From: a virus | Lineage: Duplodnaviria; Caudoviricetes | Virus record (IMG/VR): IMGVR_UViG_3300021431_000076 | Location: 32,001 to 96,000 of that record | Strand: one strand, 5' to 3' | Length of the DNA stretch: 64,000 nucleotides | Part shown: positions 1-64,000 of the stretch, piece by piece | Position numbering within the stretch: the first letter of the stretch is position 1 | Layout of the letters: every line of letters begins with the position of its first letter | The notes under the pieces: generated by a model | The model's database searches: none | What the model saw: only the letters and a program-made list of their open reading frames with translations | What the model was told of the DNA's origin: nothing | Made by a program: the position numbers and the translations under genes

Positions 1-372
1 ACTATTGAAACTGAACCTATGATTATTAATGGTAAACTATATAAAACCTATCCCAAGATTAGAAAATCTGATATCTTAAAGAATAGTTCTAATAAATGGA
101 TAGATGTTGCTACACCAAATAATGCTAGACTTGGAACATTTGGAGCTGACTTTGATGGAGATACAATCAGTTCTAAAACTCCTTTCTCAATTGAAGCAAA
201 TCAGGAATTATATGATATTACTAATAGTAAAATGAATTATATTGGTCTTACTGGTATAAATGAGATTACAACTTCTAAAGAAGGATTACAAGCTCTTTAT
301 AATCTTACTTTAGTATTACCAGAAGATAGAGATAAGATGTCTAAACTTACATTAGCTGACTTTGGTTATTAA
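1..372 (+). CDS. rpoC: 3' end of a phage multisubunit RNA polymerase beta'-like subunit carrying the catalytic motif (probably virion RNAP); 5'-truncated by the window edge
   Basis: GADFDGD catalytic aspartate motif; frame 1 is open from base 1 (TIETEPMIING...). Confidence 0.9.
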   Translation, partial: TIETEPMIINGKLYKTYPKIRKSDILKNSSNKWIDVATPNNARLGTFGADFDGDTISSKTPFSIEANQELYDITNSKMNYIGLTGINEITTSKEGLQALYNLTLVLPEDRDKMSKLTLADFGY

Positions 373-432
373 TCACATTCAAGTAAATCAATATTATGCT
401 TAATCTTTAATTAGAGAGGAGAGCTTAGAGTC

Positions 433-1923
433 ATGCAATATATTCCTATTTCGGAAGTACAGCGTAGAAAGCACACTTATAATTTTCCTTTTTTTAATGA
501 ATCGTATCCATTATTTGAATCTTACCAAGATATATATAACTATGACAATATAAGATATTCTGTCTATAAGTGGGATCTATATTCTAATAATGCAGAAAAG
601 AATATTAACCAAGCATTATCTTTATTAGAGATGGTGTTTAAAGAAGGAGCAGATTATGAGCAAGAAGAATTAACTCAAATGATTAGTGATAGAGTTATTT
701 CTCATCTAGGCTCTCCTGTTATATTTAAGAAAATCCTTCCAAAACATACTGGAATATCTGAAAGTGCTAAAACTTCATTAATAGAATCTACAAATAAACT
801 TATTGAATGTGATAGAGTACTAGAGAATCACTCTCTAGTATCTAAGAGATTTAATATAGATAAATTTGTATCCCGTAATATTATATATGAAGATGCATTT
901 ACTGAAACAGTATATACACTTTGTTCTCTTATTGATACCTATAATATGGATATGAAAGCCAAGTTTGCTACTAGTGCTGAACTTGCTTTATATTGTATTA
1001 ATGAATCAGGAGAGAATATTCCAGAACAAAAGATCATAGAATCAGTAATAGATTATTTTGCTATTTATCATAGAGATAATGATATGCAGAAGTTTGCTGA
1101 TAATATTTATACAGCTACAAAGAAAGATCCATTTATTCAGGATTCCATAGTAGAGAATTATCTGAATTATCTTATGGATGTGAATGATAAGATTCAAGAA
1201 GAGCTACAGAACTTTGATGAAGAAGTTATTAAAAAATATAATGATGATAATACTTCTATCTTTGAAGCATGTAAAGTATTAGATGGTTCTTTAAGATCTT
1301 TATGTGAATTAGCATTCTTAGATAAAGCGAAAGAAGTTATTACTAAAATCAAATTAGCTCCAGCCAAATCAGTTGCTATGATAAAAGAAGGTGTTAGAGC
1401 CTTATTAGTTCCTACTAGATTACAGGATATAAAAGATGGAACTAAAAATGCACTTTCTTTAATTTTTTATGCTGTTATTACTCTTGCTTGTATTCCCTTT
1501 GGTAGTCCAGTAGCTGCTTTATTAGGTGCAGCATCTAGTATTATCATTGCTAAGCATATGGATAAGCAATATCTTAGAGAAGCTATGCAAGAATGGAGAG
1601 AACACAAATATTCTGTAGAGAGAAAGATTAAAGAGTGTACCGATCCAGATAAAAAGAGAAAATTGAAGCAATACTTAGAAGAAGTTGAAAAGAATATTGC
1701 TATTCTAGAAAAAGAATATGATAAAACTCGTGATAAGACTTTACCAGAACTTAGAGTAGAACATGAAAAGAGAATAGCATCTCCAGATTATAAGATTAAA
1801 TCTTTCCAAGTGAATCCTCATGGTAAAGAAATAGGAACTAAGACTCCTGATGATATATTTAATCAGGTTAAGAAAACTGGTACTACTGATACAAATACTA
1901 TAGATGATGATGATGAAGAGTAA
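433..1923 (+). CDS. Hypothetical protein, probable virion/head protein
   Basis: 496-aa ORF; late-type promoter CACA-N6-TA at 374-385; GAGGA RBS; lies upstream of the capsid gene. Confidence 0.55.
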   Translation: MQYIPISEVQRRKHTYNFPFFNESYPLFESYQDIYNYDNIRYSVYKWDLYSNNAEKNINQALSLLEMVFKEGADYEQEELTQMISDRVISHLGSPVIFKKILPKHTGISESAKTSLIESTNKLIECDRVLENHSLVSKRFNIDKFVSRNIIYEDAFTETVYTLCSLIDTYNMDMKAKFATSAELALYCINESGENIPEQKIIESVIDYFAIYHRDNDMQKFADNIYTATKKDPFIQDSIVENYLNYLMDVNDKIQEELQNFDEEVIKKYNDDNTSIFEACKVLDGSLRSLCELAFLDKAKEVITKIKLAPAKSVAMIKEGVRALLVPTRLQDIKDGTKNALSLIFYAVITLACIPFGSPVAALLGAASSIIIAKHMDKQYLREAMQEWREHKYSVERKIKECTDPDKKRKLKQYLEEVEKNIAILEKEYDKTRDKTLPELRVEHEKRIASPDYKIKSFQVNPHGKEIGTKTPDDIFNQVKKTGTTDTNTIDDDDEE

Positions 1924-1935
1924 GGAGGTGAAGAA

Positions 1936-2685
1936 ATGGGATTATTTGAACAGATGATCTTAGGTGAAGCAGCTCCTAAACAAAAACCTTCTCCTATGGT
2001 TCAACCACAAGAAAATGAAGAAGAACCTCCTGATTTTACACAGAGAGAACCCGATCCAGAACCAGATCAAGCTCCTGCTCCTCCAGGTCAAGAACCAATG
2101 CCTCCAGAAGAAGGTGGTGGAGAAGAAATGTCACCTGAAGAAGGAGGAGAGGAAGCTCCTCCAGAAGAACAAGGAATGGAAGAACAACCTCCTATGGAAG
2201 GAGATCCTAATGCAATGATGGGTGGAGAACCATCAGATGCAGAAGAATTGGATCAAGCTGAAGGCGAGATATTTAAAGATATCAAACCTGAACAGATGAA
2301 TATTAAGATAGAGGAGCTAAAGCAGCAGTTTAAGAAGTTTAATTCTGTTATAGTTGCTGCTATGGAGAAACTAGATGATGTATCTCATACTACATATGAT
2401 GATGCACTTCTAGAGTTCATTGCTAGAAAATTATTAGAGCTTAAAGAACTCTCTAGAGATTATCTACTAAAGACTTTCAATACTAGAACCTATATACAGA
2501 ATCAGGTAGAGTTACAGAGAATGATAGTAGCATTTAATCTAGTAACCAATTTAATATCTGAAATAAGACAATCTAGAATTAAGAGAAAGACTGCTATAGA
2601 AGAGAGAAATAATAAGCTCTTTAAGATAAAAGATAAGACTGAAAAATTCCCAAATCAGTACCCTAGAGGGTTCGAAGAAGCCTGA
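1936..2685 (+). CDS. Pro/Glu-rich probable prohead scaffold/core protein
   Basis: Acidic low-complexity N-half and coiled-coil C-half; ILGEAAP protease-site-like motif; immediately upstream of the capsid gene; AAGGAGG RBS. Confidence 0.5.
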   Translation: MGLFEQMILGEAAPKQKPSPMVQPQENEEEPPDFTQREPDPEPDQAPAPPGQEPMPPEEGGGEEMSPEEGGEEAPPEEQGMEEQPPMEGDPNAMMGGEPSDAEELDQAEGEIFKDIKPEQMNIKIEELKQQFKKFNSVIVAAMEKLDDVSHTTYDDALLEFIARKLLELKELSRDYLLKTFNTRTYIQNQVELQRMIVAFNLVTNLISEIRQSRIKRKTAIEERNNKLFKIKDKTEKFPNQYPRGFEEA

Positions 2686-2714
2686 TTCTGAAGCCCTAGA
2701 ATATTAATATATTC

Positions 2715-2726
2715 AACATATTGATA
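2715..2726 (+). promoter_or_regulatory. Late-type phage promoter, representative copy (NACA-N6-TA)
   Basis: AACA-tattga-TA. Plus-strand copies at 374, 8573, 9344, 16369, 21006, 21442, 23584, 24608, 25604, 28761, 32210, 34126, 37571, 39153, 42353 and 58486. Minus-strand copies at 44913, 50400, 50983 and 59362. Matches the AR9 late consensus AACA-N6-TA/G. Confidence 0.8.
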
Positions 2727-2832
2727 ATCAGAGAGGTTTATCATAACCTTTATATTATATTAATGAAAACTAACTCAACGTTTGATAAAATTTCCTTTAA
2801 GTTGAGATAGATCCAAAAAGGAGGAAAACTAA

Positions 2833-4812
2833 ATGGCAGTTGTTGGAACTTCCGCTGCGCAGGAAAATGAAGTAGTACTGCGTGGTTATGAAAAAAATCC
2901 AATGCATAAACTTGCCGAGCAATTCTCCGATATTGCTCAGGCTGGTTTAAGTGAACAGGTTGATATTTTTAGTGAGCCAGGTAAGTTCTTTATGTCTAAC
3001 CTGCTTTCTAATAAAATGAAAAATTTCTTCATGCAGGAGACTTATGATGTTAATGATCCTGACATGACAGCAGATGCTGTAAATGAACACAACTCTATGC
3101 TTTCTGCTCTTTATGATAATGACGTAAAGGGTCTTTGCGAAGCTGCTCCTTTGGGTGCATATAACCCAGTAGTAGGTATCACCTTCCCAATGCATAAGAA
3201 TCTTCTTATGACAACAGTATTTGATAAAGGTGCTATTCCTAAAGACGTAGCAGCTGGTCCTCAGTTCACACTGACCATGGAGACTCGTACTCTCTATGCT
3301 CCAGATGGTACTGAGATTGATATGTTCCTGGAACAGAATAAGATTAAGGACATTGTTGAATCTGCTATTCCTCGTAAGGATATTATTATGGCAGTTCCAG
3401 AAGATCAGCAGACTAATGTTCTTAAACTTCTTGGTGCTGTTAATCAGACTATTGCCAATATCTCTCGTTCTACCAAAGTTACCAAACTAGTTTGCCCAAA
3501 TGTATACTGTGAAGCTGGTGATGAATACTTTGATCCAGTCACCAAAACAGTTCAGGTAGTTACTGCTGGTAATGAAGGTAATAAAGCAAAAGTAGTTGCT
3601 ATTGAACCAATTCGTTTTGTATCTAGCTATGGTCAATATGATAGAACTTTCCAGAAGAGAATCGACTTAGTTCTACCAACTAATGCTAATGGTGGTACTA
3701 AACAGCTTATCTTCCAGATTGCTGGTTCTATGCATAAAAATAGATTTACTTTCCTCTGCAGTGTTCCAGATACTGAGGTATCTCACCTGATTCTTTCTGC
3801 AGCTCTTGATGTATCTAGCGCAGCATATGAAACTCCAAAAGTAAAATGGTCTGCACGTACAGACTTCTTCGAGATTCCAGAGGCTCCGCACATTACTGTG
3901 ACCATCAGCCCTGAAGAAACTCGTGATATCCAGGCTATGTATAACATTAATCAGCTTACCAAGATCATGTCCATGATCAAGCTGACTCTTGTTAACTATA
4001 AAGATGATAAGATTCTTGAAAATCTTGATGAATCCTTCCTGAACCTCCCAGTTCAGAATAAGATTTCCAGTGCTTTCAACTTCGTACCTCCTGATGGGTT
4101 CCTTGGCTCCCATATCACTTGGAGATATGAAACCTTCATGGACCACCTTGATACTCAAGTAACTAACATGCTTCAGATTCTTAATGATGAGAACATGACT
4201 GTTACTATCTTTGGTCGTCCTGAACTGATTCGTAAGATTACTCCAAAACAGTATACTTACAGCACTCCTGCAAGCATTGGTCCTGTTATGCTCGACTACA
4301 AGAAGACTATTGTAAATACTTCTGATAATCGTGTATATCAGTTCATCAGCTCCAATAAACTTCGTAACGATAATAACCTGATCCTGATTCTTTGCCCACG
4401 CAACAGCAATCGTATTATCTATAAGATTTTCGATTATCAGCTCTATGTTGGTAATGAAATTCGCGACACTGTAAACTATCAGCTCCCAGCTGTAACTGCA
4501 TTCGAACGTTTCTTGTTCGTTCAGTATCAGCCTGTACAGGGTCGTATCAGAATCGTTAATCCTTCTGGCCTTAAAGAAGACATTGAAAACAACGAGCCAA
4601 TTGGTGATCGTGCTCTCAATGACTACACTGCTAACAAGCATGAATATGACTTTGGTGGCAAATGGGCTCCTAAAGAACAACTTCCTGGTACTACTAGAAG
4701 TGCTATTCTGCCTGCATCCAACGCGGCTAACGAATTCAAGGATGTTGCTCCACGTAACAACCAGTACGTTTATGCTCCGAACTATGCAGTTGATCAGCCT
4801 GACAACTTCTAA
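2833..4812 (+). CDS. Major capsid protein precursor
   Basis: 659 aa; codon usage typical of high expression; AACA-N6-TA promoter at 2715-2726; strong RBS; LCE^AAP maturation-like site; own terminator; resembles jumbo-phage capsid proteins. Confidence 0.8.
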   Translation: MAVVGTSAAQENEVVLRGYEKNPMHKLAEQFSDIAQAGLSEQVDIFSEPGKFFMSNLLSNKMKNFFMQETYDVNDPDMTADAVNEHNSMLSALYDNDVKGLCEAAPLGAYNPVVGITFPMHKNLLMTTVFDKGAIPKDVAAGPQFTLTMETRTLYAPDGTEIDMFLEQNKIKDIVESAIPRKDIIMAVPEDQQTNVLKLLGAVNQTIANISRSTKVTKLVCPNVYCEAGDEYFDPVTKTVQVVTAGNEGNKAKVVAIEPIRFVSSYGQYDRTFQKRIDLVLPTNANGGTKQLIFQIAGSMHKNRFTFLCSVPDTEVSHLILSAALDVSSAAYETPKVKWSARTDFFEIPEAPHITVTISPEETRDIQAMYNINQLTKIMSMIKLTLVNYKDDKILENLDESFLNLPVQNKISSAFNFVPPDGFLGSHITWRYETFMDHLDTQVTNMLQILNDENMTVTIFGRPELIRKITPKQYTYSTPASIGPVMLDYKKTIVNTSDNRVYQFISSNKLRNDNNLILILCPRNSNRIIYKIFDYQLYVGNEIRDTVNYQLPAVTAFERFLFVQYQPVQGRIRIVNPSGLKEDIENNEPIGDRALNDYTANKHEYDFGGKWAPKEQLPGTTRSAILPASNAANEFKDVAPRNNQYVYAPNYAVDQPDNF

Positions 4813-4839
4813 TTTGGATTTTAATATAAATAAAAACTT

Positions 4840-4870
4840 CCCAGTAGAGCAGAAATGCTCTACTGGGTTT
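4840..4870 (+). terminator. Intrinsic terminator after the capsid gene
   Basis: CCCAGTAGAGCA-GAAA-TGCTCTACTGGG followed by a T-run. Confidence 0.85.
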
Positions 4871-4900
4871 CATGTGTTTTAGTAAAAAGAAAAATAAATA

Positions 4901-4915
4901 TATATTATATGAATG
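4901..4915 (+). promoter_or_regulatory. Early-type phage promoter, representative copy (TATAYTAT-N5-TG)
   Basis: TATATTAT-atgaaT-G. Plus-strand copies at 12615, 12743, 17296, 21136, 31129, 51033 and 54032. Minus-strand copies at 12574, 23178, 28734, 45575, 50016, 50219, 59865, 60591, 61014 and 61299. Confidence 0.8.
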
Positions 4916-4960
4916 AAAGGAGAAATAAGAAAAAATAACTTAGAAAGGAGAGAAATGTAA

Positions 4961-7522
4961 ATGAAAACAAAAGACAAAAGCATTTTCAGAGAATACTTTT
5001 CTGAATTTGTAAAAAATCATTTGGTGCATAGTGATAATGAATCTTTGAGACGGATTGAAATATATGGTATTTTTAAATGCTACTGTGAGACAAAGTACCC
5101 ATCAGTTCAATTTGCTTGTCACTACTCATCTGTTTTTAGAGCAATAATAATGGATTCAGAATTCTTGAATTCAGAGTTATTATCAAGTGATAGGTTTTAC
5201 ACTTATTCAGTTTCTGTAGTTGGTTTTGAATATGATCCAAAATTAGTTCAAAGAAATATTGCAGAAATAAGGAGCTACGAGAGACAAAAGCCTTCTAGTG
5301 TAAAAAAGAAGAAAAAATCTCTTGGAGATAATGTTCCTGAAGAGTTGTTAAGTTCTGATTTTAATGCAAAAAATCTTTATAAAATATTCTTTGATTATTT
5401 CATTGATTCATTGAAACCATCTAATGACTTTTCTAAAGTTTTTACTATTGAATCGCTATATGAATTTTATGGTTTGTGGATAAAACATACTTTTCCAAAT
5501 AGCGAAAAGTATAAATATACATTCAACACATTTAGAAATTCATTTGGCTACATTATGAGAAAATTAGAAAAGAACTTAGGTGATGATTATATAATTCATT
5601 CTTTTCAGAATAAAATATATATGTTCATAGATTTTCCGTGTTTGCCTGAATTATCAGAACAGTGTAAAATAAAGAATCCATTAGATAGAGATCCAGAGTA
5701 CTTATTTGGGGGGAAGAAAAAAATGGTAAAAAGATCAGAAGCACAAAACGTATTCAATGACTTTACCCAATGCATTAAACCTGGAGGTGATAACACATTT
5801 ACCAGGATGCAGCTTTATGGTATTTATGAACAGTTCAATGATATTATGTCAGAGGTTCCTAGCGATACAAAATATCATAGGAATACTTTCAACCAGAAAC
5901 TAGAGAAGCTTGATATTCCTTGTGATTGTGTGACTAAGATAACTACATACAGAGGATTCGACCGTGAGTATAAGGAATATTTATACCACTGTGATATCAT
6001 CAACTTTAGTTATAACAAGGATTTATTGGTCAACTCTATAGCAATGTATAGAGAAGAAAATATCATGAGCAAATTCAAGAAGAATGCTTCTAAAATTCTT
6101 GATAACTTAAAGAAGAATGGCCCTGTTAAGATCATTCAACCTGCTGTTCAACTTCAACAACCTGATCCAAATTTTCAACAGGGTAAAGTAGATTTGCAAC
6201 CTCTTTATCCCACTCCTGTTCCAGTTATTTCAGATACAGAATCTGCAAATGACTTATATTCTAAGGTTAGGAAATATGGGGATTTCCATGCCAAAGGGGA
6301 TAATAATAGTGTCTTCCAGTTTATGGAAGATGAAAATTACAGTAGGTCATTCTCTAAAGATGAGTATATGCAATTTAAGAAATTGTATGTTGCTTATCTT
6401 AAATATTGTAATAAGAAAGGATATCTTCCTATATCTCGTGTAGGATTTAAGAGTATTATGGAAGATCATACTTATGTTATTGAGAAGAGGGGAGGAACTT
6501 TATTCATCAATGTAAATAAAATCACTCCTGTTGAAGTTGGTAAAGAAGTAGTAGTAGATTCAGCAAAGCCAGAAGTTGTTGAACAAGTAAAAGAAGAGAA
6601 TAAAGATATGGAAATTGAAAAAGCAGTAGAAATTCTTGGCGGTCTTAAAGTATTCAACTTTAAGTTCAAGCCTATAGAAACTCCAGATGTTCCTAAAGAA
6701 CGTCTTCAAGAGATTGACCATTTTGTTAGGGATAACTTTATGCGCAAGTATACTCAATATTCTGAAGATGGAAAAGCTACTTACGACACTAAGAAGCTTT
6801 ATGCATCTTTCAAATATTATACTAAAGATAAAGATATCACTTTCAATCAATTCAGATATGTGCTTTCGCATATACCTGCAGCTAGGCTGACAACATCAGA
6901 AGATCACACAAAAGAATTTTCTGCATTAATTCCAGAATTCTACTTCTTAGCTCATATACATGATAGAGATGTAGAAAATGGAATTCCTATTACAGTCGAT
7001 AGATATAATACAAGAGTGCTTAAAGCTAAAGCAGAGATTATCAAGATCTATCAAGATCTTAAAGAGAATAATGGTTTTGATGATCCTGTTGTAGTGGAAG
7101 AGCCTGTTGTTGAAGAGAACAAGAAGGAGAAAGAAGTTGTAATACAGCAAGAACTTTTACATGAGGTCAAGGAAGAACCAAATGTAAACAAAGAAATCCA
7201 AAATAAAGAAGAGGTGATTGATACAGTTCCGCATGAGACTGATAATGAGGCACTTACCTCAATAAATTCAGCGATGGAAACTATTGAGCATGATTATGCT
7301 GGCGTTATACGCAAGTATAAAGCCTTAGAATCTATCAAACAAGTAATCAAAGAGGAACGAGTTAAGGTTCATGTTGATCTTAAACCGATTTTTGATATGC
7401 TTGTCAATAATGCTTTGACTAAGTTTGAAGGCATGAATCCGACTTTCCCATCATTTGATGAGGAAGTAGAAGATCTTAAAACTAATTTAAGAAATCTTTC
7501 AAGCTTTGTAAAGAAAGCATAA
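4961..7522 (+). CDS. Early protein with about 5 repeated winged-helix-like (D5/P4 primase C-terminal-like) domains
   Basis: Repeated pattern F..F.......LY..Y..(F/W/Y)......F; early promoter at 4901; terminator at 7531-7559. Confidence 0.55.
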   Translation: MKTKDKSIFREYFSEFVKNHLVHSDNESLRRIEIYGIFKCYCETKYPSVQFACHYSSVFRAIIMDSEFLNSELLSSDRFYTYSVSVVGFEYDPKLVQRNIAEIRSYERQKPSSVKKKKKSLGDNVPEELLSSDFNAKNLYKIFFDYFIDSLKPSNDFSKVFTIESLYEFYGLWIKHTFPNSEKYKYTFNTFRNSFGYIMRKLEKNLGDDYIIHSFQNKIYMFIDFPCLPELSEQCKIKNPLDRDPEYLFGGKKKMVKRSEAQNVFNDFTQCIKPGGDNTFTRMQLYGIYEQFNDIMSEVPSDTKYHRNTFNQKLEKLDIPCDCVTKITTYRGFDREYKEYLYHCDIINFSYNKDLLVNSIAMYREENIMSKFKKNASKILDNLKKNGPVKIIQPAVQLQQPDPNFQQGKVDLQPLYPTPVPVISDTESANDLYSKVRKYGDFHAKGDNNSVFQFMEDENYSRSFSKDEYMQFKKLYVAYLKYCNKKGYLPISRVGFKSIMEDHTYVIEKRGGTLFINVNKITPVEVGKEVVVDSAKPEVVEQVKEENKDMEIEKAVEILGGLKVFNFKFKPIETPDVPKERLQEIDHFVRDNFMRKYTQYSEDGKATYDTKKLYASFKYYTKDKDITFNQFRYVLSHIPAARLTTSEDHTKEFSALIPEFYFLAHIHDRDVENGIPITVDRYNTRVLKAKAEIIKIYQDLKENNGFDDPVVVEEPVVEENKKEKEVVIQQELLHEVKEEPNVNKEIQNKEEVIDTVPHETDNEALTSINSAMETIEHDYAGVIRKYKALESIKQVIKEERVKVHVDLKPIFDMLVNNALTKFEGMNPTFPSFDEEVEDLKTNLRNLSSFVKKA

Positions 7523-7578
7523 TTAAAATTAGAACTGGTGGAAACACCAGTTCTTTTTTATTATTAGGGGGTAAAAGA

Positions 7579-8298
7579 ATGGAAAATCCAGAAAAGATGG
7601 CAGGGTTACAAGATTTTATTACTAATGCTTGTAATCAAGATGCTGGTACGAAAGTGAGGTTAGCCGATCTATATAAGTCTTATAATCTGTTCACTAAGGA
7701 GATATCTATGCAACCATATTCTAGAACTACTTTTAGAGAGCACATTAATCATCTATTTAAGATTAAGAAAGATCCAGAAACTAATACTATGATAGTATCT
7801 GGAATTAAACCTAAAGATGAACAACAGAAAGAATTTAAACTTAATCCAGATGAGGTTGCTAAGGCTAGTATAGAGGAGGCTAAATCAGATATGATAGTAG
7901 AAGAAGCAGAGACTAAAGTATCTCCAGATGAAGAATGGGCAGAAAAGATGAAAAAACAAATAGAAGGTATAAAGAAAGAAGATCTAATTACTGAAATCCA
8001 ACAACCAGTAATGCCTAAATTTAAAACTAATGATGAGATTAAAGAAGAGTTGGCCACACCTTTCTTAATATCCTCTTCTAATACTAAAGCATATATAGAC
8101 AATCTTAAAGAACAAAGAAAGCTTATAGATAAGAAGATATCTGTTATGTATAAACTAGATGCTCTTAAGGAGATTACTGATAAGCTATTCTCTGGTACTA
8201 TGACTAATATGGCTAATATAAACAATAGTAAAGATATAGATTCTCTTTCCTCTAAGATCTCTGATGCTATTAGAATCATTGCTGATGTAAAAATTTGA
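7579..8298 (+). CDS. Protein with one N-terminal winged-helix-like domain and a coiled-coil C-terminus
   Basis: LQDFITNAC...VRLADLYKSYNLF...SRTTFREHI resembles the repeats in 4961..7522. Confidence 0.55.
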   Translation: MENPEKMAGLQDFITNACNQDAGTKVRLADLYKSYNLFTKEISMQPYSRTTFREHINHLFKIKKDPETNTMIVSGIKPKDEQQKEFKLNPDEVAKASIEEAKSDMIVEEAETKVSPDEEWAEKMKKQIEGIKKEDLITEIQQPVMPKFKTNDEIKEELATPFLISSSNTKAYIDNLKEQRKLIDKKISVMYKLDALKEITDKLFSGTMTNMANINNSKDIDSLSSKISDAIRIIADVKI

Positions 8299-8366
8299 CA
8301 AGGAGTTGCTCTAGAGGATTTCTCCTCTAGAGCGTAGCATTTTGGAAACCAGTTAGTTCTGAACTA

Positions 8367-8540
8367 TTATTTTGTTCTGTGTAATTTCTTTTTTAAATCT
8401 ATTGGTTCCATAGCAGAGTTAGAACCTATGCACATTGCTACTTTCTTTGGTTCAACCCATTTCTTAGGTTGAGGATTAACTACTTTATTAGCAGTATAAT
8501 CATTTAAAGCTCTTGGACCAATGAAATCTTTATCTTCCAT
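8367..8540 (-). CDS. 57-aa mini-protein homologous to the major capsid protein C-terminal arm (not in the ORF track)
   Basis: MEDKDFIGPRALNDYTANKVVNPQPKKWVEPKKVAMCIGSNSAMEPIDLKKKLHRTK; AAGGAGG RBS 8 nt upstream; tandem TAA TAG stops; hairpin at 8308-8333 downstream. Confidence 0.85.
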   Translation of the reverse strand: MEDKDFIGPRALNDYTANKVVNPQPKKWVEPKKVAMCIGSNSAMEPIDLKKKLHRTK

Positions 8541-8648
8541 ATTAATACCTCCTTATATTTTATGTATCAATTAACAATATATTAGTCGAATCCAAGAGAG
8601 ATTCGTCTTAAATATTCACCATAATTCTATTTAAAGGAGGAATTTTTC

Positions 8649-9236
8649 ATGGCAGTAGGTGCATGGGAAATTAAGTTTTCTACAAATTATCCACAGTTGG
8701 TTGCTACTGCAGTCAGCAAAGTAACAGAAGGTCTTTTAGGTGCTGATTATAATGCTGTTGCTTATCTTGGCAAACAGATTGTAAATGGTACTAACCATGC
8801 TGTTCTTGCTGAACAGACTATTCTAAATGGTAAAGATACTAAGAATGCTGTAGTAATAGTATTCAACGAAAAACCAGGTTCTCTTGATGTTTCTCTTAAT
8901 TCCATCAATACCATTCTTAAAGGTGGTGCTGAATTTGGTGGTGTTAAAGTAGATGTTACTGCAGATCTTACAGAAGAAGATAAAGCAGTATTCGCTAAAG
9001 CTAAAGAAGGTTATGTTGGTGCTAGCCTAGAACCAGTTGCTCTGCTTGGTAAACAGGTTGTTCGTGGCCTCAATTACATTTTCCTCGTTGAGATGAATCC
9101 AGTTGTTTTGAATCCTATAAAGACATATGCTATGGTTACAGTAAATCTCTTCGAGAACGTTGCTACCATTACTGACATTAAACCTTTTGATAATGGTCAG
9201 AATAATGGTGGCTTTGGCTATGCTTTTACTTGGTAA
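8649..9236 (+). CDS. Tandem two-domain cystatin-like protein
   Basis: Two QxVxG motifs (LGKQIVNGTNH, LGKQVVRGLNY), each preceded by an N-terminal Gly motif and a helix; late promoter at 8573; strong RBS. Confidence 0.6.
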   Translation: MAVGAWEIKFSTNYPQLVATAVSKVTEGLLGADYNAVAYLGKQIVNGTNHAVLAEQTILNGKDTKNAVVIVFNEKPGSLDVSLNSINTILKGGAEFGGVKVDVTADLTEEDKAVFAKAKEGYVGASLEPVALLGKQVVRGLNYIFLVEMNPVVLNPIKTYAMVTVNLFENVATITDIKPFDNGQNNGGFGYAFTW

Positions 9237-9384
9237 TTAGTTTATCAAGAATTCTTTACTTGTTTTTCTTAACACACACGTTATTGTTAGAACATATAAA
9301 TTGCACCTAGAGGTTAATTCCTCTAGGTGTTTCTTATTTGGTTTACATTTCAATAATGAGATCATCTAGTAAGGAGGATATATA

Positions 9385-10551
9385 ATGAACGATAATTCTA
9401 GACTCAATAGATTAGAAGACTTGTTTGATGAAGTAAGTGAATCTATTGGTATGATTAAAATAGACCATAGTTTAAAAAATTTAGATAGTCTGGCTCAATC
9501 TTTAAACAAATTCTTCGCAGGTACAAAATGTAATAGAGTAATCTACACTTATAATCCAGATAAGATTCCATTTTGTGTAAGTGTAATGCCAATAGTAGAT
9601 GCAGATGATGTAATTAGAACCATTCAATCTGATTATAAACTTATTGTAAAAGAATATAATGTAGAATTGGATTCTAGACTATTTGAAGAAGATGTAAAAC
9701 TAACTGATGATGAGATTACTGCTTTGGTAATTCATGATATTGCTGCTATGACATCTGATTCTTCTCCAGCAGAAGAAGTAAAAAGAGCTCTTGATAAATA
9801 TCTACAAGATAATCATGAAGTATTGAAACTTTCTGATTCCATCCATTATAAAGAGATGCTTTCTTATGGATTTAGAGATGCTATGAGAAAAGTTACTACT
9901 GCATTTGAGAAAGCAGAAACTACAGATACTGATATTACATTATTTGAATTACTCCCACCAACTTATGCAGGATACTATAGATCTGGTTTTGAGAAAGTAG
10001 AAAAACAGTTATTAGTATATAATGCTGTAGCTAATACTAAGTTCTTGGTACTCTCTTGGGTCATGAGACTATATAAAGATGTACTCCATAATAGAATAGC
10101 AGCATTACATACTATTGCTAAATGTATGGAAATGACCCCATCACAACTAGAGAAGAAAGAACTATCTAATCTTGCTAGAAGATTAAATAGAATTGATGAT
10201 GATTCTCTATTAGAATCTACTTTACTTACTGAAGCAAGAAATAGTTTATATGATAAACTTACTATGCCATTGGAGAAATGTGATGATACTTGCAGTAATC
10301 TTAAATTAAGAGTTGAAAATTGTGATGATAATGATGAAGCTTGTGATCTAACTCATTCTATTAATGGACAACTTAGTTTAATGGATGATTATGTTAAAAA
10401 TACAAGTATGAATAAAAATGAATACAACCAGTGGAATGATATGTTCAAAAGTCTAGTTAAAGCTAGACATCAACTTACTGGTTCTAGAGCTACATTTTTT
10501 GCTAAACAACAAAAAATGTATAATACTTGGAAAGGTCAGGTGGATCAGTAA
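9385..10551 (+). CDS. Probable virion structural protein
   Basis: 388 aa; late promoter at 9344; LLES/LTEA protease-site-like motifs; degenerate HDIAA where the next gene has HEIGH. Confidence 0.55.
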   Translation: MNDNSRLNRLEDLFDEVSESIGMIKIDHSLKNLDSLAQSLNKFFAGTKCNRVIYTYNPDKIPFCVSVMPIVDADDVIRTIQSDYKLIVKEYNVELDSRLFEEDVKLTDDEITALVIHDIAAMTSDSSPAEEVKRALDKYLQDNHEVLKLSDSIHYKEMLSYGFRDAMRKVTTAFEKAETTDTDITLFELLPPTYAGYYRSGFEKVEKQLLVYNAVANTKFLVLSWVMRLYKDVLHNRIAALHTIAKCMEMTPSQLEKKELSNLARRLNRIDDDSLLESTLLTEARNSLYDKLTMPLEKCDDTCSNLKLRVENCDDNDEACDLTHSINGQLSLMDDYVKNTSMNKNEYNQWNDMFKSLVKARHQLTGSRATFFAKQQKMYNTWKGQVDQ

Positions 10552-11790
10552 ATGGAACCAAAAATAGATGGGATCTTATTACAAGAAGCATATTTTGGAA
10601 AGCAAAAAGAACTGATCCAAATAGAGAATCTTTTTAATATATTAAGGAAAAATTTATCGCCAAAACAACAATATGACCTTTCTAAAGTAAAGGCTATACT
10701 AAAATCTAAAGAATTAGAAAAAATAGAGAGACTATTTGCTCAGTTGTTTGGATTCAATGAAGTATTTATAGAGATTATTGATTTAGGTGGACAATATAAT
10801 TTATTTGCTACTCCAAAACTTCCAGCAAAATATGCAGAAAAAATATTTAACAAAGGAGAGCTTGTTTCTACAAAAGAAGTATATGATTCTATAAAACTTA
10901 CTAATAGAGGATATTTTATAGACAAATCTAGATTTCCATTAGATATATACATAGGTATTTGTATACCTGCATTTTTTGATAAAAATTTAACAGATGAAGA
11001 ATTGACTGCTGCTATATTACATGAAATTGGTCATCATCTTTATGATATAATTTCTAAATCAAAAATTGAAAATATCGGTAAACTGATAACTGGTAATATT
11101 CATCAAAATCCAATAACAATGAATGATGAACAGTTTAGTGATAAAGTGGCTGCTATGTATGGTTATTCTGCTCCATTGGCTTCATTTTTAAATAAAGCTG
11201 GAGTTAAATCATTGGCAAATAATGCCAGTATTGCACTTTTTACATTTCAGAAAGAAAATATTAAAAAATCTGATGGTATTCTAAGAATAGTATATACAAT
11301 AATTGAAATAGATGTTGGTATGATATTTCTATTTGCTTTGTTTGTTCTTAAAGATATCCTAGGATTTTTAAATTTACTCGTAATGAATATTCCAATATTA
11401 AATAAATTATTAGCTGTTACTGGATTCGTTGGTGACCCACATCCGGCTGTACCACATAGACTTATAAACAATATAAATTATATGGAAAAAGAATTAAAGA
11501 AGGCAAAAGTAAACAATCCTAGATTAGCTAAGAACATTCAAAATGAAATTAATGAAACCAAAAAAATAATGATGAATGCTATAAACGGAAAATATTCATT
11601 TGATAGTGAAGATGATGAATTACTAAGTCATAAAATAATGGCATATTATGCAGTTCTTCAAGCTGTATCCCCTATATCAATAATATCTAATGTAACGTTT
11701 AGAATAATAAGTACTCTGTTTACTATTGATAAAGGAGAAAGAGAATTAGAAGAGAAATCTAGAAATAAAGGATATTTTAATCTTTATTAA
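10552..11790 (+). CDS. Zincin-like metallopeptidase (HEXXH), probable virion protein
   Basis: AAILHEIGHH, downstream EQFSD and HP motifs (M48-like layout); N-terminal LLQEA. Confidence 0.65.
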   Translation: MEPKIDGILLQEAYFGKQKELIQIENLFNILRKNLSPKQQYDLSKVKAILKSKELEKIERLFAQLFGFNEVFIEIIDLGGQYNLFATPKLPAKYAEKIFNKGELVSTKEVYDSIKLTNRGYFIDKSRFPLDIYIGICIPAFFDKNLTDEELTAAILHEIGHHLYDIISKSKIENIGKLITGNIHQNPITMNDEQFSDKVAAMYGYSAPLASFLNKAGVKSLANNASIALFTFQKENIKKSDGILRIVYTIIEIDVGMIFLFALFVLKDILGFLNLLVMNIPILNKLLAVTGFVGDPHPAVPHRLINNINYMEKELKKAKVNNPRLAKNIQNEINETKKIMMNAINGKYSFDSEDDELLSHKIMAYYAVLQAVSPISIISNVTFRIISTLFTIDKGERELEEKSRNKGYFNLY

Positions 11791-11791
11791 A

Positions 11792-11826
11792 AAAATACCA
11801 AGGCTATATTATAGCCTTGGTATTTT
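11792..11826. terminator. Bidirectional terminator between convergent genes
   Basis: AAAATACCAAGGCTA-TATTA-TAGCCTTGGTATTTT. Confidence 0.85.
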
Positions 11827-11828
11827 CA

Positions 11829-12542
11829 TTATTGATCTAATACATCTCTATCTAATTTATTCAACTCCTTTCTATTTTTATTCACTCTCTTAACACTAAC
11901 TATATCATTTATCACCTCCTTTATTGTATATTCTTTGGGAACTTTATAAATTAACTTCTTAATTCTTCTATTTGCATATAATTGAAACCAATGTGCAATT
12001 GCACATATCAAGCATTCAATTATCATACAAAATGTTACACTTGGACTTGCAATTTTGGTTATCGCTACCAATAATGCTGCTCCAAATAAAGATGCTAACA
12101 GTCCCCATGTATCACATTTAGCCCTGAAGATTGTCAAAGCTGAATCATGAATGCAGTTATTGATGTTATCCATCTTCACCGCCTTCATTAACTGAGTCCC
12201 ACATATACAAATCATGTTGTACACTAGGAATCTTAGTTCCGGATTGCTTTCTCCAACACATGCTATGCTGAAGAAAGATATGTCAGTCAAAATCATTATT
12301 TTCATAAAATTCTGACTAATCCATCGAGTAGCTATTATACTCTGTTTAATAAAAGCCACTCCAACTTTCGACAATCGGAAAATTATAGTACATGTAGCAA
12401 TGTACTCCGGTGTAAGATGAGCCATGAAGAAGTTTACTATCACCGGACTAGTAAACCCCATAACAAGTGAGATAAGTACCTCGTTTAAATATAACGCGGC
12501 TCTGATGGTTAAGTTACCATCTTTAAAGAAATATTTAGACAT
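11829..12542 (-). CDS. Multi-pass membrane protein (about 6 TM; half-MFS-like)
   Basis: About six hydrophobic segments; own early promoter at 12574-12581 on the minus strand; AGGAG RBS. Confidence 0.6.
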   Translation of the reverse strand: MSKYFFKDGNLTIRAALYLNEVLISLVMGFTSPVIVNFFMAHLTPEYIATCTIIFRLSKVGVAFIKQSIIATRWISQNFMKIMILTDISFFSIACVGESNPELRFLVYNMICICGTQLMKAVKMDNINNCIHDSALTIFRAKCDTWGLLASLFGAALLVAITKIASPSVTFCMIIECLICAIAHWFQLYANRRIKKLIYKVPKEYTIKEVINDIVSVKRVNKNRKELNKLDRDVLDQ

Positions 12543-12628
12543 ATAAAACCAACTCCTCTCTATGTCTACTAAAATAATATATGACAGAAATGAATTAGTT
12601 TTACAATTTAAATATATATTATATAGAT

Positions 12629-12722
12629 GAAATAGTGTGAAATTTAGAACTATTTCCCAACTCCTTATTATATATCCTTTCGTTTGGAGACTAGGTTAAT
12701 TTTATCCTAGTCTTATTTTTTT
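12629..12722 (+). ncRNA. Candidate early small RNA with anti-SD segments
   Basis: Early promoter at 12615; 5' hairpin GAAATAGT/ACTATTTC; unpaired CUCCUU and UCCUUUC; terminator at 12688-12722; no ORF. Confidence 0.55.
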
Positions 12723-12758
12723 AGTAAACCAAAAAATAGAGATATACTATATAAATGA

Positions 12759-12784
12759 ATCAGTAAAGCTTAAGCTTTACTGAT
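12759..12784. repeat. Perfect 26-bp palindrome at the start of an early transcript
   Basis: ATCAGTAAAGCTT-AAGCTTTACTGAT, directly after promoter 12743-12757. Confidence 0.9.
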
Positions 12785-12906
12785 ATTCTATTCTCTTTAT
12801 GGGATTAGTTATTTTTTCTTTGAAGATAAGCATGTTTAGGATTCTACTATTCCTAAAACATCTTATTGATACAATCATCTATATTATTTAAGGAGGTCAT
12901 ATTATT

Positions 12907-13671
12907 ATGGCAGCATTTGAAGGTTTCCAAGGTTCTAACGAATCCAGATTTTCTCCGACAGTTTATGGTTACTCTTTCAGTAACTCAGAGTCGGTTGTAG
13001 ACAAATCCAATATTCAGTTTTCTATGTGGAAGACTACTATCAAGATTTCTATTTCTCCATTGATTGATACCGGCACAAATGAATGGAGAGTAGATCGTAA
13101 GAATGCTATTTCTGCATATCTTATTCCATCTAAAGCAATGATGTTTGCTGATATACTTATGAAGTATAAACAAGATCCTGAGAAATATAATAACTGGGGT
13201 GTTGCTTCTGGCTCTGCATATATCTCTGTTATTAATCCAAAATCTATCAAACCTAATGCAGAAGGATTTGCCATTATTAATATCCGTCGTATTTCTACTG
13301 AAGGTGTAGTAGAAGCATCTTATTCTTATGAAGTCAAAGCTGGTGGCACATATAATGCTGTTATTGGTTTTGATGAAAAGAAAGGAACATTCTCTCAGGA
13401 CTTTGATACTTATGCATCTACTGAACTTGATTTGATTGCTATTCAGCTTATGCAATATGCTAAGGCTATGAGTAATGCTGTAGCATTTACAGTAACCAAT
13501 AATCAATATGATTATCTTGATAAGATTGCTCAGAAAGTTGGTGCAGACTTCTCTGGTGGATATGCCAAGACTTATACTAATCAATCATATTTTAGTCAGT
13601 CTGGTGCTCAGCAACAGCAGTCCGTTCAGCCTCCAATGAGTGCAGGACTTGAATCTCTGATTGGACAATAA
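12907..13671 (+). CDS. Hypothetical protein, possibly a single-stranded DNA-binding protein
   Basis: 254 aa; beta-rich N-part and Q/S/G-rich tail; both early (12743) and late-like (12857, AACA-N6-TG) promoters; function is a guess. Confidence 0.4.
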   Translation: MAAFEGFQGSNESRFSPTVYGYSFSNSESVVDKSNIQFSMWKTTIKISISPLIDTGTNEWRVDRKNAISAYLIPSKAMMFADILMKYKQDPEKYNNWGVASGSAYISVINPKSIKPNAEGFAIINIRRISTEGVVEASYSYEVKAGGTYNAVIGFDEKKGTFSQDFDTYASTELDLIAIQLMQYAKAMSNAVAFTVTNNQYDYLDKIAQKVGADFSGGYAKTYTNQSYFSQSGAQQQQSVQPPMSAGLESLIGQ

Positions 13672-13740
13672 TCCAAATAGAAACTTTTGTAAGTAGAGTA
13701 CTTTTCGAGTACTCTACTTATTTTTTCGTGAGGAAACATT

Positions 13741-14448
13741 ATGCTTTCAGATTTAATACATGGAAGAGCATCTATAAGAGTAGATCCTAATAAAAAGGGA
13801 AGAGAATTTAAATATATTCTTTGTTCTTTTGAAAGTCTATTTGATATAGATATTGGTTGTGTTGCTTATATCTTAATTTCTTTTAAAGATAGTAAGTATA
13901 TCAAACCAGAAGCATATAACTATACTCCATTATTTGTTCAATATCAATTAGTTCATAGAGACTCTATTAATCCATTATCTATCATCTTTAAAGATGAATA
14001 TAAGGACCAAATAGATAATCTGTATAATGAATTGCTAGATAATAAGAAAGATGACATTATCAAATTATCATATCAAACTTATCTAGCAGTTTTAGTAGAT
14101 CAATTAAAGATAATGGGTGGATATACTATTGAAGTTGAATGTGAATCAGATATTGAAAAAGAAAAAGTATCTAAATTAGGTTTAACTCCAGTAGATTACC
14201 AAGAAAACTTAGATAAGTATTTTACTCTAATTTTAAAATCTCCAAAAGATTTAAAAGATAGGTTACTGTTTACCGGCAAAACTGTATATCTATGGAATAC
14301 TTCTATCAATTATTTTGATATGAAGAAAGGTGTAGAGAATGAAATACTTACAGATGAGATCATAGCTCTTATGGGTCAGAAAAATGTAATAAAGATGATA
14401 GACCCTTATCAATATACAGAAGAGCTTGATGATAATAAGGAGGAATAA
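13741..14448 (+). CDS. Hypothetical protein
   Basis: 235-aa ORF with RBS; adjoins the chaperonin gene. Confidence 0.6.
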   Translation: MLSDLIHGRASIRVDPNKKGREFKYILCSFESLFDIDIGCVAYILISFKDSKYIKPEAYNYTPLFVQYQLVHRDSINPLSIIFKDEYKDQIDNLYNELLDNKKDDIIKLSYQTYLAVLVDQLKIMGGYTIEVECESDIEKEKVSKLGLTPVDYQENLDKYFTLILKSPKDLKDRLLFTGKTVYLWNTSINYFDMKKGVENEILTDEIIALMGQKNVIKMIDPYQYTEELDDNKEE

Positions 14449-14452
14449 CAAC

Positions 14453-16351
14453 ATGGCTTTTAATCTAGTCACAAATGTAGTAGATGAAACTCAATTAAGA
14501 CAAGCTCAACTTAGAGCTCTTGAATTATTTGCAACTACTGTAAGAGGCACTTATGGTCCTATGGGTGAATATACTGCTTATAGTATGCAAGATCCATCTA
14601 ATAAACTTAAAGCTATTGTATCTTACTATACTAAAGATGGTTTTACCGTATTAAAACATGTAGATACTGATAAACCAATAGAATCTCTTCTTAAAGATGA
14701 TATTCGTACTATTTGTACTCATGTTATTAAGACTATTGGTGACGGTACTACATCTGCTACTATATTATCATATCTTATCTTTAAAGGTCTTTTGGATCTT
14801 CAGTATCAGAAAAAACTTCCCAAAAGAAAGATTATCAAAGCATTCAAAGAAATTATTAAAGAAGGTATTGCAGAAATTGAATCTAAGGGAAGAGAATGTA
14901 CAGTAGATGATATCTATAATATCGCGTATACATCTCTTAATGGTAATGAAGAGATGGCTAATATTATAACAGATATTTATAAAGAGAGTGGTATGGATGT
15001 ATTTATTGATGTAAGCGCATCCAATACTAAAGATACTGTGGTTAAGACTTATAATTCTCTTGCTTATGAAGCAGGATATATAGATCCATGCTTTATCAAT
15101 AATGAACAAGATAATACTGTAGATTACCGCAATCCTCATATCTATGTATTTGAATCTCCTATTGACACTCCAGATATGATTAATACTCTTAAATTGATTT
15201 TCATGAAAGAAGTTAAAGATCCTATTGAAAAATATCAGCAAGCATTAAATAAAGGCAAACAACCAGATATTTCTTTGTCTCCAGTATTGATTATTTGTCC
15301 TCATATTTCTAGAGATGCCAATAGCTTCATTGATCAACTCATTGTAGAGTTTACTAATATGAAGATGGCTCAACGTCCTCAATTCTGTATTGTATCTAAT
15401 ATTGATAACGACAATGGATATCTTTTAGATATTATGAAACTCACTGAAGCTAAGTTCATTAAGAAATATATTGACAAAGAATCTTATGAAATTGATAAGA
15501 AAGTTGGTCTAGCTCCTAATGAACTAAATATTAGAACATTTGCTGGTACTGCAGAACGTGTAGTAGTAGATGCTCTTACTACTAAGATTATCAATCCAAA
15601 ACAGATGTATGATGAAAATGGTGAGTATACAGAGTTTTATACTAACTATATCAAACAATTAGAAGATCTTCTTAAGAAGTACGAAGAAACTAGAGAAGAG
15701 ATTGTTAAGATAGGTAAGCTCAAGAGACGTATCAATATTATCAAAGCAAATATGGTAGATCTCTATGTAGGTGGTATTGGCACTACAGATAGAATGGCTT
15801 TATCAGATTCTGTAGAAGATGCTGTTCTTAACTGTCGTTCTGCTGCTGCTGATGGTGTTGGTTATGCAGCAAACTATGAAGGTTTAAGAGCATTCAATAA
15901 GATTCTTACTAAATATGATGCTGAATTTAAAGCAGCAGAAGATAGTAAGCAAGCTCTTATTAACAAAGAAGTAGCAACAGTTATAGCTAAATCTTACTTA
16001 GACCTTTGTGCTCTTATCTATGTACCTTATTGTGATGATAATATTGAAGATGCTATGAATATAGTAGTTCTATCTTTAGCAAATTCTAATGAAAATAAGA
16101 GAAAACCGTTTAATATTTTGACAGAGGAGTATGATGATCTTGTGCTCACTTCTATCAAAACTGAACCAGCTATCCTCGAAGCTATATCTCGTATTATCAC
16201 TACTCTTTACAATACTAATCAGTTCTTGGTTCCTGATCCAAGATTCAATATCTACCAAATGGATAAAGATGATGAAGAGTATAAGAAACAAAAAGAAGAA
16301 ATGAATAAAGTAGAACAGAAACCTGCTCCTTCTGATGGAATGAAAAAATAA
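14453..16351 (+). CDS. groEL: GroEL-like phage chaperonin
   Basis: TYGPMG, TKDGFTV, GDGTTSAT and VEDAVL motifs; start moved to ATG 14453 behind AAGGAGG. Confidence 0.93.
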   Translation: MAFNLVTNVVDETQLRQAQLRALELFATTVRGTYGPMGEYTAYSMQDPSNKLKAIVSYYTKDGFTVLKHVDTDKPIESLLKDDIRTICTHVIKTIGDGTTSATILSYLIFKGLLDLQYQKKLPKRKIIKAFKEIIKEGIAEIESKGRECTVDDIYNIAYTSLNGNEEMANIITDIYKESGMDVFIDVSASNTKDTVVKTYNSLAYEAGYIDPCFINNEQDNTVDYRNPHIYVFESPIDTPDMINTLKLIFMKEVKDPIEKYQQALNKGKQPDISLSPVLIICPHISRDANSFIDQLIVEFTNMKMAQRPQFCIVSNIDNDNGYLLDIMKLTEAKFIKKYIDKESYEIDKKVGLAPNELNIRTFAGTAERVVVDALTTKIINPKQMYDENGEYTEFYTNYIKQLEDLLKKYEETREEIVKIGKLKRRINIIKANMVDLYVGGIGTTDRMALSDSVEDAVLNCRSAAADGVGYAANYEGLRAFNKILTKYDAEFKAAEDSKQALINKEVATVIAKSYLDLCALIYVPYCDDNIEDAMNIVVLSLANSNENKRKPFNILTEEYDDLVLTSIKTEPAILEAISRIITTLYNTNQFLVPDPRFNIYQMDKDDEEYKKQKEEMNKVEQKPAPSDGMKK

Positions 16352-16474
16352 AATTCTAAATTAAAACGTACAAAATAATAGTGCGTTTCTGCTATTTACT
16401 CTTAACTAATGTGGAGTAGCTTTGGTCGGCTACTCCACATTTTAGTCAAAGAGAAATTTAGAAGGTGAATTGTA

Positions 16475-17269
16475 ATGACCAAACTAACATTTGATAACTG
16501 GATTAAGAATCCAACAGGTGCTAGACCAATGATGGTTCAGCAAAGAGAAATGGCTAGACAGATTTATACTGATAAATATAATAAAATGATGCTGGCATCT
16601 GCTGGAGCTATGAATTATACTTTATGGAAATCACAAAAGGGAGATAGATTTATTGTCTTCTTTACAATACCATCAGAATCTACCCAAAAAGTATTCTATG
16701 ATGTAGTTATTGAATTCTATACGAGAGATACAATAGAAACTCAAAAGAATAATCTAAATGGGTATTATGTGAAATTCTTTTCTAATGATCCTAACTTTAC
16801 GTTTACATTTGCCTATGTATATAACAAAGAAGGATTAATAATTCAGGACCTGAAAAAGAAACTATCTGCTCAGTCTATTACAGATAGACCTAAGATCACC
16901 AATCCTAATAAAGTGGTAGGATGGGTAAAAGCATTTTACTTTGCATACTTGTATATGAATGACCATGGTCTATTCAATAAATTGAATTGGTTAAATGCAT
17001 ATACTCTACAATCTCAACTTACAACTTGTATTAATAATGTAATGGATGCACAAAAGAAATTAGTCCAAGTTCAATCTCTGAAAGAACTCCAAGATTCTAA
17101 AAAGAATCCAAAAATTCCTAATATTGGAAATACCAATGATTTAGAATCTCTAAAATATAAAGCTAAAAGCACTAAGAATGTAGATAAAATGAAGAGTGTG
17201 ATTAGCAAGATATCTAGAGATAATGTTAAAAGAGCTAATAAAGTCAAATATTCAAAAAGAATAAAATGA
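16475..17269 (+). CDS. Hypothetical basic protein
   Basis: 264-aa ORF with AAGGTG RBS. Confidence 0.6.
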   Translation: MTKLTFDNWIKNPTGARPMMVQQREMARQIYTDKYNKMMLASAGAMNYTLWKSQKGDRFIVFFTIPSESTQKVFYDVVIEFYTRDTIETQKNNLNGYYVKFFSNDPNFTFTFAYVYNKEGLIIQDLKKKLSAQSITDRPKITNPNKVVGWVKAFYFAYLYMNDHGLFNKLNWLNAYTLQSQLTTCINNVMDAQKKLVQVQSLKELQDSKKNPKIPNIGNTNDLESLKYKAKSTKNVDKMKSVISKISRDNVKRANKVKYSKRIK

Positions 17270-17351
17270 CATTAGGAGGTTTCTAAAAATAGGCATATAC
17301 TATTAAATTGGTATAGGGAGAAAGTAGCATTAAGGAAGAAGGAGACACAAG

Positions 17352-19151
17352 ATGAACTACAAAAATGCCAATGAACTTCATAACGAAGGTATAGGGGATA
17401 TTCCTTATGGAGATGATAGATTCTATAGACCTAGAATCAAACTTAATCGGGCATTATACAAAGAAGGAGAATTGATACCTGTAGTAGATTTTGTTGACCA
17501 TAGTATCTTTAAAGAAGGAGATATGATAGCAAAGCATGACTTTGCTAATGCTCTAAAAGGTCAACCTGCACCTAATGTTGTTTTTAATGCAACAAAACCA
17601 CCTATTGATCAATGGCAACCAACATGTGCTGAAGACATGATCTTCACACATATTAGAGGAGCTATCATAGCACCAGTTCACAAATTTTTTAATATGTCAG
17701 ATGACGATAGAGCAAATGACATGTTTGACTATTTCTATGTGACTGCTAAGAGATGTTATAATTCTGATACTAAAGTGAAACCAGATGGAGAAATATCTAT
17801 CGGATTTAGAGATCATTGTACCAGCTATCTGAACTATTTTGAAAAGTACTATGATACAGATTTGCAGTTGTTAGGACTGTATAAAGAAATCAAATATATG
17901 ATAGATTGTGTTCCTAACTATTCTTTAGAAGCATTCAAGTCTGACCTTTGGAAATACTTTATCAATCCAAATATGTCTTATGTGGCTTGGAAACTGAACT
18001 ATGCTTTGGATAAGATGACCTTGGAACAATTCTCCTTAGATTTGAACTATAAGAACAATAAGTCTCCAGTATTAGAATACTCTCCTTTCCATGCTAAGAT
18101 CATGTTAAAGGTGTCAGTTCAACAGAATATGATTATACCCCTTCTGACTCATTTTATAGTGAAGAAGAAGTATGATCAATCGGAAACTAAGAATATACTT
18201 CTTTCTACTTTTGATTTGTTGTTTCAAGCAGCTGATCTTATATATGGGGTGGATCTCAATTCTAAGATCCTTGAAACAACATCTTCTAACGTTGAGAAGA
18301 ATGTATCAAACAATTTGACTCTTTGGGAAATGCAGACTATAAGAGCAAGAAACACTACTACCCATTCTATGGAGACAGTAGAAAATATAATCATGCAGAT
18401 AATTCCAAAGTATACCTATTCAAAGAACATCATTCACTTTAATTACAATGCTATCAATAGAGATATCAAATTCAAAGTAACTGGAGTACCATATGAGTTT
18501 GGTTTTGTTATGCTATCCTCTTCTATAAGAGATGATGATAACAACTCTGAATGTGATAAGTTTGAAGCTCATTCTGCTAAACTGAATGAAGCTACTATGA
18601 TTCAAACACTCACTAATTGTCAAGAAACAATGAAGAGAATCATACTCAAATATGGTCCATTTGATGAGAATGAAATCATGTTCTATTATAAGAGAATGTG
18701 TAAGAATGGCAAGTTTGTAGTTAATAAACTTCAGAATGTGCTTATTACATATCTCTTTGCTAAAGAGTTTGATGATCCTCAAGCAGTTAAGATTGTAAAT
18801 ATAAAGAACTATATCATTCTTTGTATTACTGCTAGAAGAATGCTTCAATCTTATAACATGTTTCAGTTACCATTCATGATTGGTGGCAAAGTCAATAGAA
18901 TTGTTACTAAGAAGAATATTAATAAGAAAGAACTTCAGAAGATCAAAGCATCTAAGTTCTTTCCATTGATTCATGAGAAGTATAATAATGAGAAGATAGA
19001 GAATGATACTATATTCTCACTCATTGCTCAAGTATTATCTTCTGAGTATGAAACTATTGACTACTATCATAGAGAGAATGATGGTTTGCAAATCAATATC
19101 ATTCCTGATTTAGTATCAGAGGAGTTGTTAAGACTAGTGATGCTTATATGA
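17352..19151 (+). CDS. Probable promoter-specificity (sigma-like) subunit of the non-virion RNAP (AR9 gp226/phiKZ gp68-like)
   Basis: 599-aa helical protein; early promoter at 17296; two genes from the chaperonin, as recalled for AR9 gp228/gp226; inferred from synteny rather than alignment. Confidence 0.5.
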   Translation: MNYKNANELHNEGIGDIPYGDDRFYRPRIKLNRALYKEGELIPVVDFVDHSIFKEGDMIAKHDFANALKGQPAPNVVFNATKPPIDQWQPTCAEDMIFTHIRGAIIAPVHKFFNMSDDDRANDMFDYFYVTAKRCYNSDTKVKPDGEISIGFRDHCTSYLNYFEKYYDTDLQLLGLYKEIKYMIDCVPNYSLEAFKSDLWKYFINPNMSYVAWKLNYALDKMTLEQFSLDLNYKNNKSPVLEYSPFHAKIMLKVSVQQNMIIPLLTHFIVKKKYDQSETKNILLSTFDLLFQAADLIYGVDLNSKILETTSSNVEKNVSNNLTLWEMQTIRARNTTTHSMETVENIIMQIIPKYTYSKNIIHFNYNAINRDIKFKVTGVPYEFGFVMLSSSIRDDDNNSECDKFEAHSAKLNEATMIQTLTNCQETMKRIILKYGPFDENEIMFYYKRMCKNGKFVVNKLQNVLITYLFAKEFDDPQAVKIVNIKNYIILCITARRMLQSYNMFQLPFMIGGKVNRIVTKKNINKKELQKIKASKFFPLIHEKYNNEKIENDTIFSLIAQVLSSEYETIDYYHRENDGLQINIIPDLVSEELLRLVMLI

Positions 19152-20209
19152 CACAACAAGCTAATACTATCCAGGATCAACTCAGGGAACAGCTCAAGCA
19201 GCTGTTCCCTGATTATAAAGAATCTGGAAATAGAAAAGAATTTATGATCAATTGCCCACTATGTGAAAAAGAAGGAAGACCTGACCATGGATATCATATG
19301 TATATCTCTTTAGGATATGATGATAAACCTCCTATGTATAATTGTTTCAAAAACCATAATCATAGAGGTGTATTAACAAAATCCTTTCTAGAGCAAAATT
19401 CTAGATATCCCCAGTACATGGACACAGGTGTTCTTTCTCAAGTGGCAAAACGTAATTCTGCCTTGTCAGATTTAGGCAGGTACCGGCAAATTAGACAAGG
19501 GAAATATGAGTTTTATGCACCTTTGTCAAATAATGAGATAAAAACTAATACAAAATTAGGCTATCTTAATAAACGTCTAGGTTGCAATCTATCATTGATA
19601 GATTTGCAGTCTCTTAAGGTTATATTGAATATAAAAGATTTTTTAATATATAACAATATAACCAGACTATCTAGAAGTCAGTATACAGTAGATCTTCTAG
19701 ATCAATACTTCATAGGATTTCTTACAAATAATAACTCTACTATCATTCTAAGGAATTTAGTAAAGGAAAGAAACAAGTTACCAGAAGTAGTGCGAGATAG
19801 ATATATCAAGTATTCTATAGTAGAAGGGGGATTTAGTGGATATTATACCATTCCTTCTACTGTAGATATCTATAAGCCAGTTAATATTCATATAGCTGAA
19901 GGTACATTTGATATATTATCTGTATATATCAATCTATGTGGGATGAACAATGTACAGAATATCTATTCTAGTATTGGTGGTAACTCTTATCTTAATGCTA
20001 TGAAATATTATATTCTAGAGTGTGGTATAATAAATCCTATATTCCATTTGTATATAGACAATGATATTCCTAATCAGTTCTTAGAACAGATTAGAAGAGT
20101 TATAAAACCTCTAAATCTACAAGTCTATATACATATGAATATAGCATCAAATGAAAAGGATTTTGGTGTATCACCCGAAAGGATAAAGCACTATTCTTAC
20201 ACACTATAG
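19148..20209 (+). CDS. dnaG: DNA primase (Zn finger + TOPRIM)
   Basis: CPLC...H...YNCF zinc-binding region; IAEGTFD; YIDND; KDFG. Confidence 0.85.
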   Translation: MTQQANTIQDQLREQLKQLFPDYKESGNRKEFMINCPLCEKEGRPDHGYHMYISLGYDDKPPMYNCFKNHNHRGVLTKSFLEQNSRYPQYMDTGVLSQVAKRNSALSDLGRYRQIRQGKYEFYAPLSNNEIKTNTKLGYLNKRLGCNLSLIDLQSLKVILNIKDFLIYNNITRLSRSQYTVDLLDQYFIGFLTNNNSTIILRNLVKERNKLPEVVRDRYIKYSIVEGGFSGYYTIPSTVDIYKPVNIHIAEGTFDILSVYINLCGMNNVQNIYSSIGGNSYLNAMKYYILECGIINPIFHLYIDNDIPNQFLEQIRRVIKPLNLQVYIHMNIASNEKDFGVSPERIKHYSYTL

Positions 20210-20224
20210 GGAGGGAATCACAAT

Positions 20225-21007
20225 ATGACAGCTATGAGAAGTGATGAATTACAATCCAAAGCATATATACCTTTTACCATTTTCCATAAAGCTAAGAAAG
20301 TTGATGAAGATGGCAATGTCATCTCAGTAGATGACAAGATTAGTATTAAGGATTTAACCTCAGTCCAGTTTGAGCAGGTTAAGTCTGAGTTTGGACAGGA
20401 CTTTGATAGAATCAAAGATGTATCTATCAATCTTAAGATAAATGATATTTCTCCATTAAGATTATTCGAATATGATCAAGATTATGGTTATCTTCGCCTA
20501 TTCTATATGACCTATACTGATAAGATCAATGTATATCATCCAGAATCTTCTCTATATATAGAAGAGAAAGATCGCATTGATATATTATGTTTAGATACTG
20601 GATTTGATAAGACGTATTCTACAGATTCCACTATCTTCTTAGTATCTGATGTGGTTTCTCTTGATAAAGAGTTTGAAAAACATATTGGATTATTAGAGAA
20701 TACATTTGAAGATGGAGAAATCTTTGATGGTGAATGTATGATTGGTTTAGAGAGTCTTTTAGAAGGAAATCTTCCTGAGTTTGAGATTCTTTATATGGAT
20801 GCTGCAAATCAAATTTATAGTCTTGCTGATATAGCAAAGGCTGATTACCAGCACTTCAAGAAACTTACAGATCATAATCATCTTGAAGCTGTGTTTAGAC
20901 AGTTTGATTATTCTAATCCAACTGTATTCAAGAGAGGAGAATTCTCTTGGTATAATCTGTTCATGAAGCATATTCAGACTCAAACTAAAAGTTTATCATT
21001 AAGCTAA
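20225..21007 (+). CDS. Hypothetical acidic protein
   Basis: 260-aa ORF with GGAGGG RBS. Confidence 0.6.
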   Translation: MTAMRSDELQSKAYIPFTIFHKAKKVDEDGNVISVDDKISIKDLTSVQFEQVKSEFGQDFDRIKDVSINLKINDISPLRLFEYDQDYGYLRLFYMTYTDKINVYHPESSLYIEEKDRIDILCLDTGFDKTYSTDSTIFLVSDVVSLDKEFEKHIGLLENTFEDGEIFDGECMIGLESLLEGNLPEFEILYMDAANQIYSLADIAKADYQHFKKLTDHNHLEAVFRQFDYSNPTVFKRGEFSWYNLFMKHIQTQTKSLSLS

Positions 21008-21016
21008 CATTATATT

Positions 21017-21110
21017 AGTGGTGTGGTGGCCACACGTTGTTAAGCAATGGTGATGTTCCTTTCGGTAAGATTCCCAGTAGCTGTAATGGCTACTGGGAGT
21101 CTTATTGTTT
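21017..21110 (+). ncRNA. Candidate late small RNA
   Basis: Promoter AACA-ttatat-TA at 21006; hairpin GTGTGG/CCACAC; UUCCUUUC at 21056-21063; terminator at 21066-21104; no ORF. Confidence 0.5.
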
Positions 21111-21192
21111 TTGTAAAAATCTATATATTTACATGTATATTATGGTTGTGATGATAGATAAAAATGTTTAAAAATGAAAGGAGATTATCATC

Positions 21193-21408
21193 ATGGAATT
21201 CAAGAAATTGTATGCAAAGGCTTTGTTAACACTGCCGTATGAGCAGTATATGAAACCGAATATTATTTCAATGTTGGCGTATGCGTATGTGTGGCTTAAA
21301 AACCAAAATCAGTATTATATGATATTGTGCACGTCACAATATTATTGTACTGAAGCCAGCATAGAAGAAAGAAAACAGATGGAGGATATTTATGCATCTG
21401 TTTTATAA
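21193..21408 (+). CDS. Small early protein
   Basis: Own early promoter at 21136; GAAAGGAG RBS; terminator at about 21415-21441. Confidence 0.7.
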   Translation: MEFKKLYAKALLTLPYEQYMKPNIISMLAYAYVWLKNQNQYYMILCTSQYYCTEASIEERKQMEDIYASVL

Positions 21409-21481
21409 AATAATCCTGGGCTAAGCCCAGGTTTATTTTTTCACATCAAGATAAGCAAAACTCTAAGAAGGAGGTATAATA

Positions 21482-22900
21482 ATGGGTTCTTTTACCAACA
21501 AGCATTACAATGAAACAGTACAAAGTTTAGTACAAGGATCACAAGATCGACTTAAAAACCCGTACTATCTTTTTTCTAATAAATCACCAACAGCTGTAAT
21601 GTATTATAATATAAATCATAAAATGTCTACATTAGATCAAGGAACTAGACAAGTATATGATCATATAGGAGAAAATTCTCCTTTAAGATTTAACAAGATT
21701 ATAGATTTTCAGTTATATGGTATTCCTAGGATAGAGATAGATTATAATGTTGGAGAATATGGTATAGAATCTCCAGTAGAAGGAGAAGCACTAATTCTTC
21801 CTAATACAGTAATACCATGTGTAGATGATATGTTCACTATCAACTATCTAGTTGATAAGCCAGTTATCTTTAGAGTATCAAAGGTATCTATAGATACATT
21901 GGATACAGGATCTAACTTTTATAGAATTCAATACTTTATAGATCGTGTAGATTTAGATGCTCTTAAGTATCTTAATGGTAAGCAGTTAATAAATGAGTAT
22001 GTATATAAGCCTGGTAATATAGGTTCTAATTTAGTATCTGTTATTGCTAAAAAGGATGCCGATATTATAGAGAAATTATCTGAGGCAGCTACAGAAATTC
22101 TACACTACTATGCTGATCTATTCTTTAAACCATCTATACAGACATTTTGTTATCTCTATACAGGGATATTTATCTATGATCCGTATTTGATTGAGTTCTT
22201 AATTAGGAATAAAGTATATGCTGTACCAGACAATGAATATTATATGTATATTTCTCAAGCAGTACATACTCCTAGAACTTTCAATATAGAATATGAACAC
22301 ACTATCTTTAGAGATATAGAAAAAAGAAATCCTAAATTAAGAACTAATTCTTGTTATATGGTTCCTTGTCATGATCCCAATAGTTTACTTATGAATAGAA
22401 TGGAAGACTATTTTGAATTATCTATTAATCTTAAGAATAAACCATTCTCTCCTCCTATCAATTGGTTGAATATGGAACTATTTGATAGAATAGTAAATAA
22501 TAATCTATACGACGTGGATGACCCAGATGCTCCTATATATAGAAATATCATTATCAGGTGGATGAATGATAAATCATACACTGTAACTGATGAAGAGTTA
22601 GAGAATCTTATCAATCTATCTTATCATCCATGCAAAGATCTATTCTATGAGATTCCTATTTTGTTATTTATTCTAAATGATATAGTAACTGGTTTACAAG
22701 TAGATCTTACTAACTTACCATCTAATGGTAATGGTGCTATTGGTAATACTTCTGCTATATCTACTACAAATGCATTAGCAGATGATATTACTGCCGATGA
22801 ATATGCTAATGGTGGAAATTGTAATAGAACTTGTATGTGTCCTAGAGGAGATACATATGAAAAACCAGGATCAGAAGATTCATATTTGACTGGTAGATAA
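21482..22900 (+). CDS. Probable virion structural protein
   Basis: 472 aa; late promoter at 21442; AAGGAGG RBS. Confidence 0.55.
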   Translation: MGSFTNKHYNETVQSLVQGSQDRLKNPYYLFSNKSPTAVMYYNINHKMSTLDQGTRQVYDHIGENSPLRFNKIIDFQLYGIPRIEIDYNVGEYGIESPVEGEALILPNTVIPCVDDMFTINYLVDKPVIFRVSKVSIDTLDTGSNFYRIQYFIDRVDLDALKYLNGKQLINEYVYKPGNIGSNLVSVIAKKDADIIEKLSEAATEILHYYADLFFKPSIQTFCYLYTGIFIYDPYLIEFLIRNKVYAVPDNEYYMYISQAVHTPRTFNIEYEHTIFRDIEKRNPKLRTNSCYMVPCHDPNSLLMNRMEDYFELSINLKNKPFSPPINWLNMELFDRIVNNNLYDVDDPDAPIYRNIIIRWMNDKSYTVTDEELENLINLSYHPCKDLFYEIPILLFILNDIVTGLQVDLTNLPSNGNGAIGNTSAISTTNALADDITADEYANGGNCNRTCMCPRGDTYEKPGSEDSYLTGR

Positions 22901-23171
22901 AAAAAAGAATGGAGTTGGTATACCAAGCCAACTCCTGGGAATTAGAAATGTTAATTTGATTGGGGACCAAGTTATGTTAATTGATTTTGTGTATAAATTT
23001 AAGGAGGGTTGTTCACCTCTTTCTTTTATTTTACTCTATTAACTATACTAACAAATGATGTTAATATAAATATATATAAAACTTAACATAACTTGGGAAC
23101 ATTTCATACCCTAAATTAAACCTTCTACCTATTTCCTTACATTACCCATGGGGAAATATTGCTTCGGTTTC
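22899..23171 (-). ncRNA. Candidate structured early RNA (about 270 nt), possibly carrying a 19-codon hydrophobic mini-ORF
   Basis: Early promoter at 23178-23185; 14-bp inverted repeat 22967-22980/23083-23096; CCCUCCUU; terminator hairpin 22911-22935 with T-run. Confidence 0.4.
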
Positions 23172-23235
23172 ATATTAATAATATATAATTGAAAAAATGT
23201 TTATTTTACCAGAATAGGGCAATCCCTATTCTGGT

Positions 23236-23532
23236 TTAGCGTTTAATATACGTTCTAAGATTAGTTAATGTACGTTTCTTTTTTATTTGGAATATGTTAT
23301 ATGATGAAAACAATGTGTCTAAAGATTTGGTCCTAATACAATTACTTAATGCCACCATTGCATCTAAACTATTCATAAAATCTTCGTCACTATCAATATC
23401 TTCTATTAATTGTTTGAGAGCTATGAATGCTGATGCTTCTTTTCTAATAAACTCCATTATCTGATCATAAGGAGGGTTTGCCATGTTTTGCATCTCATTC
23501 ATTGTATTATCAGGATTAAGGATTGCTACCAT
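23236..23532 (-). CDS. Hypothetical protein
   Basis: 98 aa; AGGAGGG RBS; downstream hairpin at 23208-23236. Confidence 0.65.
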   Translation of the reverse strand: MVAILNPDNTMNEMQNMANPPYDQIMEFIRKEASAFIALKQLIEDIDSDEDFMNSLDAMVALSNCIRTKSLDTLFSSYNIFQIKKKRTLTNLRTYIKR

Positions 23533-23627
23533 CTTATTGCCCTCCTATATTTTCTATTACAAGATGGTCAAGTTAATCTATAAAACAGTATGATAATCAG
23601 ACACCTTATTAGAAGGAGGTTTTATTT

Positions 23628-23831
23628 GTGAGTGCTGTTGTAGACCAAATCATGTTAGAGGACATGTTGAATGAAGATATGGCAGATATTGCCATAACTG
23701 GTTCTTATAATGAAGCAATAGATACATTGCTTGTATATGATGAAGAAACCAAATCTTATGATCCTGATAATGGAATGATGTTTCCACCTGAAATTAAAGA
23801 TTATAATGAATATTTGGATGAGGTGAAATAA
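23628..23831 (+). CDS. Small acidic late protein (possible prohead core peptide)
   Basis: GTG start with AAGGAGG; late promoter at 23584. Confidence 0.65.
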   Translation: MSAVVDQIMLEDMLNEDMADIAITGSYNEAIDTLLVYDEETKSYDPDNGMMFPPEIKDYNEYLDEVK

Positions 23832-24017
23832 ATGCAATTGGTAGATGTAAATATTGCAGATGTGATGTCTGAAGGAAGTTATGATGAGACTTTAATGGAA
23901 TCTGCAGATATGTTTATTGTTGATCAACATATTGACGATTTTAGAGAAGCTACTTATGATTTAATGGGTGGTTCTATATCTTTTGATGAAGCTGTAGATC
24001 AGATACTAGATGTATAA
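23832..24017 (+). CDS. Small acidic late protein, resembles the upstream gene
   Basis: Shared ADI/V..xGSYxE and AVDQI motifs with 23628..23831; LMESAD. Confidence 0.65.
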   Translation: MQLVDVNIADVMSEGSYDETLMESADMFIVDQHIDDFREATYDLMGGSISFDEAVDQILDV

Positions 24018-24056
24018 CAGTAAAATAAAAATTATATCTTTAAGGAGGATATATTA

Positions 24057-24572
24057 ATGAAAAAGAAAGTAGATGTTTATTGTGCAGCAGCATTTGTAGT
24101 AAATGGTGCTCCATTTGCAGGCAAATGCCTGAATATTGTTCTTGATGTTGAGGATATTCGTACGTGCTTGTTAAATAAAGCCTTTGTATGGGAATTGACT
24201 CCAGAAGGTAAAAGAATCCCTCTTGATTTTACAAATTATCGTCTTAACAATGGTGGTGTTGTTGATGATAAAACAATCGTGTCTAATGATGCTAGACTTA
24301 GAAACAATAATGTTACAAGAGTGATTGTGGATCCTGAAACATCTAAGGTTGTTAAAGAAACTAAAGTTGTAATTGAGAAAGTTGAAAAAGAAAAACCAAA
24401 AGTTGTTAAAGAAGAAAAGAAAGAAAAAGAAGTAATCAAGGAAGAAAAGAAAGAAGATGCTAAAGTAGTTGCTGAAATGGATGTAACTGCTAAAGTAGAA
24501 GAAACCAAAGAAGAAAAAAAGTTAGATAACAACTTTAAGAATAATAACAATAATAAACACAACAAGAAGTGA
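24057..24572 (+). CDS. Hypothetical protein with a Lys/Glu-rich repetitive tail
   Basis: Repeated V(V/I)KEEKKE; strong RBS; terminator at 24579-24607. Confidence 0.65.
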   Translation: MKKKVDVYCAAAFVVNGAPFAGKCLNIVLDVEDIRTCLLNKAFVWELTPEGKRIPLDFTNYRLNNGGVVDDKTIVSNDARLRNNNVTRVIVDPETSKVVKETKVVIEKVEKEKPKVVKEEKKEKEVIKEEKKEDAKVVAEMDVTAKVEETKEEKKLDNNFKNNNNNKHNKK

Positions 24573-24650
24573 TAACATAACCATAGAGGATGGATTCCTC
24601 TATGGTTTACATTGCAGTAATATATATTATTGTAATTGAGGTGAATTTCA

Positions 24651-25553
24651 TTGGAACAAGAGAATCTAATTGGATGTATCCTATGTGAAGAGACCTCTGC
24701 TAATGTTGAATTTAAAGTCAAGGGAGAAAATCGTAATGGTTTTCTTATTGCAGAAGGGATACTTCAGCAGGGTAATGAAATAAACAGAAATAGAAGATAT
24801 TATCCCACAGAAGAATTGGTAGCAGCTATTAATTCTCCTAGATGTAAAGAATTAGTAGAATCTGGTAACCTTAAAGGCGAAGCTGGTCATCCAACTGATA
24901 CTTCTCTTTCTAGACAGGCTAAAGTAGATCCTACTTTAGAGCAAGTTTGGTATCAGAAACTTTGGATGGATGGAGATTATGTAATGGGTCAATTTAGAGG
25001 TACTAATAATGAATTAGGTAGATCCTTTAATGAAGACCTAAGAGATGGGCAAAGACCTTCATTCTCTCTTAGAGCTGTTGGTTCTTTGGTTAATGAAAAT
25101 GGTAGAGCTACTGTAAAGAGAATGCAGATGATTACATATGATAGAGTTTATTTCCCATCTCATTCTAAAGCATATACTACTAGACTAGTTACTACTGAAG
25201 CTGCTGTTGGTGTACCATCTCATGAACAGAGATATTATGATATTAACAAGGATGACTATTTCTTTGTAAAGACTGATGAGATTAATAGATTAGCTGAACA
25301 AGGCAACTTTGTAGATTTGTCTGAGAGTGTAGTAACTCCTCTTAAACAAGAAGAAGTTAAGAACTATCTGTTATCTGAATCTGCTAATCTTAAACTTGCT
25401 TTAGATACGTTTGATTTACTTTATGAATCTATGGAAGTAGCAAATGATCTAGGTACTATGAAAGTTAAGACTACTTATGGTGATACTTTATATCTAGATA
25501 CAGAGACTGCTCTTAGAAAAGAAATGATACACGAAATCAATAACTATTTTTAA
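24651..25553 (+). CDS. Prohead (capsid maturation) protease, T4 gp21-like
   Basis: NRNRRYY, GEAGHP, SFSLRAVG and YDRVYFPS motifs; TTG start; late promoter at 24608. Confidence 0.9.
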   Translation: MEQENLIGCILCEETSANVEFKVKGENRNGFLIAEGILQQGNEINRNRRYYPTEELVAAINSPRCKELVESGNLKGEAGHPTDTSLSRQAKVDPTLEQVWYQKLWMDGDYVMGQFRGTNNELGRSFNEDLRDGQRPSFSLRAVGSLVNENGRATVKRMQMITYDRVYFPSHSKAYTTRLVTTEAAVGVPSHEQRYYDINKDDYFFVKTDEINRLAEQGNFVDLSESVVTPLKQEEVKNYLLSESANLKLALDTFDLLYESMEVANDLGTMKVKTTYGDTLYLDTETALRKEMIHEINNYF

Positions 25554-25640
25554 ATGCACTATCCAGTAGAGCTTAATAGCTCTACTGGTTTTTCTTTAGC
25601 AAAAACAAATAGATAAGATGAGAAATGAGGAGGTACCACT

Positions 25641-26390
25641 ATGGTAAAAGAAGGTAGAATTTATGTAATTGAAGGTCCAGATGGTTCTGGCAAAACTACT
25701 ATGGTTGGTCATCTTGTTGAAAGATTGAGTAGTGTTGGGATACCATTTGAAAGTATAGCATTACCCAATAAAGATTCTAGTATGTATGACCAAATAAGAT
25801 TAGCATTAAAAAAGAGTTATGTAATCATAGATCAATTACAGAGATACATGCTCTATAACATGGATGACTGTTTCTCTAAGATTATAATTCCAAAGATTCA
25901 AACTGGTATGAATATAATCTTAGATAGATGGGCTGTATCTACTATTATCTATAATATGATAAATAGAGGTAAGCTTATTGAAGAGGTATACCTTACTTCT
26001 GATGGTAGTATAGATATGGAAGGTATAGTAAGAAGAGGATCTTGCTTTACTTGGCCTAATAAAATCTTTTACCTTAATACCCCTAAAAAAGTTTTAATAG
26101 AAAATGCTATTATAAGATCTGGAGTAAAAAATACAGAGATATTTGATAAAGAAGATATCGTCGAAGATTTATACAACGGTTATCAAGATTTTTATAAAGC
26201 TATCACAAATCCTATGTATAAATTTGAGGGACACAGAATTTATGAATTTAAAACTTCTATAAATAAGGATAGACATATGATGATTGATCCTAATCCTATA
26301 TATTATGCCAATCCTTTTGATCCTGGATTATATATCTCTATGGAGGATAAAATATTTGATGAAATAGCAAAGGATGTTGGTGTGGTATGA
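25641..26390 (+). CDS. tmk: Thymidylate-kinase-family dNMP kinase
   Basis: VIEGPDGSGKTT P-loop and ILDRW motif. Confidence 0.88.
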   Translation: MVKEGRIYVIEGPDGSGKTTMVGHLVERLSSVGIPFESIALPNKDSSMYDQIRLALKKSYVIIDQLQRYMLYNMDDCFSKIIIPKIQTGMNIILDRWAVSTIIYNMINRGKLIEEVYLTSDGSIDMEGIVRRGSCFTWPNKIFYLNTPKKVLIENAIIRSGVKNTEIFDKEDIVEDLYNGYQDFYKAITNPMYKFEGHRIYEFKTSINKDRHMMIDPNPIYYANPFDPGLYISMEDKIFDEIAKDVGVV

Positions 26391-27178
26391 AACTATCATT
26401 ATCTATTAGAATACGCTCAAATCTAGAATTGATCAAGATCTTTTTAAATCATATTAATAATAGATGGAAATTGAGTACAGGAAAAGTTGTAGGATTTGCT
26501 CTGTCTATTTTATTCATGCTTTCAGTTCCTATATTATCAAATTATCTATATTCTCCTGATACAGAAACAGAATCTACAATGGTAATACTTATTTGTTTTA
26601 TGGTAGAACTAGTAGTATTCTTGCTTATGTACTGTAGTTTTAATAAAACAAAAATAGAAAATGTAGGAAAAGAAATTGGGTATACTACTAAAACTTTTAA
26701 GTTTATTCTTTCTTCTTATAATAAAATAATATATAGATATGGATTACTAATACCAAAATACAAATATTTCTTTACACCTATAAGAAGAATAGAAGAGTTA
26801 GATTTAATAGTAGCCAATCTAGTATTGATAAAAATATATGAGCTGTATTTTAAGAACGTAGATAAGTATGGTCCTAGTACAGTTAGATATATACCTGCTA
26901 CTGTAGTAACTGATCTTATCAATAATAAGGAATTCAAAGAATTTTATTCTGTATTATTCTTTGATCCTAAACTTAAAGGAAAGAAAAACCATTATGATGC
27001 ATTAGTGGTTAATGTATTAGATGCTGTAGTAACAGAATTATATACAAAAGATTGGTTTACTGAGTACTATGATCCTGATAAGATAGATATGATTATAAAT
27101 ACAATACTAGAACAATGGTCTTATTTAGCTATTCAATATAATTTAAACATAGAGGATTATATTATAACAAAAAATTAA
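26387..27178 (+). CDS. Hypothetical membrane protein (2 TM)
   Basis: Two hydrophobic N-terminal helices; ATGA overlap with the kinase gene. Confidence 0.6.
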   Translation: MKLSLSIRIRSNLELIKIFLNHINNRWKLSTGKVVGFALSILFMLSVPILSNYLYSPDTETESTMVILICFMVELVVFLLMYCSFNKTKIENVGKEIGYTTKTFKFILSSYNKIIYRYGLLIPKYKYFFTPIRRIEELDLIVANLVLIKIYELYFKNVDKYGPSTVRYIPATVVTDLINNKEFKEFYSVLFFDPKLKGKKNHYDALVVNVLDAVVTELYTKDWFTEYYDPDKIDMIINTILEQWSYLAIQYNLNIEDYIITKN

Positions 27179-27209
27179 AAGTGAGTAGGAGAAATCCTAC
27201 TCACTCATC

Positions 27210-28004
27210 TTATCGTAAAACTGTTACATTATAAATTGGTTCTGAGTTTAGATTTATATAAGCAGTATATGTATCTCCAGATATATTGCTATATCCACTG
27301 TAATCAAATATACCTCTTGCTATAAACTGAGACATTTTGATTATATCTGTATTATTGATAACCATATTTTTATTTTTTATCACATTGAGTTCTTTGTAAA
27401 GTCTATTCTGAATATATAATTCTAGATTAATATTATCAACTAATGGATATTTAGTAGCATATACATCTTCTTTGGTTAGGATTGATAAACCATCTAATAC
27501 CTTTTCTTTAACAGAAGATATATAAGGAAAGAGAATTTGTTCTCCATTATAATAATCTCTTTGTAGATAATATGCTTGTAATACTATATCAGGTACTTCA
27601 TATGGGCCCAAATACTTTTTTAGTATATCGTCATACTTAGAAAGATAATTAATAGTATTTATGTTGTTTGAGTACTCTATGTATCTCATATAATCTATAT
27701 CATTATGCCTATTTGGAATTATCTTTTGATTACAGTGAGATAACTCATGAGCTACAATGAATAATAAACCTCCTCTTATCTCATTATCCATCAATTCAAT
27801 ATAATTAAACTTTTCAAATACACTATCAAGTCTAATCTCTATATATAACATACACTGAGATCCAGCTATTTCTATTTTTTTAGCGATATCTGGATTAGGT
27901 TCTGTCAAAGCTAATCTAATAGCTGGTGCAATATTATTGATTTTACCATTTAATGCGTCATAAACTTTCTTGACGTAGAGTATGCAATCTCCATAGGTTA
28001 GCAT
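27210..28004 (-). CDS. HEXXH-motif putative metallopeptidase
   Basis: FIVAHELSHC. Confidence 0.55.
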   Translation of the reverse strand: MLTYGDCILYVKKVYDALNGKINNIAPAIRLALTEPNPDIAKKIEIAGSQCMLYIEIRLDSVFEKFNYIELMDNEIRGGLLFIVAHELSHCNQKIIPNRHNDIDYMRYIEYSNNINTINYLSKYDDILKKYLGPYEVPDIVLQAYYLQRDYYNGEQILFPYISSVKEKVLDGLSILTKEDVYATKYPLVDNINLELYIQNRLYKELNVIKNKNMVINNTDIIKMSQFIARGIFDYSGYSNISGDTYTAYINLNSEPIYNVTVLR

Positions 28005-28714
28005 TATTTCTTTTTCTCCTTCTTGACTATTCTTATACCATCTATATCTCTATCAAATTTATTTCTATAAAATTTTATTTCTTCTATTGATTGAGATGAT
28101 CTTATTGTATATAGAGCATTTCTAACATAATAGTCTAATTGTTCTTGAAATTTCTTTGGAACTTTTACAGTGTCATATACTTTCTTTATATGACCCAATG
28201 CTATTAGCTTAGCAGCTGGTAATTGTTTTGCTAATTTAGATATAGTTTTATTTAATTCTTCATATGTAAGTTTTTTACTAGCTCTTGGATCATTTTTAAC
28301 AGTTTCTATTGTAAAATCACATTCTTTCTCTAGCATCTTCTCAGTTTCTTTGGCATTTTTTATGACTTCTTTTAAACTACTATCATTCTTTGGTCTATAT
28401 GCTAGCATTGCTTTATAAAGTTTTCTAGCCTTCTCACCTCTTTCTGATTTTTCTGAAAGATAGTTAAACAATATCGGTTTGATTTTATATTTTCTTACAG
28501 TTGTATCTGTGGTTTTTTGAAATGAGTACCATTTTATAGATTTATCTCTTTCTATAAGAATTCTAATATTAGCATTAGAATAAATGGCGTCTTTATTCTT
28601 TGATACTGCTAAGTAAATTCCATATAGACTAGACATATCTAATCCTACATCATCGGGTTGTAACATTGCCATAAAATCATCGAATTGTTTTCTTTTTTCA
28701 AAATCAATTGCCAT
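28004..28714 (-). CDS. Hypothetical basic early protein
   Basis: Start reassigned to MAIDFEK (28714) behind GGAGGGG, because the predicted early TSS (28727) falls inside the upstream ATG. Confidence 0.6.
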   Translation of the reverse strand: MAIDFEKRKQFDDFMAMLQPDDVGLDMSSLYGIYLAVSKNKDAIYSNANIRILIERDKSIKWYSFQKTTDTTVRKYKIKPILFNYLSEKSERGEKARKLYKAMLAYRPKNDSSLKEVIKNAKETEKMLEKECDFTIETVKNDPRASKKLTYEELNKTISKLAKQLPAAKLIALGHIKKVYDTVKVPKKFQEQLDYYVRNALYTIRSSQSIEEIKFYRNKFDRDIDGIRIVKKEKKK

Positions 28715-28798
28715 ATTAATCCCCTCCATAGTAATAATATATTTCTATAATTTACTTTAGCACACATCAGTAACGGATTGTCAAAAGGAGTGTGAAAC

Positions 28799-31078
28799 AT
28801 GAATGATCCAAATGAAGTAAGATTAGTGGAGAATACTCAAATAGTAAGATATTATCAGAAATCCACTACTAATACATCCTTTGTTGAGATGAGTAACTAT
28901 CTTAAATCTGTTGGTATAAAGAACAATAGATTTATGCTTACATTATTAGATCCAGATCTAGCAAATATAGATCCTCATGATCCTAATCTACCATTAATAT
29001 ATAAACAGAAAGTTCTATGTGAGATATATAATAACTTTTGGTATTATCTAAGAGAAGTTGTAAGAGTTCCTAGTGTTGGTGAACCATCTAAGTTTATTCT
29101 AAATAGAGGTAATATGGCTTTCCTCTATCTAGCTACTATGAACTTCAACTGTTATCTTATGCAGCCTCGTCAGACTGGTAAGACTATTGCAGCTGTTGCA
29201 TTCTATCTATATATCTATAACTTCAGAACTAAGAATACTATTATTCCTCTTCTAAACAAAGAGTTCAAAGATTCTAAAGAAAACTTATCTCGTATTAGAG
29301 CAATGAGAGATTTGTTACCACCATATTTGAGATTCGATTCTGTATTCTCTATTATTAATGGTAAGAAGAAGAAAGTAACCAATACTGCTATCTTGATGAA
29401 ACATGCAGTCAACATGAATGAGCTAAGAACCTATGCTAAAGCAAGAAATGATATGCATGCATCTAACCTATTACGTGGTCAAACATTCCCATTACTCTGG
29501 GCAGACGAGTTTGCATTTATACCATTTATGAAAGTAATCTATGCAGGCATGATCCCTGCTATGTCTAAAGCTACAGAAATAGCTAAGAGAAATAATGTTC
29601 CATATGGAATTCTATATACAACAACACCTGGATTCTTAACTACAGAAGAAGGACAATATGCATATAAGGTTCTGTGTAATGCTAGTAAGTTTAGTGAACA
29701 ATGGTATGATTTACAATATTATCAGATTAGAGATATAGTAACTTCTAATAAACTTTCATCTTTCATTCATATAGAATTTAACTATCAAGAGTTAGGTTAT
29801 TCTGAGGAATGGTTCTATGAGAGATGTAAAGAAGCAGAATGGGATTGGCTTACCATTAGAAGAGAATATCTATTAGAGTGGTCTGATGAAGCAGAGAACT
29901 GTCCATTTACTAAAGAAGAACTAGATATAGTTAAGAAATTCTGTAAGAAACCTAAGAAGACTATATTAATCTTTAATAGATATGAACTTAGAGTATTTGA
30001 AGAAATACCATTGAATACTAACCTAGTTCCTAAGTATCCACCTATAATTGGTGTTGACGTATCTGGTGGTGTATCTAAAGATAGTTCTGCTATTACTATT
30101 ATAGACTCTAAGACTACAAGAGTCTTTGCAGAGTTGAATTGCAATGTTATTTCTCCTATAGACTTAGCTAGAGTAATAGAATTCATAGTACTGAATATGA
30201 TGCCGAATGCTATAGTAAATATCGAATCTAACTCACTTGGTTTATCCGTGATTGCCAAACTTAAAGAAACCAAAGTAAAGAGAAACCTTTATTACGAGAT
30301 AAAAGAAAAGGTGTTAGAAGAATCTACTATAGATGGTAAGATATACAGATCTAAGAAGATAGTTAAGTGCTATGGATTAAACAACAACAAAGATACTCGT
30401 GAAGAACTCATAGATCTACTAAGACAGAGAATGAATCTCCATAAAGATAAGTTTATCTCTGAAACTCTATATAGAGAACTTAGAGGATTAGAAGTAAAGA
30501 AGAATGGTAGAGTAGAACATTCTGATTTGGGTCATGATGACCAGATATTCTCTTATCTAATGGCTATCTATGTATGGTATGATGGTAAGAACTTAAGAGA
30601 AAACTTTGGTATAGAAAAAGGAGCTATTAAAACAGAAGAAGATGTAGATGATGTATTAGAAATGGCTACTGCTGCTAAGAATGATATTATCACTAAAGAT
30701 CTAGCAAGAGTAACTAGACTAAATACAGAAGATACAGCTAAACTTGAGCAGCAAATAATGATGATGAAAAAAGCTCAAGGTATAATGTATAGTGACTTTG
30801 TAAAACAGCAAAGAATGATGGAACAACAGAGACTGATGGAAATGCTAAAGCATGATAATATCAAACAAGCATACGCTAATAAGTTTGGTGTAAATGCTGA
30901 AGATATATCTGTTGAAGATAACTATACAAATGGTGTATTACAGAATCTTCCTCCTTCTCTATTCCTAGACTTCAATAAAAATGAAGAAGAATTAGATCAA
31001 ATGAGTATTTATAATAATTTAAACGCTTATGACTATAATGCTAACAATAGCGAATATGATGATAGTAGCTTACAATGA
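28799..31078 (+). CDS. terL: Terminase large subunit
   Basis: Walker A QPRQTGKT; Walker B LWADEFAF; YTTTPG; nuclease motifs IGVDVSGG and HDD; late promoter at 28761. Confidence 0.93.
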   Translation: MNDPNEVRLVENTQIVRYYQKSTTNTSFVEMSNYLKSVGIKNNRFMLTLLDPDLANIDPHDPNLPLIYKQKVLCEIYNNFWYYLREVVRVPSVGEPSKFILNRGNMAFLYLATMNFNCYLMQPRQTGKTIAAVAFYLYIYNFRTKNTIIPLLNKEFKDSKENLSRIRAMRDLLPPYLRFDSVFSIINGKKKKVTNTAILMKHAVNMNELRTYAKARNDMHASNLLRGQTFPLLWADEFAFIPFMKVIYAGMIPAMSKATEIAKRNNVPYGILYTTTPGFLTTEEGQYAYKVLCNASKFSEQWYDLQYYQIRDIVTSNKLSSFIHIEFNYQELGYSEEWFYERCKEAEWDWLTIRREYLLEWSDEAENCPFTKEELDIVKKFCKKPKKTILIFNRYELRVFEEIPLNTNLVPKYPPIIGVDVSGGVSKDSSAITIIDSKTTRVFAELNCNVISPIDLARVIEFIVLNMMPNAIVNIESNSLGLSVIAKLKETKVKRNLYYEIKEKVLEESTIDGKIYRSKKIVKCYGLNNNKDTREELIDLLRQRMNLHKDKFISETLYRELRGLEVKKNGRVEHSDLGHDDQIFSYLMAIYVWYDGKNLRENFGIEKGAIKTEEDVDDVLEMATAAKNDIITKDLARVTRLNTEDTAKLEQQIMMMKKAQGIMYSDFVKQQRMMEQQRLMEMLKHDNIKQAYANKFGVNAEDISVEDNYTNGVLQNLPPSLFLDFNKNEEELDQMSIYNNLNAYDYNANNSEYDDSSLQ

Positions 31079-31155
31079 ATAAGTATTCCTGTATGGACAC
31101 ATCCATACAGGAAACTTTATTTTAGAAATATACTATATAAGTGGAGGTGAATTAG

Positions 31156-31398
31156 TTGGAAGTAGCTGTTTATGATATGAACCAGATGCCAAAATATACA
31201 TACTTAAATCTGGTTCCAGGGGAGGAGAAAGATAAACTAAGGTGTTTAAAGGCAATGAAGAGAATCTCAAAATCTAATTTCTATTATTGCAATACAAATA
31301 CACCTGAAAATATCTTAAAGATCCAACCAGTAATGAAAGGAGAGAAGTATATATTAGAAATGCAACTAACACTAAACAAAGAATCTTTTGTAATGTAG
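31156..31398 (+). CDS. Small early hypothetical protein
   Basis: TTG start with GGAGGTG; early promoter at 31129. Confidence 0.6.
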   Translation: MEVAVYDMNQMPKYTYLNLVPGEEKDKLRCLKAMKRISKSNFYYCNTNTPENILKIQPVMKGEKYILEMQLTLNKESFVM

Positions 31399-31410
31399 AG
31401 GGATAATATA

Positions 31411-32196
31411 ATGAATCAAGAACAACGTCAAAGAAACAAAGTCACTGCTTTAAATCATGTAAAGAAAATGGAGGAATTGTATAGATACCACATAGCTCAT
31501 AGTATACAATATTCTAAAGTCTATGCTGAAAGTCATCAGTTTAATACTGAAATAGGAAAAACTAAAGATCAAGTAAAAACAGAACACATACTTGCTAAGT
31601 TAGATTCAGTATCAGCTGTAAAGAAATTTGCAGAAGAAGGGAAAATTTGTGTACTGAACTTCGCATCATATAAACATCCAGGAGGTGGATTTATTACAGG
31701 AGCAATAGCACAGGAAGAATGCTTGTGCCATGAATCAACATTGTACAATGTTATCTCTAGTAATCCGTTTAAACCATTCTATCAGTATAATAATGATCAT
31801 CTTAACCATGGTCATTATAAGAATAGAGCAATCTATTCTCCAGATATATTATTTGTAGACCATAATGAAAAGGCAGTTTGTGCTGCTGATGTATTAACAT
31901 GTGCTGCACCAAACTATTGTTATCACATTAGACAGAGAGTGTCTCTTAAATCAAATCTTCAAGCCCTTCAATCTAGAATAGAATTCATTAAGAAAATATT
32001 AATAAGTAATGGTATTACTATTGCTATTCTTGGAGCATATGGTTGTGGAGTATTTGGTCAAGATGCTTGTACTGTAGCAAAGATGTTTTTGGATACTTTT
32101 AAAGCAGATAATGGATCTATTCACAAAATAGTCTATGCTATTCCAGGTGGTCCAAACTATGCTGCATTTAACAATGTATTTAAATACGGTAGATAA
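31411..32196 (+). CDS. Macrodomain poly(ADP-ribose) glycohydrolase-like protein (TIGR02452/DUF2263 family)
   Basis: VLNFASYKHPGGGF..GAIAQEECLC (PARG GGG-X-QEE signature) and ILGAYGCGVF. Confidence 0.9.
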   Translation: MNQEQRQRNKVTALNHVKKMEELYRYHIAHSIQYSKVYAESHQFNTEIGKTKDQVKTEHILAKLDSVSAVKKFAEEGKICVLNFASYKHPGGGFITGAIAQEECLCHESTLYNVISSNPFKPFYQYNNDHLNHGHYKNRAIYSPDILFVDHNEKAVCAADVLTCAAPNYCYHIRQRVSLKSNLQALQSRIEFIKKILISNGITIAILGAYGCGVFGQDACTVAKMFLDTFKADNGSIHKIVYAIPGGPNYAAFNNVFKYGR

Positions 32197-32279
32197 TTAA
32201 ATGTCTTTAGACAAGAATGTAGGAAGGGGTTATAATACCCCTTCTGCATTTTAATATTTTTTATAAGGAGAGATTGTGT

Positions 32280-33071
32280 ATGCTAGACTTTTTAATGAAT
32301 GACAAAGAATATGAAATCCAGGCTAATGGACAAGTTGCTACTATCTTATCACAGTTTAATTCAGATTATGTAATGGATGTAGTACGGAATACTTTATCAG
32401 AACAATTTAATCATTTTGATACAGTTCCTAAACCAAATATTGCTGAATCATTTGAAACTTATTTTAAAGAGCTTCTAAGAACTTATCCTACAGATGAAAC
32501 AAATATTCTAGAAACTCGTCATCAGACATATACTGATATTAGAGATATCATTTGTAGACAGTTTGCTTTAGGATTTGTAAATGAAGATGATGTTGATATG
32601 TATTCTATCACAACTCTTCTTTATGATTTTTTTGTGGCTAAGTTTAATTTTTATATGGTAAATTTCTATTGCAGATATATTGCTGCAGAGAAATCTGCTC
32701 TATTCATGAATATGGGATTAGAGAAAGCTTCTAAAGAAGATAATTCTAGTATGAATTATGCTAGACATGCATTTGGTGATGATGAAGAACTAGCAGCAGT
32801 TATTGCTAATCTTCCTGTTGTATTAGGAGCTCTTAAGAGTATTGAGGTTCCTGATAGATATGTATACCAAACAGCTTATGGCAACAACCAATTATTAATA
32901 GATCTTCTTGATTCCCATATTCAGCCTAATACTTCTATTTTCAATATTTATAACTCTATTTTATTTAATCCTGTTTTGTATCCAATAGTAGTAACTCAAA
33001 TCAGAATAAAGATTCAGATGCAAAATACCAATATAGATCCTACTCAAATTAAAGGAGCCTTTGGAAAATGA
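32280..33071 (+). CDS. Hypothetical late protein, possibly virion
   Basis: Late promoter at 32210; AAGGAG RBS; ATG at 32280 preferred to TTG at 32274. Confidence 0.55.
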   Translation: MLDFLMNDKEYEIQANGQVATILSQFNSDYVMDVVRNTLSEQFNHFDTVPKPNIAESFETYFKELLRTYPTDETNILETRHQTYTDIRDIICRQFALGFVNEDDVDMYSITTLLYDFFVAKFNFYMVNFYCRYIAAEKSALFMNMGLEKASKEDNSSMNYARHAFGDDEELAAVIANLPVVLGALKSIEVPDRYVYQTAYGNNQLLIDLLDSHIQPNTSIFNIYNSILFNPVLYPIVVTQIRIKIQMQNTNIDPTQIKGAFGK

Positions 33072-33277
33072 TCACGGTTTTTTGGTTTATAGTATTCATA
33101 ATCGTTGCTGTTATTGTATTTAATATGATGCTTGAATCGTATAGATTTAATAATGGTATTTGTCGTAAATGTGGTAATAAACTCACACCAAGAACAGGTT
33201 TAGTTAATGGACAAATAATTTATGAATGTGAAAAGTGCCATAATATAGTTACAATTAGTGGTGGTAGAAAGGTATAG
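33068..33277 (+). CDS. Small membrane-anchored zinc-ribbon protein
   Basis: N-terminal TM helix; CRKC...CEKC. Confidence 0.7.
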   Translation: MITVFWFIVFIIVAVIVFNMMLESYRFNNGICRKCGNKLTPRTGLVNGQIIYECEKCHNIVTISGGRKV

Positions 33278-33286
33278 GTGATTAAA

Positions 33287-33388
33287 ATGTTAGAACCGAT
33301 CTTGATTTGCTTAGCATATTTTTTAATTCCATCTGATATAGCAAAAGCAATGATCTTTTTATATTTAGTATACAAATTATATGCATAA
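33287..33388 (+). CDS. 33-aa hydrophobic peptide (not in the ORF track)
   Basis: MLEPILICLAYFLIPSDIAKAMIFLYLVYKLYA; AGGTG RBS; fills the gap between genes. Confidence 0.55.
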   Translation: MLEPILICLAYFLIPSDIAKAMIFLYLVYKLYA

Positions 33389-33405
33389 TTAGGGGATGAA
33401 TTAAG

Positions 33406-34125
33406 ATGAAAGAACTGGAATTAGATAAACCACAGCAGAATATGTTTTATAAGGCTATTAATCCTGAATATGGGAAACTTTTTCAAGATGTATTCGATGC
33501 TGGATTAGATGATAGAGATAGATTGATGTTGGAGATATATGAGAAGTCTAAGGATGATGAATCCTTAGACGAGAAGAAAAAGAAAATTATTGCTGGCTGT
33601 TATTTAGCTCATATCAATGCTGTATGTGATGGATGTTTCTGTGGTCCTCTTATGTTTTTCTATGATAAGAAACAACCTAACTTAAAGAAATTTTATGGTG
33701 AAAAAAGACTAGTAAGATGTGTAGACGATTTATATACAATAGTAAAGAGATCTGGATTTGATTGTAGACCAGAATTAATGCCAGAACTTACTAAATCTCT
33801 TCTGGCATCTTATGGTTATTCTACTAAAGTACCATTCATAGAAGATAAAGATGCTATACTAATGATTCTCTTATCTAGATTTGCTAGAGCTATATCTCCA
33901 ACTGATTATAAAAATATATGGTTTGTGGTAGATATGATTAAGAATATATCTCTTAATGCATATGCTACCCCAGATTATCTTAGAAACAATATGAAAATTC
34001 ATGACCAAAGAATGAATCTAGCTAAATTTATTATTACAATCTATAATACTTATTTCAAAGATAAACCTCTTGTTCCTGATGTAGATAAAGCAGAAACTCC
34101 TGAATCTGCTGAGAGAGAAATCTAA
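33406..34125 (+). CDS. Hypothetical protein
   Basis: 239-aa ORF with AGGGG RBS. Confidence 0.6.
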   Translation: MKELELDKPQQNMFYKAINPEYGKLFQDVFDAGLDDRDRLMLEIYEKSKDDESLDEKKKKIIAGCYLAHINAVCDGCFCGPLMFFYDKKQPNLKKFYGEKRLVRCVDDLYTIVKRSGFDCRPELMPELTKSLLASYGYSTKVPFIEDKDAILMILLSRFARAISPTDYKNIWFVVDMIKNISLNAYATPDYLRNNMKIHDQRMNLAKFIITIYNTYFKDKPLVPDVDKAETPESAEREI

Positions 34126-34163
34126 CACATCAAGGTAAAGATTTTTATAAGGAGGTTTAAAGA

Positions 34164-35636
34164 ATGGGAAATAGTTGTCATTGCCCTTGCCCTCCAGGAT
34201 ATACTCATATATTAGAGCATATGGAGTTTGGTAATTGCATTCCTAATCATATATTCGATCCCAATCCACCACAATATTATGGTAGTGGATGGGTTTTTAA
34301 TCCACCAGAATTTCATACCTTGTATAACCAGATTTCTAACTGCCAACCTGGTATGACATCTGGTTTATATAATCCTAATGGTCCTCTTAAGATCTGTCCT
34401 GCTAAATGTGCTGCTACAATGCTTACTGGTGTTTCTACACAAACTAAGATTGTTCTCTCTCTTACTTTTACTTATACTAATGATAAATTCAATAAGACTG
34501 TAGATATAGAACAAGGAAAAGTATATACATTTACTTATCTTGAGAACGGCACTATTAAGAAATGTACTGGTCTTGTTAATAATATCTACAAAGTAAACTC
34601 TATTGAAGAGGATGCCAATATCTACAAGATCAAGATAGATTGTTCTGCTAACTATGCTAATAGTGTAGTAGTGATAAAATCTGATCAAGTAAGAGATGTT
34701 ATTCTGTATCAAGAATATGCTGAAGAAGATATGACTATTGAATCTTCTTTACATAGAAATGGTACAACAGCCGCAGCAGTTATTAAAGATGCTGTAATCA
34801 AAGATGCTTCTATTGATACTGCTGGCAATATTCTTAAAGGTACTATTGTAGCTGGTACTATTACTAATGGTACAACTGTAGATGGTGTAGCTGAAGGCAT
34901 GAATGATCAAAACCATAAAGTCTATGTTATCAATTCTATGACTACTGGTGGTATCATTCAAGATGGATTCATTCTCTATGGCATGCTAAGATCTGGAGAT
35001 GTAGATGGCCAGAAAGATGATAATACTGGTATTATAGAAAATGCTACTATTAATGGTATGATTGCTAATGCTCTTATCATCAATTCTGAAGTATTTGGTG
35101 GTAAGACAGAGAATGGTGAATATATCAATCCAGTTATAGAAGATTCTATTGTAGAAGATGCTCTTATAACAGGAACAGATATGGTTACTACTGGTGGAAT
35201 TACTATTGGTAATATTACCACTGGTGGTGTAACTGTTGGTGGCACTGCTCAAGGTGGATATGCTAGTGGTTTAAAGAATGGTATTATATATCATATAGAT
35301 GGTGGACAAACTGTTCCTATTACAGGAAAACAACTTAGAACTACTGGTGGTGTATTAACTGGTGGTACTCTTATGGGTGGTCAGAAAGTAGGTAATATGA
35401 CTATTGGTGGAGTTATCACTGGTGGTACTTTAACAGGAGGTAAAACTACTGGTGGTGTTACTAGTGGTGGAACCTTCTCTACTGAACCTGCTACAGAAAT
35501 AGCTTTACAGAATTTAAAAGTTGAACAAGTAAGTAAGTCTGGATCGACTGCTGTTACATCTGTTCCTAAGAAGGCTAATATTCAACCACCTCCGCCAATA
35601 ACAGATACAGCTCAGATTGGTTTGCAGATGAATTAA
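34164..35636 (+). CDS. Late Gly/Thr-rich repeat protein (beta-solenoid/fibre-like) with a Cys/Pro-rich N-terminus
   Basis: Repeated TTGG/ITGG/LTGG units; late promoter at 34126. Confidence 0.55.
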   Translation: MGNSCHCPCPPGYTHILEHMEFGNCIPNHIFDPNPPQYYGSGWVFNPPEFHTLYNQISNCQPGMTSGLYNPNGPLKICPAKCAATMLTGVSTQTKIVLSLTFTYTNDKFNKTVDIEQGKVYTFTYLENGTIKKCTGLVNNIYKVNSIEEDANIYKIKIDCSANYANSVVVIKSDQVRDVILYQEYAEEDMTIESSLHRNGTTAAAVIKDAVIKDASIDTAGNILKGTIVAGTITNGTTVDGVAEGMNDQNHKVYVINSMTTGGIIQDGFILYGMLRSGDVDGQKDDNTGIIENATINGMIANALIINSEVFGGKTENGEYINPVIEDSIVEDALITGTDMVTTGGITIGNITTGGVTVGGTAQGGYASGLKNGIIYHIDGGQTVPITGKQLRTTGGVLTGGTLMGGQKVGNMTIGGVITGGTLTGGKTTGGVTSGGTFSTEPATEIALQNLKVEQVSKSGSTAVTSVPKKANIQPPPPITDTAQIGLQMN

Positions 35637-35669
35637 TATAAATTTAAAATATGAAAGGATGAATTCCTA

Positions 35670-36257
35670 ATGACTAAAGCGCAATATCTTGCTGCTATGG
35701 CAAAATTTAAAACTAAACAGGACGCTTTTAATGCTGATACCTATGTGGCTAAAGTAGCTGGTAAACAGCTCTCCACAGAAGACTATACTACTGCAGAACA
35801 GACAAAACTTGCTGGCATTGATGCTGGTGCAGAAGAAAACGTAATCGAAAGTATTACTGTAAATAATGGTCAGCCACTGACTGTTACTGGCAAGAGTGTT
35901 AATATTGACCTTTCTGATTATGCTAAGACTTCCGAAATTGGTTCAGTCTATAAGTATAAAGGTTCTGTAAGCACTTATGCTCTGCTTCCATCTACTGATC
36001 TTGCTGTTGGTGATACATACAATGTTGAAACTGCTGATCCTACAAATGGTATCAAAGCTGGTGACAATGTTGCATGGACTGGTACAGCATGGGATGTACT
36101 TGCTGGTACAGTTGATCTGTCTGGTTATGTTGCGAAAGAAAATGGTAAGGGTCTTTCTGAAATCAATGTAACTCAGACAATGGTAGATAGTTGGAATGCT
36201 GCAGCTACTGGTGAAGATGTAACTCAGACCGAAATCAATGCACTTTTTGGTGAATAA
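35670..36257 (+). CDS. Head/tail fibre-like structural protein
   Basis: GKQLSTEDYTTAEQTKLAGI, YKYKGSV...LP, GDNVAWTGTAWDVLAG and DLSGY motifs typical of phage fibres. Confidence 0.7.
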   Translation: MTKAQYLAAMAKFKTKQDAFNADTYVAKVAGKQLSTEDYTTAEQTKLAGIDAGAEENVIESITVNNGQPLTVTGKSVNIDLSDYAKTSEIGSVYKYKGSVSTYALLPSTDLAVGDTYNVETADPTNGIKAGDNVAWTGTAWDVLAGTVDLSGYVAKENGKGLSEINVTQTMVDSWNAAATGEDVTQTEINALFGE

Positions 36258-36326
36258 TTGAGTTTGCTGAAATAATTAAAATCTCTAGAAGCTCATGCTA
36301 GCTTCTAGGGGTTTTATTTAGGAGGT

Positions 36327-36752
36327 ATGATCATGCCTGAACAACAAACTACAGTATATAAAAGATGGCCAAAGGCTATATGGGAATTATTTTGCCAAGA
36401 GTTTGCATCTTTCTTTTCAATGGCAGTATGTAATCTAGTTCTTATAGATGGTGTACAGATAGATAGCTTAGACCATGTATGCCATTTTGGTGTATGTAAT
36501 ACTGAAGCTAATATTGCGGCTAAGACTGTTTCTATTCCTCAGTTCAACCTAGTCACTGGTGCTAGAGTTACTGTTAAATTCTCTAATACTAATACAGAAT
36601 CTAATCCAACACTAAATGTTAGTAATACTGGTGCTAGACCAATTATTTATAAAGGATCTTCTATTGCTGCAGGAGTATTATCTGCAGGTATAGTTTTGGA
36701 TTTTGTATTTGACGGTACAAATTATTTGGTGATTGGAAATCTTAATATTTAA
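36327..36752 (+). CDS. Tail-fibre-associated domain protein
   Basis: C.T.A..AAKTV...F.L.TGARVTVKF...NT..NPTLNV..TGA motif, common in tail-fibre proteins of Bacillota phages. Confidence 0.7.
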   Translation: MIMPEQQTTVYKRWPKAIWELFCQEFASFFSMAVCNLVLIDGVQIDSLDHVCHFGVCNTEANIAAKTVSIPQFNLVTGARVTVKFSNTNTESNPTLNVSNTGARPIIYKGSSIAAGVLSAGIVLDFVFDGTNYLVIGNLNI

Positions 36753-36768
36753 TTATGTGAGAGTGAAT

Positions 36769-36897
36769 ATGATGAAATATAAACCCTTAATCATATGGGG
36801 GGGGGGTAATAATTATCAATCTCTTCCATCTATATGGATAAATATATCATCTGTTCTAAATAATGATTGGAGTTATTATCCTCCAATTATTGTTTAG
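36769..36897 (+). CDS. 42-codon ORF containing a G10 homopolymer, in frame with the downstream gene
   Basis: MMKYKPLIIWGGGNNYQSLPSIWINISSVLNNDWSYYPPIIV then TAG; G10 at 36797-36806. Confidence 0.4.
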   Translation: MMKYKPLIIWGGGNNYQSLPSIWINISSVLNNDWSYYPPIIV

Positions 36898-36912
36898 GAA
36901 GGTGATGCTAAA

Positions 36913-37524
36913 ATGGTAGAGTTAGAAAAATTTACATTTGATGATCAAACATTAAATGGAACTCATTCAACAGGAACATTAAGTGTAACGGGTGGAACCT
37001 CTATATTTGCACAAACCTCATATACAAATACAGGCTATTGTTTGAGTACAGGTGAAAATAATGCATATAGATTTAATCCTTATTCTCTTTTAAAATCTGA
37101 TGGTGAATATTTATTAGAGTTTTATATATATTTTGTTAATAGTGGTAGAAGTGGAAGCCATGCATTTGATCTAAGATTAGGAGATTCTTCTAGTTATGTT
37201 TCTAATGTTTTTGGCTTCCAATATATAGATAATACTACTGGGCGTTTATGGGTTAATCATAAGTGGCTTGCTGAGAATAATGTTACTTTTGATACTAAAA
37301 CTTGGTATAAAGTAAGCATAAAATTTAGCAGTGATGGAGCAAATATGAATTTTATGGATAAAAATTATACTATTACAACTTATGAAAATCCGATAGATAT
37401 AGCAGGAAATTATGCAGAACTGTATATTGGTAGTAATTATAATTATATCTATATAGATGATCTTGCTTTATATGAAATTGTACCTCCATCCAATATATTT
37501 ATTAATATAAAGATTGATGAATAA
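36913..37524 (+). CDS. Concanavalin/LamG-like beta-sandwich protein, putative receptor-binding
   Basis: Aromatic beta-rich sequence with LEFYIY, TWYKVSI, LYIG and IYIDDLALY motifs; in the fibre module. Confidence 0.55.
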   Translation: MVELEKFTFDDQTLNGTHSTGTLSVTGGTSIFAQTSYTNTGYCLSTGENNAYRFNPYSLLKSDGEYLLEFYIYFVNSGRSGSHAFDLRLGDSSSYVSNVFGFQYIDNTTGRLWVNHKWLAENNVTFDTKTWYKVSIKFSSDGANMNFMDKNYTITTYENPIDIAGNYAELYIGSNYNYIYIDDLALYEIVPPSNIFINIKIDE

Positions 37525-37610
37525 AATACTTCCTCTAGGTTATACCTAGAGGATAATTCTTTGTCTATAGTACAGCTAGATAAGATGATTATATTATAGG
37601 GGGTATTGTC

Positions 37611-38381
37611 ATGGTATTAAGTACATTTAAAGAGTTTAGTGAATTCTTAGAACAAGTAAAGATTAATGTAGATGATTATATGTTGGATGATTCTCCACAA
37701 TTAGATTATCCAAAACAGGCAGGTAGAATGTGGTATGAGAATACTAATCTATGGTCAGTTGTATTTTCTGATGGTCATTTAAAACCAGCACAGAAATATT
37801 TAGAGAAGAAATACTTTGATAAAGCAGCTGATACAAGATTATTTACTGAGTGTTTTATTCCATTATATGAAATGGGTAAGATGAAGAAGAAGTATGTTAT
37901 GGATTACTTTTATAAAGCAGATCATAGAAAGTTAGATATGGAATCTATTCTATTTCAATCTATAGGAGAAAAAAGAGGTTTGTTTAGAGAACTTCTTACA
38001 TTCTATCAGAAAAATCATATTAAACTAGAAAGATCAGATTGCTATGGTAATTTAGAAAATGGATCTGGTTTGATTACAGCAATATCAAAAGGATCTAAGA
38101 GAATAACCAACTTATTACTATCTAATGGTGCTGATCCTAATATGAGAGAAGGATTGCCATTACTTATTGCAGTTAAGAATGGTTATTATACTATCGCTCT
38201 AGATTTATTAAAGCATGGTGCTAATATCCACGATAGAAATGATCTCATATATAGAACCTTTTTAAAGAATGAAGATAAGAGATGGTGCCCAGCAGGGGAG
38301 GAACAATCTCATAATACTTTATTATTGGCATTTAAGAATGCAGAATGCAAATCAGGAAGGGAGAAAGTAAACAATGGCTGA
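37611..38381 (+). CDS. Ankyrin-repeat protein
   Basis: LLLSNGADPN and GLPLLIAVKNGYYTIALDLLKHGANIH. Confidence 0.8.
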   Translation: MVLSTFKEFSEFLEQVKINVDDYMLDDSPQLDYPKQAGRMWYENTNLWSVVFSDGHLKPAQKYLEKKYFDKAADTRLFTECFIPLYEMGKMKKKYVMDYFYKADHRKLDMESILFQSIGEKRGLFRELLTFYQKNHIKLERSDCYGNLENGSGLITAISKGSKRITNLLLSNGADPNMREGLPLLIAVKNGYYTIALDLLKHGANIHDRNDLIYRTFLKNEDKRWCPAGEEQSHNTLLLAFKNAECKSGREKVNNG

Positions 38382-39123
38382 TAATGGCTTACCTTCTTTT
38401 ATTAGACAAGAGAAAGACTCTCTTGTCTTTAATGGTAAAGGTCAAGAGATGCTTGCCTATATACCAGAGAAGTTCTTTGAAAGAAATATAGCAGAAGTAG
38501 AAGGAAATGTAGTTAATCTTTTAGGTATATTTCCCTATACAGTTCAGGATAAGAAGACTGGTAAAAATATAGGATTAAAGAACTTTAGATATCCTACTCC
38601 TATATATACAGAACCATACAGAATAGACAAAGTTAAACAGATTACTCTTACCAAGAATTCTATGCCTGAAGATTTTAGAATATTTAGATATCAAGATGGA
38701 GATGCTGTAGTATCTAATGTTCAGACAGTACAGTTTGTTGGTAATGTAGAAAAAGTAATCAATATGTTTTATATCCTAGGCTATATTCCTAATACAATCA
38801 AATATACTGATCTGGTAGACTATATCTTTGAGACTATGCATATCAATGGTAATGATTGTGAATTGAATGCTCAGATTGTTGGTATTACTATATCTGAAGT
38901 ATGTAGAGGAATAAATGATATATCCAAACCATATAGATTAACTAAGACTACAGATGAGAATGCATATAGATCTATATCTATTAAAGAAGTATCTAAATTT
39001 ACTTCTGCTTATACTGCATTGATCTCTGAAGACTTTGATGAATCCTTAATGTATGCATTAATGAATAATGATCCTAAAGAAACTCCATTGGAAAGAGTTC
39101 TTGTTGGTACTGATAATACTTAA
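38374..39123 (+). CDS. Probable C-terminal beta'-like fragment of the virion RNA polymerase
   Basis: C-terminus (ITISEVCR...SIKEVSKFTSAYTALISEDFDESL...PLERVL) resembles the beta' C-terminal clamp region and the end of 47638..49914; in a late operon. Confidence 0.45.
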   Translation: MADNGLPSFIRQEKDSLVFNGKGQEMLAYIPEKFFERNIAEVEGNVVNLLGIFPYTVQDKKTGKNIGLKNFRYPTPIYTEPYRIDKVKQITLTKNSMPEDFRIFRYQDGDAVVSNVQTVQFVGNVEKVINMFYILGYIPNTIKYTDLVDYIFETMHINGNDCELNAQIVGITISEVCRGINDISKPYRLTKTTDENAYRSISIKEVSKFTSAYTALISEDFDESLMYALMNNDPKETPLERVLVGTDNT

Positions 39124-39278
39124 ATAATAGGTTCTGGCCACTTTCCTTCTTGAACATCATTATAATCGAGAGCTTTTGCAATAAGCTCCAATTATAATAA
39201 TAACTAAAGATATTACTATAATAATTCTTTTTCTTCTTATAGTGTTATAGTAAATTCTTACAAAAGGAGGAAAAATCA

Positions 39279-41309
39279 ATGGCAATCCCTGCTGTGAATA
39301 TTATTTGGGATGATCAGTCTCAGATTAATGACGTTAGTATTTTAACTGAAGACAATGTTGATCGTCCTATATTTATGACAGTTATTACGGCAGACAAGGG
39401 GCCTGAGGAATGGAAACATAAAGTCTTTGGTCAAGATTTTTATGATTACTATGGTAAGACTCCATCATTTTCCAAACACGGCCAGGCTCTAATTCAGGCT
39501 GCTAATATTATTGATGCCGGTGGTTATTTGACAATTAGACGTATAATGCCAGATAATGCTCAGTTAGCAACTATGGGTGTATATGCTGATCTTAAGTTTA
39601 GCCAAGTTCCATATGCTCCTGCTAGCAATAATTATATCCCTACATGGGAAAATAATGATACTCAGGCTACTGTCTTATCCATGACTGACCCAGCTCCAGG
39701 TCAAATGAATTCTGCTGGTACTGGTCCTTTGTGGACACAAGTTATGACAAATGAGGTTACTGTAGAATTTAAATGCATTAACTATCAGATTCCATATGTA
39801 AATGGTGTAGCTTCTCCAAATGATCCAGCACAATATGCTAATTTGCTATACAACTCATATAGCAGCACTGGTGGCGTATTATCAAATAACCAAACATATC
39901 CATTATTCTTGATTGCTGATAATGGTCGTGGTGTGTCTAACAAGAGATTCCGTATTTCTCGTGATACCACTGCATCTAAACCAGTTCAGTATGTCCGTTA
40001 CTTCTTAGAAGTAATGGAAGGTGATGATACTTTAGAGACAATGGCATTTACAATGGATCCAGATGTCATTGAACAAGACAGAAATATGTCTTTGCAGAAT
40101 GTAATTTATCAGAAATCTAAACAGCTTCGTTGCATATTCTTCGAAGAAGAATATAAAAAGATGTGTGATAATATTGCTTCTTTGCTTAACTGGTCTAGTT
40201 CAACTGTTTCTACAACACCAATTTCATTAAGTTCAGATGAACTTATTAGAGCAGATCCATTGTTTGGTACTGACTTCTATGCTAATACTATTCCAAATCT
40301 TAATGTTATTAATCCATTAAATAACATCTTTGGAATTCAGCTTGAAGGTGGTGCAAATGGTTGGGAAAAACCAGATCCGCTCAATCCTGCTAATACTATT
40401 CCTACAAATTTCCCATTAGAATCTATTCAGTATATACCTAAAGCTTCTGCTGCATTCTCTGGTGGTAGTGATCCAGCTACTGATTTCATTGTTCCTCCAG
40501 ATGATGTATTTGATTTTGATAATAATAGAATTGATGCTGTATTTGATGCTAACTATCCAAATTCTGTAAAGAGATCAATTGAAGAACTTGCAGCATTCCG
40601 TGAAGATTTTGTATATTTCCGTGATATGGGTCTTGGATTGAAAAATACTGCTAGTATTGAATATGCAGATAAGGCAAATCTAAAGAATAGATATTGTGCT
40701 ACATATGCAAACTCTTATGATATCTATGATCCATATACTCGTAAACAGATCTCTGTAACTGTTACTTATGATCTTGCACGTCTATTTGTTACTCACTTTA
40801 TTAATGGTAGATCTCGTCCATTCTGCGGTATCAAATATGGTGTTGTTATTCCTCAGGATGATTTTGTTCCTGGTACTCTTAACTTTACACCAAAACGTAC
40901 TCCAAATGCAGATCAAAGACAGTTATTTGATGATCTAAGAATCAACTATATATCTTTCTATGATGGCACTATTTTGGCTATGAATTCTGAATATACTTCT
41001 CAGACTGAATATACTCAGCTGAGCTGGATCAATAACGTTCTTGCTGTACAGCAGGTTATTAAAGCTATTCGTGTCCTTTGTCCAAAGATTCGTTATAGCT
41101 TCCTTGATGGTGAAGATCTTGAAAGATATAAATCTGATATTAATGAATTAATAATTGATAAATATTCTAGTCTGTTTAAGTCATTCAAGATTGAATACGT
41201 TGAAAATGGTATGTATGATTCTAATAAGATCATCTATGCTATTCTTAAAGTTCAGTTTAGAAACTTTATTCAGACTGAAATATTCAAGATTACTGCATTA
41301 CAGTCTTAA
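39279..41309 (+). CDS. Tail sheath protein
   Basis: 676 aa; sheath-like N-terminus (ADKGPE, FSKHGQ) and C-terminus (DANYP, LRINY, NNV); late promoter at 39153; followed by a tube-sized gene. Confidence 0.85.
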   Translation: MAIPAVNIIWDDQSQINDVSILTEDNVDRPIFMTVITADKGPEEWKHKVFGQDFYDYYGKTPSFSKHGQALIQAANIIDAGGYLTIRRIMPDNAQLATMGVYADLKFSQVPYAPASNNYIPTWENNDTQATVLSMTDPAPGQMNSAGTGPLWTQVMTNEVTVEFKCINYQIPYVNGVASPNDPAQYANLLYNSYSSTGGVLSNNQTYPLFLIADNGRGVSNKRFRISRDTTASKPVQYVRYFLEVMEGDDTLETMAFTMDPDVIEQDRNMSLQNVIYQKSKQLRCIFFEEEYKKMCDNIASLLNWSSSTVSTTPISLSSDELIRADPLFGTDFYANTIPNLNVINPLNNIFGIQLEGGANGWEKPDPLNPANTIPTNFPLESIQYIPKASAAFSGGSDPATDFIVPPDDVFDFDNNRIDAVFDANYPNSVKRSIEELAAFREDFVYFRDMGLGLKNTASIEYADKANLKNRYCATYANSYDIYDPYTRKQISVTVTYDLARLFVTHFINGRSRPFCGIKYGVVIPQDDFVPGTLNFTPKRTPNADQRQLFDDLRINYISFYDGTILAMNSEYTSQTEYTQLSWINNVLAVQQVIKAIRVLCPKIRYSFLDGEDLERYKSDINELIIDKYSSLFKSFKIEYVENGMYDSNKIIYAILKVQFRNFIQTEIFKITALQS

Positions 41310-41332
41310 GAGAAAGGTGAGGTGAAATAACA

Positions 41333-42268
41333 ATGGCAAATCCAACTCCATCAAAACAAAATAATATCTTTACAAATACTATGGTACCAAGAGAAGTAAC
41401 CTCATTCACTCTTATGCGTGGTGTTACAGATTTTTCTAATCTGCAACAGTATGACTTATATGAGACTGGTTATAGTTTCCTTGTATGCCTACAAATTCCT
41501 AAATTCCTGAATAAAGCCAAGAAACTAAATACTCAATACGAGACTTTAATTAACTCTTATGGCCATATTATTGAATATGATTTTACTGGTGTTCAAGGTA
41601 TTGAGGATATAACCACTGAAACTGGTGCTCTTACTAATAATATTGATACTCTTAATATTATTACTAGAGTAACCGAACAATCTGGTGCTAACTTCTCTAT
41701 GAACTATTTCGAAAGATCCGGTTCTATTATCACTAAGACTCATGAATTGTTCCTCCGTGGTATCAAAGATCCAAGAACTCAATATAAAAGATATCTTGGC
41801 CTTATTACTGGACCACGCGGTAATAATGAAACAGATAATGGTGATAGTTTACAGGCTATGGAAGCTGCTTATCAGAACGAGGTATTCCATTATCTTCTCG
41901 TTATAACAGACAATACTGGTTTTAATGTTGAGAAATCTTATATCCTTGCTTCTGCTCAACCTTCTCAAGCTAACACTTCTATATACAATGTAACTAAAGG
42001 TGAAATTGGCTTTAGCCAGATTGCAGTTCAAATGAATGCATTCCCAATCACTGGTAGAATCGTTAATAATAAAGCAGCTACTTTGTTAGATTATATCAAC
42101 AAAGCTACTTGCTTTGATGAAATGGAATTTGGTTATAACGTTCTTGGTGATACTAGTGGTATTGATATTGATAAGATTGGCAAGTCTATGTCAGTTTCTA
42201 AAGTAATAAATAGTTCTAATGTTATTGCTGATAAGATCACTGGTAATACTACACCACGAAATTATTAA
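41333..42268 (+). CDS. Tail tube protein
   Basis: 311 aa directly after the sheath gene; YFERSGS and GIKDPRT motifs. Confidence 0.7.
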   Translation: MANPTPSKQNNIFTNTMVPREVTSFTLMRGVTDFSNLQQYDLYETGYSFLVCLQIPKFLNKAKKLNTQYETLINSYGHIIEYDFTGVQGIEDITTETGALTNNIDTLNIITRVTEQSGANFSMNYFERSGSIITKTHELFLRGIKDPRTQYKRYLGLITGPRGNNETDNGDSLQAMEAAYQNEVFHYLLVITDNTGFNVEKSYILASAQPSQANTSIYNVTKGEIGFSQIAVQMNAFPITGRIVNNKAATLLDYINKATCFDEMEFGYNVLGDTSGIDIDKIGKSMSVSKVINSSNVIADKITGNTTPRNY

Positions 42269-42310
42269 CTAATATATAAACCCCATTTTAGAAGTATTCC
42301 CTAATAAGTA

Positions 42311-42345
42311 TCTCCCAAGGTCGTTGCTGGCCTTGGGAGAATTTA
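42311..42345 (+). terminator. Terminator of the sheath-tube operon
   Basis: TCTCCCAAGG...CCTTGGGAGA hairpin. Confidence 0.75.
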
Positions 42346-42395
42346 TGTCTTAAACAGTTTGATAATCGGAATACTCTAGTATTGGAGGGAATACA

Positions 42396-44807
42396 TTGAA
42401 AAAGAGAGAAATAGATTTTTCTATGATGAATCCTAAACAGAATATTAGGATTGCTAAGAACATTCAGAACAATATAAATGATATCTATCAGAATACATAT
42501 TATTCTGATAATAAGGATTCCTCTTATATTGAAAATATCAGAAGAAAGATGGACCTTGATCTTAACTATCTTCAAGATAAGAATAAGATCCGTAATAATG
42601 GTGTAAATATCTCTGATCTGTATGCTAAGACATTAGCTAAAACAGATGAGGGAGTTATTAAAGAACTTAGAGGAGCATTGCAGGATGAATCCATGATTAC
42701 AGATATCATGGATATGTATTCTAAGAATGCTATTATTAAAGACTTAGATAGAGAGATAGATGTAGTATGTAAGTATATGCCTAAATTAGATCAGGCATTA
42801 GATATTAAAGCAGATCATGTTATGAGTGCAGATCATTTTAATGATGATCCATTAGAACTCACAATAAATAATAATGACTCTAATGCATCTACTAACTCTA
42901 ATCCTAAGTTTGGACAGAAGAAAGACTTAGATTCTTTCAAAGAGAAATATGATATTTATAATAGAGCAAGAAAGTGGTATGATAAGGCTTCTAAGTATGG
43001 TGAGTGTCCTGTATATATTACATCATATAATAAAGCATTACAGAGAATAATGCAAAGAACTGGTAAATCAGACTTATTATCAGAATCTGCTATTACTGAA
43101 GCAGTAGATAGCGTTTCTGTTCCATTGAAGTTTTCTTATACTATTCCTATTAATGAATCTATGAACGATTCAGAATTAGTAATAGAGAATAGTGGAGCTA
43201 TTAAAGAGGGATATACTGATATAGAGGTCGAATTAAACCCCTCAGGGGTAATACCCAGTGTAGTTACACAGCAAACTACTCTCAGACGTGTTTTGCGAGA
43301 ATCTCGTGGTGTATTTCAGGCTAAGGGCGTCAAATCTGACGACACATTACTCAGTAATGTAGGATATCTGAAAAATATGAATAAAGAATTCCAGAAATTT
43401 GCTAAAGAAGGAGGTTCTTTAAAACAACCTACGGCATTAGTAATTGATGGATTCTCTGATAGAGAAAAAAAGAAAAAGGAAATTGCTAAAATAGATGTAG
43501 CAGGAGCTGTTATTAAAATTCTAGATAGAAGTATGCTTAAGCCTTTATATATTGATGATACTTGCCTAGGATATTACTATATTGAAACTTCTGGTGGTAT
43601 GAAATTTGAAGAACAGACTACATTCACATCTACATTAGGTGGTTTAAGACCTAGAAGATCTACTAGAGATAGAGAAGATTTGGATAAGAAATCTCAAATA
43701 GATGATGTATTGATTAAGATTGCTAGAAGAATATCTCAGAAGATAGATGCTAACTTTATCAATGCTAATCAGGATCTTACACAAGAGATTTATGCTATTC
43801 TTAAATATAATGCAGATCATGGTGCTAATAGTAAAGTAGGTAAGATTAGAGTAACTTTCTTGCCTCCAGAAGATGTAGTAGTTATTGCATTTGATATCAA
43901 CGAAAATACACATAGAGGTAGATCTGATCTTTATAAATCTCTATTCCCTGCTAAATTATATTCTTGCTTGTATATCTCTAATACTATTGCTCTACTTACT
44001 AGAGGATATGATAAGAGAATTTATCAAGTAAGACAGACAGTAGATACCAATATCTCTGGTGTATTGATGAATGTTATTAATCAGATTAAACAGTCTAACT
44101 TCAATCTAAGACAGATTGAGAATATGAATAACATTATGAATATCACTGGTAGATTTAATGACTTAGTAATTCCTCAAAATGCTAATGGAGAATCACCAAT
44201 TAACTTTGAAGTATTACCTGGTCAGAATATAGAGATTAAAACAGACTTTATGAACTCTCTAGAAGAAATGGCAGTAGATCTTACTGGTGTTACTATAGAG
44301 ATGCTTAATGCTCGTAAGGATGAACAGACTGCTACTCATATTACTATGACCAACTCTAGATTCCTTATGAAGATTTATGCTAGACAACAAGCATATCAGA
44401 AGTTCTTATCTCTAATCTGTACTAAGATATATCAGGCAGAATATGATACTACTGATACTATAGAAGTAAAACTTCCGCCTCCTGCATTCCTTAACTTTAC
44501 AAATGTAACACAACTTCTTGGCTTAGGTGGAGAGCTAATCAATAACATTGTTCAGATGAAGATGGGTGCTGAACAAGATGAAGAAATCAAAGCAGAGTTT
44601 ATTGGTAAATTGATGAGATATTATTATGAGACATTCTTACCAATGGATGAAATAGATAAATTAGCAGATGAAGCAAAAATAGAAGTAGAAGCAAGAAGAC
44701 CTTCTGATCAAGTTGCTGCAGCTAGTATGCCACAACAAGGTGGTACTGAAGAAATGCCAAATACAGAAGAACCTCAAATGGGTGGAGAAGAACCACAACA
44801 ATTTTAA
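42396..44807 (+). CDS. Portal protein
   Basis: 803 aa; CKYMPKL..ALD, KYGE, LGYYYIE, RGYDKRIY and LPPP motifs resembling T4 gp20-like jumbo-phage portals; TTG start; late promoter at 42353. Confidence 0.75.
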   Translation: MKKREIDFSMMNPKQNIRIAKNIQNNINDIYQNTYYSDNKDSSYIENIRRKMDLDLNYLQDKNKIRNNGVNISDLYAKTLAKTDEGVIKELRGALQDESMITDIMDMYSKNAIIKDLDREIDVVCKYMPKLDQALDIKADHVMSADHFNDDPLELTINNNDSNASTNSNPKFGQKKDLDSFKEKYDIYNRARKWYDKASKYGECPVYITSYNKALQRIMQRTGKSDLLSESAITEAVDSVSVPLKFSYTIPINESMNDSELVIENSGAIKEGYTDIEVELNPSGVIPSVVTQQTTLRRVLRESRGVFQAKGVKSDDTLLSNVGYLKNMNKEFQKFAKEGGSLKQPTALVIDGFSDREKKKKEIAKIDVAGAVIKILDRSMLKPLYIDDTCLGYYYIETSGGMKFEEQTTFTSTLGGLRPRRSTRDREDLDKKSQIDDVLIKIARRISQKIDANFINANQDLTQEIYAILKYNADHGANSKVGKIRVTFLPPEDVVVIAFDINENTHRGRSDLYKSLFPAKLYSCLYISNTIALLTRGYDKRIYQVRQTVDTNISGVLMNVINQIKQSNFNLRQIENMNNIMNITGRFNDLVIPQNANGESPINFEVLPGQNIEIKTDFMNSLEEMAVDLTGVTIEMLNARKDEQTATHITMTNSRFLMKIYARQQAYQKFLSLICTKIYQAEYDTTDTIEVKLPPPAFLNFTNVTQLLGLGGELINNIVQMKMGAEQDEEIKAEFIGKLMRYYYETFLPMDEIDKLADEAKIEVEARRPSDQVAAASMPQQGGTEEMPNTEEPQMGGEEPQQF

Positions 44808-44811
44808 CACT

Positions 44812-44913
44812 AAACTCCCACTGCTCTGTTTCGAGCAGTGGGAATCTATAAGGAGGTATATATTAACAACAACAAGCAAAACAGAAAATGATACCGGCAT
44901 ATCATCATCCATT
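44812..44913 (-). ncRNA. Candidate late small RNA with a perfect anti-SD ACCUCCUUA
   Basis: GACA-atagta-TA promoter at 44913-44924; 5' hairpin; U-rich linker; ACCUCCUUA (44849-44857); shares the portal terminator hairpin 44817-44842. Confidence 0.55.
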
Positions 44914-44980
44914 ATACTATTGTCAAAAAAAATGAGGGACCTTTTTACAGGTCCCCCATTTTTAATGTGGTGCTATATTA

Positions 44981-45505
44981 TTAGCACCACTTGTCATCTT
45001 CTTCCTCCTCCTTTCCTTTTTTCTCGGCGCTGGAAGATTTTACCAGGTATTTCTTTGCCTTGTCAGAGATTTCTTTTTTGAATTTTTCCTCCCTCTTTTC
45101 TTTCTCCGTGTTTGCTGCTACCTTGTTCAGATGAGCAAGCATCTTAGTAATGTTCTCAAGGGCTGCGTCCTGTTTCTGGATATGCTCCTCAATAGCGCTG
45201 ATACCCAAGTTTTCCTTAAGAGTATTCAGCTTCTGCTCACGTTCAGCTAACTGAGCATCTGCTTCTTTTTCTGCTTTTTCTTGCAGATGCTCAAACTGTT
45301 TTTGGCGGTATTGGTTTATCACCATACCGCCTACAGACGTGACAATATCCCAAGCCATCCACTTTACATTTGTGGACGTCTTGTTCTGCTTAACCAGATC
45401 TTCCTTATTCACTTTTTCAGTGAATTCGGCTAAGGTATCCTGCTGCTGCATTCCACCTGCTACCAGAGTTGCCAGAACATTTGCGATTTCGTTTGCGTTT
45501 GCCAT
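44981..45505 (-). CDS. Early coiled-coil protein with higher-GC codon usage
   Basis: Own early promoter at 45575, structured leader, GAAAGGAG RBS and terminator. Confidence 0.75.
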   Translation of the reverse strand: MANANEIANVLATLVAGGMQQQDTLAEFTEKVNKEDLVKQNKTSTNVKWMAWDIVTSVGGMVINQYRQKQFEHLQEKAEKEADAQLAEREQKLNTLKENLGISAIEEHIQKQDAALENITKMLAHLNKVAANTEKEKREEKFKKEISDKAKKYLVKSSSAEKKGKEEEEDDKWC

Positions 45506-45646
45506 GATAAAGATCTCCTTTCAAATCAAACATGTAACACTTAATCTCTAGTGTTACTTCTCTTTATCACGACTATAATATACGTTTGAAAAATTCGATT
45601 TTTACAAAAAATAAGGTATAGGGATTTCTCCCTATACCTAGTATTA

Positions 45647-45814
45647 TTATTTCTTAGATGGTAATGACTTTTCTTTTGATTCTATAGGGGTATTAATCAT
45701 AGTCATATTAGATTTACCATTTACATCAAACTTAGTACCAAAGAATTTAGTCCATAGTTTAGCCAAGTCCTCAAATTCTTTTGTATCTAGCTCAATCTCA
45801 AGTTCAATCTTCAT
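45647..45814 (-). CDS. 55-aa hypothetical protein (not in the ORF track)
   Basis: MKIELEIELDTKEFEDLAKLWTKFF...; GAGGTG RBS overlapping the helicase stop; terminator at 45614-45640. Confidence 0.6.
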   Translation of the reverse strand: MKIELEIELDTKEFEDLAKLWTKFFGTKFDVNGKSNMTMINTPIESKEKSLPSKK

Positions 45815-45820
45815 ATTTAC

Positions 45821-47368
45821 TCACCTCACAAATTCTACTACTGTCTTTAATTTTTGTTGATTCATATTCTGCATCAGAGCTTTATCCCTTTCATCTAGCT
45901 CATTTACTTGTCTATCTAATTCTTCTTGAGATAACTTAATCTTGGTTCTTTGAGTAGCATAAGTTTCAAATACTCTTTGTTTAGATCTAAAGAAAGCATT
46001 AATAGCTTTAAATCCTGTATCTACCACTTCTATATACTTAGTATCTTTAGCTCTTGTTCTACCTAAAGACTGTATAGCTAACTTAGGAGATTTAAATGGT
46101 TCATTAAGAACTATAGTCATTTCTAGTCCAGCCAAATCTAATGCTTCTCCGGCAGATTTGGTAGTAGATAAGATTATCTTATTATCTAATTGAGCTCTCT
46201 TCATTTCTTTAGGAACAGCGGATGTATATATACCTATAGGAATATATGGGAAGTAATAATGTAACCAGTTATATGTGACTCCTATAGCATAGTTTGTTCC
46301 TATATAGATTAATACCTTACCTTCGGGAGATGTATTAGTTCCTATAATCTCCATAAGCAATCTAAGTATCTTAAAATAATTGGGTTTAGTTACTAGATAA
46401 TCAGTATACTTATTTCTATTGAAACCATACATATTTTGACAAGCACCAATATCAAATGGAGTAGGATTAGAGTTGAAATGAATAGATATATACTCAGTAT
46501 GAGGATCATTCTCTTCATCGAATAGACTTAATTTAGGTACTTTCTCATAACATCTTTGATATATTCTATCTTCATCTCGATCTGATCTCATAGGAGTAGC
46601 AGTAAGATAATAGGTCTTCCATACATCAGAGAAATTGTCTATCATCATAGTATTATCAAAATATAGATGAGATTCATCATATATCTTAATACCTATTCTT
46701 AGCATCTTAAAGAGATCATGTACTTTTTCCCATCCATTTGTTTTAGCATAAGAAGATATAGTATCATGAGAAACTAGATAAAACTTAATATGCTTAGGAT
46801 TATGTAATCCATTCATAAGTTTTACTATAGATGCTTTTCCTGCTATAATATAGATCTGATCTTCCCTTACATCTGTATACTGTAGTATTCTTTCTTTCCA
46901 TTGCTGTATCCAGTCTAAACTATATGTAATCATCATAGTCTTTACTCTATAATATGCAAATACAGCTATAGCAACAAATGTCTTACCAACTCCAGTATGC
47001 AGATTTAAGAATATCTGAGACCTTTCTCTATTACCACAGTATTGATCAGCACCTACACAGAATTTTAATGCTTCTACTTGTCTTTCATCTCTAGGTTTAA
47101 TCTTCATTTGAATCATAGAGAGTTTATCAAATGGATCTGGTTCATATTTAATAAACAATTCTCCACTAAAGTTTCTCTCTATAGCAAATTGATCCATTCC
47201 TGATGGTAAGTAAAGATCTTTGGTTTTACTATCATAATACATACCAAAAGGTTCTCTTCTAAATCTTGCTTTATTCCATATAGAGAACATCTTCTCTAAT
47301 ATTGGACTATCACCTATATCATAGTTATGAACTATGGTACAAGTATGTCTTCGTTCTACTTTAATCAT
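45821..47368 (-). CDS. uvsW: Superfamily 2 DNA helicase (UvsW-like)
   Basis: LHTGVGKT, YDESH, LTATP and QSLGRTR motifs. Confidence 0.88.
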   Translation of the reverse strand: MIKVERRHTCTIVHNYDIGDSPILEKMFSIWNKARFRREPFGMYYDSKTKDLYLPSGMDQFAIERNFSGELFIKYEPDPFDKLSMIQMKIKPRDERQVEALKFCVGADQYCGNRERSQIFLNLHTGVGKTFVAIAVFAYYRVKTMMITYSLDWIQQWKERILQYTDVREDQIYIIAGKASIVKLMNGLHNPKHIKFYLVSHDTISSYAKTNGWEKVHDLFKMLRIGIKIYDESHLYFDNTMMIDNFSDVWKTYYLTATPMRSDRDEDRIYQRCYEKVPKLSLFDEENDPHTEYISIHFNSNPTPFDIGACQNMYGFNRNKYTDYLVTKPNYFKILRLLMEIIGTNTSPEGKVLIYIGTNYAIGVTYNWLHYYFPYIPIGIYTSAVPKEMKRAQLDNKIILSTTKSAGEALDLAGLEMTIVLNEPFKSPKLAIQSLGRTRAKDTKYIEVVDTGFKAINAFFRSKQRVFETYATQRTKIKLSQEELDRQVNELDERDKALMQNMNQQKLKTVVEFVR

Positions 47369-47570
47369 TCTTTTTCACCATAGCTTTAAGTTTGTTAGGA
47401 GCTTGACCTACTATTTCATTGAATTCCTTATTGGCTTCTTTAAGATTATCACTACCAAATATATTGATAGTTTTATCTTTCAGTACATAGAATACATAGA
47501 TTCCAATACCAAAAGCTAAACTAAATACTAAGATAAACAAAGAGAATTGCTTAACAGTTTCTACAGTCAT
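47361..47570 (-). CDS. Small single-TM protein
   Basis: Start at MTVETVK behind GGAGG; one hydrophobic helix. Confidence 0.6.
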   Translation of the reverse strand: MTVETVKQFSLFILVFSLAFGIGIYVFYVLKDKTINIFGSDNLKEANKEFNEIVGQAPNKLKAMVKKND

Positions 47571-47637
47571 ACTAAAACCTCCAAATAAAATATAGGAGAT
47601 GGGAATTCCCATCTCCTAATTGTCAAACTAAAATTAT

Positions 47638-49914
47638 TTATTCATCTAATCTATGCTTCTCGTATCCTTTAGGTCTTAAAGCATCCATGAAAGCTTTACT
47701 ATCAACAATCTCAGGATGACCAGGAACAACCCACATTACTGGACTAGTTCCTTCAGGAACAATCTTCTCATGACACTTATCCCATACTTCATGATCTACA
47801 TTCATATATTTTACAGGTTTATGCATATAGAATGGATCGAAGCAAGAAGTCTTAGTCTTCTTATAAGTCATGGGTTTATGAAGAGCTCTAGCAATATCCT
47901 GATATTTGAGAGATACTATAACAGATCTATTGTTAGACAAAGCTTCCTTAAGAGTTAATACTTCATAAGGCTCATTGTATCTACTCCAATCAGGCATCTC
48001 AAATCTATCATAAGCACTTCTAATCTGATTTGCTATAATGATTTCAAGATGTACAGAACGACAGTGAATCTTCCCTCTAATAACAGCATCAACAAGCTTC
48101 ATAATAAGCTCATCAATATTATACTGCTTAGTTATATCTTTCTTATCAATAAGATCAGTAAAGATATCCAATGCTTTACCAAGGTCATTATTCATCATCT
48201 TAAGATAGAACAGCTCCATATCTTGAAGTTCCATTAATGGAATTTCTAATACAGATTCGCTAAGATTATCTTCAGTTTCAGGAGAATCTTTAAGTTTATC
48301 TCTAATTATAGCAGTAAGAGCATTAGAGAAATACATTCTAGCTTTAGTATCATCCCCAGATTCCTTATCTATAATAGAAGATATAGCATATTCAGTTCCA
48401 TCAGGAGACTTGATAGTCATATCAGTGATATACTCATTATAGATCTCTGCTGTATCATCAGTAGTATCAAACTGACCATTGGAATAGAAGATATGCTTAA
48501 AGAAGTCACCATCATTCTCAAGCTGTACATCTTCACCCTTAATGATTAAACTCCATCCATCAAGACTTTCTATAGTCGGGAAAGTTTCATCATTAAGAAG
48601 AATAGCATTAGTATCTACTCTGAAGAACTTATAGAAATCCAATACCCAATTGATTGCTCTAATAACTGTCTCTAACAGATGCTTAGCAGACAATCTCATC
48701 TGAGTATACTGAGATGTGATTATCTCTGTAGCAATACGACCAACATTTATATCTCTATTGGTTCTTGCTAACTCACCATAACAATGTCTACAAATACCTT
48801 TACCCATAGCAAAAGATTTGCACATAGCAGGAGTTCTAAGGTAAATCCACTTACCTATAAGATTAGTACAATCTTTAGTAATCAAGAACTCAAAGCCATT
48901 TAATTCCATACGAGCATATCTATCAATGAAATGCTCTAACACTTCTTTATCTTTAATAAAGATATGAGCAAGATTATTTGTATGACAGTCATAATCCATA
49001 TCTGGATTTAAGAAAGTATCAATATTATTCAGACCTAAGATACGAGAGAATCCACCAGAGTCTCCTACATTCTTCTTAGAGATAATCTGTGCATTTCTTG
49101 CAGAATAAGCATCAATGTAGAAATACAGGAGATTGTCAAGACCACCAGTGATATAGGAAGTATTTACAATATCATGCAAGATACTACCATGACCATCAGG
49201 TTTGGTACCAATATTAAATGAATTTTCTTTCCATTGACGTTTATTGATACCTTCTTTAGCAGCAAATGGATTTCTTAAGCAATGTTCATGTCCCATGATT
49301 TTCTTAGAATCCATAAGCAATTCTATAGCTCTATCTGCTGCTTCCAAACCTCTATCTTTTACTTCTTCTAGAGGTATATTAGAATAGTCTTTATGAATCA
49401 AGTCATCATATTCAGGACAAGCATCCATCATCTCTATAGTATCTTCCAGATTCAATGTATTAGCAATATAGAAAGAAAAATCATCCACATCAAGGAAATT
49501 ATAGAGACAATCTGCTATGATATTATTCATAAGCACATTGTCCATATTCTCTCTTCGTTCTGTGATAAAATGTTTGTCAATAAATTTCTTGATATGACCA
49601 CTATTAGTATGCTTAGCAAATACTAAATGCCATGGCTTAATCTCTCTATCTCCATTGGCAATAATAGCATACCAGAGTATAATATTAAAAAAGTAATCGG
49701 TGATGCTAAGATCAACAGAATCTCCATTACCGAAATCAACGGTAATGAACATATGTTGTACATAGTCAGTCTCAATTCCATCCTTCATAATACTGAGAAT
49801 TCCATCATAATGGTTTCTCCAATTCTCTATGACTATATCTTTTGTATGAATAGTCATCTTTTGTTTTTGAACCAGCTCAGTGTACACATAGTAGTTGTTC
49901 AGATTCTCCAACAT
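47638..49914 (-). CDS. rpoC: RNA polymerase beta' C-terminal-half subunit (non-virion RNAP)
   Basis: Bridge helix (VGDSGGFSR), Zn site (LRTPAMC...GICRHCYG), trigger loop (TQMRLSAKH) and HLEIII; early promoter at 50016. Confidence 0.9.
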   Translation of the reverse strand: MLENLNNYYVYTELVQKQKMTIHTKDIVIENWRNHYDGILSIMKDGIETDYVQHMFITVDFGNGDSVDLSITDYFFNIILWYAIIANGDREIKPWHLVFAKHTNSGHIKKFIDKHFITERRENMDNVLMNNIIADCLYNFLDVDDFSFYIANTLNLEDTIEMMDACPEYDDLIHKDYSNIPLEEVKDRGLEAADRAIELLMDSKKIMGHEHCLRNPFAAKEGINKRQWKENSFNIGTKPDGHGSILHDIVNTSYITGGLDNLLYFYIDAYSARNAQIISKKNVGDSGGFSRILGLNNIDTFLNPDMDYDCHTNNLAHIFIKDKEVLEHFIDRYARMELNGFEFLITKDCTNLIGKWIYLRTPAMCKSFAMGKGICRHCYGELARTNRDINVGRIATEIITSQYTQMRLSAKHLLETVIRAINWVLDFYKFFRVDTNAILLNDETFPTIESLDGWSLIIKGEDVQLENDGDFFKHIFYSNGQFDTTDDTAEIYNEYITDMTIKSPDGTEYAISSIIDKESGDDTKARMYFSNALTAIIRDKLKDSPETEDNLSESVLEIPLMELQDMELFYLKMMNNDLGKALDIFTDLIDKKDITKQYNIDELIMKLVDAVIRGKIHCRSVHLEIIIANQIRSAYDRFEMPDWSRYNEPYEVLTLKEALSNNRSVIVSLKYQDIARALHKPMTYKKTKTSCFDPFYMHKPVKYMNVDHEVWDKCHEKIVPEGTSPVMWVVPGHPEIVDSKAFMDALRPKGYEKHRLDE

Positions 49915-50043
49915 GCTGTTTCCTCTCCTTTAGAAAAAATTCATAAAATACCCTTATTGATATAATGTGCTGAAAGGTATTAAAAGTTATTATCCTTTCC
50001 TCCTTTCTCATTTATATAGTATATCTCTGTTTTTTAGTTTACC

Positions 50044-50212
50044 AAAAAAAATGAACTTCCTTGTTCATTTTATCTAAATGATATAGTGACGAGTATATTG
50101 CAAGCTGATTTTTTTTGAGTGTTTTTTATGGCAAGATATATATTATTGGCTACACATATATCTTAGTTATTGAAGGGATTATAGGTGGGTGTCATCCTTG
50201 ACTCACTATATC
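50044..50212 (-). ncRNA. Candidate early multi-stem small RNA with two CANGGANG hairpin loops
   Basis: Early promoter at 50219-50226; 10-bp closing stem 50203-50212/50080-50089; internal hairpins; terminator at 50044-50071; no ORF. Confidence 0.6.
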
Positions 50213-50257
50213 ATTATAATAATATATAATTGAAAAATTTTTTACTTAAACAATATT

Positions 50258-50400
50258 GCACCAGTAGAGTCAACAGACTCTACTGGTTAGAGGTTTGTAG
50301 TAAAAGAAAGCAGAATTAAGATGAGAACTGAAAGGTCATATACTTATAGGGGAAAGTACATGATAAGAAGTATAATAGTTAGGGGTCTATCATCTTCTTT
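50258..50400 (-). ncRNA. Candidate late small RNA with several C/U-rich motifs
   Basis: TACA-tctaaa-TA promoter at 50400-50411; closing stem AAGAUGA/UCAUCUU; CCCCU, UUCCCCU and CCUUUC; terminator hairpin at 50261-50286. Confidence 0.5.
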
Positions 50401-50448
50401 ATTTAGATGTAAAAACCTCTCTAGGGATTTCTCCCTAGAGAGTTTATT

Positions 50449-50925
50449 TTAACGAACAACTTTAGTCATATCAAATGCTCTTGGAGAGAGCTTAATGAGT
50501 TTCTGTTGTGCTTTCTTAGCATCTCTACGAACCATGTTATTGTACTTCTTATAAATTCTATCAAGTAACTGACGTTCCTTAATACGATTCTTTCTAAGAA
50601 GTTCAAAGTCATTATCGCCTTTTTCACGAGCCATTTGCATTGATGCAAGCATAATACGACGATCAAGGTCAGCCTGTTTGCTCATACGAACAATAGCTTT
50701 ACGACCAACTACACCTGCTTCTTCTAAATATTTAAATTCATCAGAATTTAGATATTCATTTCTTTCAGCTTCATTCATAGATGCTACTCTATCTACAATC
50801 AAAGCTTCTAAGAAAGCAGCAGTATCAGTAATACCTTCTCCACCTTCTACGTTTTCATAAGTTTCATCCAGACTATCTACTGTCTGGAGATCTGCACTTT
50901 CATCAAGATTTCTAAATAATGGCAT
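50449..50925 (-). CDS. Probable internal head protein (acidic N-terminus, basic C-terminus)
   Basis: Late promoter at 50983-50994; LDES/LEEA protease-site-like motifs. Confidence 0.6.
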   Translation of the reverse strand: MPLFRNLDESADLQTVDSLDETYENVEGGEGITDTAAFLEALIVDRVASMNEAERNEYLNSDEFKYLEEAGVVGRKAIVRMSKQADLDRRIMLASMQMAREKGDNDFELLRKNRIKERQLLDRIYKKYNNMVRRDAKKAQQKLIKLSPRAFDMTKVVR

Positions 50926-51046
50926 TGTTAATTACCTCCTATATAGGAATTATTTGCTATAGCAAACACAAGTATAGTGTTTTATTGTAATGTTTTAGAA
51001 AGAAAGTTGTAGAGTAAAAAATTTTTTAGATATATATTATTTTATT

Positions 51047-51134
51047 GAGTAGCAAAGAGAGATGGTAAGAGGTAGAGGCAACCACCTCTCTACTCCTATC
51101 AACTTTACATACACACTCCTCTACCTCTTTTTTT
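51047..51134 (+). promoter_or_regulatory. Structured leader (pseudoknot or terminator/antiterminator) before the DNA polymerase operon
   Basis: Stem 51047-51066/51081-51095; its loop AAGAGGTAGAGG (51067-51078) is complementary to CCTCTACCTCTT (51118-51129), which is followed by a T-run. Confidence 0.6.
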
Positions 51135-51199
51135 AATAAACCATGATTTTCACACTAAGAGTAAGAAGCAGAATTTATCTGAACAAGGAGAATAAAATC

Positions 51200-51529
51200 A
51201 TGGTCTATTATTATGCTGAAAAGATAGATAATATTGTTTTAGTTACAGAATTCGTATTATCTGCTAAATCCAGTTCTTCTAAATCTTATGCTTATTATGA
51301 TAACCGTAGGTTATTATTTGAAGAAACTTTAGTATCCTCTATTAAAAATAATAAAATAGAAAGTGTGGTGAATGATATTCTTAAAAGACTTATTAAGAGG
51401 ATACTGAATGAAACCAATAAAACTTTTATTAGTGATGAATTGGTGAATAAACTGAGATGCTATATTTTAGAGACATTAGAAACAGAATTGGAGGAGAATA
51501 AACAATGGATGAAAAAGAAATCAATATAA
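51200..51529 (+). CDS. Hypothetical protein
   Basis: Start at MVYYYAEK behind AAGGAG. Confidence 0.6.
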   Translation: MVYYYAEKIDNIVLVTEFVLSAKSSSSKSYAYYDNRRLLFEETLVSSIKNNKIESVVNDILKRLIKRILNETNKTFISDELVNKLRCYILETLETELEENKQWMKKKSI

Positions 51530-51855
51530 TCACTGGTTTTAAGGCTTTCCCAAGATTACATTTATATATGCAGACACATAGAAAGATGTGTAATGACTGT
51601 CATGTAGACTTTTTCATCATATTGAAGAATGAAAAGAGATTTCTTCACAGATTCTATTTAGTAGATGCCCTAGGATTAGGAAGATATGATCCTAATAAAC
51701 TTAAGAAGTTTATTAATTGGACTAAGGATAGTATGGTTAAGTATACTGAAACAATGTTATCGAAGAGTTCAGTCGAATTAAACTCCCAAGCATGGGATAA
51801 CATTAGTATGACCTATTATGAGGTTATATCTAAAATATGTGAGGAGAATAAGTAA
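51505..51855 (+). CDS. Hypothetical protein
   Basis: GGAGGAG RBS; coupled to the polymerase gene. Confidence 0.6.
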   Translation: MDEKEINIITGFKAFPRLHLYMQTHRKMCNDCHVDFFIILKNEKRFLHRFYLVDALGLGRYDPNKLKKFINWTKDSMVKYTETMLSKSSVELNSQAWDNISMTYYEVISKICEENK

Positions 51856-53979
51856 ATGAATGAGGAAGTAGAATGGAAAGTTTATGAGAACACACCCAAA
51901 GGGGAATTTATTGATCGGTATAGAAAAGATATGTATGAGATATTACATAGATCTCTTCCATTACTTCAACCATTTGAGTTAGAAGAAGGGATAAACTATT
52001 CGATCAATAAATCATATCAAGGACACAATGTAGTTATAGATAATAACTATACTAAACGAAAAGCTGAAATTGACCTATTAGATTTGGGAAATCAACTCCT
52101 AGAAGGTAAGTATATAATGACTACCTCAGGAGTTTTGTTTCAGAAACATGATATGGTCAAGAATCCTTTTTATAACTTCATCCAATATTTAGTAGATAAA
52201 CGAGATGAAGCTAAGGAAAAGATGAAGACAGCTCCTGGAGGAAAAGGAAGCGAAGAATGGAAAAAGTATAACCTACAACAGCTGAACTATAAAACTTCAT
52301 GTAATGCACTTTATGGTTGCGCTGGTAATTGGAGTTCTGTATTCTATAATCTATTCTTGGCTACAGCAGTAACAGGTCAAGGAAGAGGATGTATATCAGC
52401 TTCTATAACCATGTTTGAAGGATTCTTGGCAAACAATGTTAAGTTCCATAATCTTAATGAAGTTCATACATTTATGAACAATATTTGTCAAGATCAGAAG
52501 AAACCAGAAATGCACAAATTCTATGATTATGATTGGTTGGATAGAAATGTAACTATAGAAGAAGCATTCTTAAAGATAATTCATAATTGTGATTGGCCAT
52601 TCTCTGATCTAGCAAAGAAACAGATATGGAATTACATGAATAATTTATCTCAAAGAGAACTGAATGTAATCTATTATAAGAACAATCTATATGAATTCTG
52701 TAAGAATAAAAGAGTTGTGGATTTGATCATGACTATTCTTACTAAACTTAATTCTCCATTCCTAGATCCTAATAAACCGAATGAAGAGGTTAAAGAAGAA
52801 CTAGAATTATTAAAAGAACTCTTGTTTGAGTATGTTTATTATCGTCATTTATGGATAGATAAACTTGATAGAGTTTATACTATGATGAGAGATGTTGTTC
52901 TTATAACAGATACAGATTCTTGTATTGTATCTCTAGATGAATGGTATAAATTTGTTAAGCAATATACCATTGGAGTTCCAATGACTATCAAGTATACTTA
53001 TGAAGAAATTAAGGAACATGAAAATAGAGTTATACTTGAGATGAAGAAAGCTGAGAGAGTAAATGAGTATGATTTCTATAATGATAAACTAGTAGAAGCT
53101 AAGAGACTTAAATATCCTACAGTTGTCATTGAAGAAGATAATCTTAGATACTCTATAATCAATATAATGAGTTATATTGTATCTCAGCTTATATTGGATT
53201 ACATGGTATTATTTAGTGAGAACTATAATACCTATGCTCCAAATAGAGAATGTCTCTTAATAATGAAAAATGAGTTCTTATTTAAATCAATGCTAATTAC
53301 ATCTGGTAAGAAGAATTATACTTCTCTTCAGCTAATACAAGAAGGAAAATGGATACCAGAAGATAAACAATTTGATATCAAAGGAATGCCAATCGATAAA
53401 GTAGGTATACCAGAATCTACTGCACAAAGATTGAAGAATATATTGGAATACAATATCCTTAGAACAGACTTTGTTGATCAAGTAGACATAATCAAATCTT
53501 TAGCAGCACTAGAAAAAGAGATTTATATATCTCTAGCAAATGGTGATAAAACTTATTATAAACCTGCTAGAATAAAATCTATGGGTTATTATGATAATCC
53601 ATTTATCATTCAAGGTATCAAAGCATCAATAGCGTATAATGAAATTAAGTCTAAAGACGAGGAAGCCATAGACTTAAACGAAAGAAATACTGTTTTGATA
53701 ATCAAAGTAGTACTAAATAAGAAGAATGCTGATAAGATTGCAAAAGATTTTCCAGAGCATTATATAAGATTAGCTAAGTTATTAGAAAGAAAAGAATTTA
53801 AGAATGGTCTTACTTCTATAGCTATTCCATTTAATGTTCCTACTCCTAAATGGGTTGTTCCTTTCATTGATTATACTACTATAATCCAAGATAATATTAA
53901 AGTATTTCCAGTAGAAGAACTTGGTATTAGTAGAGAAAACAATGCTACGGTTACTCATTCTAATATTGTTACTTTCTAA
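51856..53979 (+). CDS. polB: Family B DNA polymerase, C-terminal part (motifs B and C, thumb)
   Basis: QLNYKTSCNALYG, VTGQGR, TDTDS, KKNY and IKG motifs. Confidence 0.9.
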   Translation: MNEEVEWKVYENTPKGEFIDRYRKDMYEILHRSLPLLQPFELEEGINYSINKSYQGHNVVIDNNYTKRKAEIDLLDLGNQLLEGKYIMTTSGVLFQKHDMVKNPFYNFIQYLVDKRDEAKEKMKTAPGGKGSEEWKKYNLQQLNYKTSCNALYGCAGNWSSVFYNLFLATAVTGQGRGCISASITMFEGFLANNVKFHNLNEVHTFMNNICQDQKKPEMHKFYDYDWLDRNVTIEEAFLKIIHNCDWPFSDLAKKQIWNYMNNLSQRELNVIYYKNNLYEFCKNKRVVDLIMTILTKLNSPFLDPNKPNEEVKEELELLKELLFEYVYYRHLWIDKLDRVYTMMRDVVLITDTDSCIVSLDEWYKFVKQYTIGVPMTIKYTYEEIKEHENRVILEMKKAERVNEYDFYNDKLVEAKRLKYPTVVIEEDNLRYSIINIMSYIVSQLILDYMVLFSENYNTYAPNRECLLIMKNEFLFKSMLITSGKKNYTSLQLIQEGKWIPEDKQFDIKGMPIDKVGIPESTAQRLKNILEYNILRTDFVDQVDIIKSLAALEKEIYISLANGDKTYYKPARIKSMGYYDNPFIIQGIKASIAYNEIKSKDEEAIDLNERNTVLIIKVVLNKKNADKIAKDFPEHYIRLAKLLERKEFKNGLTSIAIPFNVPTPKWVVPFIDYTTIIQDNIKVFPVEELGISRENNATVTHSNIVTF

Positions 53980-54052
53980 TACAATTACCCTAGGAGATTG
54001 AATTCTCCTAGGGTAAATTTATTTTTAGTAATATACTATTTATAAGAAGGAG

Positions 54053-55582
54053 TTGATAGAGATGATACAAGAATTTGAAAAGATCATAATCGGTGGAGTA
54101 GAAACAGAAGTAAGAAGTTATGAATCAGCATTAGCAATTTATAAGAAAAGAACAGGAAGAATATTGAAAACAAAAGATTATCTTAGTGCTTTATTCTTTA
54201 ATCTAGGATTTAATATGATGCCTAAGAACTTTGATTTTATAAATAAGAAAATACCAATAGAAAATATAGAGTTCGAATCTATGATAGACTATAACAAAAC
54301 TATTCCTATATATATTCGTATGAGTACTTATGATAATACCCTATATGATCTTTTAGAAACTATAAAATTTTGGTGTAAAGGCAAAATTCATAGTGGATTG
54401 ATATTAAGTATAGAGAATACTTATAAAGATAAAGTTACTGATAAAGAAAATCTGTGGAGTAGAGAAAATAATTTTGATATCAAACGACCAGCTATAGTTT
54501 CAGAAAAAGCAAAACAATGGTATGGTAGTGATATAATAACTTCTAGATTATATAATCTAAATCCTAATATAAATGAGGATTATTTTGATAATCATATCCA
54601 GAAATTTGATACCATATGTAAAAATGTGCATATAGAAGATCCTTGGATATTATTTATAATGGCTTTAGCAGAACCAGATTCTATAATGTCGCTCATTAGA
54701 AGAGTAGAAATGGAAACTATTGAAAGAATTGGTGGTGATGAATATGTTATGAATCTATCTCCAGATATGGTGATAGATGATTTTCAAGCTGTATTTAGAT
54801 GCTATTCAAATCAGATATATCAAATTTATAGCAGTCATGGTATTCAAGGTTTAACCAATTTTGCTACTTCTGTAAATAACTCTAAGAATATATCTAGAGA
54901 ACTAGCGCAAGAGTTATATAGTGGATATGTTATTCCTGCAAATGCTTTAAATGCAGCACAAGAAGATCAATCATTTATAGATACATTTTCTATGCTTACA
55001 TTAGAACAGAAGAAAACGTATGTAGCTGATCTTGATATTAATAATAGAGAAAGAAATATCATATCTATTATATCTAGATATGTGGATATTTCTAATCTTA
55101 ATAAAATGCTTAAGAAGCATACCGTGAATGATCATGGATTATATATAGATACAATGAAAAATCTATATATTCTTATTTCCCAAATAAATATCTATATTCC
55201 AAATTATATTGCATTTCTTAGTGAAAAAATGGTATTGTCTAAGAATCTATTTATAGATAAGAATAACTTTGGTCTGTTTAATAAGAACTTTGATAATTTT
55301 ATCTTTATAGATGAGAACTATAATATCTGTATGTGTGATATAGATAAAGTAGGTAAGTTTATTAAAGACAAATATCACAAGGACGTTAGATTAGTGCCAA
55401 AAGAAGATATGGGGAATAAGAAACTGGAAAAGGAGATACCTGATTTAGTGTTTGAATATGATGAAATCATGAAGCAAGAAGAGATATCTCATCAAGTTCC
55501 AGTCTATACGGATATACTCCGTATAGATGAAATTAAGAAAGAAGATGAGACTTATGGGTTAGAAGGATTGATTGTGGAATGA
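54053..55582 (+). CDS. Hypothetical early protein
   Basis: 509-aa ORF; early-type promoter at 54032. Confidence 0.6.
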   Translation: MIEMIQEFEKIIIGGVETEVRSYESALAIYKKRTGRILKTKDYLSALFFNLGFNMMPKNFDFINKKIPIENIEFESMIDYNKTIPIYIRMSTYDNTLYDLLETIKFWCKGKIHSGLILSIENTYKDKVTDKENLWSRENNFDIKRPAIVSEKAKQWYGSDIITSRLYNLNPNINEDYFDNHIQKFDTICKNVHIEDPWILFIMALAEPDSIMSLIRRVEMETIERIGGDEYVMNLSPDMVIDDFQAVFRCYSNQIYQIYSSHGIQGLTNFATSVNNSKNISRELAQELYSGYVIPANALNAAQEDQSFIDTFSMLTLEQKKTYVADLDINNRERNIISIISRYVDISNLNKMLKKHTVNDHGLYIDTMKNLYILISQINIYIPNYIAFLSEKMVLSKNLFIDKNNFGLFNKNFDNFIFIDENYNICMCDIDKVGKFIKDKYHKDVRLVPKEDMGNKKLEKEIPDLVFEYDEIMKQEEISHQVPVYTDILRIDEIKKEDETYGLEGLIVE

Positions 55583-56535
55583 ATGAAAATGAAAATAAAG
55601 TGGGGGATTCTAATCCTCCACTTAAAGAAGTATGCAAGTTTACCAAATCTATATATCCTGATTTAATAACTGGATATCCAATAGAGTATTATAATATGTA
55701 TAAATATATGACTGATACTCTGATGTGGTTACATGATTCAGGTATAATAGTGACATTCAATCTATATGCATCTGGTAAAATAAAACCATCTGTTGGTACT
55801 GAAGTATATGGATTTTATCATACTAGGGAAAATAAAGATAGTGCAATAAATATCAATAGAAACTTTTCTTATTGCATTTGTATAGAAACAACCAAGCTTT
55901 TTAATAGTAATCATGGATTAACAGATTCTTGTAGAGTTACTTTATTCTCAGAAGCCTTATCTGTATTTAAGTATACAGCAGTACCTAAAATATTAGATTG
56001 GTATAATAATCCATCTAAATATATAGCTGCTAATCCTAAAGATAAAACAAAATATTCAGCTAGTTTTAAAAAGGGAATTAAAGCAGAGAATGTAACTGCA
56101 GTGCTATTAGATAAAGATAGAAAAGCTTCTATTATATTCGAAGCTTGTCCAGAAAATGATGGAGAAGGAGGAAGTACTGGTAAACTTAATATAGGATTGC
56201 ATATTGCTGATCAGTTTATTTATCTTCCCTGGAATAAAATGTTTGAGTTTATTCATATAGTAATAGATATGAATCATCAGTTATACGCATCTACTATGTT
56301 ATCATTTATAGGAATGGCTCCAGTTGGTATAGGAATGGAACCAGAATATATGGCTAAATATAGTAAATTAAAAAATCAACCAAAGAAGCTAAGTTTAAAG
56401 GATACATCTTATTTTGCAAACTTCAATAAGACTAAAACCTTAGGGGATGCTGTTAAACTTGCTAATAGTATGGTTACTAGTACTATTGAAGAAAAATTTA
56501 GAAAGGAGCATGATTTAGATGACAACAAAAAGTAG
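55579..56535 (+). CDS. Hypothetical protein
   Basis: 318-aa ORF with ATGA overlap. Confidence 0.6.
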   Translation: MNENENKVGDSNPPLKEVCKFTKSIYPDLITGYPIEYYNMYKYMTDTLMWLHDSGIIVTFNLYASGKIKPSVGTEVYGFYHTRENKDSAININRNFSYCICIETTKLFNSNHGLTDSCRVTLFSEALSVFKYTAVPKILDWYNNPSKYIAANPKDKTKYSASFKKGIKAENVTAVLLDKDRKASIIFEACPENDGEGGSTGKLNIGLHIADQFIYLPWNKMFEFIHIVIDMNHQLYASTMLSFIGMAPVGIGMEPEYMAKYSKLKNQPKKLSLKDTSYFANFNKTKTLGDAVKLANSMVTSTIEEKFRKEHDLDDNKK

Positions 56536-57547
56536 CAATGAATATATTAAATATACTAAAGAAACCATAAAGAAAGGAGCTAGAGCAGGAGTATATAATA
56601 CCAATCTTGATGTTATGGACTATAATTATTTGATAGGCGACTTTGGAGGATCAACAGTAACTTTGATCAATATAAAAACAGGTATGATTCATACTTGTAA
56701 TCCATCTGATATTTATATGCCAGGAGGCGAATCAAAGAATTATCTTGATTACGATCAAGAAGTTATGAAAGTAGGAGATAAAGTATGTTTTAGAGCAAAT
56801 GAAAGCAATGCTTTATTTGAGATTACAAAAGTCAATCCTGTAGAACAGAGTTGCAATCTTTATTCTAAAACTGGAACAAGACTTTATGATATTCCACTAA
56901 GCTATCTCAGATTTGCTTATAAAACTGATTCTGTAAAAGAAGAAGAGAGCAAAGTAATTCAATTAAATAAAAAAGTAGAGGAGAAAAAGAATATGTCTAA
57001 AACTAAGAAAGATAATGCTATCAAGAAAGCTTTTGATGAGAAACAAAAAACACTACTGAAAACAGCAGATAAGAAAAAAGAAGATGAAGGAGAGGATTTT
57101 GAGTTTGGTGATATCACTATCACAATAAAGAAGAAAGGTAAAGGTATATTGGTTAAATGTAAAGATGATATGTACTATGGAACAGCATTCATAGACAATT
57201 ATCAAGGAAATGATATGACTTCTATTGCTTCTGCTATTCAATCTGCATTTGAAAACTTCTGTGATGAAGATAGAAGAAAAAGAGTCAATATGTTTGTTCC
57301 AGAGATAGGAGAGAACTATCTTCGTTATTCTATGATTAATGAAGAAGATAAACCCAATGAATCTAAATTAGAATGGGTTAATTGGAATGGTTCTTTTAAT
57401 TGCCTTATGGATTTAGAGATAGGAAATGTATATAGAGATGGCCATGAAGCTAAATCTGATTTCTATCGTCTGAAGAATATTATGTTACAGAAGCAGAAAC
57501 AAATTATTGAGAAGCTCAATAAAGTTGATATTGACGAGGAGGAATAA
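56519..57547 (+). CDS. Hypothetical protein with SH3/KOW-like segments
   Basis: MKVGDKVCF motif; AAGGAG RBS. Confidence 0.55.
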   Translation: MTTKSSNEYIKYTKETIKKGARAGVYNTNLDVMDYNYLIGDFGGSTVTLINIKTGMIHTCNPSDIYMPGGESKNYLDYDQEVMKVGDKVCFRANESNALFEITKVNPVEQSCNLYSKTGTRLYDIPLSYLRFAYKTDSVKEEESKVIQLNKKVEEKKNMSKTKKDNAIKKAFDEKQKTLLKTADKKKEDEGEDFEFGDITITIKKKGKGILVKCKDDMYYGTAFIDNYQGNDMTSIASAIQSAFENFCDEDRRKRVNMFVPEIGENYLRYSMINEEDKPNESKLEWVNWNGSFNCLMDLEIGNVYRDGHEAKSDFYRLKNIMLQKQKQIIEKLNKVDIDEEE

Positions 57548-57549
57548 TC

Positions 57550-58473
57550 ATGGATAACAACGAATTCAAAATAGGGGATATTATTAAAATTTCCAATCCT
57601 ATTATTAAAAAGCATAAGAAATTCTTAAACATGGTAGGAAAAATAGTATCTTTATCAGACACTAATATTCCTGCTTTAGATGTTATCCCTACAGCATTTA
57701 TTAAATTTCCATATAATGTAAATGGAGATTTTGAATTTCTTATAGAAGAAATAGAACTTACTGATAGAAAAAATTATAACGAACCAGAGCCAGTAAAGAA
57801 ACCTGAATTTGAAGGACATAAATTCCACAAAGCTACTCAAGATGAATTGAAAGCAAATGACGTCCCTATCATTCCTGATGGAAAAGGTTTTAATAATATT
57901 AGAACTGTAAAATGGAATTTGGGAGATAATTATCCTTGGACTGAACGTGTTTATGCTGATAAGAGTGATCATCAGTTTATCAAAGATTATGTTCTTGGAA
58001 ATGTATTTCGTCCCTATAAAGAAGGAGATCCAGAGATCAATATTGATCGAGAACGATCAGTCTATAATAGAATCTACTCTTTATATAATAAACAATTAGA
58101 CTGGGCCTGGATTGAACGTAAGGTCTATAATAACCATAGACGTACTTGCTATGATAAAGCTGGTAATGCAACCTTCAAGAAAGAATGGGATATTACTAAA
58201 GTAGCTTCTGGTTGGAAAACTCAACTTGGAAATACTAAGAATATTCTCTATAGTAAGTTTGGCAAAGAAAGATTCTATTATCACTTTGCTTTCTGTGGAA
58301 ATAAATTCCGTATTGTTAAAGTTCTCTTCCCAATTGAGCAGGATAATGATATTGTTTTCGAAAGAGCTTGTATGGACTATGCTCTTGGCAATTTCTTTAT
58401 CAGCAAAAAGGATGCTAAACGTAGTCTCATGTTCCAGAAGATTAAGACCTTCTTCAAGTATGATGAAATCTAA
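57550..58473 (+). CDS. Hypothetical protein with an N-terminal KOW-like segment and internally repeated (L/I)GN(V/F)F motif
   Basis: FKIGDIIKI; DYVLGNVF and DYALGNFF; similar DLEIGNVY in the upstream gene. Confidence 0.55.
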   Translation: MDNNEFKIGDIIKISNPIIKKHKKFLNMVGKIVSLSDTNIPALDVIPTAFIKFPYNVNGDFEFLIEEIELTDRKNYNEPEPVKKPEFEGHKFHKATQDELKANDVPIIPDGKGFNNIRTVKWNLGDNYPWTERVYADKSDHQFIKDYVLGNVFRPYKEGDPEINIDRERSVYNRIYSLYNKQLDWAWIERKVYNNHRRTCYDKAGNATFKKEWDITKVASGWKTQLGNTKNILYSKFGKERFYYHFAFCGNKFRIVKVLFPIEQDNDIVFERACMDYALGNFFISKKDAKRSLMFQKIKTFFKYDEI

Positions 58474-58496
58474 AAATATAATGTGGACATTATAGT

Positions 58497-58570
58497 ATCC
58501 AAGCTAACCTTTACTTTGCCATAGTAAAAGCCCACCCTGTAGCCTTAATTGGCTACAGGGTAAATTTTTT
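58497..58570 (+). ncRNA. Candidate short late RNA with an anticodon-like stem-loop
   Basis: GACA-ttatag-TA at 58486; TTTACT-TTGCCAT-AGTAAA hairpin; terminator at 58534-58570. Confidence 0.35.
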
Positions 58571-59342
58571 AATTTATCGTAAGCATAACTGGTTGATTTC
58601 TATTAGAAGCAGATACATAAGAAGATTTAAGCTCTTCTATTATCTGGTCTCTTTGTCTTGCTTTTTCTTCCAGAGAAGCAAGTTTTAAATCTATGTTGCT
58701 GAAGGTTGTTTCAAGATTATCATACATTTTTAGTTGTTCATATAAAAATGTAGCAACATCTGCTATTGCTAGTTGTTCAAATGTTTCCATTTGTGTAGGT
58801 GGAATAGTCATTAAATTATCAGCATGTTTTACTAAGAGATTAATTGGAATCTCTTGATTTTTAGGTAAGAAGTTAGAGTTTATAATAGCATTAAGCTTAA
58901 TCTTATTAGGTGGAATGTAATCTAGATAGATACCATTACTAAAAATAGATACATGATCTGCTACCATCTGAGTATCAATAACTGTATCTACGTCAAATCC
59001 AGTAGTACACATATCATAAGCATTAATAGATCCTGCTCCATATAATAGACCAGGATATCCTAAAGAGAATGCTCTCCAGTCTATATCTTGTATTCCCAAT
59101 ATAGTCATATGATCACATATAGATTCATCTATTAGATAGTATTTGCCTTTTCTATTCTGTGGTCCTAATATATAGGGAAACTTATTAGGAAAGAATCTAC
59201 TAAAAGTATCTAAAGTTTCATTACAGATTACCTCTTCAGCCCATTTATCTTTAGACATGTATTCTGGCAAGTTAAGTTGTTTGGTTCCTAAACGACGCTC
59301 TATCTTATTAAGAAGGAGAGTCATTGAATTAGCCATTGTCAT
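58569..59342 (-). CDS. Probable virion structural (neck/head-completion-like) protein
   Basis: Late promoter at 59362-59373; N-terminal KIERRLG recalls the T4 gp13-like start. Confidence 0.5.
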   Translation of the reverse strand: MTMANSMTLLLNKIERRLGTKQLNLPEYMSKDKWAEEVICNETLDTFSRFFPNKFPYILGPQNRKGKYYLIDESICDHMTILGIQDIDWRAFSLGYPGLLYGAGSINAYDMCTTGFDVDTVIDTQMVADHVSIFSNGIYLDYIPPNKIKLNAIINSNFLPKNQEIPINLLVKHADNLMTIPPTQMETFEQLAIADVATFLYEQLKMYDNLETTFSNIDLKLASLEEKARQRDQIIEELKSSYVSASNRNQPVMLTIN

Positions 59343-59413
59343 GATATATCCTCCTCTCTATTAAATGATTGTCGAGGAGTACAAAAAAGAACCCCGAAGG
59401 GTTCTAAGAATTA

Positions 59414-59797
59414 TCACTTACTCTGTGCTTCTTCGTATTTAGCACGAGCAATAATAAGTTCCATAATACCTACACAGTCAGGACGTGCATCCTCGTCCTG
59501 TAAAATCTCTTTCGAGATTACTGTGTTACGAGAACTGAGCATATGGATTGCATCTTCAGTTCTCTTAAATTTATATCCCTTATTTTTTAAATAAGTGATA
59601 TACTGTTGGAGTTCTTTCTTAGCGGGATGATCTTTGATCGTCCCTTTCCATGCAGCTACAGCATACATGAAATAAGTACGGATCTTTCTCTCTTTTTCGA
59701 GAGAATCCTCATACCCGTGTTTGCGGAATTTGCGGTTGAGCACTTCTTTCTGTGCCCAGATGTATTCCTCGCCTAGGTTGAAGTTAAAGAATGCCAT
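59414..59797 (-). CDS. Early hypothetical protein, paralog of 60643..60990
   Basis: Start MAFFNF behind AAGGAGG; shares YF.....WKG..KDHPA and YLK..GY with the paralog. Confidence 0.75.
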   Translation of the reverse strand: MAFFNFNLGEEYIWAQKEVLNRKFRKHGYEDSLEKERKIRTYFMYAVAAWKGTIKDHPAKKELQQYITYLKNKGYKFKRTEDAIHMLSSRNTVISKEILQDEDARPDCVGIMELIIARAKYEEAQSK

Positions 59798-59924
59798 GAT
59801 AAAGTCCTCCTTTCTTTTTAACATGAGCTCACCACCATGATGAGTCTCTGACTTTATCACGGCTATAATATACATTTGAAATTTTAAACAAATACAAAAA
59901 AGAACCCCGAAGGGTTCTAAAACA

Positions 59925-60545
59925 TTATGCTATAATCTCTCCAAAATCTTTCATAAATTTTCTATATTCTTTTTCATCAGCAATTAGTATATACAATAAA
60001 CCCATTCTATAAACTTGATCTATTTCTCTACGAGTTTCAATTTCAGATTTGATTCTAGTAATAAGTTTTTTAACAGATATTTTTGTGCTTGGTTGAGATT
60101 TTATAGAGGCTGGTATAAAGGAATCAGTATCATTAAATAAATGATCCAGTTGCTTAATCATATCACTAAGACTATCATAATGAGCAGATTCTATGCAGAA
60201 TGAATATTGATCATATCCATATTTCTCATATTTCTTTGCAACATCATTTAAATCCTTATAACCTAATTTCTTAGCTTGTTTATCAAACTTAGGATTTAAA
60301 CCAGTAAATTCTGTTTTATTCCAAATATCTAATTTTTTGATCCATTGCATCCTCATTTCTAATTCAAATAAATCTTCACACACGGGAGCATAGAATTCAG
60401 CATAATCTTTATGAACTCCATAATGTAAAGATAAGTCTTTAAAAGACTTATAACCTTTTTCTTTAAGCTCTTTATATATCTTCTTCTTATATTTCTCTTT
60501 TTCCTCCACAGATCTTTTTACAGTTTTTCTTTTCATTCGTTCCAT
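59925..60545 (-). CDS. Early basic protein with a duplicated (K)GYKxxxD(L/V) helical motif
   Basis: Start MERMKRK behind AGGAG; early promoter at 60591. Confidence 0.65.
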   Translation of the reverse strand: MERMKRKTVKRSVEEKEKYKKKIYKELKEKGYKSFKDLSLHYGVHKDYAEFYAPVCEDLFELEMRMQWIKKLDIWNKTEFTGLNPKFDKQAKKLGYKDLNDVAKKYEKYGYDQYSFCIESAHYDSLSDMIKQLDHLFNDTDSFIPASIKSQPSTKISVKKLITRIKSEIETRREIDQVYRMGLLYILIADEKEYRKFMKDFGEIIA

Positions 60546-60642
60546 TTTATCTCTCCTCTTTATAAACAATTCATTATATACTTCATACTTATAATATATA
60601 AATATAAAAAAGAACCCCGAAGGGTTCTGTAGAATTACCATT

Positions 60643-60990
60643 TCAAAATGCTAATATTACGCTTGTTGGGAAAGCATCAGCATCCTCTAATATTTCTTTA
60701 CCAAGTCTTACTTTATCTGGAGTATAAAGAAATACTTTGGATTCTGTTATTTGACATCTGTATCCCCTTTCTTTTAAGTACTTAGCACAATCCTCAAGAA
60801 TTGGTTGCGCAGGATGATCCTTAAAAGAACCTTTCCAGCCTGCCATAGCATGCAGGAAATATTTGGATACCAGTTCTCTATTCTCTTTTGTATCATTTTC
60901 TGCACATAACAATACATTGCAAAGTAATCTACACTGAAGATATATATACCTTGCATTTTTATGATGGAAATTAAAAAAGCATCCATCCAT
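60643..60990 (-). CDS. Early hypothetical protein, paralog of 59414..59797
   Basis: CFFNFH...YFLHAMAGWKGSFKDHPA; early promoter at 61014. Confidence 0.7.
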   Translation of the reverse strand: MDGCFFNFHHKNARYIYLQCRLLCNVLLCAENDTKENRELVSKYFLHAMAGWKGSFKDHPAQPILEDCAKYLKERGYRCQITESKVFLYTPDKVRLGKEILEDADAFPTSVILAF

Positions 60991-61096
60991 TATAATCATC
61001 TCCTTTCACATCAATAATATATATTAAAAAACCCCATGTGCTACAGATTCTATACTGCATGCTTTGCCATCATGGGTAATGGGTTATTGGCAAGCA

Positions 61097-61276
61097 TTAT
61101 TCGTCATCACCATAATCACATTCATGCGATTCAGTGTAATCGAATATTGCTTTTACGGGAATGCCATTCTCATCACATTCGTAACGAGAGACAATTTCAC
61201 CGCAAGAAGTACACTTGGAGATCATATCTCCCCATCCGTGCACTCCGCCAGTGTATTCACTGGTGGTGAAAGTCAT
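61097..61276 (-). CDS. Small acidic early zinc-finger-like protein
   Basis: CTSCG...HEC; AAGGAGGTG RBS; early promoter at 61299. Confidence 0.65.
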   Translation of the reverse strand: MTFTTSEYTGGVHGWGDMISKCTSCGEIVSRYECDENGIPVKAIFDYTESHECDYGDDE

Positions 61277-61351
61277 ATTATCACCTCCTTTCATATCTAT
61301 AATATATAATTAAAAACTATAAAAAAGACTAGGGGATTTCTCCCCTAGTCT

Positions 61352-62245
61352 TTAAGCTACTTTAATACACATTATATATACACTATAGACACTATTGACT
61401 TTCTTCTTACTCTTTACCACATCTAGCTTAACCATAAAGTATCTACTATCCATACCTTCTAATTGATCATGGATAGATAGATATATCTTATCTCCCTTAA
61501 CATTGTTTAATATAGTTTTATTGATATAGAAAACATAAGGTTTTAATTGAGGGCCATATTTTACAACATCTGGACACCAGATTCTAGCCCCATCGCCTGC
61601 TTTGAGAGCTAAGATATCGAGAAAAGCTTGATCAGAAGATATATCTGTGTACTCACACACGCTATGGCTTTTTAACCACATTATATTGTATTTTTGTACT
61701 GGGTCTAACACTATATACTCAGGATATAGATTTATCAAAGTTCTAGTAAGTGTATTATTACCTGCTAGATTCTCCATAACCTGATTATTATGATCTAAAG
61801 TGTATAGCTGCCTTCCTATAGCATATGTAGAACCATTTATATCCATAGTATCATAAGTAAGGAATGAGAACATAGGCATAGCTTGTTCTATAAGCATAGG
61901 ATCTACTTTCTTAGAACTTCCTAGTTTATTATCCTTAATAGCTTTATCTGTAGAGTAATCCATTATAAGTTTAATAAATGGATTAATCTCTTTAGTCATT
62001 AATACTATATGACTTAGATTGATATTAGCCCATAATGGTTTATATGATAATCCATTAACATCCATCATCTCATCTAAATCTGCTACATGGCAAATAGCAT
62101 TATCAGATATACCACATACTTTATCTACTGATGCCATGTTCTTAGTAAACATTCTAGGAATACAGACAAATTCACTTTTCACCCCCTTTATTATTTCTAA
62201 TACTTTCAGTAATTGACTTGTTTGAATCGCTTCTAGATTTGCCAT
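61352..62245 (-). CDS. Hypothetical protein downstream of the polymerase N-part
   Basis: 297-aa ORF with GAGGAG RBS. Confidence 0.6.
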   Translation of the reverse strand: MANLEAIQTSQLLKVLEIIKGVKSEFVCIPRMFTKNMASVDKVCGISDNAICHVADLDEMMDVNGLSYKPLWANINLSHIVLMTKEINPFIKLIMDYSTDKAIKDNKLGSSKKVDPMLIEQAMPMFSFLTYDTMDINGSTYAIGRQLYTLDHNNQVMENLAGNNTLTRTLINLYPEYIVLDPVQKYNIMWLKSHSVCEYTDISSDQAFLDILALKAGDGARIWCPDVVKYGPQLKPYVFYINKTILNNVKGDKIYLSIHDQLEGMDSRYFMVKLDVVKSKKKVNSVYSVYIMCIKVA

Positions 62246-62256
62246 TGTTTCTCCTC

Positions 62257-64000
62257 TTATTTAACCTTGAGTGATGCTCTATATCTATCTACTTCTTTTT
62301 CTACCCAATCTGGTATAGGACGATTACAGAATACTACTGGTGTAGTCTTATCTGGGAAATATGCTACTACTTTAGCTTGAGTATCATATGGAAGTTCTCC
62401 AGGTCCCTTAAACATAGGAGTTCTATACTTAGTAAAGTATTCTTGGATATCTCCAAGCATCTCTTCTATACCTGCAAGACCAAACCATCTTTGACCAAAT
62501 TCAATATAATTGAAACTAGCCAGATTTTCGGTAAATGTTCCACCTGGTTCCATCTTAAGATAGGCAGGATCTCTATAGCCTACTTCAGTAGGTTCTATCT
62601 TACCAACTTGAGTATGTGGAGCCATATTGAATTCTTGTAACAGAGATGGATATAGACGTTTATAGTCAAAGTCATTGGTGTTATTGAACTTATTGATATA
62701 TTTACCATTGGCTATCATCTTATTCTTATTACTAATGAGATTAGGATCTGCCACAAATGCACCTGGAAATTTCTCTGTAGGAGGCTCACCAAACTTATTT
62801 ACATTTTCTCCTAAGATAACTCCTTCATGATTCTTATAGAAGTCAGCACCTTTAGTAGCAAGATAGACTGTTTGTCTCCATATCTTTTGATATGGAGTAT
62901 TCATCTCTATTGCATTATTAAACATATATTTCATATCACCAGTTTGTGCTTCTATACAAACCTGGTCAATAACATCAATAAGGTTATACAACCAGAATAA
63001 GATAAAATCTAGATATGGGAATTTAGCAATGTTAGTGGTAATATGATGATAGTCTAACTTATGTACACCACATTCTTTAGCACCTACAGAATCCAAACTA
63101 TAAGACTCTATCGCTGATTGACCTTTTCTTCTAGATGCATATAATATAATCTGATCTATATATGCTATATAAGATGCTATATTAGCAAAGTCACATCTTT
63201 CTTCAAATTTATCTGCATTCTTTTGATCTACATAATATGAACAGAATTTATTCTCAAATTCTCTATCACATACAACTGCAGGCACATTTAATCCTAAGAT
63301 TTGAGCTCTTGCTAATAGCTGAGGCATATCATATGCCATATTATATGCTAATGCAAAATCTGGACTAAGATAATGAAGTAATTTAAAGAATGCAACTATC
63401 ATCTCAGCTTCTGTATCAAAGAACTTTACTTCTAGATTAATATTATCTAATCCATACTGTTTGATTTTTTCTTCAGAACCTAGATTATCTTTGATAAGTT
63501 CACGGAAATGATTCATATGCTTAGTATATCCAGATTTTGTCTTAAGCTCTTCTTCTAACTCTGCACACTTAGGAATGTTTGGCATTCTTACCATATAACT
63601 ATACATAGTCTTATTCTTTGTATAGAATCCTGATATCATAATAGTAGGACATTCACCTATAATGATATTATCAGTAGATGATTGCATTGCATCTGCTTCT
63701 GTATCAAAGAAGAATAAATCTATATCACATACTGGATTCTGATACGTTTCAGCAAATTCAGATCTTATGAAATTCAATATAGGCATATCTGCAGAGAATA
63801 TTCTTGGATGGGCAAAGAATGCTCTATTGAGTTTATAATCTCCAGACTTCATATTTCTATTATATAAATCTAGATTACCAGTCTTTTCTGCTATAGATCT
63901 AGTAAGCTGATTATAAGGACAAGTTACTGGAATAACTTTCTCTCTTTCTATGAAATGCATATTAAAACCTGGATCCTGATACTCTGGTCTTAATAGATAA
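62257..64000 (-). CDS. polB: Family B DNA polymerase, N-terminal part (3'-5' exonuclease + motif A); 5'-truncated by the window edge
   Basis: ExoI FDTE, ExoII AYNMAYD, YSLDSV, ExoIII YNLID, KFPGAFV and DFDYKRLYPS; frame stays open to base 64000. Confidence 0.9.
   Translation of the reverse strand, partial: YLLRPEYQDPGFNMHFIEREKVIPVTCPYNQLTRSIAEKTGNLDLYNRNMKSGDYKLNRAFFAHPRIFSADMPILNFIRSEFAETYQNPVCDIDLFFFDTEADAMQSSTDNIIIGECPTIMISGFYTKNKTMYSYMVRMPNIPKCAELEEELKTKSGYTKHMNHFRELIKDNLGSEEKIKQYGLDNINLEVKFFDTEAEMIVAFFKLLHYLSPDFALAYNMAYDMPQLLARAQILGLNVPAVVCDREFENKFCSYYVDQKNADKFEERCDFANIASYIAYIDQIILYASRRKGQSAIESYSLDSVGAKECGVHKLDYHHITTNIAKFPYLDFILFWLYNLIDVIDQVCIEAQTGDMKYMFNNAIEMNTPYQKIWRQTVYLATKGADFYKNHEGVILGENVNKFGEPPTEKFPGAFVADPNLISNKNKMIANGKYINKFNNTNDFDYKRLYPSLLQEFNMAPHTQVGKIEPTEVGYRDPAYLKMEPGGTFTENLASFNYIEFGQRWFGLAGIEEMLGDIQEYFTKYRTPMFKGPGELPYDTQAKVVAYFPDKTTPVVFCNRPIPDWVEKEVDRYRASLKVK

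Follow-up and report, generated by a model that had tools for sequence, protein, structure and literature searches.

A small gene encoding the major capsid protein C-terminal arm as a free-standing copy in the head-gene module of AR9/S6-like jumbo phages

The small gene and its neighbourhood

The window analysed here is a stretch of 64,000 nt, bases 32001–96000 of a viral record of 332,775 bp with a G+C content of 31%. On the minus strand, at nt 8367–8540, it carries a small protein gene, P0001, which specifies 57 aa plus a stop codon (ATG at nt 8538–8540, stop at nt 8367–8369). A Shine-Dalgarno box, AAGGAGG (nt 8548–8554, minus strand; cctcctt on the plus strand), is situated 7 nt 5' of the ATG, and no plus-strand ORF of at least 40 aa overlaps the gene. 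Small phage proteins mostly remain unannotated, and P0001 falls below the usual ORF cut-offs. Searches of Pfam and PHROGs with P0001 found no family, and a look-alike search of the ESM Atlas returned noise-level matches only (0.83).

The 3' side of the gene is marked by a hairpin with an 11-bp stem and a 4-nt loop (gctctagagga/tcctctagagc, nt 8308–8333), which lies 34 nt beyond the P0001 stop codon and 10 nt beyond that of a convergent plus-strand gene (nt 7579–8298), and is likely a bidirectional terminator common to both. A simple terminator scan did not call this hairpin because it has no U tract. A 12-mer, GGGATTTCTCCC, and its complement, GGGAGAAATCCC, are present in 9 copies each in the whole genome, and look like a recurring hairpin-loop (terminator) element resembling the one at nt 8308–8333.

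The major capsid protein (MCP, P0002; 659 aa, HK97 fold) is encoded on the plus strand at nt 2833–4812. It matches phrog_20655 over residues 351–579 (E = 1.7e-13), and the best Foldseek match to its AF2 model is the capsid of the Staphylococcus jumbo phage S6 (7x30, E = 8e-24), with phiKp24, phiKZ, P1 and T4 next in order. A profile comparison with the S6 MCP gave E = 1e-17. As the S6 protein ends at the equivalent of residue 578, residues 580–659 (nt 4570–4809, plus strand) represent an extra, clade-specific C-terminal tail, which also extends beyond the PHROG profile. Nearly all of residues 583–659 have a pLDDT below 50 in the monomer model, and the motifs of the tail are conserved across about 100 MCPs with variable linkers between them. 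Such a chain of short motifs, predicted to be disordered in the monomer, is characteristic of a docking arm that engages a second surface. When the MCP was compared with 50,697 isolated phage records by tblastn there was no match, and P0001 gave three chance-level matches only (E ≥0.3) against isolated phage records.

The conserved gene order of the region is portal-region genes, MCP, variable cargo, small gene, a gene for a 388-aa protein and, after further genes, a GroEL-like chaperonin. In the window the order runs MCP, cargo, peptide, one inserted gene and 388-aa gene, with the cargo consisting of genes for proteins of 853 and 239 aa (nt 4961–8298, plus strand). The 388-aa gene (nt 9385–10551, plus strand) directly adjoins the small gene in most relatives. 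Its product has an invariant D118 and an H117 that is conserved in at least 90% of sequences, finds no match in Pfam, PHROGs or among PDB folds, and has an AF2 model that consists largely of helices, apart from a small alpha/beta unit at the N-terminus. It was considered as a T4 gp24-like vertex paralogue without the arm, an idea that was rejected because of the helical model, the lack of a PDB fold match, and the absence of similarity to the MCP by BLASTP. The chaperonin (nt 14426–16351, plus strand) matches phrog_5725 (E = 1.6e-57; Cpn60_TCP1 in relatives) and every relative keeps it in the head-gene module, even where the MCP is tail-less.

The phage is an AR9/PBS1/S6-like jumbo phage. Its RNAP beta-like gene matches phrog_3015 (E = 6e-41), and 25 TATATATTAT-N6-G and 28 AACA-N6-TA sites are followed by an RBS and a start codon within 60 nt. 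The AR9-type promoter motifs are AAATATATATTAT-N6-G (early) and AACA-N6-TA/G (late; PMC5312081). Motifs of this type are spread over the whole genome (e.g. at window nt 4899 and 12613, plus strand). About 40 copies of TATATATTAT are found among the matches listed, 25 of them with a G at N6+1, and TTTCAGT often stands before them, while the AACA-N6-TA sites show CTATATA and then the RBS. The late motif is present at the MCP gene, and AACATATTGATA occurs about 120 nt upstream of that gene. Position weight matrices of the early (TATATATTAT-N6-G) and late (AACA-N6-TA) motifs of this phage found no match upstream of the small gene. A sigma-70-like sequence, TTGCCA-16-TATAAT (11/12; nt 8773–8746, minus strand), faces the small gene from inside the gene at nt 8649–9236, and may be due to chance.

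Relation of the peptide to the capsid arm

Residues 1–45 of P0001 align with MCP residues 584–634 (nt 4582–4734, plus strand), with 20 of 51 positions identical (BLASTP, single comparison, E = 3e-6). MCP residue 584 begins at nt 4582, in agreement with the preliminary description of this DNA, which put the start of the matching capsid sequence at about nt 4585. The string RALNDYTANK is the same in both proteins, yet 6 of its 10 codons differ, all of them synonymously. The preliminary description was right about these synonymous differences but had the two codon strings exchanged: aga gct tta aat gat tat belongs to P0001, and cgt gct ctc aat gac tac to the MCP gene.

The members of the small protein family are 43–68 aa in length and have an N-proximal motif, R-[AS]-[LM]-N-[DE]-Y-x-[AS]-x, to which residues 10–18 of P0001 (RALNDYTAN) conform. 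The second block of P0001, WVEPKKVAMCIGSNSAME, corresponds to [WF]-x-[EQ]-P-[KR]-K-[VST]-A-[MF]-x-I and, after it, S/A-P/A-G/M. Across an alignment of 47 sequences the R and N are invariant, while at least 90% of the sequences share the D, the Y and K33. When a profile was made from nothing but the 47 small proteins, it matched the MCP tails of all five other complete genomes (E = 2e-10 to 4e-5 per genome), and in each of these five it found exactly two places, the small gene and the MCP tail, and nothing else. Tails and peptides from ten phages can be aligned collinearly through four elements common to both: IG-x-RALNDYTAN(K), an aromatic-x-acidic element ([FW]-x-E), (R/K)-S/V-A-M/I, and A/S-P/A-G/M-E. 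The peptides carry the first three, and sometimes all four, of the short conserved motifs of the MCP arm, while the last tail motif, YxYAP, is kept in 6 of 45. The pairwise match, the peptide-only profile and the collinear motifs together bear out the original proposal that P0001 duplicates the MCP C-terminal arm as a protein of its own.

The two copies also differ. Motif 1 is more variable in the peptides than in the tails, and the peptides have a median net charge of +4 and a pI of 9.5, compared with -1 and 6.0 for the tails. The net charge of individual peptides spans -3 to +9, and the charge pattern has no fixed position. Since the peptide is basic while the tails are approximately neutral, it is no simple functional replica of the tail. 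A prohead-protease site within the S/A-x-E motif (SAME|P, AANE|F) was considered for these sequences and dropped because of variability at the Glu position, with SPGM or APGQ in many peptides and no Glu in the tails of two phages (L005 and L008).

When 30 peptides and 18 tails were placed in a maximum-likelihood tree, one branch parted all peptides from the tails (SH-aLRT 99), and all peptides have EPKK in common and lack an LPGT insertion. This topology fits one old duplication behind all of the peptides. The start of the peptides, MEN or MED, corresponds to IEN in the tails, and the change from Ile to Met can be reached by a single base substitution.

Tail and peptide of the same phage are more alike than expected from random pairing. 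In a permutation test across nine lineages, own pairs shared 122 identities at variable columns, compared with 103.5 ± 6.4 in shuffled pairs (p = 0.008), and the same permutation scored by BLOSUM gave p = 0.001. Co-variation of the peptide with the capsid tail of its own phage had been put forward beforehand as a check on the relationship, and the outcome, with p about 0.008, is modestly positive. A single lineage (L019, L053) contributes most of this signal; in it, tail and peptide both read FVS..RALNEY(S/T)SM, while every other lineage has IG.RALNDYTAN; with this lineage left out the co-variation is weak (p = 0.04–0.09 by identity). In L019 the third motif ends with APGxHIDxH in both copies, and the tail and peptide have 19 identical residues, of which only 9 are encoded by identical codons. 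Within RALNEY-SM, 7 of the 8 residues that are identical between the two copies use different codons. A further case is L056, where the Thr of the motif has been replaced in both copies (NDYYAN and NDYIAN). From these sequence comparisons, the likeness within pairs could have arisen either by co-evolution through a common partner or by old, partial gene conversion.

Distribution, conservation and expression of the small gene

The small gene is positioned between the MCP gene and the 388-aa gene in all 11 loci with a long MCP tail, and the peptide is absent from all 6 loci in which the tail is short or missing (L010, L013-15, L021-22). Among more distant relatives, the MCPs of L013-15 are S6-like and have no tail, those of P0162-165 and L021/22 have a tail with motif 1 only, and the tail of L010/11 is short and degenerate. 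A 99%-complete genome with a degenerate MCP tail has no copy of the small gene. In the short-tail and tail-less relatives the 388-aa gene follows directly after the MCP gene. Because the peptide accompanies the long tail and is missing from phages with short tails or none, the tail seems to be older than the peptide.

Although its position is kept, the small gene varies in its orientation and in the cargo that flanks it. In most phages it is convergent with the MCP gene, and in most genomes the late head genes occupy the other strand; in L016-18 the stops of the two genes are only 90 bp apart, around a single hairpin. In L008, L019, L053 and L056 the small gene is found on the MCP strand. The cargo interval (nt 4813–8366 in the window) ranges from 0 kb in L016, L019 and L056 to more than 6 kb in L026, and its genes differ from lineage to lineage. 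Equivalent gaps with variable cargo are present in L003, L005, L007, L008, L009, L012 and L026, and the cargo genes lying between MCP and peptide in six relatives had no Pfam matches.

Several other genes were observed in relatives. A fragment of a Cas12f1-like TNB (TnpB-type) gene is present near the head module of an NCBI MAG contig (L053, nt 21961–22139), and L021/L022 carry a gene for an RCC1-repeat protein (L021, nt 1458–2597). Just upstream of the small gene in two short contigs without an MCP (L023, nt 1382–2515; L024, nt 650–2137) is a gene for a Laminin_G_3-domain protein; the peptide of this lineage (P0029) has the motif NEYTSM together with FIG.

A search of 5.8 billion proteins recovered 10 close homologues of 54–64 aa, and when 1.84 billion cluster representatives were searched exhaustively with a profile, these grew to at least 35 clusters (50% identity), with every member 43–68 aa long. 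Scans of IMG/VR and JGI with the peptide profile added no lineage beyond those already found. In all of eight related phages, whose MCPs are 66–95% identical to the one described here, the frame is open and its ATG is preceded by an SD-like box, and a hairpin is usually present 3' of the peptide stop (seen in L009, L007, L003, L012 and L016). Pairs of orthologues show dN/dS values of 0.05–0.6 with saturated synonymous sites. Two points raised in the preliminary description are upheld by these data: that the 57-aa ORF is a genuine gene, given its retention in every long-tail relative and the dN/dS values, and that selection has acted on the peptide rather than on the DNA, given that synonymous sites are saturated between the copies as well. 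P0001 is a real, separately transcribed gene, and it belongs to a family found in a widespread clade of uncultured phages of 250–340 kb, in which it has been retained over a long period of evolution.

The codon usage of the small gene is that of the genome average, while the MCP tail shares the strong bias of the MCP body. In eight of eight phages the peptide scored between -0.38 and -1.1 bits per codon, while the MCP tail scored between +0.23 and +0.61. Genome-average codons indicate that synthesis of the peptide probably falls far short of that of the MCP, i.e. that it is probably sub-stoichiometric, with codon usage serving as an indirect proxy. The usage comparable with that of the MCP that would be expected of a stoichiometric component was not found, and this argues against a stoichiometric cement protein; a cement peptide was one of three functions put forward in the preliminary description, beside a defence decoy and a competitor in assembly.

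Possible roles of the free peptide

The following scheme is proposed. The 3' end of the MCP gene was partially duplicated, once, in an ancestor of one clade of AR9/S6-like jumbo phages, giving rise to a basic peptide of 43–68 aa that copies the motifs of the flexible C-terminal arm. We infer both the binding site of this peptide and its involvement in head assembly: it would bind the docking surface of the arm, which may be located on adjacent capsid subunits or on an assembly partner that arm and peptide share. Because it appears to be far scarcer than the MCP, it might serve as a low-copy, extra arm at lattice positions that are without an arm, such as may exist around the portal vertex, or it might compete transiently with the arm and so time or modulate the assembly of the head. 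That the free peptide uses the docking site of the arm, in head assembly or in the finished capsid, is suggested by the strict co-occurrence of peptide and long tail, the shared motifs and the concerted change, and we would give this reading a probability of roughly one half. A complex prediction with MCP residues 1–582 and the peptide, both entered as alignments, scored 0.13, short of a mark of 0.32, and speaks neither for nor against binding. If the peptide does occupy arm sites, this would be a new way to tune large capsid lattices.

Docking arms of a comparable kind are known from other jumbo phages. The C-terminal arm of the phiKZ MCP exits the A domain at the capsomer centre, forms six-helix bundles at the centres of hexamers, and at the pentons docks on a minor capsid protein, the vertex protein gp244 (PMC11297242); the MCP of Goslar has a short C-terminal arm (bioRxiv 10.64898/2026.04.21.720040). 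As in these proteins (phiKZ gp120 residues 728–747; phiKp24; Goslar), the arm described here would be a contact-making extension that follows the last A-domain strand of an HK97 fold. It is, however, about 80 aa long compared with about 20 in arms of the phiKZ type, has no sequence similarity to them, and is unique in being accompanied by a separately encoded, free copy. The nearest relative of solved structure, the S6 MCP, is without the arm.

Among minor capsid proteins, gp93 and gp162II of phiKZ are extended and fibre-like, and run along the MCPs to which they bind by strand addition (PMC11297242). These, and small cement or decoration proteins in general, resemble the proposed role of the peptide in being short or extended, without a globular fold, and bound to the MCP. 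These proteins differ in that they are not MCP paralogues and are virion proteins by direct evidence, and the codon usage of the peptide argues against a high copy number. In phage T7, protein 10B is a frameshifted form of 10A that bears a C-terminal extension and is made in minor amounts. It too is a second, minor product concerning the C-terminal extension of an MCP, but its extension is attached to the full protein, whereas the one described here is made alone from its own gene. No paper describing a free-standing gene for an MCP arm of this kind was found in the literature. Small accessory capsid peptides are known as a kind, and what is unusual here is the origin, a spun-off MCP arm: a structural gene has released an interaction arm of its own as an independent, selected product. 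The two paralogues, with four shared motifs and concerted change, also provide a natural experiment for mapping the docking site of the arm.

The arm may instead have a partner outside the capsid that recognises a linear motif of tail and peptide alike, and the peptide would titrate or regulate this partner. It could be a scaffold, the prohead protease or a host protein, or else the phage's own GroEL-like chaperonin, whose gene lies 6 kb downstream. Short linear motifs in a region predicted to be disordered are typical of partner binding, the parallel alteration of tail and peptide in one lineage fits a change in a common partner, and the low codon bias would suit a regulator; the chaperonin gene (phrog_5725) is, moreover, located in the same module in all relatives. 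However, the chaperonin, the genes of the protease region and the 388-aa gene are also present in relatives without tail and peptide, so that none of them tracks the pair, and no candidate was found. We regard a non-capsid partner as unlikely, if worth keeping in view. A peptide that competed for such a partner, or that blinded a sensor, would be a new kind of regulator.

The second of these possibilities leads to defence. Capsid-sensing defence systems exist (CapRel, Lit/Gol), and a host sensor of the exposed MCP arm could be occupied by the peptide without being activated, or be saturated early. The greater variability of motif 1 in the peptides, the proximity of the gene to a hot spot of variable cargo, its orientation, usually opposed to that of the late genes, and a codon usage that is not late-structural would all agree with an anti-defence decoy. 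Anti-defence genes, however, are typically patchy in distribution and as a rule expressed early, while this gene has a fixed position in the head-gene module of 11 of 11 long-tail phages from many samples; in addition, a molecule that copies a trigger should set off the sensor and not block it, and an early promoter was not found upstream of the small gene. A decoy of this type is improbable. We are equally doubtful of the related, broader notion that the peptide mimics the exposed arm and has co-evolved with it since one and the same external factor reads both. This factor would be either a host capsid sensor, which the peptide blinds, or an assembly checkpoint, which it sets, and the peptide would then be a genetically encoded 'arm decoy', representing a new class of phage regulator derived from a fragment of a structural gene.

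The basic character of the peptides (see above) raises the question of a packaged internal protein, in which a lysine-rich linker and C-terminus would bind nucleic acid while the arm motifs anchor the peptide to the inner face of the shell. The extended, fibre-like minor capsid proteins that line the shell of phiKZ and bind its MCPs by strand addition offer a parallel (PMC11297242). The position of the charge is not conserved in the family, and a net charge that varies between -3 and +9 speaks against this reading. The C-terminus of HK97-fold proteins usually emerges at the capsomer centre, as in phiKZ, and in other phages it is on the outside, which also counts against an anchor on the inner face. 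An internal role of this sort is improbable.

That P0001 is a chance ORF or a non-functional relic of the duplication, as might be supposed from its short length, its lack of a Pfam or PHROG family and the absence of a recognisable promoter, is effectively refuted by sequence conservation, as the frame is open with SD and start codon across phages whose MCPs are only 62–70% identical, synonymous sites are saturated with dN/dS below 1, the 35 diverged clusters are of uniform length, and the position of the gene is kept while its orientation and flanking cargo change.

Follow-up and report, generated by a model that had tools for sequence, protein, structure and literature searches.

Trans-acting small RNAs (sRNAs) of Bacillota with C-rich, anti-Shine–Dalgarno (anti-SD) sequences, such as RsaE/RoxS and S. 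aureus RNAIII, combine unpaired C/U-rich motifs with flanking hairpins and an intrinsic terminator. Phages also make short promoter-to-terminator RNAs, among them lambda OOP and the P1/P7 c4 RNA, which masks a ribosome-binding site (RBS); these have defined cis or near-cis targets and extended complementarity. In 201phi2-1 and phiKZ, jumbo phages with their own multisubunit RNA polymerases (RNAPs), ONT-cappable-seq revealed sRNAs that lie mostly in 5′ UTRs, with few between genes, and 201phi2-1 produces 11 that run from transcription start site (TSS) to termination site (TTS) in under 250 nt (PMC11512511). The early promoter consensus of the PBS1-like phage AR9 is AAATATATATTAT-N6-G, a 13-nt AT-rich element with a G start 6 nt downstream, and its late promoter is AACA-N6-TA/G; its terminators are effective for phage RNAPs, and it has tandem early promoters, long 5′ UTRs and late antisense RNAs (PMC5312081).

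We analysed a 64,000-nt window from an uncultured, AR9-like jumbo phage of 333 kb in IMG/VR whose promoters are of the AR9 type. This phage appears to share with AR9 the early and late promoter code and the terminator, tandem-promoter, 5′-UTR and antisense features just listed, at very low protein identity. They differ in that no sRNAs are described for AR9, in which the long UTRs of g214 and g248 hold unannotated micro-ORFs. An original prediction had gathered eight intergenic units of the window into a timed early and late set of sRNAs. Their coordinates and sequences are as it described, and its promoter calls follow a real AR9-like code. On the features collected in Table 1, we lean towards the view that the eight units are not one system. 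Instead, the phage's probable output is three or four early non-coding RNAs, short and fast-evolving.

These early RNAs would be counterparts of the TSS-to-TTS RNAs seen experimentally in 201phi2-1. As in 201phi2-1 and phiKZ, they belong to a jumbo phage with its own multisubunit RNAPs, lie mostly in 5′ UTRs, and are predicted to place a terminator within 250 nt of a promoter with no coding sequence between (units 1, 6 and 9; unit 4 measures 273 nt). The RNAs there were observed as transcripts whereas the units here are predicted; one RNA there is conserved across genera whereas these are confined to two sister genomes; and the hosts are Pseudomonas in one case and SD-strong, Bacillota-like in the other. 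With RsaE/RoxS and RNAIII the units share hairpin-flanked, unpaired C/U-rich motifs able to pair with GGAGG-type SDs and an intrinsic-terminator end, but here the motifs occupy linear linkers, not UCCC motifs repeated in loops, and the units show little conservation and have no known target or chaperone. No unit matched RsaE, RoxS, C4, any other curated RNA family or tRNA (Rfam gathering score; nothing relevant at E ≤ 1), and we found no target of the kind defined for OOP and c4.

Table 1 Features of the window and their sequence characteristics
Feature	Position	Strand	Characteristics
Early (virion-RNAP type) promoter P1 of unit 1	12610–12622	+	Perfect AAATATATATTAT; TSS G at 12629
Unit 1, predicted 94-nt non-coding early RNA	12629–12722	+	Fold; no ORF
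Second early promoter P2 and 150-nt leader of gene 12907–13671	12738–12906	+	AGAGATATACTAT; TSS 12757
Unit 2, conserved intergenic element between GroEL-like gene and gene 16475	16369–16443	+	TACA-N6-TA; 13-bp hairpin
Unit 3, 3′ region of gene 20225–21007	21006–21110	+	AACA overlapping stop codon; 20-bp terminator and U5
Unit 4, predicted 273-nt structured non-coding RNA	22899–23190	−	Promoter 23190–23178; TSS 23171; terminator 22935–22911 and U8
Unit 5	44812–44924	−	GACA-N6-TA late-type motif directly after terminator U-run
Second early promoter and leader of RNAP beta-like gene 47638–49914	49915–50028	−	TSS 50009
Unit 6, predicted 169-nt non-coding RNA	50044–50231	−	Promoter 50231–50219; TSS 50212; terminator and U8
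Unit 7	50258–50411	−	TACA-N6-TA; between terminator of gene 50449 and unit 6
Unit 9, predicted 89-nt RNA	51028–51135	+	Early promoter; TSS 51047; long purine/pyrimidine terminator stem and U7
Unit 8	58485–58570	+	GACA-N6-TA; ~35-nt body; hairpin and U6; between convergent genes

The early-promoter motif is genuine. With a genome-derived matrix, 82 of 87 matches fell in intergenic DNA, which makes up ~8% (8.3%) of the genome, and the distance from motif to start codon is mostly 12–90 nt. The promoters of units 1, 4 and 6 (12629+, 23171− and 50212−) fit the AR9 consensus and, with that of unit 9, score 23–38 bits with 0–1 mismatches to AAATATATATTAT. Behind the promoter, units 1, 4 and 6 each run to a hairpin and U-run without an SD-led ORF, the small ORF candidates in the early units have non-coding codon scores, and these three look like self-contained non-coding RNA genes, as had been proposed. 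Across the genome, about ten early promoters lead to a terminator in this way. Intrinsic terminators (a GC-rich hairpin, then directly a U-run) close units 1 (U7), 3, 4, 6, 8 and 9; promoter strength and termination efficiency are read from sequence alone. One early unit, unit 9 on the + strand, had been overlooked in the original prediction.

Predicted folds of units 1, 4 and 6 are far more stable than shuffles (z = −2.7 to −4.3). Unit 1 would form a 5′ stem (12629–12656), an open tract with ACUCCUUA and UCCUUUC, and the terminator hairpin; unit 4 (z = −4.3) carries a partly paired CCCUCCUU at 23008–23001; and in unit 6 a 10-bp stem links the 5′ end with the segment preceding the terminator. 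A layout of 5′ stem, open tract and hairpin had been put forward as common to most units. It is predicted in units 1, 3, 5 and 7, but 5′ hairpins are general among early transcripts of this phage (26% versus 6.6% in shuffles). We rejected unit 6 as a 6S RNA: instead of a rod with a central bubble, a closing stem and large open loops are predicted for it, the corresponding body in the sister phage is unrelated, and a 6S covariance model gave zero matches at E ≤ 1 over 44700–51300. We propose that units 1, 4, 6 and 9 are early non-coding cassettes of 90–270 nt, with a high-information AR9-type virion-RNAP promoter, often a 5′ hairpin, no coding capacity and a hairpin plus U-run end, which may be produced early as short stable RNAs.

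Placement of the cassettes bears on whether they act in cis. Units 1 and 6 stand directly upstream of a second early promoter serving the gene, and unit 9 would be a leader-terminator; unit 4 is the sole truly orphan unit, since the gene downstream of it is convergent. Units 1, 6 and 9 could be pictured as attenuators or read-through 5′ extensions that tune the downstream gene, for example through an anti-SD masking its own SD. Each does lie directly upstream of a gene on its own strand: gene 12907 for unit 1, the RNAP beta-like gene 47638 for unit 6 and, for unit 9, the DNA-polymerase operon at 51200. Behind unit 9 comes a 64-nt leader to gene 51200 with no second promoter, so this operon would be read through the unit 9 terminator or from a late promoter at 50976. 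Moreover, 8 of the 11 sRNAs of 201phi2-1 derive from 5′ UTRs through premature termination (PMC11512511). Attenuation would nevertheless be pointless for units 1 and 6, because a separate strong early promoter follows each; P2 is the true mRNA promoter of gene 12907–13671. Unit 4 has no gene downstream to tune, alternative antiterminator pairing was not seen in the folds, and in distant relatives the arrangement is a plain leader behind one promoter. We consider such cis action very unlikely.

Comparison with a sister phage, the only other genome in which units 1, 4, 6 and 9 exist, revealed fixed ends around changing bodies. Promoter and terminator position are retained in all four early cassettes, and the terminator stem is altered in unit 1 only. 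Adjacent mRNA leaders are 95–98% identical (97% for the P2 region, 98% for the RNAP beta-like gene leader), whereas the bodies of units 1, 6 and 9 are far more diverged, at 44%, 4% and 76% identity; that of unit 4 is 90% identical. Unit 1 in the sister phage keeps its promoter, its 5′ stem, with one compensatory A-U to G-C change, and an unpaired ACUCCUU, while a 38-nt hairpin is inserted. In unit 4 the changes are mostly at unpaired positions (25/125 versus 10/148) and CUCCUU is retained. For unit 6 the sister phage has another body altogether, an unrelated sequence of ~265 nt that folds tightly (−79.5 kcal/mol), and unit 9 has conserved stem arms, a diverged middle and no CUCCU. Conservation of motif and layout, which the original prediction could be judged by, extends for units 1, 4 and 5 to the sister phage and for unit 5 to a 61% relative (L128), while units 1–4, 6 and 7 are not kept at the same position in relatives with 35–69% protein identity. 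The units share no common sequence family, every body being a unique sequence.

Such turnover might reflect empty or decayed cassettes, in which promoter–gene–terminator modules recombine at conserved ends and the gene was lost or never present, leaving a transcribed but functionless remnant. Terminator/'AGTAAA'/promoter junctions are repeated across the genome, micro-ORFs led by an SD (13 and 21 aa) persist in some short cassettes, as in AR9, and several units begin with SD-like purine runs but have no ORF there. The bodies of units 1, 6 and 9 are also the least conserved DNA locally, one of them swapped whole. Yet the stability of the unit 1, 4 and 6 folds, the compensatory change in the unit 1 stem and the conservation of unit 4 stems relative to loops all speak against decay, and the tight fold of the sister replacement body would be unexpected for decayed coding DNA. 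We regard functionless cassettes as unlikely. We prefer early non-coding RNAs whose bodies would be under weak or fast-changing constraint. If they are transcribed, jumbo phages of Gram-positive type would join the short list of giant phages with known small RNAs. Turnover of such RNAs as cassettes would then be possible even between near-identical genomes, a hint of a role in an arms race or in host adaptation.

The late units look different. Among units 2, 3, 5, 7 and 8, the exact AACA-N6-TA occurs in unit 3 only; GACA stands in units 5 and 8, and TACA, a mismatch, in units 2 and 7. GACA is the late-motif variant most enriched in intergenic DNA (35 of 88 sites), and TACA is weakly enriched. 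The late motif is depleted in coding sequence, with intergenic counts near the expectation from base composition. It precedes 18 of 212 terminator-like hairpins at the N6 spacing, compared with 12–21 at N4, N5, N7 and N8 and 21–33 for scrambled motifs; since wrong-spacing controls match the N6 count, the late units as a class are no more than chance, and a coherent, timed eight-member repertoire is not supported. Of the promoter-to-terminator architecture described for the eight units, early units 1, 4 and 6 are the clear cases; the late promoters are a low-information motif, and units 2, 5 and 7 have no proper U-tract (UUUU in unit 2, weak or none in units 5 and 7). For annotation, an sRNA gene should not be called from a short AR9-type late motif beside a terminator.

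We suggest that the five late units are mainly 3′-end or leader hairpins of neighbouring genes with a short late-motif match before them. Of three sequences compared, two relatives (L009 and L084) have lost the U-run of unit 2, and this unit is best read as a leader or 3′-end hairpin rather than a separate sRNA. Unit 3 is predicted to form two small hairpins and an open UUCCUUUCGG upstream of its terminator; it is 89% identical in the sister phage and is not at this position in more distant relatives. Both units are conserved hairpins located where adjacent genes end. For unit 7 the predicted fold starts with two hairpins at the 5′ end, leaves 48 nt of CU-rich sequence open and closes with a hairpin whose U-run is weak; about 20 related lineages lack the unit at this position, save for an analogous unrelated late-type unit in L121/L122. 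Unit 5 is predicted to have a 5′ hairpin, an open ACCUCCUUA and then a hairpin abutting the stop of gene 42396–44807. At ~100% identity to the sister phage (unit 5 fully, unit 7 at 99%), units 5 and 7 are uninformative either way in this comparison. In L128, CCUCCUUAUA and a hairpin occur at the place of unit 5, and in the sister phage unit 8 retains a late motif (AACA-N6-TA) and hairpin around a different body. For units 5 and 8, whose late motifs are kept in relatives, rejection of the late class may go too far; their GACA directly follows a terminator, which is also where bona fide late promoters lie, and only these two are plausible separate late RNAs. On the + strand, the unit 5 motif reads as an orphan SD.

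The original prediction further proposed that the open pyrimidine tracts mimic the 16S 3′ tail, so that early and late RNAs might block phage or host SD sites in trans. A core of at least 6 letters occurs in units 1 (ACUCCUUA), 4 (CCCUCCUU) and 5 (ACCUCCUUA) only; the majority of tracts have no anti-SD character. Taken together, the eight units show no enrichment over shuffles (Fisher p = 0.23) or over other intergenic DNA (3 sites in 1013 nt versus 1.1 per kb, p = 0.10), and five of the six tracts tested, and five of the eight units, do not stand out from shuffles, with unit 5 at p = 0.01. Pairing with phage RBS windows rises above shuffles for units 4 and 5, and no extended specific target stood out among these windows. 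Generic anti-SD RNAs would need extreme abundance to titrate RBSs. Further against a trans-acting repertoire are the late class at chance frequency, the loss of CUCCU from unit 9 and the swapped unit 6 body in the sister phage, the absence of units 1–4, 6 and 7 from their positions in relatives, and the unit 5 motif being equally an orphan SD on the opposite strand.

On the other side, the cores of units 1, 4 and 5 are of an exposed CUCCUU type, ACUCCUU in unit 1 and CUCCUU in unit 4 outlast local divergence, and CCUCCUUAUA recurs in the 61% relative. In addition, ten early non-coding units collected genome-wide without bias have a modest excess of SD complementarity (Fisher p = 0.0016 and 0.006, versus about 0.2 for 3′ regions and mRNA leaders as controls), and hexamers number 3.4 per kb in early units versus 1.1 per kb elsewhere (p = 0.03). 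Given this excess, an anti-SD function may be more general than units 1, 4 and 5. We still judge the timed trans-acting repertoire to be improbable; SD occlusion may be the way in which units 1, 4 and 5 alone act, and it is not a property of the set. Equally doubtful to us is a wider proposal in which AR9-like jumbo phages of gut and rumen carry hypervariable early sRNA cassettes with fixed promoter and terminator and swapped or rewritten bodies, units 1 and 4 and late unit 5 serving as 16S-tail mimics that occlude SD sites. Were this true, translational control or host takeover would have a fast-evolving layer at the level of RNA. Anti-SD pentamers and hexamers are common where phage intergenic DNA is AT-rich: away from true RBS antisense, each strand has about 1 per kb.

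The window covers bases 32001-96000 of an IMG/VR virus record of 332,775 bp (31% G+C). Its genes include those for split subunits of multisubunit RNA polymerases, a GroEL-like protein, a primase, a DNA polymerase and virion proteins, which identifies a jumbo phage of AR9/PBS1/phiR1-37 type. A megablast search of public phage records returned no match, and no tRNAs or tmRNAs were found. AR9 uses AAATATATATTAT-N6-G as its early promoter and AACA-N6-TA/G as its late promoter, and its predicted terminators have been shown to be functional (Lavysh et al., PMC5312081). We seeded an early-promoter matrix with the AR9 consensus and scanned the whole genome. The scan yielded 87 sites, most of them 12–90 nt upstream of a start codon; 82 are intergenic, where intergenic DNA makes up 8.3% of the genome. 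Judged by sequence and placement, these predicted early promoters are real. The promoter calls of the original prediction conform to the AR9 code, and the starts of units 1, 4, 6 and 9 (table) are all within the 87 sites.

From their early promoters, units 1, 4, 6 and 9 run through 90–270 nt lacking any ORF led by a Shine-Dalgarno (SD) sequence to a hairpin with a U-run, and small-ORF candidates within them have off-frame codon scores. Units 1 and 6 share a common order: a first early promoter, a short RNA, a terminator, 'AGTAAA', another early promoter (TSS 12757 after unit 1, 50009 after unit 6), a leader and the gene. The same order was found again elsewhere in the genome. Unit 9 forms the leader of the DNA-polymerase operon and has no second promoter; this layout marks it as a predicted leader-terminator ahead of that operon. 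Unit 4 is an orphan with a convergent gene downstream, and its central domain is closed by a long-range inverted repeat, 14 bp without a mismatch (CCAAGTTATGTTAA / TTAACATAACTTGG), that is intact in the closest relative, IMGVR_UViG_3300028048_000040 (hereafter the sister phage).

Genome-wide, we count ~10 non-coding early units and two further early cassettes with SD-led micro-ORFs. Comparable unannotated micro-ORF-plus-terminator stretches lie inside the long '5' UTRs' of AR9. The early cassettes also fit a kind of sRNA known from the giant phage 201phi2-1, which has 11 sRNAs of <250 nt with a TSS closely followed by a TTS, 8 of the 11 being 5'-UTR-derived (PMC11512511); those were detected as transcripts, whereas ours are predicted from sequence. 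Several small ORFs were considered and rejected for off-frame codon scores and want of an SD: one of 83 aa that begins at the TSS of unit 5, one of 43 aa opposite unit 7, one of 76 aa in the sister phage's unit 6 body, and one of 19 aa in unit 4, which is frameshifted in the sister phage. Separately, early promoters at window positions 45568(-) and 59858(-) and at genome positions 96849, 146386 and 239747 form a family with a common, conserved transcript start (..AGCCGTGATAAAG..), a repeated leader design. Two GC-rich, strongly structured stretches of 350–470 nt are driven by early promoters and gave neither an ORF nor an Rfam match; introns or larger structured RNAs of the phage are possible readings.

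Predicted units and associated features. Positions are those of the window unless marked G000 (whole phage genome) or AR9.
Feature	Position	Strand	Description
Unit 1	12629	+	early
Unit 2	16380	+	late
Unit 3	21017	+	late
Unit 4	23171	-	early
Unit 4 inverted repeat	23076-23089 / 22966-22979	-	14 bp
Unit 5	44913	-	late
Unit 6	50212	-	early
Unit 7	50400	-	late
Unit 8	58497	+	late
Unit 9	51028-51199	+	early promoter TSS 51047, then terminator with long purine/pyrimidine stem; overlooked in the original prediction
Micro-ORF cassette	G000 96849 (window 64849, just outside)	-	early promoter to terminator; 13 aa (MARFDRGSVVRRR), perfect SD
Micro-ORF cassette	G000 30428	+	early promoter to terminator; 21 aa, acidic, perfect SD
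Structured stretch (L020)	G000 6232-6700	+	early-promoter-driven
Structured stretch (L021)	G000 193171-193520	+	early-promoter-driven
AR9 g214 long '5' UTR' (L030)	AR9 181724-182065		unannotated SD-led ORF, 15 aa, terminator after
AR9 g248 long '5' UTR' (L032)	AR9 210848-211039		unannotated SD-led ORF, 30 aa
Insertion adjoining unit 1	10552-11790; 11829-12542(-)		two genes
Insertion adjoining unit 3	21120-21408		early promoter and 71-aa gene (21193-21408)

The sister phage is 87% identical in aligned CDS and 90% in intergenic DNA, and none of the four early cassettes has moved or been lost in it. There, the promoter of unit 1 is conserved, as are the 5' stem, in which one A-U pair has become G-C by compensatory change, and an ACUCCUU that is unpaired; a 38-nt hairpin has been gained and the terminator stem differs. 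Unit 4 is 90% identical and retains CUCCUU, with changes at 25 of 125 positions in predicted loops versus 10 of 148 in stems. Unit 9 keeps its terminator arms around a rewritten middle that has lost CUCCU, and the body of unit 6 is swapped for an unrelated, tightly folded sequence of ~265 nt. Because the adjoining mRNA leaders are 95–98% identical, three of the four predicted cassette bodies change faster than any other DNA around them. Relatives at 35–69% protein identity keep synteny. The places of units 1, 3, 4, 6 and 7 are taken there by a terminator, a single promoter and a plain leader, and nothing else. An automated search of 46 related loci gave no clear homologues, mostly 5' hairpins mis-called as terminators. 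The units share no sequence family, every body being unique, and neither the window units nor eight additional early units from the same genome matched Rfam at gathering score or E <= 1. A 6S-like RNA was considered for unit 6 and rejected, with no model match and no conservation of the body. The original observation is partly confirmed: the early units probably are small-RNA genes that are restricted to this lineage, most of them evolving fast. A third relative (L084, Ga0326512_10032359) shows ~91% DNA identity over window 13489-17405, so genomes of intermediate distance exist for covariation tests. The insertions adjoining units 1 and 3 are missing in the sister phage and are lineage-specific.

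The late motif, [AG]ACA-N6-TA, appears to be real because it is under-represented in coding sequence and commonly found 19–60 nt ahead of genes; its intergenic count of 86 is close to the base-composition expectation of ~60. It leads to a terminator-like hairpin without an intervening gene at 18 of 212 hairpins, compared with 12–21 for wrong spacings and 21–33 for scrambled motifs. The eight units had been proposed as a timed early and late set; the early units are probably real, and the late-timed class is not supported given this co-occurrence. Units 2 and 7 have TACA, a mismatch to the motif. Unit 2 is a well-conserved intergenic element whose hairpin lacks a U-run in two of three sequences, and the 3' region of gene 20225 accounts for unit 3, whose AACA overlaps the stop codon. 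Units 5 and 8 seem the more credible late candidates: both have GACA, the variant most enriched intergenically, in the position directly behind a terminator that genuine late promoters also take. In the sister phage, unit 8 keeps a late motif with a different body.

The units had also been proposed to carry pyrimidine tracts copying the 16S rRNA 3' tail, forming a coordinated anti-SD repertoire. Across the genome, the density of 16S-tail-type hexamers is 30 per kb on the strand antisense to real RBSs, compared with 1.1 per kb for the remaining intergenic DNA. Three of these hexamers fall within the eight units (in units 1, 4 and 5), which as a set are not enriched over other intergenic DNA (p = 0.10). 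For the set, best duplex energies with an SD probe showed no excess over dinucleotide shuffles (Fisher p = 0.23), with only unit 5 standing out (p = 0.01). When tested on 343 RBS windows of the phage, units 4 and 5 paired better than shuffles and units 1, 3, 6 and 7 did not; duplex scans of these windows for specific targets gave no outstanding extended match. SD occlusion is a possibility for units 1, 4 and 5; the coordinated repertoire finds no support. Ten early non-coding units chosen without bias had, as a set, a modest excess of SD complementarity (Fisher p = 0.0016 and 0.006; controls: 3' regions 0.2, early mRNA leaders 0.2, antisense strands 0.06). A 5' stem does not set these units apart, since 26% of all early transcripts start with a hairpin versus 6.6% of shuffles. 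A 61% relative has the unit 5 motif CCUCCUUAUA with a hairpin after it in the same place. The opposite strand can be read there as an SD plus an ORF of 8 codons, and either strand may be the functional one. Elsewhere, a 3' UTR in G001:C1, 3' of the 42396 ortholog (L150), has three anti-SD motifs within ~70 nt on the coding strand (CAACCUCCUUUCCGUCCUCCCAG ... GAUCCUCCGAUC), which makes it a stronger candidate anti-SD RNA than any window unit.

Follow-up and report, generated by a model that had tools for sequence, protein, structure and literature searches.

A candidate late small RNA with an anti-Shine-Dalgarno tract between a portal-like gene and an early gene of an uncultivated jumbo phage

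In Gram-positive bacteria, small RNAs such as RsaE/RoxS, RNAIII and LhrC use C-rich seeds to mask Shine-Dalgarno (SD) sites. Phages encode short antisense RNAs, the OOP RNA of lambda being antisense to the 3' end of cII and the sar RNA of P22 to the ribosome-binding site (RBS) of ant. STAB-SD elements protect RNA that lies 3' of themselves. To our knowledge, very little is understood of what the small RNAs of phages do, above all in giant phages with their own RNA polymerases. Gene-less small RNAs of less than 250 nt, running from a transcription start site (TSS) to a terminator, have been found by RNA sequencing in two jumbo phages that have their own RNA polymerases, 201phi2-1 and phiKZ; they are mostly derived from 5'-UTRs, their function is unknown, and none has been reported with an anti-SD tract (PMC11512511). 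Late promoters of phage AR9 follow the consensus AACA-N6-TA/G, the last base of which is the TSS, and seven antisense late promoters and one late tRNA gene have been described in that phage (PMC5312081).

The locus studied here belongs to an uncultivated rumen/gut jumbo phage of 333 kb (IMG/VR record, 332,775 bp, 31% G+C; positions in the whole record carry the prefix G000). Bases 32001-96000 of this record, a stretch of 64,000 nucleotides, form the window to which all other positions refer. A DNA similarity search against deposited phages gave no match for this phage, and the only RNA runs that hold it are labelled animal gut metagenome. The window encodes a multisubunit RNA polymerase beta-like protein (phrog_3015), a tail sheath and virion proteins. 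A tRNA/tmRNA search of the window found none; the sole tRNA gene of the phage, tRNA-Arg(TCT), lies outside it on the minus strand (G000:C1:132161-132259).

An intergenic gap of 173 nt separates a portal-like gene, which has an AACA-N6-TA motif (G000 74353) 31 nt 5' of its start, from a convergent 174-aa gene on the minus strand. The product of the latter is Lys/Glu-rich and hypervariable and has no PHROG match. We tentatively propose that this gap holds a self-contained minus-strand late unit encoding an anti-RBS small RNA, a reading that we consider possible and that is built on the following parts.

42396..44807, plus strand: portal-like virion structural gene, late, 803 aa (phrog_3004, E 1.4e-24), whose 3' end borders the element
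44811..44848, minus strand: T1, a 3' hairpin of 16 bp with core CCCACUGCUC/GAGCAGUGGG and tail AGUUUAGUGUU (-27.8 kcal/mol)
44847..44859, minus strand: anti-SD tract AUACCUCCUUAUA, the complement of a plus-strand orphan RBS, TATAAGGAGGTAT
44860..44879, minus strand: U-rich linker UUGCUUGUUGUUGUUAAUAU, unpaired in the MFE and centroid structures
44880..44913, minus strand: 5' stem-loop from the predicted first base, RNA positions 1-34 folding as one stem-loop
44905-44888, minus strand: inner hairpin AUGAUAU-GCCG-GUAUCAU within the 5' stem-loop
44913..44924, minus strand: late-promoter-like motif GACA-ATAGTA-TA, with the start predicted at its last A (44913) by the AR9 TSS rule (PMC5312081)
44925..44966, both strands: T2, a bidirectional intrinsic terminator (stem 44936-44955), with minus-strand tail UCAUUUUUUUU
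44981..45505, minus strand: 174-aa gene, early, with its own AR9-like early promoter TATATTAT-N6-G

The motif of which the candidate promoter is an example, RACA-N6-TA, constitutes a genuine and strongly oriented AR9-like late promoter class. GACA-N6-TA is six times as dense in intergenic as in coding DNA. Intergenic RACA-N6-TA sites point toward a same-strand gene within 100 nt in 46 cases and toward an opposite-strand gene in 8, and the control words TACA, GATA and GACT, in the same count as RACA-N6-TA, show no orientation bias. By first base, the gene-facing sites of the genome divide into 18 GACA and 28 AACA. One AACA-N6-TA stands 13 nt upstream of tRNA-Arg(TCT), motif and gene being 99-100% conserved in the close relative G001, and the class therefore drives non-coding genes too. 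Many genes are preceded by a second, early-type arrangement, consisting of GTAAAC, about 11 nt, ATATACTAT (or TATATTAT), 6 nt and G (for example, at window 50008-50040 and 45560-45590). This early motif, TATA[C/T]TAT-N6-G, resembles the AR9 early consensus.

The preliminary description of this DNA had placed a minus-strand GACA-N6-TA promoter in the gap. The motif is indeed present at 44924-44913, its class is real, and its flanks look promoter-like. It has the AR9-type core, with an AACA-type tetranucleotide in the GACA variant, a 6-nt spacer and TA, and it stands directly after the U-run of T2 on the minus strand. Outside the core, its positions reach a score of 4.5, higher than that of 265 of 266 coding-region sites (99.6%), of 22 of the 24 other intergenic sites that do not face a gene, and of 78% of true sites under leave-one-out scoring. 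Gene-less GACA-N6-TA sites number four genome-wide against about 4-7 expected by chance, so that at the candidate the core motif carries no significance by itself. Nine RACA-N6-TA sites, namely the eight facing an opposite-strand gene and the tRNA-Arg site, were compared with G001; only the candidate and the tRNA-Arg site (2/9) retained the motif together with virtually all (99-100%) of the 100 nt that follow it.

Set beside the late units of AR9 (PMC5312081), the promoter class has the same core motif, spacing and position relative to genes, and a late promoter drives a tRNA in both phages; by contrast, the first motif base at the candidate is G, and the TSS is here a predicted one. A single-sequence search for AR9 gp226, the promoter-recognition subunit, gave no match, which is weak evidence given how fast this protein evolves. 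From the promoter class we infer that the unit would be transcribed, and at late times. A scan for sigma-70-type promoters found none at the candidate site. Perfect TTGACA and TATAAT hexamers do occur there (window 44911-44926, minus strand); they are only 4 nt apart and were rejected as a promoter of that type. The 14-mer ATAGTATAATGGAT (44907-44920, minus strand) extends across the predicted promoter and TSS and recurs letter for letter in the D-arm region of tRNA-Arg. With a blast E of 0.17 the identity is probably due to chance, a tRNA-derived origin being the less likely explanation.

Downstream of this start, the minus strand from 44913 to 44808 is predicted to fold at -38.5 kcal/mol with a z of -6.3, much of which is owed to T1, a hairpin present in any case. 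The predicted RNA opens with the 5' stem-loop, which includes the first base, continues with 31 unpaired nt ending in ACCUCCUUA, and closes with the 16-bp hairpin. The hairpin, the U-rich linker and the anti-SD tract thus succeed one another at the positions and in the order originally described. ACCUCCUUA has an unpaired probability of 0.93 in the predicted ensemble, and the fold presents an accessible pyrimidine seed complementary to the SD. Duplexes between the linker and the leaders of 8540, 34164 and 21482 are predicted at -21 to -23 kcal/mol. No Rfam family reached its gathering score, and at E up to 1 there was only far sub-threshold, terminator-driven noise; paralogues of the element were found neither in the phage nor in G001. 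Three metatranscriptome runs from one sample gave three contigs on 42400-47400, of 176-243 nt and all within the portal gene, which leave the element uncovered and are uninformative either way.

Like RsaE/RoxS, RNAIII and LhrC, the predicted RNA combines stem-loops with an accessible SD-complementary pyrimidine tract and is predicted to block 30S binding. Unlike theirs, its tract copies the full 9-nt core of the 16S 3' tail (ACCUCCUUA) and not a short UCCC motif, and the RNA would be phage-encoded and, by prediction, late.

The 3' end of the candidate RNA is less certain. On the plus strand, T1 is an 11-bp hairpin (CCCACTGCTC/GAGCAGTGGG at 44817-44842) that begins 10 nt past the portal stop (44807). 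On the minus strand it has a G+C-rich stem, a 10-bp core extended to 16 bp. The U-tail is better on the minus strand, with 6 U in 11 against 3 U in 11 on the plus strand. Even there, the tail AGUUUAGUGUU falls short of the rule of at least 5 U in the 8 nt after the stem, and a terminator scan called T1 on neither strand. Since T1 misses this rule in either orientation, the position of the 3' end is uncertain, and transcription may run on into the portal gene. T2 was called on the plus strand by the scan and is followed by a run of eight U on the minus strand. It would end both the early 174-aa gene and plus-strand read-through from the portal gene. What had been taken for a bidirectional portal terminator is therefore a hairpin that exists as described, T1, but is not a canonical bidirectional terminator, that role falling to T2.

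Short, with a promoter convergent with a phage gene and an end at a hairpin, the predicted RNA resembles lambda OOP and P22 sar, and its body, like that of sar, mirrors an RBS. It departs from both in that it would overlap the portal message in the 3' UTR alone, and then only where transcription passes T1. As the RBS opposite the candidate RNA has no gene, there is no start site that it could repress in cis.

Conservation was assessed in G001, a relative of 342 kb whose portal protein is 97% identical and of which 265 kb aligned at 87% nucleotide identity. Identity between the two genomes is 89%, 93% and 78% at codon positions 1, 2 and 3, and 88.6% in intergenic DNA. The block 44811-44955 (145 nt) is 100% identical in G001. 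No other perfect run that lies fully between genes is as long, and among all perfect runs of the genome it ranks 13th in length. In the adjoining portal DNA, identity is about 95% and differences occur as close as 44810. Between the two hairpins, some 90 nt contain no substitution, which has a probability of about 0.01 at the local divergence of 5% and a far lower one at the intergenic (11%) or third-position (22%) rates. As this conservation comes from a single relative and shows no substitutions, it does not tell which strand or which bases are constrained. Two other fully intergenic perfect runs, G000:C1:216377-216504 (128 nt) and 277979-278100 (122 nt), lie outside the window and may be further non-coding elements. 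On the far side of the gap, the 174-aa gene product is only 53.5% identical to its counterpart in G001, compared with 97% for the portal and the helicase on either side; a mosaic boundary falls exactly at T2.

Among relatives in IMG/VR, only the 342-kb one has the element. Metagenome contigs yielded 32 portal relatives, all at most 65% identical except the same 342-kb relative and a 2-kb fragment; species genomes yielded no portal relatives and lacked the hairpin-linker 22-mer. A protein search of ENA and Logan assemblies retrieved portal relatives at 94, 93, 88 and 87% identity. Relatives with 60-61% portal identity have a single bidirectional terminator in the slot after the portal gene, the element being absent. 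A large group at 51-53% (L014-L024, L026 and L033-L038) carries a different non-coding sequence behind the portal stop, conserved over more than 330 nt and including a drifting SD-like word, TTTAARGTRAGT. The preliminary description had reasoned that an intact small plus-strand gene using this AAGGAGG in relatives would mark it as a relic RBS. Such a gene was absent in every relative read.

A lineage at 53-54% portal identity, in which the slot is directly convergent with the helicase, carries a different gene-less unit on the plus strand.

L012:4030-4206, L013:4027-4200 and L005:6527-6703, plus strand: gene-less unit directly after the portal gene

This unit comprises AACA-N6-TA, two hairpins (loops UCCCUCA and UUCCCA), an unpaired CUACCUUUCUUA and a terminator, and its second hairpin shows two compensatory pairs. 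It is a separate candidate RNA whose pyrimidine motifs are complementary to SD sequences, and it hints at a theme shared with the element but not at homology.

The anti-SD tract lies opposite a conspicuous RBS-like sequence that has no gene. TATAAGGAGGTAT occurs twice in the window, at 44847-44859 on the plus strand and at 8545-8557 on the minus strand, where it precedes the ATG of a 57-aa ORF (8540..8367) by 7 nt. The plus-strand AAGGAGGT has no ATG, GTG or TTG within 3-12 nt, nor within 30 nt; the first ATG past it is at 44888, 30 nt away, in agreement with the earlier statement that this tract is not followed by a start codon. The portal stop is 40 nt upstream of it and T2 about 75 nt downstream, and it is served by no promoter motif on the plus strand. 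Orphan strong SD motifs are neither unique nor rare in the genome, as 9 of 59 intergenic AAGGAGG sites are without an ORF of at least 30 aa. This one comes closest of all RBS sequences in the genome to the consensus. Its 20-mer shares at least 11 nt with 14 translation start regions, whereas the 83 real AGGAGG-type RBSs reach a maximum of 9 and a median of 4; it thereby ranks first of 84 RBS-like sequences, and it shares at least 10 nt with 19 regions (top 5%).

The pairings reported before, over 13 nt with the RBS ahead of 8540 (the 13-mer TATAAGGAGGTAT) and over 11 nt with the RBSs of 34164 and 21482, are real matches. They arise because the orphan is a consensus RBS, and they single out no specific targets. 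The breadth of matching fits either selection for pairing with many RBSs (minus strand) or selection for strong 30S binding (plus strand).

Beyond the window, the minus strand at G000:C1:273700-273735 bears another consensus RBS that lacks a start codon, AAGGAGGTATATTTAACAGC; the opposite strand abuts a gene-facing GACA-N6-TA there, and the intergenic region is 96% identical in the relative. A sequence family uniting the two orphans was rejected, as the flanks shared with the second one (G000 273707) are the general RBS context of this phage and also occur before real genes. The intergenic region that precedes a 530-aa gene, likewise outside the window, contains a TTG-TAG start-stop mini-ORF behind a strong SD, AAGGAGGTGAGTAAT (G000:C1:247499-247525).

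Under the anti-RBS reading, the AR9-type late promoter would start an RNA at about 44913. This RNA of about 100 nt would consist of the 5' stem-loop, some 31 unpaired U-rich nt ending in ACCUCCUUA, and the 16-bp hairpin, with which it would end at about 44808. The unpaired tract would pair with AGGAGG-class RBSs, since it mirrors the consensus RBS of the phage, in phage and probably also host messages, and would hinder 30S binding. If portal transcripts pass T1 and reach T2, the RNA would in addition be perfectly antisense to the portal 3' UTR. Of the late anti-RBS small RNA as first described, the promoter class and the fold are borne out, the whole unit is perfectly conserved in G001, and T1 is by the usual rule a poor terminator for it. 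A point against it is one of stoichiometry: an RNA directed at SD sites in general would be up against abundant ribosomes, and late messages of the phage itself would be among those that it hits. In a stronger version, which we regard as quite unlikely, the late RNA would be a copy of the 16S rRNA tail competing with ribosomes for all AGGAGG-class SDs, and its dose would be set by the portal 3' UTR, which carries the SD and would serve as a sponge.

The plus strand offers an alternative. The orphan RBS, carried in the portal 3' UTR or in a T1-T2 RNA, might bind 30S subunits and yield no protein, serving as a STAB-SD-like stabiliser or as a decoy, with the minus-strand motif incidental. Its closeness to the consensus, unmatched in the genome, and its strand, which also carries the late structural operon, would suit such a role. 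Portal transcripts, moreover, probably continue to T2, a proper terminator on that strand, as T1 lacks a U-tract there. The perfect conservation agrees with a function on either strand. For Bacillus it is established that orphan SDs can bind ribosomes and stabilise the RNA (Agaisse and Lereclus 1996; Hue et al. 1995; both as listed in PMC3997798). With STAB-SD and the polypurine 5' stabilisers of Bacillus, listed in the same paper, the orphan shares a strong SD without a start codon; they are, however, 5'-UTR elements ahead of the RNA to be protected, and the orphan follows a gene and directly precedes a terminator. Protection by a STAB-SD would extend to downstream RNA, of which only about 75 nt and a terminator follow here. 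The SD is, besides, only about 47% unpaired in the plus-strand fold, and this explanation does not account for the promoter-like context on the minus strand or for the coincidence there of the TSS with the base of the 5' stem. We judge it unlikely.

Alternatively, the tract could be the RBS of a small gene lost from between two terminators, with RACA-N6-TA present by chance and no function beyond termination. A real RBS at G000 1249 (AGGAGGTATATATTATG) matches the orphan over 15 bases and has ATG where the orphan has AAC, so that the two differ only where the start codon would be. The slot between portal and helicase is variable among relatives, 9/59 intergenic AAGGAGG sites are orphans, and gene-less motif sites are about as many as chance would give, all of which a lost gene would accommodate. 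Neutral sequence, however, should have changed, and the stretch between the hairpins has not; it belongs to the longest perfect intergenic run of the genome, and the other gene-less motif sites are not similarly conserved. A relic or by-product is in our view improbable.

The same promoter evidence that bears on the anti-RBS RNA would serve an RNA that acts solely in cis, as lambda OOP does, on the 3' end or 3' UTR of the portal message, through cleavage of the duplex or transcriptional interference, with CCUCC incidental. T1 is weak, so that transcripts could enter the portal gene, and antisense late promoters exist in AR9 (PMC5312081). Such an RNA would nonetheless have no reason to carry the complement of a super-consensus RBS in unpaired form, and we regard a purely cis-acting antisense RNA as quite unlikely.

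Three tiny reading frames were considered as well.

ATT 44862, plus strand: micro-ORF candidate of 9 codons, 5 nt after AGGAGG, whose TGA overlaps ATG 44888
ATG 44888, plus strand: micro-ORF candidate of 15 codons, its start overlapped by the stop of the 9-codon ORF
start 44912, minus strand: near-leaderless micro-ORF candidate of 83 aa, with ATG at +2 of the predicted TSS

That the element is a tiny protein-coding gene is very improbable: the phage does have 13-aa and 21-aa ORFs behind strong SDs, the ATGA overlap resembles translational coupling and the minus-strand ATG sits at +2 of the predicted TSS, but ATT starts are rare, the second orphan RBS of the genome has no equivalent ORF, ATG 44888 is 30 nt from the SD and buried in a hairpin, and the 83-aa frame was rejected as a low-complexity antisense read-out whose stop moves and in whose overlap all differences from the relative are non-synonymous.

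The anti-RBS small RNA would differ from the C-rich-seed small RNAs of Gram-positive bacteria and from lambda OOP and P22 sar in copying the full core of the 16S tail, in lying opposite an RBS that has no gene, and in being read from a late promoter of the phage polymerase. The small RNAs of 201phi2-1 and phiKZ were found by RNA sequencing, whereas the candidate is known as a prediction. If the proposal is correct, a late RNA carrying the anti-Shine-Dalgarno tract of the ribosome would give a virus a simple and general way of adjusting translation initiation or of shutting it off, and if the version in which it acts as a copy of the 16S tail holds, this would amount to RNA-based reprogramming of translation. 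AR9-style late promoters could be used to predict non-coding units in uncultivated phages, and the slot after the portal gene would be a place in which different lineages keep different small RNA candidates.

Follow-up and report, generated by a model that had tools for sequence, protein, structure and literature searches.

Introduction

The DNA polymerase operon of an uncultivated jumbo phage begins with a leader whose RNA can pair with itself in several ways, and the question raised by this locus is whether these pairings are genuine and, if so, whether they act on transcription, on translation or on the life of the message. A sequence-only reading of the locus had described a pseudoknot, or a pair of mutually exclusive folds, at the head of the operon and had suggested either an attenuator or a released RNA of 88 nt. 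Here, we analysed the leader in a window of 64,000 nucleotides, which is the whole stretch of DNA under study (bases 32001-96000 of an IMG/VR virus record that is 332,775 bp long and has a G+C content of 31%), together with the leaders of related phages. Positions are those of the window unless they are given as genome positions. The observation turned out to be real and non-random, and structures of the leader RNA are evolutionarily maintained.

Results

The phage and its replication operon

The source genome encodes beta-like and beta'-like pieces of RNA polymerase, and no sigma factor was found among its genes. Because of this combination, the phage is assigned to the phiKZ/AR9-type jumbo phages, as an uncultivated member of ~333 kb. 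The leader sits in a divergent intergenic region (50926-51199), with a 158-aa gene on the minus strand (50449-50925) as its left neighbor. The genes that matter here are as follows.

47638-49914, minus strand: RNAP-beta-like gene, 758 aa
51200-53979, plus strand: ORF109-ORF116-polymerase operon, delimited by the ORF list and the terminator at 53985-54016
51200-51529, plus strand: ORF109
51505-51855, plus strand: ORF116
51856-53979, plus strand: divergent part of a family-B DNA polymerase, 707 aa (PF20286, PF00136, phrog_2927)
53985-54016: canonical hairpin terminator after the polymerase gene

Beyond this terminator a fresh early promoter follows (TSS 54046), so that ORF109, ORF116 and the polymerase gene can be taken as one unit, and the earlier statement that the operon ends in the polymerase is correct. 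The further suggestion that the leader balances the two halves of the polymerase found no footing, since nothing links the leader element to such a role.

ORF109 and ORF116 are both conserved. Searches against Pfam and PHROG matched neither of them to a family, and no recognisable nucleic-acid-binding family or fold was found in either. Their AF2 models are confident; Foldseek returned no match at E <=0.001, and VIA Z scores (<=7.8) stayed within noise. A weak likeness of the models to Pur-alpha (prob 0.89 / Z 5.3) was not relied on, and a profile comparison between ORF109 and ORF116 detected no similarity. The two reading frames overlap by 25 nt, both AF2 models display the same topology of four strands and two helices, and ORF116 carries conserved CxxC, His and Cys residues.

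An early promoter upstream of a long leader

The early promoter of phage AR9 has been defined experimentally as AAATATATATTAT-(6N)-G+1 and is read by the virion RNA polymerase (PMC5312081). The leader is preceded by an exact fit to this consensus.

51013-51046, plus strand: AR9-type early (virion RNA polymerase) promoter with the core AGATATATATTAT at 51028-40, followed by 6 nt and the TSS G51047

By this consensus G51047 would be +1, in agreement with the start site that had been predicted before. The promoter motif is ~40 nt long and occurs at no fewer than 36 sites in the genome as well as in related phages. Promoters of this class share a conserved motif in the initially transcribed sequence, and the GAGTAG that opens the leader belongs to it. 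Taken together, the sequence supports a transcribed leader behind a real phage promoter. From the TSS to the first ORF the leader measures 153 nt; among 92 early-type units, about four in five fall below this length, which places the leader in the long tail of their distribution. Several other long early leaders in the genome also begin with a hairpin at +1.

Between the U-run described below and the ATG, no second early promoter was detected by PWM and no canonical late promoter was found; immediately behind the U-run, 10 of 15 positions agree with the upstream half of the early motif, and the motif core is absent. Scans of the leader site for a sigma-70-type promoter or a canonical terminator also found none. 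One candidate late promoter, CACA-N6-TA at 51112-23, was rejected because relatives do not conserve the motif. On the other side of the intergenic region, a late-type motif (AACA-TTACAA-TAA, window ~50994-51006, minus strand) belongs to the divergent 158-aa gene, and the region as a whole thus has a late promoter for the leftward direction and an early promoter for the rightward one.

Related leaders share one layout

Only one close phage was present in IMG/VR (L002, with a polymerase 94% identical). In a large protein collection, 14 homologues of ORF109 were found at 74-99% identity, and upstream DNA could be read from 11 contigs carrying such homologues. The window, L002 and the contigs gave 12 distinct leaders, after L068 (leader identical to the window) and L067 (truncated at the 5' side) had been left out. 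All 12 share a common layout, consisting of an early promoter, a structured segment of 83-102 nt ending in 6-7 T, a conserved block, an SD and the ATG.

The leaders fall into three groups. Group A comprises the window, L002, L061, L060 and L063, with L068 matching the window across the leader; here the arms of the 5' hairpin (S1) change in sequence and length with complementarity kept, and no change is seen in the loop core AAGAGGUAGAG or in CUCUACCUCUU, the tract that precedes the U-run. Group B is L064, in which the extreme 5' end forms 16 bp, 2 of them G.U, with a CU tract of different sequence (-20.8 kcal/mol); this helix is nested around an inner hairpin, ends at the U-run and was matched by none of 200 shuffles. 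Group C consists of six contigs with a 22-bp 5' hairpin (-32 kcal/mol), ~30 unpaired nt and then the U-run, and no partner for the tract before the U-run was found in any of the six leaders.

Other searches added no relatives to this set. Blastn against 50,697 phage records yielded no match; a pattern search of IMG/VR with the conserved block gave nothing beyond the relative already known and a chance match in a coding repeat (L073); and protein-based scans of IMG/VR and JGI metagenome contigs recovered only the L002 phage, the remaining relatives having come from the large protein collection. A covariance-model scan with Rfam 15 over 50000-52500 at E <=10 gave only chance miRNA and snoRNA rows and nothing relevant.

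Two side observations concern sequences of related phages. Just upstream of the early promoter, L060 (~1270-1310), L061 and L063 carry a 10-bp palindrome, AATAGATATC ... GATATCTATT, which is absent from the window. In the distant phages L003, L007 and L044 (~3900), whose polymerases are ~60% identical or less, the early promoter lies directly before the polymerase gene, with a short leader and no ORF109 or ORF116; in L007 the early TSS and the SD have AACA-N6-TA between them, a tandem early/late arrangement.

A covarying hairpin at the 5' end

The 5' end of the leader folds into a hairpin, S1.

51047-51066, plus strand: S1 5' arm, pairing with 51081-95; the hairpin begins at +1
51067-51078, plus strand: S1 loop core and 5' arm of S2, GA-rich and SD-like (AAGAGGTAGAGG), the perfect complement of 51118-29
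51081-51095, plus strand: S1 3' arm

Its three pairings, GAGTAG (51047-52) with CTACTC (51090-95), AGAG (51058-61) with CTCT (51086-89) and TGGT (51063-66) with ACCA (51081-84), are all present in the sequence as previously described, and so is the loop of 14 nt (51067-80); the hairpin as drawn has an energy of -13.0 kcal/mol. All 12 related leaders possess a 5' hairpin of this kind, with compensatory changes. Over these leaders 92.6% of S1 cells are paired, versus 34-47% with slid partners, and 9 pairs have changed on both sides; the covariation score was reached by none of 500 shuffles. RNAalifold recovered the basal S1 helix on the 12 leaders, the same alignment serving for both prediction and test. 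In a covariance model built to realign S1, the conserved loop and tail outweighed the rest, and no structural alignment was obtained for the window or L063.

In a chimera test the cognate S1 arms were best in 3 of 4 arm types; since 5' arms of the L002 type pair equally well with the L063 3' arm, the specificity of the arms is only moderate. Unconstrained MFE folding placed the loop core inside a hairpin loop of 15-16 nt in 4 of the 5 distinct close leaders. When both strands were folded, the plus strand of groups B and C came out 9-15 kcal/mol more stable than its complement owing to G.U pairs, in line with an RNA that makes use of such pairs; group A showed about equal stability for either strand.

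An invariant pairing between the loop and the tract before the U-run

The S1 loop has a complement further downstream, with which it can form a second helix, S2.

51096-51117, plus strand: variable spacer between S1 and the S2 3' arm
51118-51129, plus strand: S2 3' arm, CU-rich (CCTCTACCTCTT), containing the 11-mer CTCTACCTCTT that is invariant in 5 distinct leaders
51128-51134, plus strand: U7 run, immediately following the final G-C pair of S2 (51069/51127); predicted 3' ends ~51133-51137

The first 12 nt of the loop, AAGAGGTAGAGG (51067-78), and CCTCTACCTCTT (51118-29) are perfectly complementary, and the adjoining T-run consists of 7 T (51128-34), both as had been claimed. S2 alone has -16.7 kcal/mol over 12 bp including 6 G-C pairs. 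A perfect inverted repeat of at least 12 nt arose in only 2 of 3000 dinucleotide shuffles of 51047-51136 (chance p ~7e-4). In the 332,775-bp genome the S2 12-mer occurs at these two sites only, and with at most one mismatch it is met elsewhere at only a few sites inside coding sequence. The nested MFE of 51047-51140 (-19.8 kcal/mol, z = -2.1) is only modestly unusual and uses a different register of the GA-rich/CU-rich complementarity; the modest z-score arises because the GA-rich 5' half and the CU-rich 3' half allow several registers.

Five distinct leaders share the 11-mer AAGAGGTAGAG unchanged, each time in the S1 loop, and the S2 3' arm touches the U-run in every leader of group A. Across the five distinct leaders none of the 22 columns of the S2 arms varies, in contrast to 61 of 75 other leader columns (Fisher 1e-12) and, for comparison, 25 of 110 third-codon positions of ORF109. 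Between the two arms, 37 of 48 alignment columns vary among the 5 close relatives, with indels, and the gap between the arms is 39 nt in the window and 41-46 nt in relatives. The duplex of loop core and CU tract amounts to -17.5 to -20.3 kcal/mol. With both arms invariant, no covariation is possible for S2, and this invariance speaks neither for nor against its pairing; S1 does covary over the 12 leaders. Both helices have comparative support in the closest clade, and S2 is missing from 6 of the 12 leaders. The run of 6-7 T is kept in all 12 relatives; as group C retains it with no partner for the preceding tract, the U-run must have some reason for conservation that is independent of a hairpin.

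S2 displays part of the anatomy of an intrinsic terminator, with a stem containing G+C whose 3' arm runs straight into U7. It departs from the compact hairpin (loop ~3-8 nt) of such terminators, and the terminators scanned in this phage are themselves compact, with loops of 4-8 nt that are mostly tetraloops. As in an H-type pseudoknot, 12 of the 14 loop nucleotides are complementary to a downstream tract (51118-29), with the same arrangement in 4 further distinct leaders, and S1 and S2 occupy different nucleotides. The window leaves connectors of 0 and 2 nt, compared with 1-4 and 3 nt for its relatives. An S2 of 11-12 bp in a loop of 14-18 nt is sterically strained, as judged by reasoning on the geometry; because of these short connectors, competition between the top of S1 and full S2 appears likelier than a relaxed H-type knot. 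The earlier description as a pseudoknot or exclusive folds was fair, and of its two forms the competing folds are the one that we would favor. The conserved islands of the S2 arms, together with the helix reinvented in L064, argue for an RNA pairing that would close a stem at the U-run. The invariance of S2 exceeds what a plain terminator stem would need, which hints at a sequence-specific role.

Two smaller candidates in the leader were discarded. CTCCT does occur twice, at 51093-97 and 51116-20, as had been noticed; L002 does not conserve the pair, having lost the first copy and altered the second, and an anti-SD device made of them was rejected. A 24-codon ORF (51062-51139) was dismissed as a leader peptide, its ATG being ATA in L002.

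A helix over the ribosome-binding site and a late-promoter-like motif

The block immediately after the U-run, in the same leader but beyond the coordinates of the sequence-only reading, is conserved in 12 of 12 leaders, is unique in the genome and partly forms a third helix, S3.

51140-51151, plus strand: S3 5' arm, made of an anti-AUG (ACCAUG, 51140-45) and an anti-SD (AUUUUC, 51146-51), pairing with 51188-93 and 51199-204
51151-51165, plus strand: late-promoter-like CACA-N7-TAAG in the S3 loop, with the putative late TSS A51163
51185-51204, plus strand: SD AAGGAG (51185-90), start codon ATG (51200) and S3 3' arm (51188-93, 51199-204)

ACCAUG pairs with CAUGGU (51199-204) and AUUUUC with GAGAAU (51188-93), so that the AUG and half of the SD of ORF109 lie within the pairing. 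Across the 12 leaders 98% of S3 cells are paired; the pair 51145/51199 has changed on both sides, being G-C, A-U or G.U, whereas a second pair is U.G in some leaders and C-G in others, a one-sided improvement. Of 3000 shuffles, 10 produced a perfect inverted repeat of at least 11 nt, and the window also offers an alternative contiguous register, 51134-50 with 51194-210.

Within the loop motif, CACA (51151-54) and TAA (51162-64) are invariant in 12 of 12 relatives, and the 7 bases between them vary. The late motif of the phage, VACA-N6-TAA, shows an 8-11x enrichment in the regions before genes and is depleted within genes on either strand, and half of its copies in the genome are followed by an SD and a start codon. 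The motif in the S3 loop has a spacer of 7 nt versus 6 in the late motif, and the 7-nt spacing is not enriched upstream of genes in this phage; the mapped late promoters of AR9 include a few with 7-nt spacers (g074, g125). VACA-N7-TAA is also ~2.5x depleted in genes, on the sense strand only.

The layout recurs in the genome

The succession of an early promoter, a structured RNA of 55-110 nt, a U-run and a second (early or late) promoter is found again elsewhere in the genome.

Genome 277898, minus strand: early promoter, terminator, perfect late motif AACA-N6-TAAG and a 401-aa gene
Genome 270351 (plus strand), 177843 (minus strand) and 154940 (minus strand): further sites with this layout
Window 50212, minus strand (50009-50246, minus strand): neighbouring unit with this layout

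In addition, the genome contains other units that run from an early promoter to a terminator with no ORF, and early units of the phage end at a hairpin followed by a U-run. Strong termination at predicted terminators has been observed for the operons of AR9. Genome 154940 (minus strand) resembles L064 in that the extreme 5' end is paired with the sequence leading into the U-run.

Discussion

Starting from the observed promoter class, the conserved helices S1, S2 and S3 and the U-run, we infer the following course of events. The virion RNA polymerase would read the first ~88 nt of the leader from the AR9-type early promoter, and S1, a 5'-terminal hairpin of a kind common in the long early leaders of this phage, would form first and probably shield the 5' end of the RNA. 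The S1 loop would display the conserved GA-rich 11-12-mer, with which the emerging CU-rich tract at 51118-29 could pair to give S2, ending exactly at U7. Full S2 would compete with the top of S1, and termination would probably be partial. With a terminator or attenuator of this kind, an RNA of ~88-90 nt would be released and less early transcription would pass into the operon. In RNAs that pass the U-run, S3 would bury the SD and the AUG of ORF109 and might in this way mask translation, and the putative late-like promoter in the S3 loop could start transcripts that are free of the masking arm; a transcript from A51163 would escape S3 because the S3 5' arm would be missing from it.

Among the readings of the locus, we place first a promoter-proximal terminator or attenuator that would limit early read-through into the ORF109-ORF116-polymerase operon, with a likelihood that falls somewhat short of even. 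The complete scheme is a good deal more speculative, and we give it little credence as a whole: an RNA gate of two layers that rumen/gut AR9-like jumbo phages would place between the early and the late promoter heading the replication operon, with a loop-presented terminator that would release an ~88-nt early RNA and a helix masking the RBS that would be escaped only by transcripts from an internal late-type promoter. The ~88-nt RNA, with its SD-like loop and its CU tract resembling the 16S tail, may in addition act on ribosomes or on RBSs of the phage.

In one alternative the leader is a 5' UTR that does not terminate at all: every early transcript would read through, and S1, with or without an S2 pseudoknot, would protect the 5' end and set the half-life of the mRNA. 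The SD-like loop may then be a ribosome-binding stabiliser of the STAB-SD type, and the U-run a linker or the T-rich upstream part of a late-type promoter. Many other long-leader early promoters of this phage have 5'-terminal hairpins, group C is a hairpin with a U-run and no terminator helix, the loop core GAGG/GAGGU sits where the true SD lies in promoter copies with short leaders, T-rich tracts precede many late motifs, and the operon has no other recognised promoter of canonical form, all of which agrees with such a UTR. However, the exact loop complement before the U-run in five diverged leaders would be left unexplained, as would the reinvented helix of L064 that abuts the U-run, and hairpins that stabilise have no need of a downstream partner; we consider this reading unlikely, and second to the terminator or attenuator. 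Efficient termination at the U-run would suit an early small RNA gene, whose ~88-nt product would work in trans, for example via the SD-like loop or a CU tract similar to the 16S tail (UCACCUC, in 4 of 5 relatives), the operon being driven by the late-type promoter only. The strict invariance of both 11-mers suggests sequence-specific partners, ORF-less units from early promoter to terminator exist in the genome, and the late-like motif downstream is invariant. Yet the conserved 11-mers complement each other, so that a role in cis suffices; at up to one mismatch the genome offers no second copy of the 12-mer or obvious target, bar a few coding sites; group C lacks the terminator; and the N7 promoter is only putative, all of which makes a separate RNA gene improbable.

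An operator for autogenous control would require ORF109, ORF116 or the polymerase to bind S1/S2 or the S3 loop and repress its own synthesis. A structured 5' element and an occluded RBS at the head of a replication operon would fit the logic of T4 genes 32 and 43 by analogy, and the loop sequences are conserved; the absence of any recognisable nucleic-acid-binding family or fold from ORF109 and ORF116, and of likeness to any Rfam family from the leader, make it very unlikely. The invariance of the S2 arms could finally be read at the level of DNA, as inverted 11-bp copies, 52-57 bp apart from centre to centre, that bind a repressor or a roadblock protein: the Watson-Crick inverted repeat is perfect, its arms show invariance and not covariation, and both strands fold equally well in group A. 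Against this, in every case one of the copies is located in the apical loop of a covarying RNA hairpin and its partner directly adjoins the U-run, the distance between them varies by 5 bp, L064 swaps the pair for a helix that needs G.U pairs and hence exists in RNA only, and the motif occurs nowhere else in the genome; such a protein site is the least probable of the readings and hardly to be expected.

Gene control in phiKZ/AR9-like phages has so far been described almost wholly by the promoter classes of two phage RNA polymerases, and with a conserved structured leader the control of the replication operon would gain a further level made of RNA, namely a terminator-like element and a mask over the ribosome site, placed between an early and a late-type promoter. 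If the two-layer gate were true, cis-acting RNA structure would shape transcription by the virion RNA polymerase. The leader would also provide a mutable test object for whether the virion RNA polymerase obeys terminators made of hairpin and U-run and for how genes expressed 'continuously' are tuned. If the element only stabilises the mRNA, it would be an ordinary 5' UTR feature.

Comparison with known systems

The leader shares single features with several well-known regulatory RNAs. In T4, gp32 and gp43 repress their own synthesis via leader RNA, and these T4 elements act on translation only. Like the gene 32 pseudoknot and the gene 43 operator, the element described here is a structured RNA, possibly a pseudoknot, at the 5' end of a replication mRNA; unlike them, it abuts a U-run and is terminator-like. 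There is no homology, and the kinship with the T4 operators to which the sequence-only reading had appealed is not supported. Type III antitoxin RNAs of the ToxI kind, which it had also brought forward, do not fit either, as 50900-51300 contains no tandem repeats and no ToxN-like gene was found, ORF109 and ORF116 belonging to no Pfam or PHROG family.

Stem-loops at the 5' terminus and SD-like sequences close to it stabilise the mRNAs of ompA, aprE and cryIIIA (STAB-SD). S1 resembles them in starting at +1 to +3 and in having an SD-like loop, GAGG(U), with no start codon behind it, and differs in that this loop has a dedicated intramolecular complement beside the U-run; we know of no such loop complement next to a U-run in these stabilisers. 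A different parallel is offered by T4 gene e (lysozyme), gene 49 and I-TevI, in which the RBS is sequestered in early read-through RNA and a late promoter lies inside the hairpin. As in gene e, S3 buries an SD and an AUG, and a promoter-like motif, here a putative promoter, stands between its arms; there is no sequence relationship, and the cargo is a replication operon instead of a lysis or nuclease gene.

For the terminator-like part, the greA leader of E. coli is the closest model: an intrinsic terminator near the promoter gives rise to short RNAs, GraL, alongside a read-through mRNA (PMC2836576). The two have in common a strong promoter and a stem that abuts a U-run tens of nucleotides downstream, before the coding region, and by analogy short leader RNAs mixed with full mRNA would be the expected outcome here. 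In contrast to greA/GraL, the 5' arm of the terminator would be carried by the loop of a hairpin at the 5' terminus and separated from its partner by 39-46 nt, and the polymerase is presumably the multisubunit virion RNAP of the phage.

A parallel in gene arrangement is AR9 itself, whose DNA polymerase genes have an early and a late promoter in tandem and are 'continuously expressed' (PMC5312081). The work on AR9 describes no structured RNA or terminator between its two promoters (PMC5312081), and the phage studied here differs in a late-like spacer of 7 nt instead of 6 and in promoters that are predicted from sequence. Both phages share the same early consensus with its +1 G, a late-type ACA-N-TA downstream of it and a DNA polymerase gene as the cargo.
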